Positions 1 through 64,000 of a DNA stretch of 64,000 bases are shown here, piece after piece (positions within the stretch are counted from its first letter, which is position 1; each line of letters opens with the position of its first letter). The position numbers were made by a program, and so were the translations under genes. A model generated the notes under the pieces. The model ran no database searches. It was given only the letters and a program-made list of their open reading frames with translations, and was not told the origin of the DNA. This stretch comes from Glaucostegus cemiculus (Eukaryota), in NCBI GenBank assembly GCA_976551045.1, contig CDPCPM010000083.1, forward strand, positions 1,302,001 through 1,366,000. The letters run 5' to 3'.

Positions 1-76
1 ACCAAACTGACTTCTTTCTCCATGGTTATGCCTTAAAATTTCCGTTTGCGACCTCAGCTGTTGACAGTGCACTTAC

Positions 77-276
77 CTGCCTGCTCTCGCTTCGCCAAAG
101 TCCATTAACTGTTTTTGTTGGGGCAATTGTCACCACTGGGGGAGTGCTGGGAACACTGTGACCGGCTGGTGGAACGAGGATGGGTCCAATTGGGCCTCTT
201 TTGGGTGTGCTGGCAGGAGAACTGTGATTGGTGGCCGGAGAGGAGACTGGTGAGGACTCACTGCTTATCGAAGATC
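77..276 (-). CDS. GSE1: GSE1 (genetic suppressor element 1) internal coding exon, 200 nt
   Basis: Minus strand reads cttttgttttccag|GA TCT TCG ATA...AGC AGG CAG|gtaagt. Translation (G)[66 protein letters not shown] is nearly identical to the vertebrate GSE1 N-terminal region as recalled. Its phase-1 start joins the 15128 exon in frame. Confidence 0.96.
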
Positions 277-937
277 CTGGAAAACAAAAGCAAAAACGTT
301 CAAGTGGTTGCTCGATTGAAAACCTGACCTTCGAAAGACTTGCATGTTGTCAGCTAAGAAAATGGAGCCGCTATTTTGCAAGAGTTGATGAGAATGAATC
401 CTGAAATGACTGACCAGTTGGTGGTCTTGGCTGAGTGAGATCGTTGGACAACACACAAGCAGCTTGACCTACACTTCAAATAGCAACAAGCTGGGAAGAA
501 GGTATCGAACTGGGACAAGTCAGATGCAAGGTGGCTCCTTTGCTGCATCTTCTACATGTTGTACTGGAACAGCCAGAACGACACGCTTGGATTGAGCCTA
601 ATTCCTTTATCGGCAGCCCTCTGACACAATAGACCACTGAGCCCAGCTGGCACATTGTAGAGATCAGATTTGGCCTCATTTAAAACATTTGAAAGTTGAA
701 CGAATTTACTGTATCCATTCAGTTACACAACATTTTCATTGATGGGAAAGCAGTTGCTGGCAGCCCCGCTCCATAGGAAAACAGGCCTTTTTGTTTTTGG
801 GAAGTTATTCTCTAATCCAACTGTTCATAATTCCGCTAAGATCTTCAACCATAATAATTTAGAAGTTGTAAGATAAGATGTAATGGGAAAGTCAAATCTC
901 TTTTGCAGTGAAACGTTCGCAGGGAAAGATTTGATTC

Positions 938-1238
938 AAGATAAGATAGGATCCTTATTAGTCACATGTACATCAAAACACACAGTGAAATGCATCTTTT
1001 GCGTAGTAATTTTGGTGGGCAGCCCGCAAGTGTCACCACGCTTCCGGCGCCAACATAGCATGCCCACAACTTCCTAACCTGTAGGTCTTTGGAAAGTGGG
1101 AGGAAACTAGAGCACACAGGGAAACCCACACAGACAAGGGGAGAACATATAAACTCCTTACAGACAGTGGCCAGATTTGAACCTGGGTCGCTGGCGCTGT
1201 AAAGCATTATGCTAACCACTATGCTACCATGCCTGCCC
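938..1238 (-). mobile_element. tRNA-derived V-SINE, subfamily A (Rex1-like tail)
   Basis: Reverse complement of the copy at 11461-11756: tRNA head, core gtgggtttcc...tcctccca, tail catttcactgtgtg...gtacatgtgactaataa, (tctta)n end. Confidence 0.85.
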
Positions 1239-2890
1239 AACAAGAGGCAGGAACAACTTGGGTCTGATTTATAACTGTGTGGCAATTAATTACATCCTAA
1301 TGTACTCCTAATGCTCAGTTATGCACCTAGCAAGTATGAATGTATGTGTTCCTTTCAGGCCTGGGTAAGGTCCCTAGTAAGCTTGCTACTCAAGGTAACT
1401 GACCCCAGAGAAAGAGCACTAATTCTCTTTAAACAAGAGAGTTTACTTTTGCAGAACCGCAGTGGAAAAACATCTTTGAATCCTTGGCAGAGAAAGACTG
1501 CTGTGATCCCCCAGCAGTGTTGATTGTGGATTGGACTTGTATGACTAGTGACTGATGCGATTTTATGAGGGATGTCTATACACCCCAGTTGCAGTAGTGA
1601 CCCGGTTCTCAGAGCCGGGCATGGGATTGGTGACGCAATTCCTCTAGCAGAATGGGAATCTTGCAAATTACAGGATCTGTGACTCTTGCAATGTGCCAGT
1701 CCTCTCTCTACTGTTGTATGGCTCAGTAATGCAGTCAATGCATGGGAAAATGATCGATTTCAGCCAACTGCTTCTACAGTGCTACCTCCCCATCCACTTC
1801 AACCAGCACAATACCAACACCAAGCTCTGTGTTCAAACAGCCCATCTAGCAGGCCAGGTCAGGGAGAGACTTTGTTTCCTCTGATGCATTCCGCTGGGGG
1901 AGAGCTCAGCTGATCACACCAATGCCGTCACCAAGAGCCAACCATGGGTCAAGAGTCTAGCTCATGGCACAACACCAGAGATGCGGCTGAGCTTAAACAT
2001 CACGGTGGAGGGCACTGCTTGAGATAGGATTGCCCGCTCCTGCTGGGGGTTAGCAACTGATGAAAGAGAATGATTTTTACCAGTGATGTTGAAGAAACAT
2101 CCTGGCAAAAGGGCTTTAATGTAATTACTAACCCATAAAGATAAATGTATCCTCAGAAATAGGGTATTTTAAAATCAGATGCTTCTACACTGGGTTATTA
2201 GTTAAAGATCATGAGAAGTGACAGAGACATGTTCCTCTGGATGGATATTAAGGCATAAAGGATTGGGAAAGTGGAATTAAAAGCTGGGAACTTGGATTGG
2301 GAACCAGAAATAAAAGACAGAGCTTCTGTGGGCACAGTGATCTTGTGCCTGGGAATCATTAATTTCAGCAGCAGAAAGACTGGCAGATGGAGAGGGAACA
2401 CATTCCACTTCTGACAAACAAAAATAATCTTAAAGCAACCTGTTCACAGTTTTCGGGAAATTTTGCTAACATTGGAAATAATTTGGGAACAGGCAGAATT
2501 CTCAAGGCATTTGTTTTGGATGGTTGGTGGGTTTTCTTCTGTGTACAATGCATGCCAGCTTTGGAATCAGAAATGGATGTGCTCAACTGTGTAAGCGACA
2601 TGGTTGAATATTAATCACAAACACAGGAAACAAAACCTACCAATGTTCATAATAGTTGGAACATTAAACAGTTCTCCTCCTCGTGTTATACTACCTGAAC
2701 AGAAATGGGTGAGACACTAACTACTATCTACTGTGCCCATTTTGTCTTTATTTTTCTCGCCATGTCCCCAAACACTGATGGTGAATCATGTGTGGGCATA
2801 GTCTCATGGCAACTCAGTACTTCACCCAGGTACACCAATGCTGCTCAACAGAGATCATTGAAAGACCACCTGCAGTCAATCTTGCCAAAC

Positions 2891-3040
2891 NNNNNNNNNN
2901 NNNNNNNNNNNNNNNNNNNNNNNNNNNNNNNNNNNNNNNNNNNNNNNNNNNNNNNNNNNNNNNNNNNNNNNNNNNNNNNNNNNNNNNNNNNNNNNNNNNN
3001 NNNNNNNNNNNNNNNNNNNNNNNNNNNNNNNNNNNNNNNN
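2891..3040. other. Assembly gap (150 N)
   Basis: Run of n adjacent to a degenerate CA-rich repeat. Confidence 1.
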
Positions 3041-3305
3041 CACGGATATACTTGTGTGCGCATGCACACACAAATACACTTGCTTATGTGCGCACACAAT
3101 GATACACACAGACATGTGCAGACACACAGTCATATGTATGTATGTGGACACGTAGCCACATGCTCGTGTATACACAGATACACACATGCACAGACATTGA
3201 TGCACATGGACACATAAAATGCACCTTCATGCAAATATACTCACAGACATACATAGATGTATGAACATATATATGCACCCTAGCATAAATACAAGCTCAC
3301 GCACC
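3041..3305. repeat. Degenerate (CA/TA)n microsatellite
   Basis: cacacaca/acatacat-rich low-complexity tract. Confidence 0.85.
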
Positions 3306-3504
3306 CACTGCAGACATCCGTATAGTATGTAAATATTCAGCACTAAAACAGTCACAATGATCAAAAATCTCAGCTTTTCACTTCACCATTTTACCAACAA
3401 ATACACAAAGTGAAACTTCACAACTGAAAATAATGTGGGAACAGGAGCACTGAGATCACACACCCAACAACAATATCTGTTCCTCACTTTATGTTTGTGT
3501 CGGT

Positions 3505-4075
3505 TTTGGCTCAGCTGGTATCGTTCCTGCTTCTGAGTCAGGTTTTCTATTCAAACCCAACTACAGAGGCTGAAGTGAAACCAACTAGTCCGAAGCTCCA
3601 ATTCAGTAATGAAGGAATCTACACTGTCAGAGGTGCTGTCCTCATTGATGAGATGTAAAGCTAAGGCCTTGTCTACTATCAAAAGCCAGTAAGGATAGTC
3701 CAGAGGAAGGGTCTCAACCTGAAACATCAACAACCCACTTCCCTCTACAGGTGTTGCCTGAACCACCGAGATCCTCCAGCAGCTCATTTTTTGCTCCTGA
3801 TTCCAGCATCTTGCAGTTTCTCCTGTCTCCTGTCTCCTCTCAGGTAAATGTAAAAGATTCCAGGCATAAATTCAAAGAGGGCCCATCTGTATTATCCTGG
3901 ACAATATTTATGCCCCACTCAACTGTATTCATTATTATCACACTGTGATTTGTGGGAGCTTGTCGTGTACAAATTTTCTGCTGACTTGCTCACAGTATAT
4001 ACTTCTTTCACTATAGTTTGCTTCGGAATGCCTTGCCAGGGATATCAGAGGTGCCTTACAGATGCAAATCTTTCC
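3505..4075 (+). mobile_element. Old Deu-domain-type SINE, interrupted by a Penelope-derived insert
   Basis: tRNA-like head (ggctcagctggta...ttcaaaccc), then cactgtcagaggtgctgtc...gatgagatg...ctctcaggtaaatgtaaaagattcc...tcctggacaatatttat...tttgtgggagcttg. Same motif order as the copies at 23280-23672 and 47570-47940. Confidence 0.6.
3696..3830 (+). mobile_element. Penelope-derived short repeat with degenerate hammerhead motif
   Basis: agtc-cagagga-agggtctcaacct-gaaa-catc ... tgcctgaaccaccgagatcctccagc ... tgcagtttctcctgtctcc. Confidence 0.7.
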
Positions 4076-5059
4076 TAATCAGAAATGGATGTTGGCACAT
4101 CTGGCTAGTGAATGGAGAGAGTCCTACTCAGCAAGTTCTGACAAACATTCTAATGTACTGGGCAACATGAGGCAGAGAACAACAGTGCAGAGTTGATCGT
4201 TCCAGATGGGGGGAATTCAACACTGTACTCTGCTGCTCTCTAGTCAAGTCTAAAGCCGCCAAAGCTTGCTGAAAACAGTGGCCAAGAGCTGCATGCTGTT
4301 AATGTCAAAGGAAATTAGAAATAAGAAAAAACTATGTCCTTCAGACTTGAATAAACTTTTCAATAAACCCTGAATAACGTAAACTGCAGGGGTTGATATG
4401 GGGCTTGCCCTTATTCCAATGTCTGTCGTTTTCTGCAGCTCCAAAGCTCTCCGAGATATCTGCCTTCCTGCAATGCTGGCCTCCTGGCTTCTATATCAAT
4501 GCAAGTTATTTAATTTGGTATAAAATGGTGAAAATATTCTGAAGGTAGGGTGTTGAGTGTTTCCAGTGTTTTCTGGTTTTTATTTCAGATTTCCATTACC
4601 TGCAATGTTTTATTTTGATTTTTAATTATTTTAGCTGTTGTTATCCCAGAACAAAACCAATTTACTCACATTGACACCAAGGAACTCAAAGTGGAGTCCC
4701 AATTTAAACATGACCAACTAACTACTTTGTCTGCATGAATTCACAGATTATGAAGAAAGAACTACATTTATGTAACACCTAACACACAAAGCCAATGACA
4801 CACTCTTAAAGTGTAGTCATTTTTGTAATGTAGGCAGTGTGACAGACAATAAACAGCAGAGATGAAGGTCCACTGTACCTCTGCTGGTTCTAAATATTTA
4901 CTCAATTAGTTCCACTCCCCTGTCTTTTCCCCTTATTTCATGCAAACGTCTGCTGCTCAAGTACTTACACAATTATCGTTTTGAAGCTCCTACCATATCT
5001 GCTTTCATTGGCTTTCATGATGTGCCTTCTAGACCTCAGCAAAATCTCGATCCCATTAC

Positions 5060-5495
5060 TTACTGGCATTGAGGGGAGCCCAAAAGAAATTCACCAGGCT
5101 AATTCGTGAGATGAGGGGATTGTCTTATCACTAGTGATTAGATCTGTATTTTTTGGAGTTCAGAAGAACCTTAGGATCACGGCAGGGTATAGACGAGAGG
5201 TTTCTACTCAGGGAGAACATAGTTACAAGATGAAGGGGCAATCATTTAAAACTGAGTGCAAAGGCACTTCAGAGGGTGGTGAGTCTGTAGAATTCTCTAC
5301 ATTGATGGCTTCTGGAGACTAAATCACTGGGGACACTTAAAGAGGAATAGATAAATTTTTGAAAGATCAGAGCACTGAGGGAACTGACACAGAAGAAGAG
5401 GTGAGGCCTGGGGAAGAGCAGCTCTGATCATGTTGAAGGGTGGGGCAGGCTTGAGGGATAGAACGAGTCTATTCCTGCTCTTATTTTCTTATGTC
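5060..5495 (+). mobile_element. Degenerate CR1 LINE 3' fragment
   Basis: Eroded match to the CR1 ORF2 C-terminus (gaaattcaccaggctaatt..., cagagggtggtgagtctgtagaattctctac) and 3' UTR. Confidence 0.7.
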
Positions 5496-5579
5496 CTTTC
5501 AAAGGTCAACATCTATACTTTCCATTCATTTATGAGATATGGGTATTGCAGACCAGGCCAGCATTCCTTGGCCATCTCT

Positions 5580-6085
5580 TACCATAAGGCCATAAGATAT
5601 AGCAGCAGAATCAGGCCATTCGGCCCATCAAGTCTGCTCTGCCATTCAATCATGGCTGATTTCTTTTTTCTCTGAACCCCATTTTCACTGTAACCCTTAA
5701 CCCCTTTTTCCCAATCAAGAACCTATCATTCTCTGCCTTAAAAACAGCCAATGACTTGGCCTCCACTGCCCTCCGTGGCAACAAATTCCACAGATTCACC
5801 ACCTTTTGGCTGAAGAAATTCCTCATCTCAGTTCTAAAGGGCCACCCCTTTATTCTGAGGCTGTGCCCTCGGATCCGAGACCATCCTACTAATGGAAACA
5901 TCCTCTCCATGTCCACTTTATCCAGGCCTTTCAGTACCTGGTACATTTTAATGAGATCTCCCCTTCATCCTTCTGAACTCTATTGAACACAGGCCCAGAG
6001 AAATCAAACGCTCTTCATACGTTAAACCCTTCATTCCTGGGATAATTCTTGTCAACCTCTTCTGGAACCTCTCCAGGGCCAGCAG
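5580..6085 (-). mobile_element. CR1 (HER1-like) LINE 3' fragment
   Basis: ORF 5650-5946 gives LKGLDKVDMERMFPLVG.SRIRGHSLRIKG.PFRTEMRNFFSQKVVNLWNLLP, the typical CR1 ORF2 C-terminus. Confidence 0.92.
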
Positions 6086-7299
6086 CCTCACCCTAACCCT
6101 TGAGAAAATGGTACTGAGTTGCCTTCTTAAACCACTTGACCGAAAATTCAGTATTATTTAAATTATGAACTCCAGACCTAGAGCTTGGCAACAAATAAAG
6201 TGCCTGTGGGAAATGACTTTCTTGCTTTACGATTCCTTTTCATTTGTCCCCTCATTCACTATCTTTGGTCCCACAGATGCAGAGGTGTTTCCTCTGAGGG
6301 AATATCGATGTGTGCTCTGAATTATGCAGCTCGGTGTTTGATTAAATGCATAAGTTTCCTCTCATTTAACACCAGGTTAAACAAAATTAAACTCTTACCA
6401 CTCAGACAAAAGGTAAAAGGAAGTCAAGTAATGAGGGTGGTCTTGTGTCGCTAATTGCTAATATCAGACACATTGCTTGATTCACCTCTGAAATGTGATG
6501 GGCTGGAAACAGATTTGTGTCCCCCCTGGGGTATGAAAACATCAGGATGGATTCTCCAAATGGAGTGCAAGAAAAGGCTTTAAACAACAACGTTACAGAG
6601 TGTTAAAAGGAACTCGTTGATAGCAGTTCAAAAGCCAGGAAATTTATCTTGTCAGACCAAGGCCAACAACAATTAGCAGACTAATCTCCTCCCAGGGTTA
6701 AAAAAAAGACATCATTTGAGTCTCTGATAGCCTAACAATCAATACTATTAAAACGAGAACAGAATTTAAATGATTCAAAGGTCTTGGCTTAGAAGTTTAA
6801 CTCTCAGTGCAGGCTGTTGGAAAGGACACGAGGTGTTTAATTAACCTCCTCTATATAGAAATAATGCAGCTAACTAAACAAATTTGGATTAAAAGTGACA
6901 GATACAGAGCTGCAACGAGCAGCTTCAGTGTTCATCCTGTACTACACACACTACTGAATATGTTAGATCGGGAGTCGAAAAGACTATGTTCCTTAATCAA
7001 CCAATGACTTATTCTGGTTACTTGCTGTATGATGACTGGGCCCATGTGGCTTGTATGGACAGCAACAGTAAATATACCCAGTGAGGCCTACTGACTCTTT
7101 AATCAATGCTTATTACAAGTATTAAGATTTGCTAAAAGTTCAAGTCTGTCAGATTTTTTTTGCATGTCACTTACTTCAAAAGCAAAAACCTTGTAACAGA
7201 CCTGTAACCCTCCATGTTTCTCCAGCTAGTGAACATCCATCCCACCCCATTTAAACAGCCATGCCTCCAACCATCCTCAGACCCGATTCGCTAGAGGTA

Positions 7300-7810
7300 A
7301 GAACGAGGACGAACTTGATTACAACATACAAGATCCTGAGGGAGACACAAGAGATCTTGATGAAGAGTCTCGACCCGAAACGTCGACTGTTCATTTCCCT
7401 CCATAGATGCTGCCTGACCTGGTGAGTTCCTCCAGCACTTTGTGTGTGTAGATCCTGAGGGATCTTGGCTGGGTGGAAATGGAGAGGGAGCTTCCTCATG
7501 TGAAAACTAGAGGTTAATATGTAACGATAAGGGAATGTCAGTTTAAAACAGATGGGGTAATTATTTCCTCTCTGAGGGTTGTGCGTCTTTGGGAGTCTCT
7601 TCCTCAAAGGGCTGTGGAAACAGTCTTTGAATATTTAAGGCAGAAGTAGATAGGTGCTTGATAAGGAAGGGGATGAAAGGGAAGATTGGAATGTATGAGT
7701 GAGTCAACAATCAGGTCAGTCTTGATCTACTTAAATAGCAGAGCAGCCTTGGGTGGAGGGGAGAGGGTGTGTGGGCGTGCGATCTACTTCTGCTCCTAAT
7801 TTGTTTCTGT
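7300..7810 (+). mobile_element. Degenerate CR1 3' fragment interrupted by insert 7344-7449
   Basis: CR1-like acatacaagatcctgaggg...ttcctctctgagggttgtgcgtctttgggagtctcttcctcaaagggctgtggaa. Confidence 0.7.
7344..7449 (+). mobile_element. Penelope-derived mini-insertion with hammerhead motif and 13-bp TSD
   Basis: Exact direct repeat agatcctgaggga at 7331-7343 and 7450-7462. The insert contains tgatga-agagtctcgaccc-gaaa-cgtc-gactg. Confidence 0.85.
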
Positions 7811-9239
7811 GTTTATAGAAAGCTACAATCCCCTCTGGAAGCCTCAACGTCACTCTCTTCTTAAAAACTATCTATATACACCTTACTCTTTGACCGGGCT
7901 TTCAGTCACCCCTTCAATATCTCTCTTTTTGCCACACTACCAGGCTGATATGCTCCTGTTCCTCAGAAACTTATATATTTTGCATTAAAGGTGCAAAATC
8001 AATGTAAGCTCTATCTTCCATTAAGGAATAATGGAGTATCAGAGCAAAACAACACCAGGGTTGGAATGAGTAGGTGAGAAAGATCTGCATCTGGTGGATT
8101 ATTGGAAGATGACGATGTCCAGTTTTTAAGGTTCTGGAAACAAGAAACGCAATTAGGAGGTAAAGGGGGTGAAAAAACATGGGAAAGGTTCATCCAGCCC
8201 AGTGGTTTGGGTCCCATCAGCTGAAGATTTCCACCACTTTCGTTCAAAGACATTCGTCTCCCTCAGATCTATCCAGTGTTATACAGTGTAGATCAGCAAC
8301 TCCTCCCTTGGGAAGCAATTGAAGTGTGGTAGTTCACAGGATGGTAGAGGACAGGGTACTGTCATTCAGAAACTTGGACAGATGAAAGGAGAAGGATTTT
8401 TCAGTTCATAGGTCATTGTTATAGTGATTAGGCTTCTGCCTCCAAGAACCATAGAGTCGGTGCAGGGTGACAGTTTCCTTCACTTGAAAAGATCTTCACA
8501 CAGAGGACAGGGTGCTCAGGCTGGGGTTTGATGCTCTTGAAAGTTACCTGTCAACTGAAAGAGCCTGGCTTCGCCAACTAAGTCTTCACATTATTCTTCC
8601 CCACTTTGGGAGTGAAGGTGGATTGTTACGACTTGTCAATCAACATCAGCACAAGAATTTAAACAAGTTTGCTCTTGGCACTGCACTTCCTGCAGCAGTT
8701 AGAATCCTTAAAACAATTACAAAGCCAAGTATACACTTTTAGGGGCAACTTAAGTCTTTACCTACCTGTCAAGGAAGTGACAGGATTAGGAGGAAGTTTT
8801 GGTTTCATGTCCTGCCCAATTTTAGTCTCCACTGAAATGAAGAAAGGGGATAATGAGCAGGGGTGGAAAACCAGCATTTCACCCTTTCCAAGGCACAACC
8901 CACCTGGGTCTGGCTAAATAGGTCAAGGTTAGCCTCAGGGGGTCAAACCAGTTTCCAAAAAAGAACAATTGACTGTCTTCTCTCAACTACAGGTTCCCCT
9001 CATGAGGGAATCTGGAACTAGTCTCTGTCTTAAATGGACAATTTCTTTCTGAAACAAGCTGTCCATTTAAGACAGAGAATTTCTCCTCTCAAGGATTTGG
9101 AATTCCTGACCCTGGAAAGCTGTGGAGCCCAAATTATTGAATGTGTTCAAGGCTGAGAGAGACAGAATTTTGCGCAACAGGTGAGGTAATGCTTATTGGG
9201 ATCAAGCAGGAAAGCAGAATCATGGACTGGTAGGGGATG

Positions 9240-9540
9240 AAACCTTTGGTCCACCAGTTCTATGCCAAACATCAAGCAGCCATTCACACCAATCCTGCAC
9301 TAACCCCATTTTATTCTCCCTGCATTCCCGTCAACTCCCTTGGGATTCTACCACTCACCTACACACCAGGGACAATTTACAATGGCTAATTAAGCTACCA
9401 ACCTGCATGTCTTTGGGACATGTAAAAAAAGCAGAGGAAACCCACACAGTCACAGGCTGAATGTGCAAACTCCACACAGACAGGATTGAACCCACAGGTC
9501 TCTGGATCTGTGCGGCAGCGGATCTACTTACAGTGCCATC
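9240..9540 (-). mobile_element. HE1-like V-SINE (CR1-type tail)
   Basis: Reverse complement of the family at 34303-34662: gaggaaacccacacagtcacagg...tgcaaactccacacagac. Confidence 0.8.
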
Positions 9541-10436
9541 ATGACTCCTAGTTGAGGCCAAAATTAGATCAGCCGTGACGTTATTGAATGCTGGAGCACA
9601 CACAAGGAGCCATATGGGCTGAACTGCTCTTATTTTGTATAAAAGGTCAAATTCCAGCCTGGCTTAAGACTATCAATCATAAGTTGCAATGATATTTGCT
9701 CAGCTGGTACAAGGAAATGTTCACATGTGTGAATCTAACATGCGCTGGGGGAAATCTACTGCTGGGTTCCCCAGACCCCAGCAGGTTGGATGCATATTTT
9801 CTGGCAGGTAAGATTCTCAGTTTATTCTAAATTCACCTAAAACGTTCTGCAGTTTGTAAAAGCAGCGGGGAACATAGTCCCAGGCCGTGTGCGGCAAATC
9901 ATCCAGTGTTGAGCAGGTCCAGTGCTCACTCTCTCCGGGTGACCACAACTCACTGCTGACTGCCAGGCTTTGTCGTGGCTGCGGATGTTGGCAACTGTTA
10001 CCGCACATCTTCTCAACAGATGGCCCTTGACAATATGCAAAGTAGATGCAACAGCTACCTGATGATGCCTTTGTGCAGTCCGGAGACACGTATCAGCACA
10101 ATCTGCAATTCAAATGAGCCAAGAAACTACCACACATCTTCACCGCTGTTTAAATATTTGGAATCACGCACAGATCAAAACAAAATGGACAACATTTGCA
10201 TAACTCCCCTGTTCATAGAATGCTGTGATCTACCATGAGTTTGCCGATCCCATTCAGGGTGATGGTCGAGGTTTCATCACTGTTAGCTCCCTCTCCTGGG
10301 GCTGGGCAGCAGGGAGACCAGCTTCTGCCCTGTAACTCCTTGCTGGAAAGTTCACAGGGTCTGGGGCAGGTTCAGCAGAGGAGGAGGTACTGGTTGTGGG
10401 TTGGAGAGGGCTTGGTTTCCTGGCCACCAGCAACAA

Positions 10437-10580
10437 AAGAACATAGAACATAGAAAAACTACAGCACAATTCAGGCACAAAGCTGTGCCGAACATGTCCC
10501 TAACACTGGAAATTACTGGGCATTCCCATAGCCCTCTATTTTACTTAGCTCCATGTACCTATCTAACAGTGTCTTGAAAT
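10437..10580 (-). mobile_element. CR1 3' end, same young subfamily as 40925-41430
   Basis: (agaacat)n tail and near-identical reverse complement of 41275-41430. Confidence 0.85.
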
Positions 10581-10709
10581 GGCTGTTCAGGTAAACTAAT
10601 GCACCCTTGGGTGGGTGGGTGGCTGTCCACCATCAACACTAGGACTAGTTTCAGGAGTGGGCACAATGTGAGAGGAGTTTTTTTTAAATGTAGTCACTTA
10701 TAGAACGAG

Positions 10710-11060
10710 ATTCCTGCTGGAAAGATCAGCATTGGCCATCGCTAACCTCCTCTGAACTGAGAGGTTTGTCCGGCTATCACTGAAGGGAGTTTGAATCAAT
10801 CAGACTGCTGTGGATCTAGACTTACACAAAGGCCAGACCAGGTAAAGGCAGCACTTTTGCCTTCCACAAAAGACATTAGTGAACCAGATGGGTTTTTATG
10901 ATAATTCAGTAGTTGCGCCATTAAGGATGCTATCTTTTTAATTCCAGATTAATTTAATTAAATTCTCCATCTGTTGTGGTGGGATTAGAACTCATATTTC
11001 AGGATCATTAATCCAGGGCGGGTGGATTGCTTGGCCATTAACGTAGCCACTGTGTTACTG
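10710..11060 (-). mobile_element. Old tRNA-derived SINE family C
   Basis: Shares gacattagtgaaccagatgggtttt...ttccagatt...gtggtgggatt(a/t)gaactca with 15590-15940 and 61290-61595. Confidence 0.65.
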
Positions 11061-11249
11061 CATCTCTGCAGTCTGCAGTATTAACAGATCTCAGCCTGGA
11101 CTTTCTAAGCAGTCCCATCATTTCCTGCCCAAAGGTCAGCTCATGGAATGTACCCTGTTCAGCTCTTAAGAAAGTACTTTGAAGACAGGTTGTAGCTTTG
11201 CTATCATATCCAAAGAGTTTCTCAGCACTTGCACTGAGGCTCATAGGGA

Positions 11250-11920
11250 GAACAAAAAGACCTACATTCTTAATGCACCTTTGATAGCCTCAGGATGTCC
11301 CAAAGCACTTCATAGCCAATGAAGCACTTCTTGAAGTGCAGCCACTGTGAGCGATGTAGGAAACACATCAGCACAGCAAGCTCCATAATTAGCAACATGA
11401 AGACAAACTGTTCAGCTGCTCTTCTTCAAAATAAGGCTTTGGAATCTATTGCATCCTTGTGGCAGGCACGGTAGTGTAGCAGTTAGCATAACGCTATTAC
11501 AGTGGCAGCGACCCTGGTTCAATTCCGGCCGCTGGCTGTAAGGAGTTTATACATTCTCCCTGTGTCTGCGTGGGTTTCCTCCGGGTGATCTGGTTTGCTC
11601 CCACATTCCAAACATGAACAGATTAGGAAGTTGTGGGATGCTATGTTGGCGCCGGAAGTGTGGTGACACTTGCGGGCTGCCCCCAGAACACTCTACGCAA
11701 AACATGCATTTCACTGTGTGTTTTGACATACACGTGACTAATAAAGACATCTTGTCCTGAAGGGATAGACAGAACCTGGTTTAACTTCTCATGAGAAAGA
11801 TGGTAGCTCTGAAAATGTAGTACTCTGGTCGTATGACATCCAATAATCCTGTGCTAAAATCTCTCAAGTAAGACTTGAAACTGCAACATTTCGACTTTGA
11901 GGTAAGTGTGCTACCCACTG
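11250..11920 (-). mobile_element. Old Deu-domain-type SINE interrupted by a V-SINE
   Basis: cctcaggatgtcccaaagcacttcatagccaatgaag...ctgctcttcttcaaaata [insert] ...ggtttaacttctcat...gtgctacccactg. Confidence 0.6.
11461..11756 (+). mobile_element. tRNA-derived V-SINE, subfamily A (Rex1-like tail)
   Basis: A-box-like tagtgtagcag, B box ggttcaattcc (11516-11526), V core tctccctgtgtctgcgtgggtttcctccgggtg, tail tttcactgtgtg...gtgactaataaa. Confidence 0.88.
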
Positions 11921-13733
11921 TAATACCTAACGCTCTCCACAAAGGTGAACAATGGATCCTTGTGTGAGGTACTAGGTCAGTCTGTGACCAGAGGAAACCA
12001 AACTCTTGGAATGATGTTCGGGAGTGTGGTGGAGGTGGGGGAGAGCAGAAATTGGGAAGAGGGGAGAAATGAACTTGGGAATAAAATAAAAATTAACAGT
12101 AAAAGTAGTGAATCTCACAGTTCTCAGGCAGCTGCCCAATTTCCTGCCTCTCATTCCTAACGTGCACAGCAATGACAGAGATGCAATATTGAGCGGCATT
12201 ATCCTGGTGCTGAAACATCACATCACAAAGCCTAGGGACAGATGAAATATCAATGAAGCATATCAGAATGTAAACTATATTGAAAGGGGCAGGTTTTTTT
12301 ATTCAAACAAGCTCTTAGGGTACAATAAATGATGTGCCATTTGGATTACTTAGGATGAATTGAATTTCAAACAGTGCCCTGAAGATAGAAGTGTTTTGGA
12401 AGATGTTTCAGTAATAGAATTTACATCTGTCTATTGCAAATGAGGCAACTCATACCCGTGAGCACCAAGCAGCAGAGGGTTTTCTATTAGCTCCTTGCTT
12501 GGGAGAATGAAAGTAGTTGATCTTGGATGAATTCTTCATAAAAAGGACATGAAGCAGAGCCACCTCTGAGGCCCACCCAGGTCCTGAGGTCCAAGTATCA
12601 CAGGTGAATGTCTGGAAATTGGCTTCTGAATCCCTGACTCAAGAGTTTTCAACTTTTCACTCTTTGTCCCTAACTCATTCACTCCCTCCCTTGCCCAATT
12701 CTGTGGAGAATTGTTGGACACTGGGTTCCCCAACAATTAACTAAACAAGGAATGTCCTGTAGACCTGGGCTGACTTTGTTTGACGTCTGTATGACTTTGA
12801 CTCACAGACAAGCATTTTCATCATGAGCTGAAAAGAAAGGGGGCAATTTGGGGGTTCTGTGGCAGATATTAACCCCGGGACATCCTAGGGCCAACAAGCA
12901 CTTTGGAAATGTAATTATTTTGTACCATAATGAAATGGCAGCCAATTTGGACAGCGGTCACATAAATGAAAGAAATGACTAGATTATATTTGTAGAAGCT
13001 CTATTGGCCATGGAATAAATGATAGACAGGATTTGGTAGACCCCTTGGCTAGTGCAAGATCCCACAACAGAGGCAGAATTTCATCCCCATGTCCCGGCAG
13101 AACAGACTGAGGCACCACTCAACAAAATGGAAAAACCATAACCATAAGCATCATCGATTTACCATTAAATAGACGGTTTTATTCTTTTCACTCTCTATCC
13201 TTAACTCATTCTCCCACACTTGTACACACCATGTCTTCTTCTGGGGAAAATTGCTGGACGCTGGGTTCCCCTCTGATTAGCCAAACAAGGAGGGTCTTGT
13301 AGCCTGGGCTGACTTGTTCTCTTGGGTTGTTGGGGATTTTTTTTTGACAATGCCCAACCCACAGTGGACTTTCCTTTTCTTTAGACATAGTCCTGAAGCT
13401 CCAATGCCTGATTTATCTGAATTATTTATAGGAATATTTATGTAGGAACACAGGAAGGCACAGGCCAGGAAGGGAACATCACAATCTGCCTGATCATCTT
13501 CACAGATCACAGAACATCCTGCATCTCTCTGTCTCTCACACTCTTCAGTCACATCCTCTGCCAACTTGTTGACCATCCAGCAGAATTGCTTTGCAAAATT
13601 AAATCTCCTTGGTGAAGTTCAGGGCAGGTTTTCAGTTGGGCAAGCAAAACTTGTGATTTTAACAGTCTCATCGCTAGGTTAAACATGGGAAGAAATACCA
13701 ACACTCAGTGCTCTGCGCTATCAGGAAAGGTCT

Positions 13734-13958
13734 GGAGATACAAGGGACCACAGACGCGGGAACTCAGAGCACTGGAGGAACTCAGCAGGTCAGGAAGCAT
13801 CTATGGAGGGAAATGGACAGTTGACGTTTCGGGTCGAGACCCTTCATTTGGACTGATGTAGTCCAGATGAAGGACCTCAACCTGAAATGTCAATTGTCCA
13901 TTTCCCTCCATAGGTACTGCCTGACCCACTGAGTTCCTCCAGCGCTTTTTGTATTGCG
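13734..13958. mobile_element. Palindromic Penelope-derived mini-element with two inverted hammerhead-like motifs
   Basis: Arms of ~85 bp (13772-13854 and 13860-13942) are reverse complements around gatgt. TSD tcaggaaaggtct (13721-13733) / tcaggaaagatct (13959-13971). Confidence 0.85.
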
Positions 13959-14554
13959 TCAGGAAAGATCTCCCCTCATCCTTAGACACCAGGTGTGAAC
14001 ACTCAACAGCATAACGTTTGTTCTCCTGGAAGGGATAGCCTCATCTTATCTCTCTGCACCCCCACTACCATCAGCCGAGCAGTCCTCTCATTTTAGCTGA
14101 ACATTAATGTTAATCTTTTTCTGGTATTTTCCTGTCAAGTTGTGGCAGATATTAGGTAGCCTCCCATCCATGATGCAAGTTAATTCTACAATCTACAAGC
14201 TGTGCAAGTCAAGGGCACAGACTGGAAAATCTCAGCAAGCTTCTACCCCAGAAGACCTAATGGATAAACAGTTTGGAGTTATTTTCTCCTCTGTCATGCA
14301 GGACCTGAGTGCATGCTGGGCTCTCTGCACCGACAGTCAGCAGGCTATTGATCCATCAAGGCCACCTCAGGTGAGCTTGAATCTTTTCTCACCCAAATAG
14401 CAACTGCCACCCCGCCCCCCCCACCCCCCAACACACATACGCACTGGGGTCAGTGTGAACCTTTGTGACTGCAGACGGGCCTTGAGTCTGAAGTCCATCT
14501 GGTCTGCAGGACGTACTGTCCATCAGAGACTCAGATGTCTCCCTGGGAGATAAA

Positions 14555-14832
14555 GACATAGGGCAATACAGCACGGAAACAGACCCTTTGGCCAAACTCG
14601 TTCATGTCAACCAAGATGTCCATCTAAGCATGTCCATTTGCCTGCATTTGGCCCATATCCCTCTAAACCTTTCCTATCCATGTACCTGTCCAAATGTCTT
14701 TTAAATATTGTTATTATACCCACCTCAACCACTTCCTCTGGCAGCTCATTCCATACACCAACCACCCTCTGCATGAAGAAGTTGCCGCTCAGGTCCCTTT
14801 TAAATCTCTTTCCCCTCTCACCTCAAACCTAT
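14555..14832 (-). mobile_element. CR1 3' fragment
   Basis: tacagcacggaaacagaccctttggcc...ccctctaaacctttcctatccatgtacctgtccaaatg...ttcctctggcagctcattcca. Confidence 0.85.
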
Positions 14833-15127
14833 GATCAGCATTTGGCTAATTGCTGCAGGAACTTGCACAATGGGTGAACAACCCCCGACAAGCTCAGGTA
14901 CAAACAGGCTATAAACATCCAACAGGGACGGTCTGGATAACAAGCAGCCAAACTGATTGCACCAGGCCATCTACATCACGGGCAGAGGGGATGTAGTGAT
15001 AAGCATCTTCACATCTTAAGATTTGTTTTTCACAAATTCAAATTCAATTTAAAAAAAATGAGTTTGAAGCATTTGTCTGAAACGTACAACTGCATCGGTT
15101 GTTTTTTTTTCTCTCTCTCTCACTCAC

Positions 15128-15346
15128 CTCTGGGCTCTTCTGCTTGTTTGGCGAGTTTGCGGAGCGCAGCTGCAAAGCTGGCAGAGTGCGCTGACGGTAC
15201 AGGCAAGGTGCTGTTAGCTGCTGGGCTGCCATTGGGCACTATGGAACCATTGAGGGAGGAAGGGTTGAGGGGGCTTACGGTGGCTGTAGTCCGAGTCGCA
15301 GTCGAGATCATTCCTAGTGAAGGTGACTTTGGCTCATGGCTCATGC
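15128..15346 (-). CDS. GSE1: GSE1 coding exon, 219 nt, symmetric phase 1-1
   Basis: Polypyrimidine tract ...cttctctcctttttctccccccttgtattcccctaacctctag|GC ATG AGC CAT GAG...CCC AGA G|gtgagt. Peptide (G)[33 protein letters not shown]...[17 protein letters not shown] matches the recalled GSE1 N-terminus. Confidence 0.97.
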
Positions 15347-15589
15347 CTAGAGGTTAGGGGAATACAAGGGGGGAGAAAAAGGAGAGAAGATTTAGATTAA
15401 AAAAAATACTAAATCCCCCTTCCTCAGCTGTCTGAAGCACAGGGCAGCACGTGGTAGCCAGGCTATAATGAGCTGTATTTATGGCACTGCACTGCTTTGT
15501 AACCAAACCTCCAATTTATGAGGAAGCAATTGAATTAAATGGCAGAATTCTGAAATAATCCAGCAAAAGACACACCACAGGTATTATTT

Positions 15590-15940
15590 CTTACTGGTTC
15601 ACTGGATGTGGGCCAGAATTTATCACCCAGACCTGTATGGCCTCGGACTGGTTGGCTTGCTGGGCCATTCCCAAGAGTGGTAAAGGCTCAAGCATGTTGA
15701 TGGGATCCCGACTCAAAAAAAAATAGACCGGACTGGGGAAAAGTGGCAAATTTCTTTACCCAAAGAACATTAGTGAACCAGATATGTTTTAATGACAATT
15801 CAGTAGTTTTGTCATTATTATGGACACCAGCTTTTCCATGACTGAGTTATTTATTAAATTTTCAAACTGCACTGCTGCAATTTGAACTCATGTCCAGGCT
15901 TCTGGATTGCTTGCCTTGTAAAACACTGTGCCCATGTGTG
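15590..15940 (-). mobile_element. Old tRNA-derived SINE family C
   Basis: Similar to 10710-11060 and 61290-61595 (aacattagtgaaccagat..., atttgaactcatgtc). Confidence 0.6.
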
Positions 15941-16045
15941 CCCACTTGTTTCCGTTAAGAGGCCATTTGACCTATCAATTTTGTGGCAGCTCCTGGTACA
16001 GCAATCATATCAGACCTTTTTTCTCACTCAAAACTTGTGCATATA

Positions 16046-16074
16046 AACACACACATATGCACACACACACACGT

Positions 16075-16107
<33 letters not shown>

Positions 16108-16113
16108 GCACGC
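16046..16113. repeat. (CA)n microsatellite
   Basis: Direct reading. Confidence 0.95.
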
Positions 16114-16579
16114 ACTCCTAGAAAATGTAGCCTTGCTACACTCATGAACTACAGTTTAATCCTGCACAAAGACAGCTTACACTGGCATTTTGTCAAGCTG
16201 GAGCAGCCAGACTATTGAGCAGGTTTACAAGAGCATCAATTCTGACATCTGACCCTCAACGTCCTCTCACTGAAAAAACACATATCAAACATGACACTAA
16301 TTACACTTTCTCATGAACCTGGGACAGAAAAGTGTTGGCACCAGTTGAGAAATAGCTGCCTATGGAAGAACAGGTCCAAGGGAGCCTCTGCCCTCTGCCC
16401 ATCTTGTCAACGATATACTACAGGCAGTGACAGTGAAAAGGTGGAATGCAGCTGTGGAAGGCACTGAGGCTGGCATAAATCTGCTTCAGCTCTTTATTCC
16501 ACCTGCACCAGCATTAATTAATCTTGACCAATCGTGGGCCAAGGGGAGTTCTTACTTCTTTCTTGGAATTTTTGAGCCA

Positions 16580-16810
16580 TTGGGTCACACAGCATGGAAG
16601 CAGGCCATTCGGCCCACAACATCCATGCTGGTCAGTAGACTCCCATCTTCTAACACCTGGACCACAGCCTTCTATGCCTAAGTGATTCAAGTGCTCGTCT
16701 GGACAAATGCTGTCAGTGACTCTGCTTCCACCACTTTCTCAGGCAGTACATTCCTGGTACTCACCACACTCAGTGTGAGAAAGGGCACCCTCAGATCCCC
16801 AAATTTTTAA
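16580..16810 (-). mobile_element. CR1 3' fragment
   Basis: cagcatggaagcaggccattcggcccac...gactctgcttccaccac...caggcagtacattcc. Confidence 0.7.
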
Positions 16811-17128
16811 TGCCAGGTCACAGTGTGTAAAACACAACTTATGGATTTGCTGTGCATGAACTGATGAGCAAGCCTTGGATTGTAATGCTGTGTTGCTGGA
16901 TGAGAATACTGAACACAGGCTGCAGTTGACCCACCACACAGAAATAGCAGTGTGGGGGTGAGTTATACATGGTCACACAAAGCCACGCCAGGTATCACAG
17001 AGTAGCAGCAGACAAGAAGATATCAATATGCAACTCTTCCACGTTAAGTAGGTCTAATCATTCAAGGTTGCAGAGGCTGCGCAATGCATTTCTGATCTAA
17101 AATTTCATCTCGCATTGAATTCAAATTT

Positions 17129-17241
17129 TGGAAACACTGAGCAACACACAAAGATGCTGGAAGAACTCAGCGGGGCAGGCAGCAACTATGGAGGGGAATG
17201 GACGGTTGACATTTCGGATCAAGACCCTTCATCAGGACTGA
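17129..17241 (-). mobile_element. Penelope-derived repeat with intact hammerhead core boxes (sense to GSE1)
   Basis: Minus strand: cagtc-CTGATGA-a-gggt-cttg-atcc-GAAA-tg-tc-aaccg...gctgcctgccccgctgagttcttccagc. Confidence 0.8.
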
Positions 17242-17665
17242 TCACTTGTGTATGGTTTCTACCATGTTGTGCATTTAGTGGTAGTGATCAGGAGGAATTT
17301 CTCCTTTCAGTTTTAAATCCATAATATTGTGTTATACCATATGTACTGCTTTCCATAATTTTTCTTCAGAGCAATGCAGCTGGGTTTTCCTAACTTCTCA
17401 TTCCCTCAAAAACCAGCTACAGTGCCTTTACTTTTTCCTGGTCTGAATGAACAGCACAAGAGCAGCAGAGAATTATGAATGTTATACAGAAATATATATA
17501 CTGCCTTAATAGATCCCAAAGAAATTTACAACTGATGAATTACTTATTGAACTGCAGTCATATAAGTAGAGGTGACATCCAATTTGTAGACCTGATTAAG
17601 TCCTCCAGGAAAACAACAGGAGAAGTGATCAGGTAGCCCCTTTTTGGTGGTGTGGGCCAAAGGAG

Positions 17666-17965
17666 GCTGGTGAAGATGGGTTTAATGACATTGGTGCACC
17701 ATTGGCTGGTGAAGATAGGCTTAATGACATTGATGCACTATTAGCTGGTGAAGACTGGTTTAATGACAATAGTGTACCATTGGCTGGCGGACATGGACTG
17801 AATGACAGTGGTGCACTATTGGCTGGTGAAGATGGACTGAATGACAGCAGTCCTCTGTTAGCTGGTGGGCATGGGTTTAATGACAATGATGTATTATTAG
17901 CAAGTGGATATGGGTTGAGTGACAGTTCTACCATTAGCTGGTGGAGGTGGGTTGAACAACAGTGT
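17666..17965. repeat. Degenerate 39-bp minisatellite, about 8 units
   Basis: Units start at 17666, 17705, 17744, 17783, 17822, 17861, 17900 (37 bp) and 17937; consensus near gctggtgaagatgggtttaatgacagtggtgcaccattg. Confidence 0.92.
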
Positions 17966-18699
17966 TGGAAAAGGGAATGTAGCAGCCACAGACATGGTAT
18001 GCTTTACCAAATATAAACACTCTGTGGAGAATTCAGATTTTGGTGGAAAGCACTTAGCAGGCATGAGAATATTAGCTGCCAGTTTGCTCACAAGCAAATG
18101 TATGAGAGGGGCACAAAACATGTAGCTGATATTCTGACAACCCTTTAAAACTGATGACTAAAGAAGAATCTCCAACCCCCTCTGATGTTGGTCCTCACTG
18201 CACTGTAGAAGCTGGGTGGTATCCAGTCCTCAGGCCCACTCAGATTGGCACTGAATGCAATATTAAAACAGCTGTCCTGGTATTATTAAGACACTTTATT
18301 TCCCTCAGACAACAAGTATTGGCACCACTTTACCGTGAAGTGGTGGTGCAGGCAAGTACAGAGAAACATCACTCACTTTTAATGGGGCTCCACCATATTC
18401 TCCTATCAACTGAATAGCTTCTTGTCTGCAATACCAATTTACAGTGTCAGCGACTGGGAATACATGTACTCTGTATATGACAGATGAGAAGCGCTTGTAT
18501 ACTTGTTTTATCAGGAGAGCAGGGGACTTGGTACCCGATAGCTGGGAGGCAGAAGGGGTTGAAACACGTATTCAAAATCCACCAAAAACCAGAGAGCTCC
18601 ACTCGTCCATGGGGGCAGAATGAAGCGTAAGACCCAGCAGTCCCCTGCCCTCTCACTTGAGACGCTCCCTGCGCTCCGTGCTCTTCAGTGGCCGTCCCC

Positions 18700-19065
18700 A
18701 CTTTATTTCACCACCACCCCACGTCCACATTAATGCCGCAAAAGCCATCACTAATCACAGATCTACTGCTTCCTGCCGCTTCCTAATTACAAAACCCCAG
18801 TCCCCAGCAGACTTCTGACTTCAAACCGCATTCTGCGATCACCGTGCACTGTAATTACAAACTAATAGTTTGGATGAATTTTTTTTTTGCTCGATCCACA
18901 CAGAACCCCTCCTGGATAATTATACCCTGGAGCGCCAGGCTGGCAGGTCTCCTATTTAATCGCAGGCACACATTTGTGTCCTGCACTTCATAATAATCTC
19001 TCTTGACAATTTTCATTACAATTGGAAAAATGTTGAACAAATAAACAGTATTATTTAGCTGCCTC
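18700..19065. promoter_or_regulatory. Candidate conserved non-coding element / enhancer
   Basis: No recognisable repeats, retained CpGs, several TAATTA/TAAT cores and a FOX-type aaataaaca near 19040. Inference only. Confidence 0.4.
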
Positions 19066-19683
19066 CTTCATCTCAGACAACTTTCCATCCCCCTGGGGCT
19101 AGTGCTCTGCATATTAACAGTCATAGGCCACTATATATGCCATGCACATGATTGCATATGACATTCAGCTGATCTCTACAGGGCAGTCAAATTCTAAGGT
19201 CGATTATTATAAAACTGTTGGGTTTACAGAGGTTGTTTTTCTCCCTTTATGGCTTGATATATTTTTGTAAAGAGCCTTATTTTTCTCCACTCCTTTGTGA
19301 AATCGCCAGCTGACCCATAACTACATTAATTCCTCTCCTTAACTTTCCACACTGCCTCCTGATCAACAGCTTTTGAATTTGCTCCACCCCTTCACATTCT
19401 GTTGCCTCAGCAACCCCTACATCCTCCCCCCCGCACACCTCACCCTAAACCCAAGAACAATCTCCCCATCTGCTTCCACCCACTCTAGCTGGGTGGGTCT
19501 GATCACAGACTGGAGGGTCTACTCCGTGGAAAGGGTTTGGCTGGCTCGGTGATATAATTTAGCTGCACCAACTCATGGACAAAATCAAGGGAACTGAAAA
19601 CTGAAAGCTTTGCATTGATGTGACACCTTTCAAGACATCCCACAAGAAAAGCCGACGGAATTCTCTTGGAAAAGGACACTGTT

Positions 19684-19780
19684 CCAGTCCAGGTGAAGAG
19701 TCTCGACCCATTCTGTTGACTGTCCATCTCCCTCCACAGATGCCACCTGACCTGCTGAGTTCCTCCAGCATCTTGTTTGT
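19684..19780 (+). mobile_element. Penelope-derived repeat, degenerate hammerhead motif
   Basis: cagtc-caggtga-agagtctcgaccc-attct-gtt-gactg...tgacctgctgagttcctccagca. Confidence 0.75.
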
Positions 19781-20639
19781 TGACATTGTTGTAATGCAGG
19801 AAATGTGACAGCTAACTTGCACACAGAAGCTCCCAATATGATAATAACAGGGTAGCTGCCTGAATGATGCTGATTCCCCAATAGGTTTTAGCCAGGACTT
19901 TGGGCGATAACCCCGACCTCCAGGCCAACGTTTATTGCTCACTCTGCCCCAAAAGAACAAATTATTGGTTGTTGTTCGTGGGAGGTTATGCGAGGACTGG
20001 TTGTTGCATTTACAACAATACAACACTGCCTACCTTCAATAGAATTTCATTGGTTGCAAACAATTTTCAGTAGGATTGGAAAAAGGCTGAACAACCTAAG
20101 GCTGTGACAGGCAGGTGTTTTTTCTTTGTTTTAGCTTCTCATCATGTGCTTCTACCCATTCATCCTCTAGCTTCATCCAAGTTACTACCCAGGTCAACTT
20201 CTCCATCTGGTAGAGTGCTCCACATTATAATCACACCGAGCAAAATGTTTCTTCTTACTTCTGACTGGATTTATTGGTGACTACCTTAAAATTATGGCCC
20301 TTTGACTTGTACTACGCCATTTGGAGAAGTCACCTACAATGTTCAATCCTTTTATAACATCAAGGGCCTCAATAAGGTCACTCCAAGGCTGGCTCTTTTC
20401 CACAGGGTATAGATCCAGTCTGGGCAGCGTTTCCTGAATGTCATGCTCTCAGTTCTGGTTTGTAAATCCTATGTTCTACAGGCTTTGGAAGAATGAGCAG
20501 TCAATTCTTTGACATATAAGAATTTGAGGGGACTTGATAAAATAGATGTTGAGAGAGAATGTTTCCTTGGTGGGGGAGTTTAGAAACACAAACACTATCT
20601 CAGGATAAAGGTGCACACAATTAAAACTGAAATGATGTA

Positions 20640-23200
20640 CCATTTGGAATTTTCCAGTCCTCAGTCACCAGCCCTGAATCTGTAGAGGTTTGGAAGATTG
20701 TCTCTGCGATTTCTACCCTTACCTCCTCAGTGATTTATAAAGCATTTCAGCTCGACCAGGTGACTTATCCACTTTAAGTCCACCTAGCTTTTATCATGGT
20801 CCTTTTACAATTTTTAACCCACCCATTATCACATGTACATCTTTCTTTGCCGAGACTCCAGTAGCAACTTCTTCCTTGGTGAGGAATGGTGTAAATTTTA
20901 CGTTTAGCACCTCAGTCATGCTTAAATTTCCTTTCTTGTCTCTGATCTACCCCATCTCACATCTTCAACCCTCTTCACATTCACAGAATATGTCTGGATT
21001 CTTTTTTATGTTTGCTGCCTATCTTTTCTCATACTCTCTTTGCTTCTCCCATTCCCTTTTTCACTTCCCCTCTGAATTTCTGTTCCAAGTCTGGTTCTCA
21101 CTTGTGTTACGAAACTGGTATCTGCCTCATGCTCTTTCTCTGCTCCATTGTACCCTCTATCTTTTGTGTCATCTATGGACCTCTGCTTTAAACTTTACCA
21201 AACTTCTTCCTCACGGAAATGTATCTCAACTGTCATTGAAACATCTCCATCTTAGGGCCCTCCAGGGCCCTAATTCAGGAACATTTCAATACAATTCAGT
21301 AACATTTTTGCCTACTAGGCTTTGATTCCAATTTAAGTGAACCAGATCTTTTCTCATCCCAATGAAACTGCCCAATCTCCAACCAATTATTTTTACCCCT
21401 TTTCCATTGGTATTCTAAACCTTCTGTTGTGGTTGATGTTTCCTCGATGTTCCCTCACTGATGTTTGCTCCACTTGCCCTGACTCCTATTCCAGAACCAA
21501 GTCCAGCAATGCACCTTCTTTGTTGAAACGCATGAATCAAGAAAGTTTCCCGAATGGAACTCAGTAAGTCCTCTTTGCCTGTATGTTGTTGCTCTCCATA
21601 TCTCTAGGAAGGTTGACATTTCTACATTATCACTACCCTGTACCTTTTGCACATCTCTGCGATTTCCCTACAAATATACTCCACAATATCCTTCCCATTA
21701 GCTGTCAGTCTGTAGAATGGTCTCAACGATGTAATAGCAACTCTATTGATTAACTCTAAACAGATGGATCTGTCCCTGATGTCTCCAGCATGGCAATATT
21801 CACCTTAATTAAAACTGCCATTTCTCCTCCTTTCTTACCTTCCTTATCTTTCCTGAACACATTGTATCTCAGAATATTTAGAACCCATTCCAGCATTCTT
21901 AACCAGGTCTCTGTCATTGCTACAATATTGTAATCCTGCAATAGTTAATTGCACCTGCATTTCACAACCTTGTTTGATATATTTGCATTTGCACACGTGG
22001 CAATTTAAAAAAAGCGTCCTATCTGGATGCATCACGGCTTGGTATGGCAACTGCTCTGCCCGTGACCGCAATAAATTGCAGAGTTGTGGACACAGCCCAG
22101 CACATCACGGAAACCAGCCTCCCCTCCATGGATTCTGTCTATACTTCTTTCTGCCTTAGTAAAGCAGCCTGCATAATCAAACACCCCGTCCACCCTGGAC
22201 ATTTTCTCTTCCCCCCTCTCCAGTCAGGCAGAGGGTACAAAAGCCCGAAGCACATACCTCCAGCCTCAAGGACCACTTCTATCCCGCTGTTATAAGACTA
22301 TTGAATGGTTCCCTAGTACAATAAGATGGACTCTTGACCTCACAATCTACCTTGCACCTTATTATCTACCTGCGCTGCACTTTTTCTGTAGCTGTTACTC
22401 TTTATTCTGCATTCTGTTATTGTTTTACCTTGTAGTGGCTCAATGCATTGTGTAATGAATTGATCTGGATGAAAGGAATGCAAGACAAGCTTTTCACTGT
22501 ACCTCAGTACATGTGACAGTAATAAAGGAATTCCAGTTTAACCTTCTGTACTCTGTTTCTGTCTAAAAACATCCTATTTCTGGTCCTATTTCTCTCTCTC
22601 AAGTCATTTTGCACATTTTTTCTCCTTTTAAAATGCTACCTCCTGTATCCAAACACCTGCCAAATTAGTTTAAACCGGCCCTAACAGCACGAGCAAACCT
22701 TCCTCTGAGGGATGGGTCGGTCCCAGCTCTGCTGAGTTGAAATCGGTCCAGCCTGTAAGGTTACAGATCCCACCTCCCATAGAACTGACCCCAATGCCCC
22801 ATGAGTCCAAAGCCCTCCCTGCAGCCACACACTTATCTGACCCGTCCTCCTATTTTTATATGCAATGGCATGTGGTACAGTGAGTAATCCGGAGGTTACT
22901 ACTTTTGAGATCTTACTTCAAGATCTCTTTCCTAACTCCTTAAAATCTGCCTGGAGACCCTCATCCATTTTTCAGTCTTTGTCATTAGACTTTGACCTCT
23001 TTTTGTCCTCCCCCTCCAGAGTCCTCGGCAGTAACTCACCGACGTCCTTAAGCCTGGCACCATGGAGGGAACATAACATGCTGGAATAACTTCTGTAACT
23101 ATAGAAATGTCTGTCTGCTCCTCTTAATTATAGAATCTCCCACATCTCTTTGTCTCTTGATCTCTCTACTCCCATCCTGTACAGTTGAGCAACCCATGGT
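20640..23200 (-). mobile_element. Large decayed CR1 LINE retaining ORF1 (SGNH esterase-like) and AP-endonuclease remnants
   Basis: Minus-strand pieces SKVVTSGLLTVPHA, CREGFGLMGHWGQFYGRWDL and RFARAVRAGLN* (22665-22910), plus NIVAMTETWL...YNVFRKDKEGKKGGEMAVLIK (ORF 21756-21941). Many frameshifts. Confidence 0.8.
22010..22535 (+). mobile_element. Rex1/Babar LINE 3' fragment (family 1) nested in CR1
   Basis: SVLSGCITAWYGNCSARDRNKLQ / RVVDTAQHITETSLPSMDSVY...HPGHFLFPPLQSGRGY, the Rex1-type ORF2 C-terminus. Tail tttcactgtacctcagtacatgtgac-aataaa. Confidence 0.85.
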
Positions 23201-23279
23201 GCTACTGTCTTGGTTGTGCAACTCCCCACCATTTCTCCCCCAGCAAATGCTCACTTTTAAACTAAAATGATAGCCATAT

Positions 23280-23672
23280 TTTGCAATTATACAAAATGTC
23301 TCACTGAATCAATTTGTATGTTGGAAACATTAGCAGCTAATTTGCTCTTACCAACTGTAATGAGATAATGATAACACCCCGGGATAATTTTTTTCAGTAA
23401 CACTGGCTGAAGGATAAATATTGCACTGGACACAGGGTGTAACTCCCCTGCACTTCAGAATAAAATCAGGTGATATTTTTCATTGATAAAGGAGAGCAGA
23501 CACGACCTCAATTTATCATCTCATCTGAACGACAGCACCTTTAACAGTGCAGCACTCCCTCGGTGCTGTACTGAACTTCAGCCAACAATTTTGTGCTCAA
23601 GTGCTTGTAGTGGAAGTTGAACCAAGAACTTCCGAACCAGGGCAAGAGTGCTACCGACTGAGCTTCAGCTGA
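23280..23672 (-). mobile_element. Old Deu-domain-type SINE
   Basis: ggataaatattg...aactcccctgc...tctcatctgaacgacagcacctttaacagtgcagcactccctcggtgctgtactg...gagtgctaccgactgagc. Confidence 0.65.
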
Positions 23673-25019
23673 CTGGTGGCAAATAACATCCAACGTCATT
23701 TAATTATCTGTTCCATCCGATGAGGAGTTTTTTGAGTCCTTCCCAGAATGATAGATATAATTGGGCTGATTATAATTATTTATGTTGTGTGTTTTCTGAA
23801 GCTTTGTGTCTGTGATGCTGCTGCAAGCCTTTTATTTTACTTGTACCTCAATGTACTTGTGCATATGGCAATAAACTTGACTTGAGTTGAATAACCTCCT
23901 TACTTTGTGTTGATCCTTTGAGCTTCTGATATATCTTTCTACTTGATGCCACTTCCCTCATCTCCAAAGGAACTATCACCAGCGACCACATAGAACAAAT
24001 TGGTTGGTGATCAACAGTTCTGAAGTTAAAAGACGTGTCTTTATCTCCATGGGGTGGGAAGTAAACTGGGCAGTTTATCCCACTGTCTGCTCCAATGATG
24101 CATTCCTTTCAAAACCCATCAACCATTCTCTGGTATGAGAGATCTAAAGCATTAACGGAGGGCCCCTCGGAACTCCCTCCTTATCCAGCTGTGGGAATAT
24201 TGAATGATCTCACATATCCCAATTCTAGGAATATGCAATCATTCACATAACAGAGTCAATTTAGTGCTAAAAGGTTTTTTTTATAACAATAACATGTTCG
24301 GCCTTCCTTGGCAACATGTACTCGGTAATTGCGATAGCTGCAGAGAGGTACTGGTGTGTTCAAACAAGCCAAGCATTATGAACAGTGAATGCACTGTTTG
24401 GCCCGAGGCATATTCAGTGCTCTATTATACCACTGCCATGTCTCCTCAGCTGGAGCTGAACCTGTTACATTAGCTTTACCAGTCAATCATCATCCAGTTC
24501 GGAGAGGGAAGTAAAGCAAGGACGAAGAAGAAAGGAATCCACATCCCGAGATGTCACGGGAGGATTTTGCTGTTGTGACAACTTGCCGATTGCTCTCATC
24601 TGCAACACAATTCACCACCCCCACCCACCCAAAATATCTCACAGCATCATCATCTGCACAGCACATGTGCCAAGTTTTTTCATGGCTTTACTTAGCTGGA
24701 GTTGAAACATCTTTCCTCTTGGTCAAAGCTGCCAGGTTTGAGGAATTCTTGTTTCCGTAATGGAAGTGCCCAGATCCATATTTATATGCTGGTTCTTCCC
24801 ACCTCTCCCCCAGCCGTCCAATGACATTGACACCCTCACTGTCCTGCCCTGCTTTTTATTTTCACAGCATTTCATTACACCTGTGCGTACATGGGCTTGT
24901 GCATATGAGAATAAACTCAGCTATGATCCCCTCATTTGTGAACCAAAGCAAGGTGTGTTGGTGGGCTATTCCACCATGAAGCACATCAGAGTTTAGCCAG
25001 ACATCAGCAAGTCTGAGAA

Positions 25020-25370
25020 AAAGCACTGGCCTCTTCTTGCAGCTACCATCGAGCCTGAAAGTCCCACACCACCAGGTTCAAGAACAGCTACTTCCCCTCA
25101 ACCATTCAGTTCTTGAACCAACTGGCAAAACCCTAACCATTACAGTTTCGCAACACTAAGACCACTTTGATCACTTTGCACTGAGATGGACTTGGATTTT
25201 TTTTTTTTTGTTCTGATTATGTTCTTTCTTGTAAAAATTGTGTTTATGCTTTTCTTGTGAATATTGCTTATATGATGCTATGTGCCTGTGATCCTGCCGC
25301 AAGCAAGTTTTTCATTGCACCTGTGCATACATGTACTTATGCATATGACAGTAAACTCGACTTTGATTCC
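25020..25370 (+). mobile_element. Rex1/Babar-like LINE 3' fragment (family 2)
   Basis: accaccaggttcaagaacagctacttccc (TTRFKNSYFP). 3' UTR shared with 36045-36385 (inverted) and 23780-23890. Confidence 0.75.
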
Positions 25371-25689
25371 CTCATTTGTGAATCAAAGCAATGTGTGTTG
25401 GCAGGTCTTTGGTTCTGTGCTAGTAGCGTTCAGCTGCAACCAATGCTGTAATCTCCAGGTAAACATCTACCCAAACAGATTCTGGGCAACCCAATATACT
25501 TTGCTCCCTTAAAACCCTCCTTAAAACCTAGCTCTTTGACCAATCCTTTGGTGTTCTATTCTATTATCTCCACATGTGGCTCAGAATGTATTACTTTGTT
25601 AAAGATGTTGGAAAAATAACACAAAAACAGGCCAGATGCCGACATGGCTTGTTGTCTGTGTTCCTGGACTATGGAAGAGGGAAAGCAGC

Positions 25690-26545
25690 TTGGGTTACAA
25701 GGAGAGACTGGATAGGCTGGGCTGGTTTTCCATAGAGTGGAGGTGGCTGAGGGGTGGCCTGATGGACATATCAGAATCAGTTTTATTGTCACAACCATAT
25801 ACATACATGGTACGCATAGGAGCGAGATACCGTCCTCCACAGGAACACGTCTCATAGAAAAGAATAACATAACAACCAACAGAGAGACACATACACAGTA
25901 CAAAATACACAGTACAAAACATTACCCATTAGTTCTTACATAAATATATCTTAAAGTGAACGGGCTGGTGTCAGGCATTTAAAGTGCTGGTGCATTTCTG
26001 TGCACCTAGCATCTCCTAGTGTTAACAAAGGAAGATGGAGGGATGAGAGAGTTTGCAGTTCTTATGGCTTGCGGAAAGAAGCTATTGTTCAGCCTGGACG
26101 TTCTTGCCCTGATACATTTAAGCCTCCTCCCTGATGGCAAAATTGTGAAGAGGTGGTGGGAGGGGTGAGAGGGGTCGGCCATTATGCTTTTTGTCTTCCA
26201 CACAGTAATTTATTTAGTAAATGTATGAAACATTATCAGGGTAAATATAGGGAAGTAGTAAAAATCTTCTTTCTGTGGATGGGGGTGTCTAAGTCAAATG
26301 GGGATAGGGTTAAGGTGAGAAGTCGGAAGTTCAGAGAGGATCGGAAGGGGAATTTTTTTGCACAGAGGGTGATCGGGCTCTGGAATGTGCTGCTTGAAGT
26401 GGTGGTGGAGGCAGGTACTCTCACAGCACCTAAACAAGTCCTTGAATCGCCGCGGCATAGAAAATGTGGATAAATGGTTTAACAGGTGACAGGGGCAAGA
26501 TGGGCCGAAGGCCCTGTTTCTGTGCTGTACAACTCAATGAACATT
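25690..26545 (+). mobile_element. CR1 3' fragment interrupted by a Rex1 copy
   Basis: LGYKERLDRLGWFSIEWRWLRGGLM ... VKVRSRKFREDRKGNFFAQRVIGLWNVLLEVVVEAG. Confidence 0.8.
25770..26205 (-). mobile_element. Rex1/Babar LINE 3' fragment (family 3)
   Basis: ORF 26006-26203 IMADPSHPSHHLFTILPSGRRLKCIRARTSRLNNSFFPQAIRTAN; tail gtgacaataaaactgattctga. Confidence 0.85.
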
Positions 26546-26599
26546 GACTCCTGCTGGAAGGTGTGGATGCTATGAGGGGACTTGATCACACATCCAGAA

Positions 26600-27010
26600 G
26601 GAAGAATTACACATTTAAAGTATCTTTCACACACCTCTCAGAACATCCCAAAGCACCCATTGGCCAATGAGGTATGTTTGAAGTGCAGTTATTGTCATAA
26701 AGTAGGAAATATCTGTGCAACCAATTTACACAGAGCCAACTCCAACAATGAATGCTTTGATAAAGACTAGATCAAATACTGGTTGAGGAAGGAATAATGA
26801 CTTGGATGGCAGGAATGACTCCCTTGAACTTTGAAATAGTGCTGTAAGATTTCTACATCCATTTGAGAGTATAGGCTCAATCTAAAGTTTCATCCAACAG
26901 ACGGCATCCCCAACAGTACAGTCTTCCTCAGTGCTGGATTCTGGGCTATAAGTCCCAACAACTGAACCCTCTTAAGAAGCTGTGTGCTTCTGACTGAACC
27001 ATGGGTGACA
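26600..27010 (-). mobile_element. Old Deu-domain-type SINE
   Basis: aacatcccaaagcac...gccaatgaggtatgtttgaagtgcag...actcccttgaactttgaaatagtgc...tcatccaacagacggcatccccaacagt. Confidence 0.55.
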
Positions 27011-27282
27011 CCAAAACTACCGCTCCAAGTTCAATAACCTATCGACACTCACACCACGATTCCTTATCTCCGTCAGACCTCCCATTCCCTGACTGCCTTC
27101 AGGCAGCCAAAGACCATCAACCGATCTTTTGCATGTATCTGGGGATGTGGAGGTAAATCTTTCTCTCCACAAATGGAACTTTAGCAGAAACCTTGCTTTT
27201 GCACTGAAATGGGGGCTTCCGCCATACATCTCACAGCACTGGAGCAGGAGGTGGCCTGAGCTGATTTAGTCTCATGCTCTTT

Positions 27283-27575
27283 TATTGGTATTGGTGTTGG
27301 TATTGGCATTGGTTTATTATTGTCACTTGTACCGAGGTACAGTGAAAAGCTTGTCTTACAAACCGATTGTACAGGTCAATTCATTACACAGTGCAGTTAC
27401 ATTCAGTTAGTGCAAAGTGCATTGATGTAGTACAGGTAAAAACAGTAACAGTACAGAGTAAAGTGTCACAGCTACAGAGAAAATGCAGTGCAATAAGGTG
27501 CAAGGTCACAACAAGGTAGATCGTGAGGTCATAGTCCATCTCATTGTATAAGGGAACCGTTCAATAGTCTTATCA
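27283..27575 (-). mobile_element. Rex1/Babar LINE 3' end (family 1)
   Basis: (tattgg)n tail and reverse complement of the 3' UTR at 22300-22530 and 28770-29025. Confidence 0.85.
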
Positions 27576-28369
27576 GGTCCTTTACACTGTTCAGCAAAAT
27601 GTGTTGGACATCAGAGCGGCCAACCTAGCTCAGAATATCAAATTCTCACTGCTAAGTCACAATAAGGTGGTCTCAATCTTCCTTGGTCTGAGCGTTGAGT
27701 ATTGGCTTAACACTTCAGTACTTCATTATTGGAGATACTGGCCTTAAACCAAGGCCATACTCCCTATGGTGTTATTTGGGAGCAGGCCAAAAAAATCCCT
27801 TAAAATCCACATAACCAACATGATGGGTCATTCAGTTCAGTGCTCTTTGGAGGAATCTGTCTGTGCTAAAATAGCAGGGAAGTTTGTATGCACAACAACA
27901 CTGACGCAATTCAGTGTATACAAAGCTACACTTCTGAACCCTGTGCTAAGACTCACTAGGTCAACTAGGTCAATTCAGACTTTCTTCGTTCAACTGGAGA
28001 CAGCCGTCCATAGATTTCAGCCTGCCAACCAGGGTCTCTCTTATCGTGGCAACTGTTGCTTTTAGTTTGGAAATTTGGGAGGATCCAGTCCTTCACTCTA
28101 ATCACCAATGACCTTGGACCTCAAGTTTGGAAAACATGAGACCTTGTAAACTCAATTAAAACACATGAAAAATTAATGACATGAACCATGAATAGATTGT
28201 GTTCAAACTGGCTTTTCAAGAGTTGAATTCACATAGGGAGAGAAATAAACAAAGATTCAGACGATATATTGAATTTCACGGGGCCACAAGCTTGTACCAA
28301 GCTCTGGATTATCAAGCAACAAAACCTAGTTGGGATCTTTCCAGACTTAAAATCAGAAACTGAAGGGTA

Positions 28370-29025
28370 ATGTGGATGCCAAGAAAGCCAAGAAAGCTCA
28401 ACAGCACCTCCACTTCCTCAGGAGGCTGAAGGAATTTGGCATGTCCCCTTGACACTCACCAACTTTTATTGATGCACCATAGAAAGCATCCTATCTGGAT
28501 GCATCACAGCTTGGCATGGCAACTGCTCTACCCAGGACTACAAGAAACTACAGAGAGTTGTGAACACAGCCCAGCACATCACGGAAATTAGCCTCCCCTC
28601 CATGGACTCTTGTCTATACCTCTCGCTGCCTTGGTGAAGCAGCCAGCATAATCAAAGACCCCAACCACCCAGGTCATTCTTTCTTCTCTCCTCTCCCATC
28701 AGACAGAAGATACAGGAGCTTGAGGGCACGTACCACCAGGCTCAAGGACAGCTTCTATCCCACAGTGATAAGACTACTGGTTCCCTTATACGATGAGATG
28801 GACTCTTGACCTCACAATCTACGTTGTTTGACCTTTCACCTTATCGTCTACCTGCAATGCACTTCCAGTGTAGCTGTGACGTTTTACTCTGCATTCTGTA
28901 TTGTTTTACCTTGTACTACCTCAAAGCACTGTGTAATGAATTGACCTGTATGAACAGTATTCAGGACAAGTTTTTCACTGTACCTTGGTACAAGGGACAA
29001 TAATTAACCAATACCAATACCAATG
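28370..29025 (+). mobile_element. Rex1/Babar LINE 3' fragment (family 1)
   Basis: aagaaagctcaacagcacctccacttcctcaggaggctgaagg...atagaaagcatcctatctggatgcatcacagcttgg...; (ccaata)n tail. Confidence 0.88.
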
Positions 29026-29169
29026 CATAGAAATTCATTCCTAGTCAGTAGCTCTAACTGCAGTAAATGGCAACAACGGTGCCGTACTCTGCCTCTGAGC
29101 TTCAGTTTGAATCAAGGATCACTATGTTGCAGGTTTAGCACTACAGGCTGGGGATGAATTTCTAGGCAG

Positions 29170-29292
29170 CACTAGAGATAGAAAAGGTTTAGGGGGGGTC
29201 AAACATGGGCAAATGGGACTAGCTTGGATCTTGGTCAGCATGGACGTTGGGCTGAAGGGCCTAGTTCCATGCTGTACAACTCTATGATGATT
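29170..29292 (+). mobile_element. CR1 3' tail
   Basis: ggtcagcatggacgttgggctgaagggcctagttccatgctgtacaactctatga. Confidence 0.75.
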
Positions 29293-30264
29293 CAAGAAGA
29301 TGGGAGGAACTGACTGTGTCTAACATGACAGATGACATAATTTAGCCAAATTTGGTAGAGTAAGGGGACACGCATATGTGACTGTGGATAAATATTTGGA
29401 ATGGAAACATCAGTAGATATATGGGATCTGGAATATACAGGGCAGTAGGTGGAAAGTACTGGAATGATGGGCAGAGCGGCTTCCCTTGTACTGTCTGATT
29501 GTAAGTGCATGAATACTGATTTCTGCTCCAACACTCTTTCTTGTTTAAAAGGCTTTTCCAATGGGTTTTTGTTTACCATCTTAAGCAGCATCTTGTAGCC
29601 TAGACATGGGCGTCCACAATATGTTGCTCCACGGCTGATGGGAGCAGCGAAATAAAATCTATCCTGCTCCCCCATCCTCCTGATGAGACAAGTTATTGGA
29701 TTACTGGAAGGAAACTATCACCCGGTGAAGCAATTCCTCTCAGCTAGGCTGGCTGCTGTGATTGCCCATTGCCACTGACAGAGCCCTGTGTAAAGGATGA
29801 ATTATGAAACTTATCCTGCACTACAAAGGCTTCTGCAGGATGGTGCTGGATAATGTTTCACAACTGTAACCAGCCTTAATTGCCAGCTCGCAGCCCACTT
29901 GCAAGTTTCATGTGGGCTTAAGATGATCGGCCAGAGTTTTTTTTGATCTCATGTGACCTCCACTGTGGGTGGATGTATCCCCGATGACACTCAGTCGCTA
30001 ATTGAGAGCGCAATCCTCAGAAAGCACCATGCATGAAGACTCAAAGTGACTGGTTGGAGCCAGATTTCCAATCAGATTGAAATGTGCTTGCAGGACCAGT
30101 GTGCCCTGACCCACAGGCTTGTGTCAGATACCCTTGCAAGCTCCTATTTAAGCACCTTGGTTTAATCACTGTAATCGATGCTAACCCAGCAAGGCTGCCC
30201 AATTAGGCTACTGCAAGCAGACTGATCTGATTGGGCTATTTTTTCTCTACTTATGGATTGAAAG

Positions 30265-30690
30265 TCTCACTGGCAAGGTCATGTCTAATTGCCCTTGAGA
30301 AAGAGAAACAGAGTTGAAATTTCTCTTTCCACGGGTGCTGCCTGACCTGCTGAGTGTTCCCAGCATTTTATGGCTTTATTTCTGATTACCAGCGTCTGCA
30401 GTTTTTTTTTTGATTTTCAATTAGCCTTGAGGTGACTGGTGAGCAAGCTTCTTAAACCAGTGCCATCCTTCTGGTGAAGGTAACTTCCACCCCCACCGAC
30501 CCCCTGATGTGACTGGGTGGGGAGTTCCAGGGTTTAGACGCAAAGACGGTAAAGGACTGGCGATGCATTTGCAAGTCAGGCTGCTGCGCAGCTCAGAGGG
30601 GAACCTGCAGGTGGTGGTGTTACTATGCGCCTGCTGCTCTTGTCCTTCACGGGGGGGGGAGGGGGAGCAGTCAGAGGTTTGGGAGGTGAT
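30265..30690 (-). mobile_element. CR1-group LINE family B 3' fragment containing a Penelope-type insert (about 30305-30415)
   Basis: ccttctggtgaagg...gggagttccagg...gagggaacctgcaggtggtggtg is shared with 55410-55840 and 59150-60200. Insert reads gctgcctgacctgctgagtgttcccagcatttt. Confidence 0.65.
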
Positions 30691-32299
30691 GTTGGGGTAG
30701 TTGATGTTATTCCTCCAACATACGCAAGCCTATCATATTCCTCCACCATACTCAACCCTGTCGTATGGCTGGCTTCAGACAAGAATGGTGGCTTGTGTCG
30801 TGGCCAAGAAGATAATGATTATAGTCCACACTACTCTTGTTTAAAATTCTCTGCAGGGTTAGAACACAATTCAAACTCTCTTTTTATGACTCCAGATGTA
30901 GACCTGTTGAACTGAAGATACCAGAAGGTGTCAGAAAGAAACTGACTTACCCTTTTCTTGTGCTTGTCTCAAGACTTCCCAAAACCTGATATAGCCAATG
31001 ATATATGTTTTTAAAGTGCTTTGATGTAGGAAACACAGTGGTCAATATGTGCACAGCAAGATCCTACAAGCAATGCAATAAGGGCCAGATCATCTGTTTC
31101 TGTGACTTCAGCATGGACTGTAACCGGATCGTGCCAATCAATGGGATGGTGACGCTGACCCAGTTTGTGGGACAGAGGAGATAGGGAATCCCTGTTCCTG
31201 TGCACAAGGCTCTGCTGCGATGAAGGGCATCAAGTGGATAACCATGCAATGAGAAACCAAACCACAACCGCAAGTCCACAGTGTAAGGAGAGTGGGTGGT
31301 GAAGAAAACAGCAGAAAGACCAAGCTTTGACTGGACCTACCTCCCACAACAGCCTCATACACAGTCATGAAGCTCAATCTAAGCTCTCAAAAGATATCTG
31401 TGCACATTCATCAGCAAGGCACCTAATGGGACAGTGAGATGCTTTAGTTCTCCAGGGGGCCCTAAATCAGCTCATTTATTACCACACACAAGAGAGGGAA
31501 ATCAAACAGCCCTAATCGGTTTATTGTTATGAAACAAAGATCTAATCCCACATCAAGGTATACTGTGACACGTGAGCACAAACAGCAGTAAGTAGCCAGG
31601 TTTAAAAGACAACATCTGAGTCCACAGATTTATCACAGATCTTTATGTGTCAGGTCCTTTAGCAGACTTTCAAGGTAGCAAAATCCATTTTCCAAGGTAA
31701 AAAATGTCAGTACTTGGCAGAAAAAAAACACATTCTCTCTCCATCCAGTGACAGCACCAAGCACTCCCTGGCCTGGTTCAATATCTATTGCAAACGCAAC
31801 TTAAAGTCGCTCCCTCACCACCTTAATAATGTGTTGTTTAACTGTATGTGGAAGGGGTGATAGACCTATATCCTACACTGTCCATCCACATGCTTGGTCA
31901 GATTGTCCAGTCTCTGTGTAATTATGGTCTGCTTCTTTGATGTTGTGGACTTAGAGCCACCGAGAAGAATGTGACACACTCAGGACCCTTAACAGAACAG
32001 AGGTACCACATCATCCATTTCGTAATGGTATTAAAAACGCTCACTTGCCAAGGCTTAAAGGTGACAAATTTTAAGACATGCCCTCATCAGAGTAAGTCAG
32101 GATATTTTGCCCTGATGTTTTAATTTCCAGTTGTGCAAGAGTGAAATGTGGTTGTCACACATCACAGTCTTCTGTAAAACAATCTCGGCTTGTGCTGTAA
32201 CTTGTATGCTTCTATTGTAGGTTACAACTTTTGCTGGGGTACAGTTAGATTCCTTCTCCATCTAGTTTGTTGATTGTAGGATTAGAGGGGTGTTGAGGA

Positions 32300-32520
32300 A
32301 TACTAGAGATGAGGGTCTGGAATTCACTGCCTAAAAGGGTATTGAAAGCAGAAACCCTTACCACATTCACAGAGTACCTGGAGTAGCACTATGAAAAGTC
32401 ATAACCTGCAAGACTGTGGAGCAGGAGTTGGAAAGTGGTACTAGCCTAAACAGCTCCTTTACTGACTGGCAAAGACAGAGTGGACCGAATGGTCTCCTCC
32501 TGTGCTGTGAGTGTTTACTA
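32300..32520 (+). mobile_element. Degenerate CR1 3' fragment
   Basis: gagggtctggaattcactgcctaaaagggt...tggaccgaatggtctcctcctgtgctgt. Confidence 0.65.
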
Positions 32521-32819
32521 TTCTTTGAGCCATGTACGATAATCATGAATTATGAAGTAAATCATAAGCCTTCTGACACCTTTTATCAGTGGACAGTGAG
32601 AACCCTTGCTTTGGAAATCCAGACATGCTAGGGAACCACTTGCCTGCGGTAGCCAAAAACATTGATTCTGGTGGGAGCCACTTCCTTTGCCTGGATATCT
32701 TGGACAACAGGCAATTATTTTCCCCTGCAAATGCCTGTGACTAGTTCTATATCTTTCTCTTGATTGCCACCATTCACCACCCTACCCCACTCCACCCCAG
32801 CACTCCAACCTCTTCGACA

Positions 32820-32945
32820 GAATGATAGAGAAATGGAGGGCTATGTCGGAGGGAAGGGTTAGATAGATAGTAGAGCAGGATAAGATGTCAGCACAACATT
32901 GTGGGCCAAAGGGCCTGTACTGTGTTATAATGTTCTATGTTCTTA
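32820..32945 (+). mobile_element. CR1 3' tail
   Basis: gcacaacattgtgggccaaagggcctgtactgtgttataatgttctatgttct. Confidence 0.75.
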
Positions 32946-33584
32946 AGGGAGAAGGGATAAAGAAGCCACCACTCATTACAATCCACTTACTCCTCTCAGA
33001 GGTCAGAAGTCCTTGTCTTCAGAGGTCAGGCAGTAAAACCATCATGCAAAACGAGACACTTTTGACCAAGGCAACAGAGTCTTGACTTAAAGCAGAGGTT
33101 CTCTCACTGGGCAACCCATTAAACATGTGCCCCAAGGCTGCTGGTAAGTCTCAGCACTGCTCAGATAAGGACAGCCCCGTTAAAACAAAGGAACCAAAAA
33201 TGATAGGGAAATACCAGCCCTGCTTAAAATGTAACTGCAGTGAATCAGTCAAAGCTGGGTCCATCAAACCACTCACTGCACCCCTCTCCAGAAAAAACAA
33301 GCACATTGTTTGTAAGATAAAATTCGATATAATTTGGAAAAATAACAAAAAAAACTTATATATAGTTTTAAAACTGTCAAATAAACATTAAAAAATTATT
33401 TTCATTCAAATAAATAGACTGAATCAATAGTTCATTGAAAACTAGGTGGTAAGGGTGAGACCAGGTCAAATGTGTTATTTATGGCTTCTCAAAACACCAT
33501 CTGCAATTTGAATTGGGAGGATAGAGGGAGGGACGAGAGCAGAGCCAGCAGCTGGGGCATTAGCGGCACACTCACTGACTGCAT

Positions 33585-33820
33585 GGGCACACCCACCCAT
33601 GCACACACTCTTCCACTCCACATACAGACACACACAAAACACAGATGTAGTGCCTGTTGTGTACACACACATATGCATGCCTACACAGACACACCTGCGA
33701 GACCCCATTCAAATAACACATGCACATACGCACACACACACTCATACTTCTAACCCACAGTCACAAACCCCATCACACACAAAAGACAGACATGGAACAC
33801 ACACACACACACACACAGAT
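33585..33820. repeat. Degenerate (CA)n tract
   Basis: Direct reading. Confidence 0.8.
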
Positions 33821-34302
33821 CAATGGTAGAAACTTCCTTGAAAGGACCACTAGAAAGACATTTTAGACAGCTTTGGTTTAGTAATCCTGTTATGTTTTTA
33901 ATACATAGCTAAAGGCTTCATGAGGGAGCCCATCCACAAGAATGGACAACTGTTGCCCAAGGCATAGGCCAATATTTCAAAAAGTAGGACCAGTACAGCC
34001 AAGGGCTAAATATTTAGTGAATACCGGCCAGGTCACTGCTGTCAAGTGGTTGCCAATGACAAAGTGCATCTGTTAGGGTTTCAACCTTTGCCTGAGTTAT
34101 CAGCACATAGTTTAAATCCCCTGATGCTGGGTTTGCGTCTGAGCCAGTCTATTGTCTAGACTTGACTGTGATGAAGCTGTGCTTTCCTCCTCTTTTTCAG
34201 CCCAAGGCTCAACTTGCAACAGGCCTAGTCAGAAAAGCCAGTCACTTGCTCTATGTGACCCAAGAAGGTTTGCCAAAACAATCCATCTTTGAGGAAGCTA
34301 AG

Positions 34303-34662
34303 AGCACAGTGGCACAGCTAAGTGGAGCCACTGCCTCAGAGCATCAGCGACGTCATCAATCCAGAGAGCATCAATCCTGACTTTAGGTGCTCTGTGTGTG
34401 GCATTTGCACGCTCTCCCTGTGACCGCATGGGTTTCCTCCGGCTGCTCCAAGTTTCCACCCGCATCCCAAGATGTGTGGGTCAGTGGGTTAATTGCCCAT
34501 CGTGTGTAGGTGAGAGGTAGAATCTGGGGAGAGTTGACGGAAATGTGGACAGATTTAAATGGGATAAATGCAGGATTAGTGTAAATGAGCGGTCGATGGT
34601 CAGCATGTACTCGGTGGGCTGAAGGTCCTGTTTCTGTGTTGTATGTCCCTATCACTCTATGA
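34303..34662 (+). mobile_element. HE1-like V-SINE (CR1-type tail)
   Basis: Head gcacagtggcacagct, V core ctctccctgtgaccgcatgggtttcctccggctgctcc, tail ggtcagcatgtactcggtgggctgaaggtcctgtttctgtgttgtat matching CR1 tails in this window. Confidence 0.85.
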
Positions 34663-35199
34663 AGGAGAATCCACTGAACTGTATCCTTCAGCATTCCTGT
34701 CCCTGGTTAATGCTCCATGACTGACAGCCACCCACTGATGCCTCACTGAATGGTTGGTCAGCATGCACCAGCCTCAACAGTTGAACAACGATGGGCTAGT
34801 CAAACAGAGGAGCCCTCACATCTTGCACAAGCCTACAGTAAACAGGAGAGCGGGCCGTGAGGAACTGATGGAGACTGATGTAAGTCAACAACCTCAGGGA
34901 GAACTCGGAGGAAACTGGAGGCCGTAAACTAAAAGGTGACTGATGGTGAAACCCCCTCAATAAGGGAGCTGTAATCGATCTCCCACTTCACTGATTTTCC
35001 ACTGCACATATCCTTAAATTAAATCAAGCCTTTTGCAAAGCTTCTACTCAGTTATGTCGCTCCTTCTGAGAAAATTATAGCACTGACTTGCTGTCCTTTA
35101 TTATACAGTCTGCCTGCTCAGAAATTCATGTTAGACCTAACCATGAAAAAGAATGATTTAGCCCAGCTTTTGAGAAAGAGCGATGCACTGAAGTAACCA

Positions 35200-35520
35200 G
35201 TAAGTGGAAACAAATCAATTTGGGGCAGGATTTAGAGGTGAGGTGGCAGACTGATTATTTGCAAAGCCTTGTCCGGAATGATAATGAACGCCCTCCGAGC
35301 GCTTGCACACTCTGTCTGACTTAATCGCAGCGCTTTGCTGCTTAACCCACACTGCCCCACATTCCCTGCCAAGGAAGGTGCCTTTTGCTATGCTCCCCGG
35401 TTAATGGGCAGCTGTACTGTTCACAACCGTTTAGCCGCTGGTTTGCATGGATTTTGAATTTTAATTGCTCTGCACGGTAGCCGGAGTAGGGTGATTGAAG
35501 GGACAAGGCTCGGTTAAAAA
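35200..35520. promoter_or_regulatory. Candidate conserved non-coding element
   Basis: No recognisable repeats, CpG-retaining block with ttaatcg, ttaatgg and tttaattg cores. Inference only. Confidence 0.35.
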
Positions 35521-36044
35521 AAAAACATCTGCACTTTACTGCTTTTCATAAGAAAGCAAGCGCTAGCACCTACTTTGTAAGTGGGGTCAGAGATGGCGTG
35601 GGGGAGACATCTCTGCAGGCCAAGTGTCTACTGTAGCTCCTGTTGCCCATTCCAAGCAATCTACTCTCTTTCATACCCCCCTTCCCTTTCTCCCGTGCTG
35701 GATTCCGCAGGCTCGGATTAACGCTGCCACACCCAAATTATTGCTCTTCACTTGCAGCACCTAACCATGTAGCTTTACAGGCTATTGGAGCGTCACAGTC
35801 CATCTACAACAGAGACACATACTTTGTAGGTGTTGCAAATGGAATTACTGTACAGCAGTAATCCTCACTCCCAGCCTGAACCACTGCCCCCACTCTTATT
35901 CAAGCCCCTCTACACATTCCTCCCTCCACGTTACCACCTCAGTATGAATCAATTCCAATCAAACATTGTGCCTTGTGACATGAGGTAGCTAAATCTCTCT
36001 TTCAGGATCGAGAGAATGTGATACTTGTGACTGACTGTATATCG

Positions 36045-36385
36045 AAGTCAAAGTTGTTTATTGTCACCTGCACATGTGTGCACAGCTCCAAAGAAAAACT
36101 TGCAGCAGCATCACAGGCACGTAGCATCAGAAACACAACATTCACATACATAAACAGAAATTCTTCAAAATTATACAAGAAAGAACACAATTAGAACAAA
36201 AAAAAAGTCCACTGTAGTGCAAAGTGGTCCTAGTGTTGCTATACTGAGGTAGTGATTAGGGTTGTGCAGGTTGGTTCAAGATCTGACTGGTTGAAGGGAA
36301 GTAGCTGTTCCTGAACCTGGTTGTGTGGGACTTCAGGCTTCTGTACCTCCAGTCTGATAGTAGCTATGAGGAGATTGCACAGCCA
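36045..36385 (-). mobile_element. Rex1/Babar-like LINE 3' fragment (family 2)
   Basis: Reverse complement of 25050-25370 (gggaagtagctgttcctgaacctggttgtgtgggacttcaggct). Confidence 0.8.
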
Positions 36386-36802
36386 ACTGGAGCTTTCATG
36401 GCCTCTAGGTGTACATACCTACAAGAAGCATTGCTCCCCATTGGTTCTATAGCCAGAACACCTTGTATTGTGTTTGGTGCTGTTGCAAGCAGTAACAGAA
36501 ACAGGAAGCGAAAGGTACATTGTATGGAAGAATTCAAACTGTTTCACAACTTCCTCCCTCTGTACCTAATCTTCACTTACCACAAACCTAGTGCAGACAG
36601 CATGACTAATATACAATTCAGCTGCTATCTAATAACATTAGACTACAGGGAGAATCACTTCTGAAGAACTACCACAAAACTGGCAAATAGGTCATGGAAA
36701 ATGTTTACATACAAACTATTTTAAAATAAATTGCTCCATGGCTGCATGAATTTAGGGTTTTGACGCACAATGGAGAGGGGATGGTCACCTTTTGTGGGCG
36801 AA

Positions 36803-37680
36803 GAAAGTCCTGAAATGACGGGTATAGAAAGTCCACAATGATAGGTGATAAAGGTCCTCAGTGATAGGTGTAGAAAGTCTTCAGTGATGGGTGTAGTAGG
36901 TCAGGCAATACCCCGTGTGCTTAAAAGCTTATACAGGTTATATGTGTTCTCAGCAGGGCCATTTATTACAGCCTAGTATAGACCTGAAGGAGAAGCACTG
37001 AATAAAATGCTCCACCTCTATTATTAAGTTTTCACTCAACCAAGTAAGAATATTTCACTGCTATATTGTGATCATGCAACAGACAAATTGGAGATTAGGC
37101 TTTCTATACATATCCCTGTAGACTTTCTACACCCATCACCAAGGACCTTCTACACCCATCACCGAGGACCCTCTACACCCATCCCTGAGGACCTTCTACA
37201 ACTATCACTGAGGACCTACTACACCAATCATTGAGGACTGTAGTAGGTCCTCAGTGATGGGTGTAGAAAGTCTAGTGGTCTGTGTAGAAATTTCTCAGTG
37301 ATGGGTATCGAAAATCCTCATTGACGGATGTAGAAGGTCCTCAGTGGTGAGTGTAGAAAGTCTACACTGATGGGTGTAGTAGGTCCTCAGTGCTGGGTGC
37401 AGAAGGTCCTCAGTGATGGTTGTAGAAAGTCTACAGTGATGTGTGTGGAAAGTCCTCAGTGATGAGTGCAGAAAGTCCTCAGTGATGAGTGCAGAAAGTC
37501 CTCAGTGATGAGTGCAGAAAGTCCTCAGTGATGGGTGTAGAAGGTCCTCAGTGATGGTTGCAGAAGGTCCTTGGCGATGGATGTAGTAGGTCCTCAGTGA
37601 TGGGCGTAGAAAGTCCTCAGTGATGGGTGTAGAAGGTCCTTGGTGATGGGTGTAGAAAGTCTACAGGGATATGTATAGAA
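36803..37680. repeat. 23-bp minisatellite (tcctcagtgatgggtgtagaa[a/g]g) present in both orientations
   Basis: About 4 units forward at 36803-36902, about 5 inverted at 37120-37238, about 18 forward at 37239-37670. Confidence 0.93.
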
Positions 37681-37880
37681 AGCCTAATCTCCAAATTTTC
37701 TGTTGCATGACGACAATATAGCAGTGAAACATTCTTACCAGGTTAAACTAAAACTTAATAATAGAGGTGGAGCACTTTATTCAGTGCTTCTCCTTCAGGT
37801 CTATATTAGGCTGTAATAAATGGCCCTGCTGAGAACACACATGAGCTGTATAAGCTTTTAAGCACACGGGGCATTGCCTG
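36902..37880. repeat. Long inverted repeat (arms about 36902-37238 and 37545-37880)
   Basis: caggcaataccccgtgtgcttaaaagcttatacag... is the reverse complement of ...ctgtataagcttttaagcacacggggcattgcctg. Pairing continues through ~220 bp of unique sequence and into the array. Confidence 0.95.
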
Positions 37881-38439
37881 GTACCATCCATGTAGGGCCC
37901 ACCTCCTGGTGCTTGAGGCTCTCAGTTATCCAATTAACTTTAAGTCCTGAGAGCCTCAGATAATCAGAAGTCTATTGTAATTAAACAGGATTACATTGAT
38001 GAATATTAGAAGTGCCAACATTAGTTAACTCTAGAATATACATTAAACATTCATTACCACTGCTGTTTGTCCAAACACTGTAAACACTTCAGATGCAGCA
38101 GATTATTGAGGCAGACCATCGAAAGAGGATCAAGTGCAATTTACCAAGGAATGCATTGAAAGGGCCCCAACTGGCCAATAATCCTCCTGTTATTTGCTCA
38201 TCTTGAATATTATTATTTCTCAATACAGAAATTGTCATTCACTGCTCCTGCTAATTAAAAGTGGGCTCTTAGCAGTGGGAAGCTTCATTTTGAATCGTTT
38301 ATGTCCCTATTAATGTTAACTGGAGTCCTTTCAGAGGTCTTTAGATCTGGCTTGTGTTCTTTAATGAAGACTTAAGTTGAATAGGGAGGTAAATGAGGTA
38401 AATGATGCTGGGGGGAGCCGTGAGGGTCAGTAAATGAAT

Positions 38440-38650
38440 GGGACCATGGGAAGTATACTGGATGGTCAGTGAGTGAGGGGGGCTGTGGGAAATGTGCTGG
38501 AGGAGTGAGAGGGGTTGTGGGAAGTGTGCTGGAAGGAATGAGGGGGTCTGTGGGGTGACTGTGGAGGGACTGTATGATGAGAGCTGGGGGGAGTGAGGGG
38601 GACTGTGGGGGGTGTGTGGAGGGTTACTGAGGGGGACTGTGGTGTGTTAG
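38440..38650. repeat. Degenerate G-rich minisatellite (about 32-bp unit)
   Basis: Repeats of gagtgagggggnctgtggga(a)gtgtgctggag. Confidence 0.7.
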
Positions 38651-39934
38651 AGGGTCAGTCCATGCTGCGATGTGTGCTGGAACCTCTCTCTGTGAACAGG
38701 GATGTTACGAGATGGAGAAAGCCTGTCTCTCATTTTCCGATACCCCTCAAGCTCTCCATGTTGCTGTGAGAACATAGTAAAATCAGATACTGGATGAATG
38801 GACAAGTTCTGGAATGTCTCTCTCATCTTCAATGTTCGTTCACTCAGCCACACACCAAATCCAACTTTACCCCCTAGTGGCACTCTGTGTGGTATTCAAC
38901 ATTAACAGTCATACTGGATAACATTGATGAGAAGTAGGTAAGGACAGCAAGAGCCAACAGCAGGAGTTAGTCACCTGGTCTTCCTGATGAAACTGGGTCG
39001 AGGCACTTCCTCTCCACATCCAGACAGTGAACTATTCTCCCTGCAGCTGATGAAACGACGTTTCAAATTCTGGTTCTTTTGCGATCTGTGACCTCAAATG
39101 GGGCAAGGACTCATTTTTCAAAGTGGGTGGTTGCGCACACTGCTGGATCCAAGAGGTGGTACCACAGCAACCAGGTACAAAGCACACAGCGAGCATCGAT
39201 TCCAGTGATGGGCAGCATACAAGAGGCCAGAGCAAACCTCCCGCTCCGGCGATTAGGGAGTGGAGGAGATTAAACATCTGCAAAAGGCTTGGGACTATTG
39301 TGAAGAGCTGGAAAGTTCTCCATAGGATAAAATAAATACCCTTCAATCAAGATAACTAAATAAAAGTTTATATGATTGTCACCAATGGTGTTTGTGGAAA
39401 CTTGCTGAGCATAAATTGGTGTAGAAATTTTGGGAGGGAATTTCAAGGCTTGGTCGGAAAGAATAGCCACAAATGAAGGACATCGGAACCAGAAAAGTGC
39501 AGAGATCAGAATATCACAGGATACTTGAAATCACAAATGTCATTTACACGTTCTCTAAACAAACAGGTGACGTTTCAACCAGTGAGACTAATTGCCCTCC
39601 TGACCTTATCATTCAACTCTGACCAAGCAATTAAAATATCAGTCATTATTTATCCAAAAGTACTTTGCATTGAATAGAAGTTATGCAAGATCAATTCAAA
39701 TTGTCAGCTACAGTCTTGTTCAATAGACAACATCGACTGAGAAAATTAAGTTTAGTCAGTGTACCAGCACTGGCACTGCTCTCGGTAAATCAGTGTATGC
39801 AGTATTTTAACAGCACTGAGGCATTATTCTCTGCAATACGCATAACAAGATAAAGACTCAGTTTTGACTCTCACCTCTGAATCAGAAGGTCATGGTTTTA
39901 AGCTCCAAAGTCCTGACCAATACTTATCATGAGC

Positions 39935-40212
39935 TAATAGAGAGTCATAGAGCAATACACTGATACAGGCCCTTCAGCTCAACCAGTCCGTGCTGGCCAT
40001 GGTGCCCGCCGAGCTAGTCCCAATTTCCTGTGTTCAGCCCATACCCCACCCCTCCATGTACCTATCCAGTGTTTCTCAAATGAAACTACTGTACCTGCTT
40101 CAACCCCTTCCTCTGGCAACTCATTCCATATACTCATCACTCTCTGCGTGAGAAGAGGTCCCTTTTAAATCTTTCCCGTCTCACCCTAAATCTATGCCCC
40201 TTAGTTTTGGGT
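39935..40212 (-). mobile_element. CR1 3' fragment
   Basis: tagagagtcatagagcaatac...tacaggcccttcagctc...ttcctctggcaactcattcca...aaatctttcccgtctcacc. Confidence 0.8.
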
Positions 40213-40221
40213 GACTGAAAG

Positions 40222-40812
40222 TTGACACTCACCAACTTTTATTGATGCACCATAGAAAGCAGCCTATCTGGATGCGTCACGGCTTGGTATGGCAACTGCT
40301 CTGCCGAGAACTGCAAGAAACTGCAGAGAGTTGTGGACGCAGCCCAGTGCGTCATGGAAACCAGCCTCCCCTCCTTGGACTCTCACTGTCTTTACCTCTC
40401 GCTGCCTTGGTGAAGTAGCCAGCATAATCAAAGACCCCACCCACCTGGGTCATTCTCTCTTCTCTCCTCTTCCGTCAGGCAGAAGATACAGGAGCCTAAG
40501 GGCACATACTGCCAGGCTCAAGAACGGCTTCTATCCCACTGTGATAGGACTGTTGAACAGTTCCCTAATATGATGAGATGGACTCTGACCTCACGATCTA
40601 CCTTGTTGTGACCTTGTACCTTATTGCACTGCACTTTCTCTGTAGCTGTGACTCAACTCTGTACTGGTATCATTTTTACCTGTACCACCACAATAGACTC
40701 TGTACTAACTCAATGTAACTGCACTGTGTAATGAATTGACCTGTACGATCAGTGGGCAAGACAGGTTTTTCATTGTATCTCAGTACAAGTGACAACAATA
40801 AACCAATACCAA
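40222..40812 (+). mobile_element. Rex1/Babar LINE 3' fragment (family 1)
   Basis: TSRCLGEVASIIKDPTHLGHSLFSPLPSGRRYRSLRAHTARLKNGFYPTVIGLLN; tail aataaaccaatacc. Confidence 0.9.
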
Positions 40813-40924
40813 AACAGGTCCTGTTTGGCCTGCCATGCACAGGATATCACCCTGCTGTTTAGAAAGAGGGTTCAATTGACCAACTGAATTGTGGAATAGA
40901 TGTGGAAGCCATATGTGGAAGCAA

Positions 40925-41430
40925 CTAGATGTGGAAGCCATAGAGAAGGTGCAGAGGAGGTTTACGAGGATGCTGCCTGGAATGTGGAGCATGCCTTATG
41001 AGAGCAGGTTGCAGGAACTTGGCCTTTTCTCCTTGGAGAGGAGGATGAGGGGGGACCTGATAGAGGTATATAAGATGATGAGAGGTATTGATCGGGTAGA
41101 TAGTCAGAGGCTTTTCCCCAGGGCTGAAATGGTGGCCACAAGAGGACATAGGTTTAAGGTGCTGGGGAGTAGATATAGAGGAGATGTCAGGGGTAAGTTT
41201 TTTACTCAGAGAGTGGTGAGTGTGTGGAATGGGCTGCCGGAAGCAGTGGTGGAGGCGGATACGATAGGGTCTTTCAAGAGACTGTTAGATAGGTACATGG
41301 AGCTAAGTAAAATAGAGGGCTATGGGAATGCCCAGTAATTTCTAGTGTAGGGACATGTTCGGCACAGCTTTGTGCTCCGAAGGGCCTGAATTGTGCTGTA
41401 GCTTTTCTACATTCTATGTTCTATGTTCTA
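40925..41430 (+). mobile_element. Young 5'-truncated CR1 LINE
   Basis: Uninterrupted frame DVEAIEKVQRRFTRMLPGM...TRGHRFKVLG...FFTQRVVSVWNGLPEAVVEA..., ending in (ttctatg)n. Confidence 0.95.
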
Positions 41431-41726
41431 ACTGTGGCCCTTTATATACAGTTTGTCCACTTTCAGGACCTAACTGGAAAACCCCCATCTGAACCAATTA
41501 TGTGTCAGAAGCTTAACTCATTAGTTTCAATTGCTCCCACCAGCAATGACCCATAACCACTGGCTCTTCACCTGAGCTGTGTATATAGCTGTAATTGCTG
41601 TTCATCCACAACCCAGGTCCAAAGGTTAACACTGATAATTGTATCACTGAATGTTTTCCACACATAAAGTGCACATAATATCAACACTAGAGCTTCCTGC
41701 GGACAACATTACCACAGTATTGTCCT

Positions 41727-42075
41727 AAGAACATACAAATTAGGGGAGAAGTAGGACACTCAGTCCCTTGAGACTGCTCTGCCATTCATTAAGCTCATGG
41801 CTGAGCTGACTGTAACTTCACCTCCACATTCCAGTTTACCAACGGTAATGTTTCACCCACTTATCTAAAGTCCACCTATCTCTGCCTTAAAGTTATCTGA
41901 AGACTCTGCTTCTACTGCCCTTTGAGGAAAGGGAGTTCCAAAACCTCATGACCTTCTGAGAAAAAATAATGACCTCATGTCGGTCTTAAATGGACAACCT
42001 CTTATTTATAAACAGTCACCCCTGGTTCTGGACTCTCACACCAGAGGAAACATCCCCTCCACAAGCGCCCTGTTA
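41727..42075 (-). mobile_element. CR1 3' fragment
   Basis: Similar to 5580-5930 (ctgctctgccattca...tcatggctga...cctatctctgccttaa). Confidence 0.75.
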
Positions 42076-42104
42076 AACATTTCAGAAACACTTTAGAAGC
42101 CTAT

Positions 42105-42405
42105 TGAATCTTTTCCCCATGGTAGGAGTATCAAAAACAAGAGGGTAAGGTGAGAAGAAGGAGTTTAAGAGAGGATCTGAGGGGTAAGGTTTTTACAGAA
42201 CGTTGTTGATATCTGGAACAGGCTGCCAGAGGAGGCGATGGCAGAGCCAGATACAATTCCTACATTTAAGAGGCAGACACTTAAATAGGCGAGACATAGA
42301 AAGATACGGTCCTAATGCAAGCAAATGAGATTAATGTAGATGGGGAAAATGGTTGGCATGTACATTGTGGGCTGAAGGGCCTGTTTCTGTGCTTAAGACT
42401 CTATG
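42105..42405 (+). mobile_element. CR1 3' fragment
   Basis: aggtgagaagaaggagtttaagagaggatctgaggggtaagg...gtgggctgaagggcctgtttctgtgct. Confidence 0.75.
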
Positions 42406-43504
42406 GCACCATGGCAGAGATTGGTTAACACTTGGGTACCAAGCAAAATCAAGGAATGTGAGTGGTGATAGTGATGGATGAGGTAGAAGATCAGCCATTA
42501 TCTTCCTTATCAGTGGGACAGCTTGAAGGGCCGCTTGACCTAAACCTGTTGCTATTTTGTATGTTCTTGTATATTAAATCTCTTGCTTGCTTCTCACCAT
42601 TACAGCTTACCCCTGCACCTGGCCTCGAGCCAGCCAGTACTGCTCTCCAATTCTGGCTCCTCACCTGTAGCTGGTCTACAATTTAACTTACGTCTGTCTC
42701 CCCCACACAGGGAGCTGACACATAAAGATACAAGACATGCAAAAGGCTAGAGAGGCACCATCAATTTCCACATACACTGTGGCGTAAACCTACTGGATAT
42801 ACTAAACGGCTTTTGTTGGAAAAACATAAATAACTATCCGGGCTAAGAGGAGGTATTGATGCTTATGGGCAGGGCAAGAGTAGAAAATCCAACCGTTTTG
42901 TGGAAAAGTAATTTCAGCATTTGTAAGAGCGAATTCCTTCAGCCTTGAGTGAAGAGGTCACTAAAGGTTAATAGAAGAAGTTATTAAGTAGAAGGAGCTT
43001 AACATCTGGCGTGTGGCAAATCTAATGAAAGCGTGCACACAGCAACCCCTGGAGCTGGCCCAGCCCTGAGCTGCTTAACATTAACAATGCAGGGATATCA
43101 CAACGTTCATACAGTCACATTTCACAGGCCTCCTTCATAGATCAGCTGAATGCAGATCATCGATTAGGCAAATGGCTGCCTGTGACACAATGGTTCATTT
43201 CAGTTTGAGTTCTGTGAATAATGAACTGGGAAATTGTGGTGGGGGAGGAAGAGCTGCTGATTACCCTGTTGACTGGGACTCCATTATGGGAGGCGGGGGG
43301 ACTGTTGGTGGGTTGGTAGGAAGAAGTTGGTATTACACTACCACTGAGAGATACTCTACACCTTCTTCCTGCCAGCATGGTATTGCAATGGCTTAATGTT
43401 GGCGCCAGCTGTTTTCTCCATTCTTAGTTACTGTGGGTACACTTTTATCTCAGAATAAGAAGATTGTGGGTTCAAGACCCAATCAAGACTATTGAGCAAT
43501 GAGC

Positions 43505-43950
43505 ACAGTTGTGTTGTGGTTTAGTTAACTGAACCAACAGCCAAAGTTAGAGAGCACTGATCCAGAGTTGGAATTCTACCTTGCAAAGTGGGAACTCAAT
43601 TCAAGGTCATGAAATTTAAATTCAGGAATTAAAAAAAAATGTCTGGAACTACTGGATTCTGGTTCATTGATGTTCTTCATGGAAGGGAAACGTGGAAAAA
43701 TACGAGCAGGAGTTGGCTATTCAACCCTCCGAACCTGCTTCACCATTCAAGGCTGATCCACTGTCTCAACACCATTTACCCTCCCCCTCTCCCTGTGTCC
43801 CTTGAGGCCTTTTGCATCTAGAGCCTATTGGTTGACCCTGAATCCACCAATCTGGTTGGTTCCTCAGTTCAGGGGCAATTACTAGTGGGAAACAATGAGC
43901 AGGGGCAATTACTAGTGGGCAATAATGCTGGCAATGGCAGAGACATTCAC
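43505..43950 (+). mobile_element. SINE family C, interrupted by a CR1 piece; tail duplicated as a 30-bp tandem (43871-43930)
   Basis: tctggttcattgatgttcttcatggaagggaaac matches family C inverted; aggggcaattactagtggg occurs twice. Confidence 0.5.
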
Positions 43951-44059
43951 ATTCTGTGAACAAATAAGTTTAAACAAATAATTCCACTGAAGCTCCAGTG
44001 CAAAGCTGTTGGATGTGGCGTGCTTTAGACAAAGTGTTAGGTTAAAGCTTTGTTGACCC

Positions 44060-44290
44060 TTAGTTTGGATGCAAGAGATCCAAAAGAAGGGCAGGCGAAT
44101 TCTCTGATGTTATTTTTATATCTCGGGTAACATCACTAAAATAAACCATCTTCTCATAATCAGTTAGCTGGTTGTGGGAGCTTGCTGTGCACAAAATGGC
44201 TGCTGCTTTTCCAACAGCACGGCGCTTCAGTGGCTGCAAAGTGGATTGAGACACCCTGAAAGATCCTGTATTGATGCAAGACTTTTGTGC
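44060..44290 (+). mobile_element. Deu-domain-type SINE 3' part
   Basis: ggatgcaagagatcc...aacatcactaaaa...ttgtgggagcttgctgtgcacaaaatggctgctgc. Confidence 0.55.
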
Positions 44291-45437
44291 TGCATTTTAA
44301 AACCGAACCATGCATCTTCTGGGAAGAAAGAAAATCCAGAAATGCAGAATCTGTGATAAAAATATAAGGCACTCCTTCCCTCAAGTACAACTTCATAACC
44401 CTGAATCATGGGACTGAATCATTCACCACTTTTATTGTGCATTGGTTTTCCAGTTAGCTTCCACTCTTTAAAATTAAAATCATTTCACAGGAACAGGATG
44501 CTAAGTGCCATTTACCGCAGTGGTTTGTATATCCCACTCTTGGAACCACGATGCAACAAAGCCTACCAAACAGAGTGTCCGAGGGAGAACTCTTGCTTTT
44601 CAATGTTTATTTCCACAGCCCATAGTTTCCTGACACTCCTAGCCTGATTTACCAACGAGAATAAGCCTCCTCTTGTCTCCCTGCACCTCTCTCTACTACT
44701 CCAGGACAGCCAAGGCTAATTCTCTGTATCCCTGCAGCTGGACATGCGCTTTGCCTTGTGTGCACTCAAGCACCACTCCCGGGAAGTGGCGGGGATTGTT
44801 TTGCAGACGTGTCACTAGGGATATTTTCAAGGAACACAGAACCCATTGTTCAATCATCTTCTCACTGAGTCCACATAATTTGTTGTTAATAAATTACATC
44901 CATTGTTTTCAACAATGTTGTACTTATTTTCCCCTTTCAGCTCCATAGTAAAATTGGCTGTGACTCAGAAGCTATTGGCAGCACAGGAGCTAGTTGTGGA
45001 GACGCACATCTTCCAGAGGTGAGTAGACACGCTATAGTACCACCTTCCAAGTAAAAACCCATGAAGCACTGAGGATGGAAAGGAGATTGGGGATGGGCCA
45101 TCCAGGAAGAGAAAGATTCAGTCTTTGATCTGGGCCCATTTAAACTTGTTGAGCAAAATAAAGAAAAGGTCACAGAAGTACAGGAACACAAGGAAATAAT
45201 TTCCTCAATCTCACCCCTGCCACTCCTCACCCTGTGTAACTGAAGCTGATATCGAGTTAATCAACCCAACTGTTTCCAGGGAAGCAATAAAAGCGAGTGC
45301 TTGTTGTCAGATCCAAAAAGTTTATTTTGAATTGTGCAGGTCTTCAATAGAATTCACATTCAGCGTTGTGTTTCCATTCTCAATGAAACTACCAGCTGGC
45401 CCACCTGAGTCAAAACACCAAACATAATTTGGGTAAC

Positions 45438-45522
45438 GAGAGAGAGTGAGTGAGAGAGAGAGAGAGAGAGAGGAGAGAAAGTGGGAATGAGAGACAGAGA
45501 ACGAGAGCGAAAGAGAGAGAGT
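45438..45522. repeat. (GA)n microsatellite
   Basis: Direct reading. Confidence 0.9.
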
Positions 45523-46716
45523 GGTAGGGTGTTCATATTGTCCAATATGGACTGCCAATTAATAATGGCCTCTGTGAAAAAATTCCATGGAGGCTCCTTC
45601 GTCTCGTAACATGTTCCCCAGAAAGTTCTGTTCAGTGAAGAACATTTTTATTCTTTCTGTCATCAGATGGAAGCATGAAAAACACAGCACAATCCACACC
45701 CTGCCCCATCCCCTAAAGGACAAGCAATTTGTAAGCCTTCTTCATTCAAGCTATAAGAATGAACAAGAGTGTATGTTGCTTGCCTTTGAGAAGTCCATTA
45801 AGCATATTATCATGTTCAAATGCAAGCCACAAGATGAGAACAGGAGTCATTAGAGCAACATGTTAGCTGCATTCCCAGAGAGCCGTGGAGAAGCCACATC
45901 AGTGCAATAAAAGGTGTTGGAAAAAACACAAGTCCAATGTAGTTTTTTGCCAGACTTAATCACTAAAATCTTAATAGTTCCAATTAATTATGTCCTCTCC
46001 TTCTGCAAGTATTAACTCCTTATCGAGGGGGAGGGCAAATTCTGAGCAGTTTCGACTCAGCCACTTTGGTGGGCCAAGGGATACCAGGAGACGGGAAGAT
46101 GCTTTGATGGAACTTCACCTCACTACAACACAACAGGAGAGGTACGATGCTGAGCTGGCATTTCTCAGGTGTCAGTGCTACCAGAAGTTGCAGTGACCCT
46201 GAGCTACAGAGATTGGGAAAAGGGGAATCTGGTAAGGTCCCCAACCCCTGCACATTATCAGTGCCTTCTGCTGGAATCTGCAGTTGTGCCAAAAGTTGAG
46301 GGCAGACATCCGTTGAAAAACACCGGCTATTTGGTTGGTTCACCAGAGCCCAGCCAGGATCGAGAGGACCAATACCCCCACATGAATCAATGCACTTACA
46401 AAGAGCACGGTAAAACTGAAGGAACATAGAGGTTTAATCAGAGAACAGCCCAATATCACCGTGATCTCTTCAGCTGAAAGCCCTGCTTTGCTAATATAAT
46501 CCCAATTTATTTTATCTGGCGACTGTACTATTCTAGAGCTTCCTTTGCTATCGAGGCTAACTGCAACTTAGAATGGCTGCAACAGGCAGCCCTCTGACAG
46601 ATGCCTATGTGATAGCACAGAAACCAACTCAGAGTTAGTATATGTTCACCACCTGTACCAGCAGCCTGGGTGTCTAACAGTCTTGCATCAAACACTTGCC
46701 AGGTAGATAGGAGACA

Positions 46717-47040
46717 GGCACAGTGGTACAGCTAGTAGAGCACCACAGCCCTGAATTCAATCCTGATCTTGGGTGCTGCCTGTGTGGAGTTTGCATGTTC
46801 TCCCTATGAACGCGTACGTCTCCTCCGCGTGCTCCGGTTTCCTCCTATATCTCAAAGACGTGAGTGTTTGTAGGTTAATTGGCCATTGAAAATTGCCTTT
46901 AGTGTGTAGATAAATGGCAGAATCTGGGGGGACAATAAAAAATGGGATTGTTGCAGGATTAGCACAAATGGGTGATTTATAGTCAGCATGGAATTGCTAT
47001 GCCAAAGGACTTGTTTCTGTGCTGTATCACGCTGTAACTC
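46717..47040 (+). mobile_element. HE1-like V-SINE (CR1-type tail)
   Basis: ggcacagtggtacagctagtagag...tgtggagtttgcatgttctcc...gtgctccggtttcctcc...gtttctgtgctgtat. Confidence 0.82.
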
Positions 47041-47569
47041 AAAGTCCAATCTACATTGTCCAAATGGGTAAGGGTATCAAGGGGTATGGGGATAAAAGGT
47101 CACTGGGAGTTGAAGCCCAAAGTAGCCAAGGTTCAACTGAATGGCAGAACAGGCTTAAAGGACTGAGTGCCTTTTCACATTCCCACATTTTGGTTGAAAA
47201 TTCATTGGCCTGACAATACTACCTAATTATGTACAATTGCTGCGTGAGGCAGCATCACCAATCAAAAAACGCTCTCTGCGGATGACGTATTTAAACCCAT
47301 GGTAATGTTGCAAGGATGCTGAGAGTCACTCACATATCACTTTACACAGTGCCATTAAACTGATTCATGCCCATCAGTTCACACAAGATATATCATTTCC
47401 TGGCTACCTGGACCACAACCAAGTCGTAGTGACACTACGTGAGGTTTGGCTTCAAATAGCTTTCCCAGCAAAGAAATGTCAAGGCTAATTCCAGCAGCCC
47501 AGCTAAGATCGTTTAATGCATGACAGATCTAAGTTAAGTCTTGGTCTCTTGTTCTGTGCAGAGATACAG

Positions 47570-47940
47570 AGACTTGCGCACAAAAATCTAAACTACATAT
47601 TCTAGTGCAGATTTGAGTGAGCGTTGTACTGTCTGAGTTGTCATGTTTAAGATGAGGTGTTAAACCGAGGGACTGTTTTCTCCCTCATATGGATGTAAAA
47701 GATCCCACCAGGCCAATTTGAGGAAGAGTAGGACAAGTTCTCCTGAGGTCTCCTGGCCAATATTTATCCTTAACATCATAAAAACAGATTAACTGGTCAC
47801 TATCATGTTACAGTTTGTGGGAGCCTGCTATATGCAGAGTGGATGCAATGCTTCCTACATTACAACAGTGACCATACTTCAGTGGATTATCCATTGGCTT
47901 TGAAGGAATGTGAGACTATATAAGTGCCAGCCTTTCTATT
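47570..47940 (+). mobile_element. Deu-domain-type SINE
   Basis: gatgaggtgttaaaccgagg...ggatgtaaaagatcccac...gaagagtagg...tcctggccaatatttatcc...tttgtgggagcctgc...ttcctacattacaacagtgac. Confidence 0.7.
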
Positions 47941-50259
47941 TCAAGAACCTCTGATCAGTGCTTGTATCCAGCAGCAATGGGCAAGCATAGCTGATGCCAC
48001 AAAGGGTAAGTCATTTAATTACCCTCTTAGTAAGATGATAACTGACACACAAGGAGGTGCAGGAAGAGGAAGGGAGGGGAAGCAATAAGAAAGGTCAAAG
48101 CTGGGAGGTAAAAACACACTGAATAAATCAAAATACAACAGGCTGGGATCATTCACAAGGAAATATATTGACCTCAAAATGAGAAGAGACGTGAGAAGAG
48201 GCTGTGTGTTTAATGATCCTGAATTCTCAAAGTACCAAATGTCTGTTTAAGGAATTGCATGATGGCATTTAATCTCCAGACATGAACAGGGATGTAAAGA
48301 TAACAGAGCTCTTGATGTTGTCCTGATAATTAAGTCTGTCCCAAGAGCAGATGTCATGAGTGTCCCTGTTTGCTTGGATGTCCCCCATATGTGGGATAAG
48401 TGGGTATTCAGTTCCAATAAAGCAGCAATGTGCTCCGTCGTTGGCCATCCTTTTCAGAGTGACTCACAGGCTAATGTAAGCCTCCTAGCATCCAGAATTA
48501 ACTAAGGTGTTTCAGTGACGGAAAAGAAAGAAAAGATAGAAATGCTAGAAGAGGGAGAGAAAGGGAGAAGTAGGATCAGTGAGAACACAGGGGGAGAAAG
48601 AAAGAGGCACCCTGAAAGTAGGCATTGAAGGAAGTGAACAAGAAAGAAAGAGAAGTGACAGAGGGTAGGTAGAAGGGGCGTTTGGGGCAGCCTACTAACT
48701 AGCTCCACTACTTGAGGTATCACTTTAAAACCAACACGTTTGCAAAGTTCAGGACATGGTTCGCACAAGCAGACATAGGTAGTTCTCCTCTCTGGCTTGC
48801 TGCCATCCCCTGCTCAAAATTTATCAGCCAAATGGAGTCAAATGAAACCACTATGACAGCCTGATAAATATATCAAATGTACAAACAGGTACAATAAACA
48901 ACTCCACTGAAGCACAGAAGGTCAAACACAAATTCAGTTTCTGGGTCACATCAAACACTCTGGGCTAACTGCAGGGTGAGCTGTTGCCATTACACTAGAG
49001 GGAGGTTCAGTAGAGATCCTGAAGCTTGCAAATGGAGAGCCAGAGGGAGGTGGGTGTGGTGGGGAGAAGGGAGACCCAAAGCCAGAACGAGCTGGGCTTT
49101 TATTTCTCTCGTTTTTAACCAACAAGCAGAATTTACTTAGGACAAATATTGGAGATTTACTTTTAATATTTGTAGACTGGCTTAATTTATTTGTAGCTTT
49201 GGAAACGAAGTGGGGAGATGTGGTTGGGAGTGGTGGGGAGGTGTGGTATGAGGGGGATGGAGCAAGTCAGGCGAAAGCAATCTAATGCTCTCCAAAGGCC
49301 ACACACACCTCCCTGTAGGTGGTCACTACGTAATGATCAGGAGCTGCAAGTAGCCTGGTCAACTTTCCCCTCACTGATGCGATCACTGCGGCCAAAGCCA
49401 GCAGACATCGGGGCAATTAGAACTGAAACAAGCTGCTCCCTCATCAGAATGGACAGATAGTGGCATCTAACAAGTGGATCTCCAGAGAAACCTTGACCAA
49501 TTATTTCTTGAAATGGAAAGAAATGACCCTGGAGAATAATGGAAGATGCCACCACATGGACAGACCCCAATTCCCAAATTTGTAAGTGGACTGCTAAATG
49601 TATTCCATAGGGACGGAGGGAATTCATGTCTGACACTCTCCTACTGGTCATCTTTCTCTCCCACTGCTAGTGAGACCAGGATCTCAGCATGCACCCTACC
49701 TGGTAGAGGACGAGGTGCATTATTCATGAGGTGGGGATGGGGTGGGGTGGGGGGGAGATTGCTGACCCAAAACGATTAATGCCTTTGCCAGTACAACAAA
49801 GGCTGTGGCAACTCGCAGTCTCAGACACGTTTGAGCTTTCTGCCAATGCAATTAAACAAATCCAAACAGGCTTCCACAACTCCTCTCCCAACACCTTCAC
49901 TGGCCTCGAGACCAGGCCAAACCACTGCCACATTACCTGTGGTCAACAAGAGGCAAAGGTTCACCTTGATCATTTTTGTTTTCTGTCTACTGCAAAGGTA
50001 TCCTCAACTCAGAACGTCTTTCAAACAAAATCTTTCTGCTGGGCACCACAGAAAGAAACACCTCTCTTTGCCTAATTTGGGTCATGACCTTTTTACTTTG
50101 TGTCTTCACCTGGCAAAAACTTACTTTTAGTCTTTGATGCAGGAGGTTGAACTAATGAGGGAGATAGTTACAGGCACTTGGCTTAATACATTTTGAAAGC
50201 TTTGCAAGGGGAAGGAGGGGAGAAAGCAAAATAACGTCCAATATATTGGCTTCTCCTGT

Positions 50260-50610
50260 GCGAAATGGGGCCTTGGTAATGATCTCATCGATGAATACCT
50301 AATGTGCCAAATCGGAAACCATTCCACAGCCCCCGGCGTCTCAGGCAAGATTCCAAAATACGGCTCTCCGCAGATAAGCTGCAAGCTGCATGATCAGCCT
50401 TCCGAGGTGCATTGTTTCGGGAGAGGGAAACTGCCCAGCAGATGGCAGGTATAACAAAGCAGCTTGCAATGGCCAAAGCAATTATTTATCTAATTATGAT
50501 TTACCACTTAACCACATGATCTTTGCAGAGTTGTGGGCAATTAAAATCAGTGTGATTATGTGGATTATGCAAATTGGGCAGAGCAGAGCAATTAAATTTT
50601 AGAGCACACA
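50260..50610. promoter_or_regulatory. Candidate conserved enhancer with CTCF-, Pbx/Hox-, POU- and Sox-type motifs
   Basis: cattgtt at 50410, ccagcagatggcag at 50435-50448, taatta+tgatttac at 50491-50504, atgcaaat at 50567-50574; no recognisable repeats. Confidence 0.5.
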
Positions 50611-50834
50611 CATGCGAGCTGTCAGCGAGTGGGTCACAGAACCCAAGGGCCCCTTTGCTGGCACAGGGATGGCTGACCTGCTGTAGTGCGCCACTAGCAA
50701 GGACATCAATTATCATCCCTTCATCCTGATCCCCACTCGGCTGTCAAGCCTTTCAGTGGTGCCGCAGGGGAGTGCATCCAGAATGATAAGGAAAAGGAGA
50801 GAGGAGGGGAGAACAGAAAACAGGAACTGGCTGC

Positions 50835-50865
50835 ATGCATACACACTGACACAGATATATTCACA

Positions 50866-50910
<45 letters not shown>

Positions 50911-51092
50911 ACACAAACAAGTAGACACAGACACACACAGAAATGCACACTTGCACATATGCAGACACCAGAAGTGCACACACACTGACAAACACACGTG
51001 CACACATGCAGACACACACATGCAAAAACAGGTGCGCGAGCATACACACATGTTCGCATACTCACTCACTCACACTCACACACACACACACC
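50835..51092. repeat. (CA)n microsatellite with degenerate flanks
   Basis: Direct reading. Confidence 0.95.
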
Positions 51093-52006
51093 ATTCAGAG
51101 TGGCCCATGTAATTTCCCTGTTGATTAGCTGTGGGAGTGAGGGGGGGGGAGGTGAGATGGCAGATAGGGTCTTGAAGTCTTACCAGACTTATAACAACCC
51201 TACTGGAAATCATTCTAAGTGTGTGAAGCATCCATTTGCCTGGCTGTGGGATTATCTGATATGGTAACCTGCACTGCCATGATCATTTACAGTCCAGGTG
51301 ACAACAGACCTGCCTCATCTGATTTTCTTCCACCTGCTGTCTGCTCTTAAATACGATTCCTTTGACTGCTTTGATTATTTGATTATTGTTTGACAATTCC
51401 AGCGATTCTGAAAATACTCTCTCATTTTCTAGGCCACGAAAATGTGATGAGGGAATCATTTTGTAATGAGGTGTTTTGTAGGTGGAGTCAATAGCTGGTC
51501 TGGAGAAAGATATTTTCACACAGTCCCTCACTTGCCTTCTGCAATGCAAGTTGGATCATTGCAAATGTTTCTGTTAAAAGTAATATGAAATTCAAAGGTG
51601 CAAGGCTCTGGTGTGCCCTCATAAAGGTTTCAACTCCAGAGCAATTTTTAACAAGGCAAAACATGTTTCTTATTCGTCTAAACAAGTGGAGGGAGCTGAT
51701 GAGATACCGACTCTTCACCCATGAGACTTGCAGTGCCAGTCCAGCCCACCCCAGATAGGCAGGGTGCTGGCTGCAAGGTCTCCGTGTGAGCTACTATAAC
51801 CTAGGCCCTGGTGGGAACAGATCCACTGCACAAAACTCCTCCTGATTTGTTTAAGTCAATTTGTTCAAGGTCAAAGCCCCACTTCAGCAACAAACAAAAG
51901 AATTTGGCTGGCACCCATTAATGAGTCACTGCACTGTTGGGGGCAGCAGTCCTTCGGTGGTATATTAAACTGCCTGCCCAGCATGATGTACATGACCATG
52001 TGGTAT

Positions 52007-52150
52007 CACAGAGACACGAGAGAGAGACTGCAGATATTGGAAATCTGGAGCAACACACACTAAATGCTGGAGGAACTCGGTAGGTCAGGCAGCATCTATG
52101 GAGAGAAATGAACAGTTGACATTTCAGGCCGAGACCCTTCATCAGGGTAT
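52007..52150 (-). mobile_element. Penelope-derived repeat with intact hammerhead core boxes (sense to GSE1)
   Basis: Minus strand: CTGATGA-a-gggt-ctcg-gcct-GAAA-tg-tc-aactg...gatgctgcctgacctaccgagttcctccagc. Probable TSD accatgtggtat (51995-52006) / accatggggtat (52151-52162). Confidence 0.82.
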
Positions 52151-53079
52151 ACCATGGGGTATGTCAAGTATGAACAGGGGATCAATTCCTTGCAGTCAAG
52201 CCATAATTTACCCCTCAAGCAATGTTACAAAATGAGGTGGTTTGGTCATAATTGCTTTGTTGTTTGTGAAGTCTTGCTCAGTACAGAGCAGCTACAAATG
52301 TACTTCACTGCCCACAAAATGCTTTGGTAGACCATGAAAGGCAGTGCATAAATGAAAATCTTTCTCCATTAGCTCATCTCTCTGAAGATCTTGGTCTTGA
52401 GGAGGGAGCCCCATTCCAATTGCTATCCATTGTCAAAATGTGCATGCCCAGGCAGAATGGGTGTGATGCTTTCCATGGCCCAAGAGCTTTCAGATAATCG
52501 TGACTACATGTGTATGATCACTATGACATCATAGTGATGTCTTGAGCTAACTAGCATTGCCTTAAGTTTACAGAGACTGCAGTCAAATCTCTCCCCACAT
52601 TCAACTGGTGTCCATGTACCAAAGGCAGCAAATTCTGAATAGGCCCTCATAAAAGTGAAGCTGCCGAAACGCAGGAGTTTTCTCGTTGCTGTTTTCGACA
52701 CCCCATCTCCCTGCTGTGGACTGGCCTCGATGCCAATGGTCTACTATCACAGCCTGGGCTCCACTCCACCCTGGCTACTCTGACTCGAGGTAGGGGCATT
52801 CCCCAAAATGAGAACCTGCTGGAGTCTCCATCGGAAGAGAAGGAAAGCTGAGAGGGAGGATCGGGAGCGGGTGGAGAGATTCTGAAAGCCACAAATTACA
52901 GGAAAAAGGGTGACATTTCCTTCCCCAAATCTGAAGTGTGAAATTTATAGAGGAATTAAGCCCCATCATTTAGTGAAATAAGCAACAAAAACACCAAAGT
53001 GAAGGTGGGGGTGGTGAGGAAATGAAAAACACCCTTCACTAAGCAAATACAAATGACCAAATAATCAGCATGGACAATG

Positions 53080-53620
53080 GAGATAATGAAGTTTTCATAT
53101 TATTGATTGTTCTGGTGACTTGTGCCTCTCATTATCGGAATAGTATGTGTTTATTGTGCCGTTTCAGCCAGCCGAATCCTTTTCCTTTTTAAAACGATAA
53201 GCCCACTAGCACTGACTCAATCAATTCAGGCTTAATGCACTGCACGAGCCTGCAGATGGTACCAGTAGGCAGGCTGGGTTTATCTCGGGGTAAGGGACAA
53301 ACACTGGCAGCGCTGCAGATTTTCTGCGTGCATTTTGATTTTGCTAATAATCAGGCCATCTGCTAGCAATCGATTGCCCGCGCTGCTCTTGTCATCCGCC
53401 ATCCGGCAAGACGTCGCCTGGATCTCGAGCGGATCAGTCTGGACCCGTCTCCTGCTGCCAGGCCCAGAGCTCTTCCCAAAATCCAGCAATTCTGCTCCTT
53501 CCCCTCGGCCACAATCTCTGTCCTTTCTTAATTCGCCTTCTCGCAAAGCTGCATAAAATTCAGGTGGGGGGGAGGGAGAGAGGGCTGCAGCACAAGGCAG
53601 ATTTTGCACGATGCACATGA
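53080..53620. promoter_or_regulatory. CpG-enriched candidate conserved element or alternative promoter region
   Basis: Visibly elevated CpG at 53280-53550, no recognisable repeats, palindrome gcaatcgattgc, E-box ccatctg. Inference only. Confidence 0.4.
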
Positions 53621-53819
53621 ACACAGAAAAAAAAACTAGGCACAGATGTGGCAGACATCACCATTAACTGGAGTCAAGGCATTCATGCTCAGTCATTAAT
53701 CATTTCTGTAAGGGAGGGTGCTTTGCACTTCAGAACAGGCATTCAAAGGTCCCGATAGTGATGAGATGGAGGCTGGGGAGAAAAGTGCCTCTCAAGTGAA
53801 GCCAGAGGGTCACCACTGA

Positions 53820-53952
53820 TAAAGTCATTGGGTCATACAGCACGGAAACAGCCCTTTTGGCCCAAATGGTCCACGTCAATGCAGATTCCCATCTACGCTG
53901 GTCCCATTTGCTCGTGTTTGGCCCATATCCCTCTAAGCCTTTCCTATCCATG
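53820..53952 (-). mobile_element. CR1 3' tail
   Basis: tcatacagcacggaaacagcccttttggccc...ccctctaagcctttcctatccatg. Confidence 0.8.
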
Positions 53953-53994
53953 ATCTACCACTGCTGCAGCCAACTGCTGACAGTCTCCACTGAA

Positions 53995-54312
53995 CAGTTC
54001 ATGGAAAAAGGCCTTTCCACCCACTGAGTCCGTGCTGACCACCAAGCACCCATTTACACTAACTCTACACTAACCCCATTTTATTCTCTCCACATTCCCT
54101 TCAACTCCCCCCAGATTCTACCGCTCACCCACAGACAGTTTATTATATCATTAACCTGTCAACCTGCACATTTTTGGGATGTGAGAGGAAACCAGAGCAG
54201 CCACAGGAAACCTACGTGGTCACGGGGAGAGCGTGTAAACTCCACACAGACAGCACCAGAAGTCAGGATTGAACCTGGCTCACTGGAGCTGTGTGTTAGT
54301 GATACCACTGTG
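53995..54312 (-). mobile_element. HE1-like V-SINE (CR1-type tail)
   Basis: ggaaaccagagc...ggaaacctacgtggtcacggggagagcgtgtaaactccacacagacagcacc...ggattgaacc. Confidence 0.82.
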
Positions 54313-55409
54313 TCTTGGCCCTGTGCAAAGGATGCGTGGTACCAATGACCCAAACAGGGAAAACAGAACACTACCTCCATTTTGGGAACCCAAAAAAATA
54401 AGATAATTAAACTTTTGAGTTAATTCCTGGGTCTAGCTGTTGACATGTCTGATTTTGCCCCATTAGCCATGGTTAACACTAAATATGCTATGTTGTAATG
54501 GCAGATATGTGGCCCATGAGTAGAATCAGGCACAGCAGGGATAGGGAGGTGAGGGCCGTGTTGTCAAGGGTTTGGTGTGTTGGGAAATGCTTGGGCAGTA
54601 CAACTCTCTCTCCCCAGTAAGATAAGTTACAACAGGCAACACTTAAGGATGGGGTGGGATAGTGTCAAGATTTCAAGTGCATTAGTCAGAGGAATGGGAT
54701 TTGAACATGCCCAGCAGTCAAAAGTCTAATATTGTGGTAGTGCAGTCAGTGGGTTAGTCCCACAGATCACTCATGTTCAATTATTTACTGCAATAGAGAC
54801 AGCCAGTGCCCTCTCCTTAGGCGATGGCGTCGCCAGTAAACCACTAGTGGTGAGCTGTGGTGTGGTACATCATTACTAGATTGGCGAGACAGAAAAAAAA
54901 ATCTGGATGTACTTCCATTCCAAGTGACAACAAAGGCTTCATTCCAGGACATAAATCACAATCAGATGAGAGCTTCTCAACGACTGCGCAGACGTGCCGT
55001 GTTCTACTTACAACGTTGCCTATGGTAATCTTCTGCCATCAGTGAAGATTATTAAAATTCACTGTATATTTAATCTGCTTGTCTGAATTAATTGAATTTT
55101 TAAACTCGGTAATTGTCTGCATTTGCACCACTCCAATCATGAGCTCATGACAATTTAATGACAAAACAGAGGACCAACCACAGAGCCATCATAACCAGAA
55201 TCAATTATGTATCATGGGTAAAATATTACACCACCATAGGCAACGTAAAGAACTCTATCCAGGCAAAAGAAGTCTAATTTTTGTTGGTTCTCACTCACTT
55301 TGTTCTTTATGGAAGGCAGGCCAGTGAGTGCTTGTGCCTTATAATAAAAGTCCGCTAATCCTCAGCGATAATCCCACTTAAATGTTCACACAACCCCACC
55401 CCAGAGTTT

Positions 55410-55840
55410 CATGGGTTGTGGGCCAAACGCTTACTGCCCATCCCTAACTGGCGTTGACAAGGTTGTGCTGAGTAGCCATCACGAATCACTGTAGTCCTCC
55501 TGGTGAAAGTTAGGGAGTCCCAGGATTGAGATCCAGGGATGATGAAGGGATGGCGACAGATTTTCAAGTGGTGTTTGGTTGGAGAGGAAACTAATAATTG
55601 ATGGTCTTCATGTCTTGGCTGCCCTTGTCCTTCAAGATAGAAGAGAATATCGCTTATTGTTGAGATGCTGGATATCTCGCACATGATTCAAAAGACACCC
55701 GTAGTACCCTATTGGTAGACGGGTGAATGTTTAAGCTGCCAATCAATTGGCTGCTTTGCCCTGGATGACACTGAGCTTCTTGGGTTTTGGGGTTACACTT
55801 GTCCAGCCAAGTGGAGAGTATTCCACTGCACTCCTGATGA
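55410..55840 (-). mobile_element. CR1-group LINE family B 3' fragment
   Basis: Colinear with 59150-59650; ends in tgcccatccctaactg. Confidence 0.65.
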
Positions 55841-56139
55841 ACCCATTGTTCAGCAAGTTGAGAGCTTATCTTGATTCTCATTGACCTGGATTTTATCAGG
55901 GCTCTTTCATGCCACACTTAATCAGTTGCTGGCTTAATAATAAGGGCAATCACTATTACCTCATAATTAGAATTCAACTCTTTAGTCCACATTTATTATC
56001 AAGGCTCTAATGATGTCTGGAGTTAAGTGGCATTGGGGTTAAACTAATCTAGGCGCCAGTGACTATCTGTACATCCACAATTTTGTCCACCCAAAGGAAG
56101 ATCCCGACTATTTTAACTACTGGGAAGATTAAACTCACA

Positions 56140-56660
56140 AATAATGAGAATGCTGAAAATATTCAGTTGATCAGGCATCGAGCTGCAGAGGGAAAACAGA
56201 GTCAATGTTTCAGGTCCAACTGCTGTCCATTTTATAGATGGTACACATGGTGCCCCGTTGCTAGAATGCCTGTGTGCTTAAGGTACTAGAAGGCATATCA
56301 ATCCAGTGTACTGGTGAAAATTACTTGACCTGAAACATTAACTTCCTTTCTCTCTACACAGATGCTGCTTGACCTGCTGAGTATTTCTGGCATTTTATGC
56401 TTTTACTTCATGTTTCCAGCATGTAAAGTATTCTGCTTTGACATCAGTGATTGCTTTGCAGGTCACAGTCATTCAATCTGCAACTGTGACCCTGACTTTC
56501 TGGTCACCTATCATTTAATTCTCCACTCCTACTCTGGCATTGTTGTCCTCGCATCCAAAGCTGTTCCGAGAAAGCTCGAAGCAGGTTCAAGGAAAAGCAC
56601 TTCATCTTTTGATCAGACATTTCCCAACAGTAAGATCAACAATTTCACATCTTCCTAGCT
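56140..56660. mobile_element. Decayed Penelope-like element: inverted terminal-repeat pieces plus GIY-YIG endonuclease C-terminal remnant
   Basis: Terminal repeat inverted at 56145-56215 and forward at 56320-56440, followed by DCFAGHSHSICNCDPDFLVTYHL and, in another frame, ARSRFKEKHFIF. These resemble the recalled PLE motif DRFxEHLRSVxxxDxxLPVAxHFN...RKLEEQHLIFRL. Confidence 0.6.
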
Positions 56661-57334
56661 TTGCTTCCTTTATCCTGGGCAGCAGCTGTTGGCATTTTCA
56701 CCTCTTCTGAAACCATTTTTTGTTTCTTTACTCTCTCCATTATCTCCTCCTTTTGCCTTGAGTCATCTTAAAATGCCCCTCCCATTTTTCAGTCAACAGT
56801 AATATTTATTTCCATTTTGGCCGTTCTCTCAAAAATGCAGCTACTAAGTGTTGGGCAAATGTGGTAGTTGGCCACGTGTATTAGCATGATCCCTCAGCTT
56901 GGTCCCTGCCCCATTACCTCCCTAAGGCAGGAGGGCAATCATGGTGCGGAGGAAGCTGCTACATCCACACAGTGGATTGGGAACAATGGTTCCCACCCCC
57001 CCGTCCCTTTATAGCAACCCCCCCCCCCCCAGTGAGAACTGCAACTTTTATCAGTTTTGTACATGGATGAGACCAAGATCAGCTGTAATGGCTGCTGCAC
57101 ACATATTGCTGATAAGTCCTCAACAGGAATGAAGAATAAGTCATTCGAAAACCTTTGAGGGTGTTTGATATGTCAGCTCCTCCAGAAGAGGAGAAAAAAA
57201 AACTGATGGTGCAAGGAATCAAAGATTTAATTAACCATCCAGTTATGACAATTTAACTTTGCTGGGCCACAGTGAAGTGAAGCTCAGCCATAGAGCCTAC
57301 TCAGCAGAGTTTAAATTATAAGCATCATAAAAAT

Positions 57335-57495
57335 GGAAAATGCTGGAAACACTTGGCAGGTCAGGGTCCCTCAGGTATAATGAAGAGTCTCACGACTGTC
57401 TGTGTCCCTTTTCACAGATACTGCCTGACCTGCTGAGGGTTTCTAGCATTTCCTGTTTTTGTTTCAGATTTCTAATAGCTGCAGTTTTGTTTTCA
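57335..57495. mobile_element. Palindromic Penelope-derived mini-element (degenerate)
   Basis: aaatgctggaaacacttggcaggtcagg ... cctgacctgctgagggtttctagcattt. Confidence 0.7.
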
Positions 57496-59149
57496 TTTTT
57501 AACTCTTCCCCTTCAGCTCCTTTTCCAGCTCTTCTTCAATCACACCCCTACTACCTATCTCAATCAGTAGGATCAAATTATTAAGCATAAAGACCAATGG
57601 GCACAGTCCATGCTAGAGGTAAATGCTGAGAGCAATAAACTATGTTACACGTGCCCCTTCTATAAAAGGCTTCCCCATCCCAAGGACAAGGCAAAAAGAC
57701 TTTAAGAGTAACCTTCAAAAATGGATCTCCGATCAGCTCCAAATGCATTGGCCATTGAGTGCTGTTATATCTAATCAGCAACCTTACAACAAAATGGAAC
57801 TACTCCTCCAGCATCTATTTTGGCTCCAATAATAGGTATAGCCACCTGAATGGGAAATCTAATCTCCCTCACAAAACTGCCTTGCAAGGGATTCCACTGG
57901 CATTTTAAAAATAGCTCATTAATCCATGTCAGATCAATTAGTCCATACAAGCTGTCAACCCTGGTTTCTTTTTCACCCTCCTTACTGTGTTTTGTTTTAT
58001 GCTCAGCTTAAAGAGGATCTGCGTTGCCAACACTAAGGCCTGCCTCACCAACGTGCCTCATCACTGTGCTCAAATGGAAGGGAATTGGCAAATACATCCC
58101 AACTCCCCTCACACTGTGCTCAAATTAACGGACTCCACAGAAAGCAGGTACAAAAGGAGGCTGCGGTCCTTTGCGTGCACAGTGTGTTGATCTGCTAATA
58201 AAAGTTTTAACAGGCTACTTCATAAAAAGCATCAGGCTACCAAAGCAACATTGTACTATAAATGTTTAAAGTGCAGTAACAGCCCTCTGTCAAGGCTTTC
58301 TAGGCAGTGCACAGTGTGTAAGGCTAATAAACACTTCGGGCTGACTATACTCATCAGTTTTAGGGACATATGTTGCTGCTGTTATCGGTGTCATTACACA
58401 GCAGTAAAGTGTAAAAATTGATTACAATGGCATTTATCCCTGTCCACCGACAGATGCTATGAAACCCAGGGAAGGGAGAATGAACATCTGGTCAACCTGC
58501 CTTCTACGCAGGTGTTGAGCAAACAAGAGCCCTACCCTTCCTCTTGCCCTGCCAGATTATTTCAACGGATTAACCCCTTAACAGAAACACCCTGCCTCGT
58601 TCCTGAAGGATTACAACCTTATAAAATAGTGCACTCCCATTTCTCTCAGTAACAGGCAGGATTCATGCTTATCACCAATAATAACAGGTACCACAATAAT
58701 TTGCAATGAGATTCTCTTACGTTGAAGAAACAAGACCAGAACTTAATATACATTTCAACCACACTTGCTTGGAACTGTTTCGGATAAAACCCAGCCTTGC
58801 AAAACAAGCTGCAACAAGCCTCCAGACAATCATTCACAAGAGAAGTCCCGACCGGGTTAATACGTAAGATGTGAATTCTACTGTTTCTTCCTTCTGATGA
58901 AGCCTCTCTATCTTCCCCTTGAGTTCCAGATCTCAGAGATTTTAACTGTAAGGTTAGACTGGAGAAGCTGGGGCTGGATCGAAGATGGTTGAGAGGTGAT
59001 CTGGTAGAGGTCCAGGTGGAATAGAAAAAGGGAAATTATTCCCATTAAGGGACTGTTCAAAGAACAGGAGGCAGAGACTTAGAATTTTGGGCAAAATTAC
59101 ATGGAGGATGCAAGGAAAATATTTAGTTGTTCGCTTTTTGGGACTGGGG

Positions 59150-60200
59150 CAAAGCTAGAGTTTGTTATTCATCCATAACTACCCGTGAGATGATGGCCAG
59201 CCACGTTGAAGTGCTGTGGTCCTTCTGGTGAAGGTGCTCTCACAGTAGTGTTGGGGAGGGAGTTCCAGGACTTAAATCCAGTGTCCATGAAGGACCAGTG
59301 ATATATTTCCAGGTCAGGGTAGTATGCAACTTGGAGGGCAGCCTGCGGGTGGAGGGGGTGGTCCCGCGTGCCCGCTGCTCTCGCGCTTCTTGCCGCTAGA
59401 GGTTGCGGGTTCAGAAGACGCAGCCAGAAGTTGGGGGTTCAGAAGATGCCGTCAGAGGAGCCTTGGTGAATTAAGTGTGGTGCATTTTGTACACACTGCG
59501 GCCACTGTGTGCTGGTGGTTGGAAAAGTAACGTTTAAGATGGCTAATGGGGTGTCAGTCAAGCAGGCTACTGTAACCCTGGATGGTGTCGAGCTTCTTCA
59601 GAGTTGTCAGATCGGCACTCATCCAGGCTACTAGAAGGCATTCACTACACTCTAGACTTGTGGCTTTAGATGGTTGAGGGGACTGAGGGTGTCTGGAGGT
59701 AAGTCACTTGCTACAGGATACCCAGCCTCTGACTTGTTCTTGGAGCCATAGTATTTACATGGTTGCTCCAACCGAATTTCTGGACAATGGTGACCCCTGG
59801 ATGTTGAAGTTGGAGGACCCAGTGATGGCAATGCAGTCACTATAAGAGTTGGTGGCTCAACAGTCTCATTTTGGGGATGATCATTCGTGCCACAACAGTG
59901 ACAGACAATGTTAATTGCCATTGATTAACCCATGCATGATTGTAGGCATGGACTGCGTTCACTTGCTGAGGATCTGTGAATGGAATTGAACATTGTGCAA
60001 TTGTCAATGAACTTCCTCACTTCTGACCTTACTAAGGGAGGAGGGTAGTTGATGAGGCAGTGAAGATGGTTGAAGCAAGGACACTGCCCTAAGGAACTGC
60101 TGCAATGATATCCTGCCACTGAGATGATTGACTTCCATTAACCACACCCATCTTCCGTTGTACATGTTATGGCTCCAATGATGAAGTACTTCATTTTTTG
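59150..60200 (-). mobile_element. CR1-group LINE family B fragment including RT remnant
   Basis: ORF 59925-60119 CLINYPPPLVRSEVRKFIDNCTMFNSI resembles the RT motif FINDLP.....V.MFADD; 3' part shared with the 30265 and 55410 copies. Confidence 0.7.
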
Positions 60201-60907
60201 GCGCAGCAAACCCCAAATTCACTGCTTTGTTATGGCAATGGAAACAGAATCAGTCCGTGCCTTCAAAAGGAATCTGGATAGGCAGTGAAGTGATGATGAT
60301 TTGCAGGGCTCTGGGGAAGAAGTGGGAAGAATGGGACTGGCGGACTGCTCTACAAGGAATTGGCAGAGACTCTATGGGCCGAATGGCTACCATCTGTGCT
60401 CTAAATAATCTACGATTCTAGCTTTCTCTGGAACTTTTGCCCAGAAGTACTTGTCAGTTCCAAGCCTCTTCTGCAAAGGCTTTCCTGGCTCGTCGGGTCA
60501 GTCGCTGGTACCTTGCCCAAGCAGCCATGCTTCAAAATGTGAGCTATACAACAGCAAAGAAAGGATTTCGCTCTGAAAAACAGGTGCACATTTGCATCCT
60601 GCACCCGTCAGACTTGCAGCAGAAACACACGTTTTAATTGGGCTGTGGATTAGCCTTGGCTGCGGTGAGGGTGCCATTATGTTGCACGGAAAAGAATAAA
60701 TTTAGCAAGTGTTTATCGTATTAATCACAGTGCAACTGCTGGGGATGAGCAATGTGCATACTGGCTAATGTGGCAGATTTGGGTCTGAAAACACATGCGA
60801 GTCTTTAAGCAATGGGAAGGCGTTCAACATATATGAAAATAATCAAGGTGAGGGAGGTCATTAAAAGAAAGTATTGCTGAACTGGGTAAGCAGATGATAC
60901 ATGGGGT

Positions 60908-61056
60908 GGGAGCTAAAAGCAAGCTGCTGGAGGAATTCAGTGGGTGAGACAGCACCTGTGGAAGGAAATGGACATTTTGGGTCATTTCCCTCCGCAGATG
61001 CTGCCTGATCTGCTGAGTCCCTCCAGCAGTTAGCTTTTGCTCCAGATTCCAATATC
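60908..61056. mobile_element. Palindromic Penelope-derived mini-element lacking the hammerhead centre
   Basis: ctgctggaggaattcagtgggtgagacagcacctgtggaaggaaatg / catttccctccgcagatgctgcctgatctgctgagtccctccagcag. Confidence 0.75.
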
Positions 61057-61289
61057 CACAGTCTCTTGCACCTCCATGCGTGGGGTTAAACATACGTTCA
61101 ACTAACCATTAGCTGACTCGTCCGATTTTCAGGTATGTTTCCTGACTATACAAGCATTTTCCTCTTATTGCACTTACAGGTGTCTATTTGCCCTGCTGTA
61201 ATGCTTAGCTGGTACATGCATAGGTAAAATACAGGAATGCAATCCTCTGTGGTCGGGTCTATTCCAGAGCTCTGTTTGTGTCACTCATG

Positions 61290-61595
61290 GGATGGAGACA
61301 TTGCTACCAGTGCTGACATTTATTCTCCATCCCTAATTGCCCATGATTTGAGGAAGCAGTTTAAGAGCAACCACAATGGTGAGCCTAGAGTCATGTACAG
61401 GGCAGACTGGGGAAGGATGGCAGACTTTCTTCCCTGGAGGACAGTGGGTTTTAAAAACAATCCAATAGTATTGTGGTTACTGGGACTAGCTTTATTTCCA
61501 GATTTATTTAATTACTTGAATTTAACTTCACCCAGTTGCCAGTGGTGGGATTTGAACTCACGTCTCTGGAACTCTGGTTGCTAGACTTAACCACG
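61290..61595 (-). mobile_element. Old tRNA-derived SINE family C
   Basis: B-box-like gagttcaaatcc on the minus strand (61550-61561); tail catttattctccatccctaattgccc. Confidence 0.65.
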
Positions 61596-62887
61596 ACTCT
61601 GTGTCAGGCGTCTCCAAGCTTTTGGCATGGACTGCACCACAGCATAGTATGGACACCCAGAAACCACACAAAAAACGTTAAGTCCATATGCCCGCCTAGC
61701 TGATTGCATGTCAAGTTGTTCACAGGTCATCAAAAAAAAACAACTGTGCTACAAACACCACCTTCTAAACCTCGATGTTTACAGAACAAAATCAACAAAT
61801 ACAAAAGCATGTTTTAAAAAAAGACTTAGACTAGGTCTCTTCGCCAGCTCAGATCAGCATAATTTTCAGATTGATTTTGTACTCACTAAGGATAATGGAT
61901 TCAAAGTCATCGTTACACCTATCAGCACAAAAGGACTGAGTTGCTGAGATTCAGACTGCAATGGCGCTTCAGGGCTAAGGGAGGGATTGATATCCCTTAT
62001 TACACAATTCTTTTGCCACCAAATTAACGGGAGACGTTCCAAAGGATCTAAAGTGTCACTGCACTAAACTGCGCATTGATACCTCAGCAACTGTCGAGTA
62101 ACTGTCTACAAGGTAGCTTCGGGGAAATATGTGAGAAGGAAATTGCAGTGAGATTCACTGTACAGGCACGATGCTTCCTGCAGCTTCTCTGTTAGACACT
62201 GTGCTAGGCACTGTGTGTTGCATCAAGAGATCCCGAGGCACCTTTTGAAGAGCTTAAAGTGAACAAGGAGGCGGTGTGTGAGTCCCAACGTGGAAATCAC
62301 TGTCATGGAGATTAACAGCAAAGAAATTGGCCCTTCGGCCCACCACATCCATTCCGACCCTTTTGCCTATCTACACTAATCCTATTTGCTGGCATTAGAT
62401 CCATAGCCTTCTGTGCCTATTTAAGGGCATGTCTAAATGCCTCTTAAAGGTAGTAAGTGTATCTGACTCCACCACCTCCTCTGGCAGTGAGTTCCCAATA
62501 TCCACCACTCTCTGTGTAAGAAAAGTTTCCCCTTAAATCCCCACTAAAACTCCTTCCTCTCCCTTAAAACTTATACCCCCTTGTTTTTGACACCTCTACC
62601 ATGGGGAAAAGATTCTGACTATCTACCTTATTCTTACAATTTTTATATCTTTATCAGGTCATCCCTTAACCTGCCGTGCTCCAGGGAAAAGAAATCCAGC
62701 CGATCCAATTTCTCCCCACAACCTAGGTCCTCCAGTCGAGGCAACACCCTGGTGAATGTCCTCTGTACTCCAGCACGATCACATCCTTCCTGGAGGGTGG
62801 CCACCACAACTGCACACAATGCTCCAAGCGCAACCTAACTACTGCTGTGTAAAGTTGCAACATAACATCCCAACTCTGATTTTGGTA

Positions 62888-63172
62888 TTTTATTTATTAG
62901 TCACATGTACATCGAAACACACAGTGAAATGCATCTTCTGCGTAGAGTGCTCTTGGGGACAGCCCGCAAGTGTCGCCACGCTTCTGGCACTAGCATAGCA
63001 TGCCCACAACTTCCTAACCCGTACGTCTTTGGAATGTTGGAGGAAACTGGAGCACCTGGAGGAAACCCATGCAGACTCAGGGAGAACGTACAAACTCCTT
63101 ACAGACAGCGGCTGGAATTGAACCCAGGTCACTGCCACTATAATAGTGTTATGCTAACCGTGACGCTAACCG
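62888..63172 (-). mobile_element. tRNA-derived V-SINE, subfamily A (Rex1-like tail)
   Basis: Reverse complement of 63557-63852 and 11461-11756. Confidence 0.88.
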
Positions 63173-63555
63173 ACCTATGAAGCCAAATCCTTCTTCACCA
63201 CCCTATCTACTTGTGTGGCCACTGTCGGAAACTATGGATTTGAACCCCGAGGTCTCTGTTCGTCAACATTCCTTAGCACCCTTCCATTTACTGTATATGT
63301 CCTATCTCTATTTGGCTTCCCAGAATACATCACTTCACAATTGTCAAGATTAAATTTCACCTGCCAACATTCTGCCCAACTTTTCATCTGATCTATATCC
63401 TGCTGCAGCTTTATACAATGTTCCTTGCTCTCCACAACACCAACTTTCACGCAACCACAAACTTACTGATCATACCTCCTATATTTCACATTCAAGTTAT
63501 TAATATATATCACAAACAACAAAGGACTCAGCACTGATCCCTGTGGTGCACCCAC

Positions 63556-63853
63556 AGACATGGTAGTGTAGCGGTTAGCATAACGCTTTACAGTGCCAGC
63601 GACCTGGGTTCAATTCTGGCCGCTGTCTGTAAGGAGTTTGAACGCTCTCCCTGTGACTGCATAGGTTTTTCCCGGGTGCTCCGGTTTCTTCCCACATTCC
63701 AAAAGACATACGGGTTAGGAAGTTGTGGGCATGCTATGTTGGCACCGGAAGGGTGGCGACACTTGCGGGCTGCCCCAGAACACTACGCAAAAGAAGCATT
63801 TCACTGCGTGTTTCAATGTACACGTGACTAATAAAGTTATTTTATCTTATCTC
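63556..63853 (+). mobile_element. tRNA-derived V-SINE, subfamily A (Rex1-like tail)
   Basis: tagtgtagcgg A box, ggttcaattc B box, V core, tail. Short TSD-like tgcacc(c)ac on both sides within the host CR1. Confidence 0.88.
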
Positions 63854-64000
63854 TTGCACCACTGGTCAAAGTTTCCTTCCACCATTACTCTCTGCCTCCT
63901 ATCACCAAGCCAATTTTGAATCCAATTAGACAGCTCTGTCAAATTAGTGAGGCAGGATTTCCCCCACACAAAGCCATTCTATCTCTGATCAGCCTCTGCC

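Follow-up and report, generated by a model that had tools for sequence, protein, structure and literature searches.

Results

The window, i.e. the whole 64-kb stretch of DNA that was analysed, contains ten sites at which the first-pass annotation had recognized short related inserts, and blastn and profile searches (E 3e-11 to 2e-37) bear out that all ten are copies of one repeat. This density is not unusual, with 10 inserts per 64 kb in the window versus 74 per 670 kb elsewhere, and no host gene was found among the 10 frames of at least 130 amino acids. Three inserts are flanked by the target site duplications (TSDs) reported previously, and on this basis the proposed independent insertion holds. 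The first (identical 13-bp TSDs at 7331-7343 and 7450-7462) consists of an inverted 11-bp tip of the long tail (7344-7354, minus strand) and a forward arm (7355-7449, plus strand) reaching from -2 to +92 and ending in the short tail; here and throughout, positions in the repeat are counted from the core base C3, which in this copy has changed to T (7357), and the 5' strand of stem I is mostly gone. The second is palindromic: between 13-bp TSDs with one mismatch (13721-13733 and 13959-13971), an inverted arm with a decayed long tail and its inner end at -5 (13734-13855, minus strand) is followed by a forward arm starting at -4 and ending in the short tail (13860-13958, plus strand), and the core is broken in both. 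The third (52007-52150, minus strand; 12-bp TSDs with one mismatch at 51995-52006 and 52151-52162) runs from -1 to the long tail with four extra bases at its 5' junction, retains the core boxes (C3 at 52145) and lacks the 5' strand of stem I. All three had been described as starting with an inverted end; this applies to the first (the tip) and the second (the whole arm), whereas the third is a plain minus-strand copy ending in the long tail.

Among the other inserts, the stub at 3697-3829 (plus strand) starts at -4 (AGTCC) and has a long tail and a broken core, and a search for its TSD was negative. The stub at 17122-17240 (minus strand) starts at -5 and keeps the core boxes, with three of five stem I pairs and a broken closing pair, and that at 19682-19781 (plus strand) starts at -8, has the short tail, has lost the GAAA box and is flanked by a marginal 9-bp TSD with one mismatch (19675 and 19782; null 95% score 7). 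An older-type arm at 30324-30404 (plus strand) is devoid of any hammerhead sequence, and the insert at 57335-57485 (plus strand) combines a short inverted piece (57335-57365) with a forward arm (57378-57485) carrying an 11-base deletion through the hammerhead. A further insert (60912-61070) is palindromic and lacks the CUGANGA box in both arms; the palindrome at 60924-61029 was considered as a microRNA hairpin and rejected, the weak Rfam score lying far below the gathering score. Finally, an inverted older-type arm without the CUGANGA box (56140-56230, minus strand) precedes a forward older-type arm with a decayed hammerhead (56305-56431, plus strand), which runs straight into a frameshifted remnant of the C-terminal half of a GIY-YIG endonuclease coding region (56447-56610, plus strand), followed by pyrimidine-rich 3' UTR-like DNA. 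This confirms the suspected GIY-YIG remnant, which can be aligned with the region encoding the endonuclease in the parent element described below (profile E 2e-5; two collinear tblastn pieces, E 0.024). The arm at 56305-56431 thus belongs to a longer old element, and the designation as a protein-free unit fails for it.

At the level of the genome, the majority sequence of the repeat reads CAGTC-CTGATGA-A-GGGT-CTCG-ACCC-GAAA-CG-TC-GACTG, identical to the consensus proposed from the window and with both core boxes. Judged by sequence, the predicted minimal type I hammerhead holds for the family majority (223 arms of subfamily A and 34 of subfamily B), with the CUGANGA and GAAA core, a NUH site, stems I and II and a palindromic stem III; the motifs of the two subfamilies differ only at N7, loop II, H17 and the outer part of stem I. 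To call the inserts ribozyme-bearing units is nevertheless an overstatement, as the motif is broken in every copy in the window and in 52 of 58 sampled copies (intact in 6 of 58). Among the window's 14 arms, not one combines an intact core with intact stems, all or most of the motif is missing at 30305, 60908, 57335 and in the inverted arm at 56140, a hammerhead descriptor search of the window gave no match, and in an Rfam scan of the window hammerhead families were absent at E<=1. Three copies from the window were folded (z-scores -1.4, -0.6 and -0.4) and did not show the hammerhead fold; in predicted folds of monomer and dimer, stems I and II are kept and the core is mis-paired. Genome-wide, 1688 loci match the intact-core pattern, out of approximately 3x10^5 related and mostly broken loci. 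Head-to-tail tandem units with an intact hammerhead were found neither in the window nor in 670 kb.

The suggested Penelope-like parentage could be traced to 3.5-kb elements of this genome that encode RT and a GIY-YIG endonuclease and end in the same repeat. The repeat sits at the 3' end of these elements, terminating 28 of 30 loci found by the endonuclease region, and also directly before their ORF (read-through from repeat to ORF at 8 or more of 30 loci), which implies that a stub equals the non-coding 5' leader, i.e. the hammerhead followed by the tail. The ATG lies outside the stub, about 175 bases after C3 and about 45 bases past the long tail. Locus L166 (approximately 3.5 kb) spans the ORF from its N-terminus, including RT and endonuclease, and terminates in the same repeat, RT and the C-terminal GIY-YIG domain are collinear in one broken ORF at L166 and L168, and L299 starts at -3, enters the ORF and then contains a second repeat starting at -4. 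No intact parent ORF was seen among the copies examined. Pfam matches to RVT_1 (E 9e-6, one copy) and GIY-YIG (E 0.011) both remained below Pfam's cut-offs, searches of translated pieces gave no family for five of six pieces in one set and two of five in another, and a 381-aa RT piece had no match in a PDB sequence search. Of 15 translated copies, 9 have the CX4CxxC linker and 12 the CxxC that precedes YIG. Neptune and Nematis elements are defined by a CX2-5CxxC linker before GIY-YIG and by CCHH cysteines (PMC8557442, from the part available), and both features are found in the translated copies. Placement with Neptune rather than Nematis is suggested by motif and host type.

The repeat occurs at about one locus per 9 kb, which extrapolates to approximately 3x10^5 loci genome-wide. 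End statistics were obtained from 90 loci sampled on contigs C1-C10, using 87 arms whose anchor lies 3' of the cut site. Of these, 39 start upstream of -12, 20 to 1000 bp into the element (out to -1007), 27 start within only nine bases at stem I (-8 to 0; 2.2 to 2.9 expected from the upstream rate) and 18 inside the repeat. Lengths thus run continuously up to RT-containing copies, the outcome that the first-pass annotation had named as refuting a distinct family. Between the two options offered by the first-pass annotation, the non-autonomous family is not supported, and extreme truncation comes close and is incomplete, since 5' ends cluster at one site. Whole-genome exact counts fall from 4163 to 1937 across -3 to -9 and only from 1937 to 1164 across -10 to -16. 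Sub-peaks within the nine-base peak lie at -5/-4 (18 of 203 arms without inverted partner) and at -2 (8 of 203). The hammerhead cut site was considered as the determinant of the 5' ends and dismissed, with only 2 of 203 arms at +28 and no peak there. In public runs, reads and contigs place the same boundary among the top loose-end places, one of them (X15) being possibly the source of the assembly itself and thus not independent; in three RNA runs (standard libraries, probably of another species and swamped by passive copies) a start or end peak was absent.

An Inr-like motif lies at the stem I peak, and 13 of 14 copies of sister subfamily B carry a TATA-like box -31 to -33 from the A of YCAGTC, detected with a search pattern loosened to admit two variants; this clear box is a feature of subfamily B, but the 5'-end peak comes from measurements on subfamily A, in which the box is a weak one (TTATT). 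The stubs lack this predicted upstream promoter. The 3' ends of the 87 arms fall at two sites about 35 bases apart (41 at +85 to +111, 46 at +124 or beyond), and 21 of 27 palindromes combine one long and one short tail. TSDs, where seen, lie within about 7 bases of the stub, and a comparison of untemplated bases with microhomology at the junctions (4 against 7 TSD-verified inserts) favoured neither.

Discussion

The inserts are worn terminal repeats of an abundant Neptune-type Penelope-like element with RT and GIY-YIG endonuclease, and do not represent a separate ribozyme family. Minimal hammerheads in the pLTRs of metazoan Penelope-like elements were described by Cervera and De la Pena 2014 (PMC4209133), and the available part of that paper documents the features seen here: the CUGANGA and GAAA boxes, an unpaired base before stem II, the G10.1-C11.1 pair, a palindromic 15.2-16.2 without loop III, a short stem I and the location in the pLTR. 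Stem II differs, with 4 bp here versus 7 to 8 bp in the Schistosoma motifs. Most genomic motifs of this kind are single and were ascribed there to truncated elements; the hosts named in that part include fishes, coelacanth, Xenopus and reptiles, without mention of cartilaginous fish. The parent resembles endonuclease-positive Neptune and Nematis elements, as far as described in the accessible part of PMC8557442, in the order of RT and C-terminal GIY-YIG, the CxxC between GIY and YIG and the CX4CxxC linker. Partial tandems, an inverted 5' copy, a tail of 30-40 bp at one end, heavy 5' truncation and TSDs are likewise typical of endonuclease-positive elements, and pLTRs in partial tandem, inverted copies, the optional tail and TSDs were all found in the element studied here. 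Inverted pLTRs, an optional tail at one end, a TATA box plus Inr in a pLTR and solo pLTRs were reported earlier (PMC3846280).

How do so many stubs arise? Most are probably dead-end products of the element's own reverse transcription and not a mobile family in their own right. RNA would start at the A of YCAGTC (-4 from C3), and by analogy with a lizard element studied in vitro the element protein may nick the target and use either of two internal priming sites (about +95 and +131); reverse transcription would then copy 100 to 135 bases and run off the 5' end of the RNA, so that a stub flanked by TSDs remains. If both nicked strands served as primers, palindromes with a long tail on one arm and a short one on the other would result, and on a read-through (tandem) transcript, or after a template jump, copying could proceed into the 3' UTR and ORF before ending at random positions, which would account for the length continuum. 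The stubs span the uncut site, and the hammerhead would be a passenger that then decays neutrally. The model for this scheme is the Poseidon element of Anolis carolinensis (Frangieh et al. 2024, PMC11167929), for which, in the available part of the paper, two adjacent internal RT starts, nicking and extension of both strands and uncut RNA as the main substrate are reported. Similarly, copies of the element described here end at either of two neighbouring 3' positions, close to the ORF start and downstream of the hammerhead, and both-strand priming would fit the palindromes. Poseidon is, however, a member of another clade than our Neptune-type element and its ORF begins within the hammerhead, unlike here; conversely, the 5'-end peak at the pLTR and short run-off inserts are not described for Poseidon in that part of the paper.

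The observed length continuum is real and is what ordinary random 5' truncation would produce; the peak could then be an alignment artefact or reflect RT pausing or fold-back at the helix formed by the complementary CAGTC and GACTG, where many palindrome junctions lie (inner ends at -8 to +3 in 20 of 27). Moreover, 60 of 74 loci in a random sample were classed as terminal only, a class inflated by older subfamilies with other 3' UTRs. Yet roughly one arm in three ends within nine bases at a single site, for which random truncation is insufficient, and the peak remains when only one subfamily whose upstream sequence is known is considered, and likewise among arms that have no inverted partner (28 of 203 at -8 to +1, none at -9, -10, -13 or -14); pausing would be expected at the 3' base of the helix (+32), not past its 5' strand. 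We thus consider random truncation unlikely. Quite improbable is a 3' splice site at the boundary, in which case the template of the stubs would have been a spliced RNA, or an intermediate of splicing, with its exon starting at TCCTGATG (-2): a polypyrimidine tract and CAG precede -2, making it splice-acceptor-like, the eight arms of the -2 sub-peak start there, and in Drosophila virilis Penelope the end of the intron coincides with the 5' border of helix I (PMC4209133), but an upstream exon common to short copies was not seen, TSDs, where present, lie close to the stubs, and starts at -5/-4 outnumber those at -2.

Very high numbers, TSDs and similar lengths could also indicate a true SINE- or retrozyme-like family, with short masters being transcribed, processed by the hammerhead and re-mobilised by the Penelope protein, and non-autonomous derivatives of Penelope-like elements exist (PMC8557442 and bioRxiv 2026.07.22.740005, parts available). 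Two sequence variants differ in their ratio of short to long copies (6:13 versus 42:26; p=0.035; p=1.4e-4 at one site, uncorrected), which leaves room for a short master. However, both variants include long and short copies, variants are common to both length classes, and derived alleles are no more frequently shared among short copies than with long ones (permutation p=0.54); in these data, which are of low power (about 80 informative sites, 66 copies), no separate lineage marked by constant ends and by diagnostic changes in common was found. The 27 palindromes have individual junctions, none repeated beyond one natural microhomology, head-to-tail stub arrays are absent in 670 kb (two direct repeats, both inside ORF-bearing remnants), and the cut-site peak is missing. 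The upstream box is also missing from the stubs and, if PMC11167929 is taken as a guide, so would be the region 3' of the priming site to which the protein binds. We regard such a family as very improbable. Solo repeats could also be left behind when the two direct repeats of a longer insertion recombine: the TSD would be retained, two-repeat elements such as L299 exist, and recombination or deletion has been invoked for solo pLTRs (PMC3846280); but the shared length is just 100-135 bp, copies holding the 5' part of the ORF are rare (1 of 82 groups), and palindromes that combine a long with a short tail cannot arise in this way, which leaves this explanation with next to no chance.

Beyond the origin of individual stubs, we lean slightly towards the more general view that a large proportion of Penelope-like insertions represent 'strong-stop'-like cDNAs that were integrated after being primed within the leader and run off at the capped RNA start by a dimeric enzyme using one priming site per nicked strand. 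If true, the transcription start, the two priming sites and the template jumps would be recorded at base resolution in tens of thousands of fossil stubs, and the hammerhead would not cut the RNA that gets copied. The hammerheads, inverted ends, tails and solo repeats of Penelope-like pLTRs are already published, and the ribozyme and the element family as such are ordinary. A literature search, covering mostly sources other than subscription journals, yielded no account of such stubs in cartilaginous fish, and 'strong-stop' is not used in the Penelope papers found. According to PMC11167929, what follows priming in Penelope retrotransposition still awaits validation; the possible value of our data lies in the end statistics, as approximately 3x10^5 loci give sharp testable predictions (an RNA start at -4, asymmetric two-strand priming and no use of cut RNA).

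Non-coding animal non-LTR retrozymes (bioRxiv 10.64898/2026.07.22.740005; see also PMC7229834) resemble the stubs in their type I hammerhead, their relationship to Penelope-like pLTRs and their occurrence as dispersed monomers. In contrast to these tandem units, each with an intact hammerhead, the stubs are single or inverted, have broken motifs and are continuous with coding elements. CpG positions, including the catalytic G12, are retained in 57-76% of 58 copies versus about 85-98% elsewhere, which suggests that the core CpGs decay neutrally after insertion and that the hammerhead is a passenger. As a possible compensatory change, older copies suggest by eye AGTT/AACT instead of AGTC/GACT in stem I, a difference confounded by CpG decay. 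In practice, the stubs should be masked as Penelope debris and annotated neither as ribozymes nor as microRNA hairpins.

Inserts in the window and their motif

All ten sites that the first-pass annotation grouped as short inserts are related copies by blastn and profile search; the three target-site duplications (TSDs) it listed are present, and the majority sequence of the family is, as it proposed, a textbook minimal hammerhead. An intact ribozyme motif is absent from the window's own copies, with core and stems both kept in none of 14 arms (an arm being one copy of the repeat), and an Rfam scan of the window gave no hammerhead match. The site at 52007, earlier taken for an insert with an inverted terminus, is instead a plain minus-strand copy, and the arm at 56305 is continuous with an endonuclease remnant (56447-56610; profile and translated comparison). 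The inserts are real and mostly ordinary. Minimal hammerheads in the terminal repeats (pLTRs) of Penelope-like elements (PLEs) are mostly single, linked to truncated elements and weak in dimer cleavage (PMC4209133, in excerpt), and PLEs form inverted copies and one-sided tails (PMC8557442, in excerpt).

A sample of 67 segments of 10 kb each, placed at round-number positions of the 2.85-Gb assembly that holds the window at C83:1302001-1366000, contains the repeat at 74 loci, or one per 9 kb, which extrapolates to about 3x10^5 genome-wide; 14 loci reach upstream and 14 are two-stranded. A minimal-hammerhead descriptor matched one of the 74 loci and no shuffled control, and an intact-core pattern had 1688 matches genome-wide. 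Decay was observed directly: among 58 motif-spanning copies, six are intact and the fastest decay is at CpG sites, G12 among them, a pattern that shows no sign of selection after insertion. Subfamily A (in which 5' ends were measured) and its younger sister, subfamily B, both keep the core and differ at N7, loop II and H17, as expected if the parents kept the motif. Subfamily B (L306-L335), which has a CUGAAGA core, a GUU site and a clear TATA box, supplied 22 of 30 fetched intact-core matches and is the best material for biochemistry. The only near-dimer observed (L313:1500-1570) lies in a palindromic subfamily B insert, where one hammerhead motif follows another in direct tandem at a distance of 38 bases.

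Parent element

Walking upstream from the repeat through genomic copies led to a parent whose anatomy is directly visible: an ORF N-terminus, reverse transcriptase (RT; Pfam RVT_1, E 9e-6 in L088 and 0.0095 in L093), GIY-YIG (Pfam E 0.011), a pyrimidine-rich 3' UTR and the repeat, in 5'->3' order. Copies have staggered 5' ends (the longest, L166, about 3.5 kb) and every ORF examined is broken. The repeat lies about 300-400 bases past the coding end in 28 of 30 loci found with the endonuclease region. A CX4CxxC linker (9 of 15 translated copies) and a CxxC ahead of YIG (12 of 15) fit the Neptune/Nematis definition (PMC8557442, in excerpt). Among 30 loci with the 5' part of the ORF, the repeat leads directly into it in L279, L280, L283, L285, L287, L293, L296, L297, L299 and L301, with an ATG about 45 bases past the long tail; the stub is therefore a non-coding transcript leader. 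Mini-elements comprising a repeat, the first 200-400 ORF bases and a second repeat (L299:1250-1950, L279, L295, L282, L294, L286), each with a different breakpoint, look like template-jump products.

Ends of the copies

Numbering sets position 0 at C3 of CUGANGA, with the 5' strand of stem I at -5..-1 and the predicted hammerhead cut between +27 and +28. The genome contains 1859 perfect matches to a 41-mer that lies downstream of the cut site; 90 of the 100 listed (contigs C1-C10), less two second arms and one duplicate, left 87 mapped copies. The end distributions are direct observations: 39 5' ends lie upstream of -12 (out to -1007), 3 at -12..-9, 27 at -8..0 and 18 inside the motif, the last mostly inversion junctions. 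At the rate seen upstream, 2.2-2.9 ends would be expected in -8..0, versus the 27 observed (binomial p~1e-19). Across 203 arms from all loci, a set enriched for long copies, ends peak at -5/-4 (18) and -2 (8), and two lie at the cut site. Nested exact whole-genome counts agree with the sampled ends, falling from 4163 to 1937 across -3..-9 and from 1937 to 1164 across -10..-16; thus nearly half of exact-core copies extend upstream, and between about one in four and one in three end at -3..-9.

The 3' ends are bimodal: 41 fall at +85..111, and the other 46 reach at least +124 (the reference match stops at +127; the true long end is about +131). Of 27 palindromes, 21 combine one long and one short tail, two have both long and four both short. 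TSDs of 9-15 bp were found in 11 of 60 simple inserts. In the predicted fold of 52007-52150 (minus strand), each 3' end site falls about 10-13 bases past a hairpin with a CAGCA/ATCTG-type motif on its 3' strand, a possible priming signal.

Origin of the stubs

A separate short lineage would be one source of stubs. Short copies show no excess sharing of derived alleles (p=0.54); two sequence variants, roughly typed, have unequal short:long ratios (p=0.035), each holding short and long copies. Coverage from tail to RT in the 67 x 10 kb sample declines as 84, 61, 26, 17, 10, 7, 3, 1, and neither that sample nor the window contains stub arrays. Retrozymes are tandem PLE derivatives (bioRxiv 2026.07.22.740005, in excerpt).

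We slightly favour a run-off origin, in which priming within the 5' leader of the RNA and copying to its 5' end would leave a stub. The peak sequence, YCAGTCC, is an initiator-like motif. With a loosened pattern, 10 of 14 subfamily B copies have a TATA-like box that begins 31 bases upstream of the A, three have it at 32-33 bases and one lacks it; a rotifer PLE has TATA plus Inr within its pLTR (PMC3846280, in excerpt). The peak position is also splice-acceptor-like; the Drosophila virilis Penelope intron ends at helix I (PMC4209133, in excerpt), and a Penelope intron and internal promoter have been described (PMC2377424). In three RNA runs and the contigs of one run, the peak boundary is the commonest break place, and no molecule-start peak was seen. 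At L287:1357-1420, reads from three RNA runs that belong to one study (18, 17 and 10 reads, all on one strand) contain a joint that omits about 62 bases, between the short-tail site and a point immediately ahead of the ORF's ATG; the contig run lacks it. The joint could be a 5' UTR intron across the tail or could come from a single deleted copy that is transcribed.

According to PMC11167929, a Poseidon protein nicks both strands and extends each of them. It begins synthesis at two neighbouring internal sites bounding the tail, requires RNA 3' of these sites and uses uncut RNA. By analogy, stubs would be products of run-off at the RNA start, asymmetric palindromes would reflect one priming site per strand, and the length continuum might come from read-through templates or template jumps (L299, L279, L295).

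Other features

The window also holds a minisatellite array of 23-bp units that includes an inverted segment of 337 bp (36802-37880), a LINE-like coding remnant (40880-41338) and two dispersed repeat families (22011-22535, 28449-29016, 40222-40811; 11497, 34389, 46741, 63588), presumably LINE 3' ends and a SINE. On contig C10, two sampled loci separated by 130 kb (L256, L257) have identical flanks and represent either a segmental or an assembly duplicate. A 39-bp tandem repeat (7.4 copies; 17600-18016) within a 138-aa open frame with 13-residue repeats is possibly an exon.
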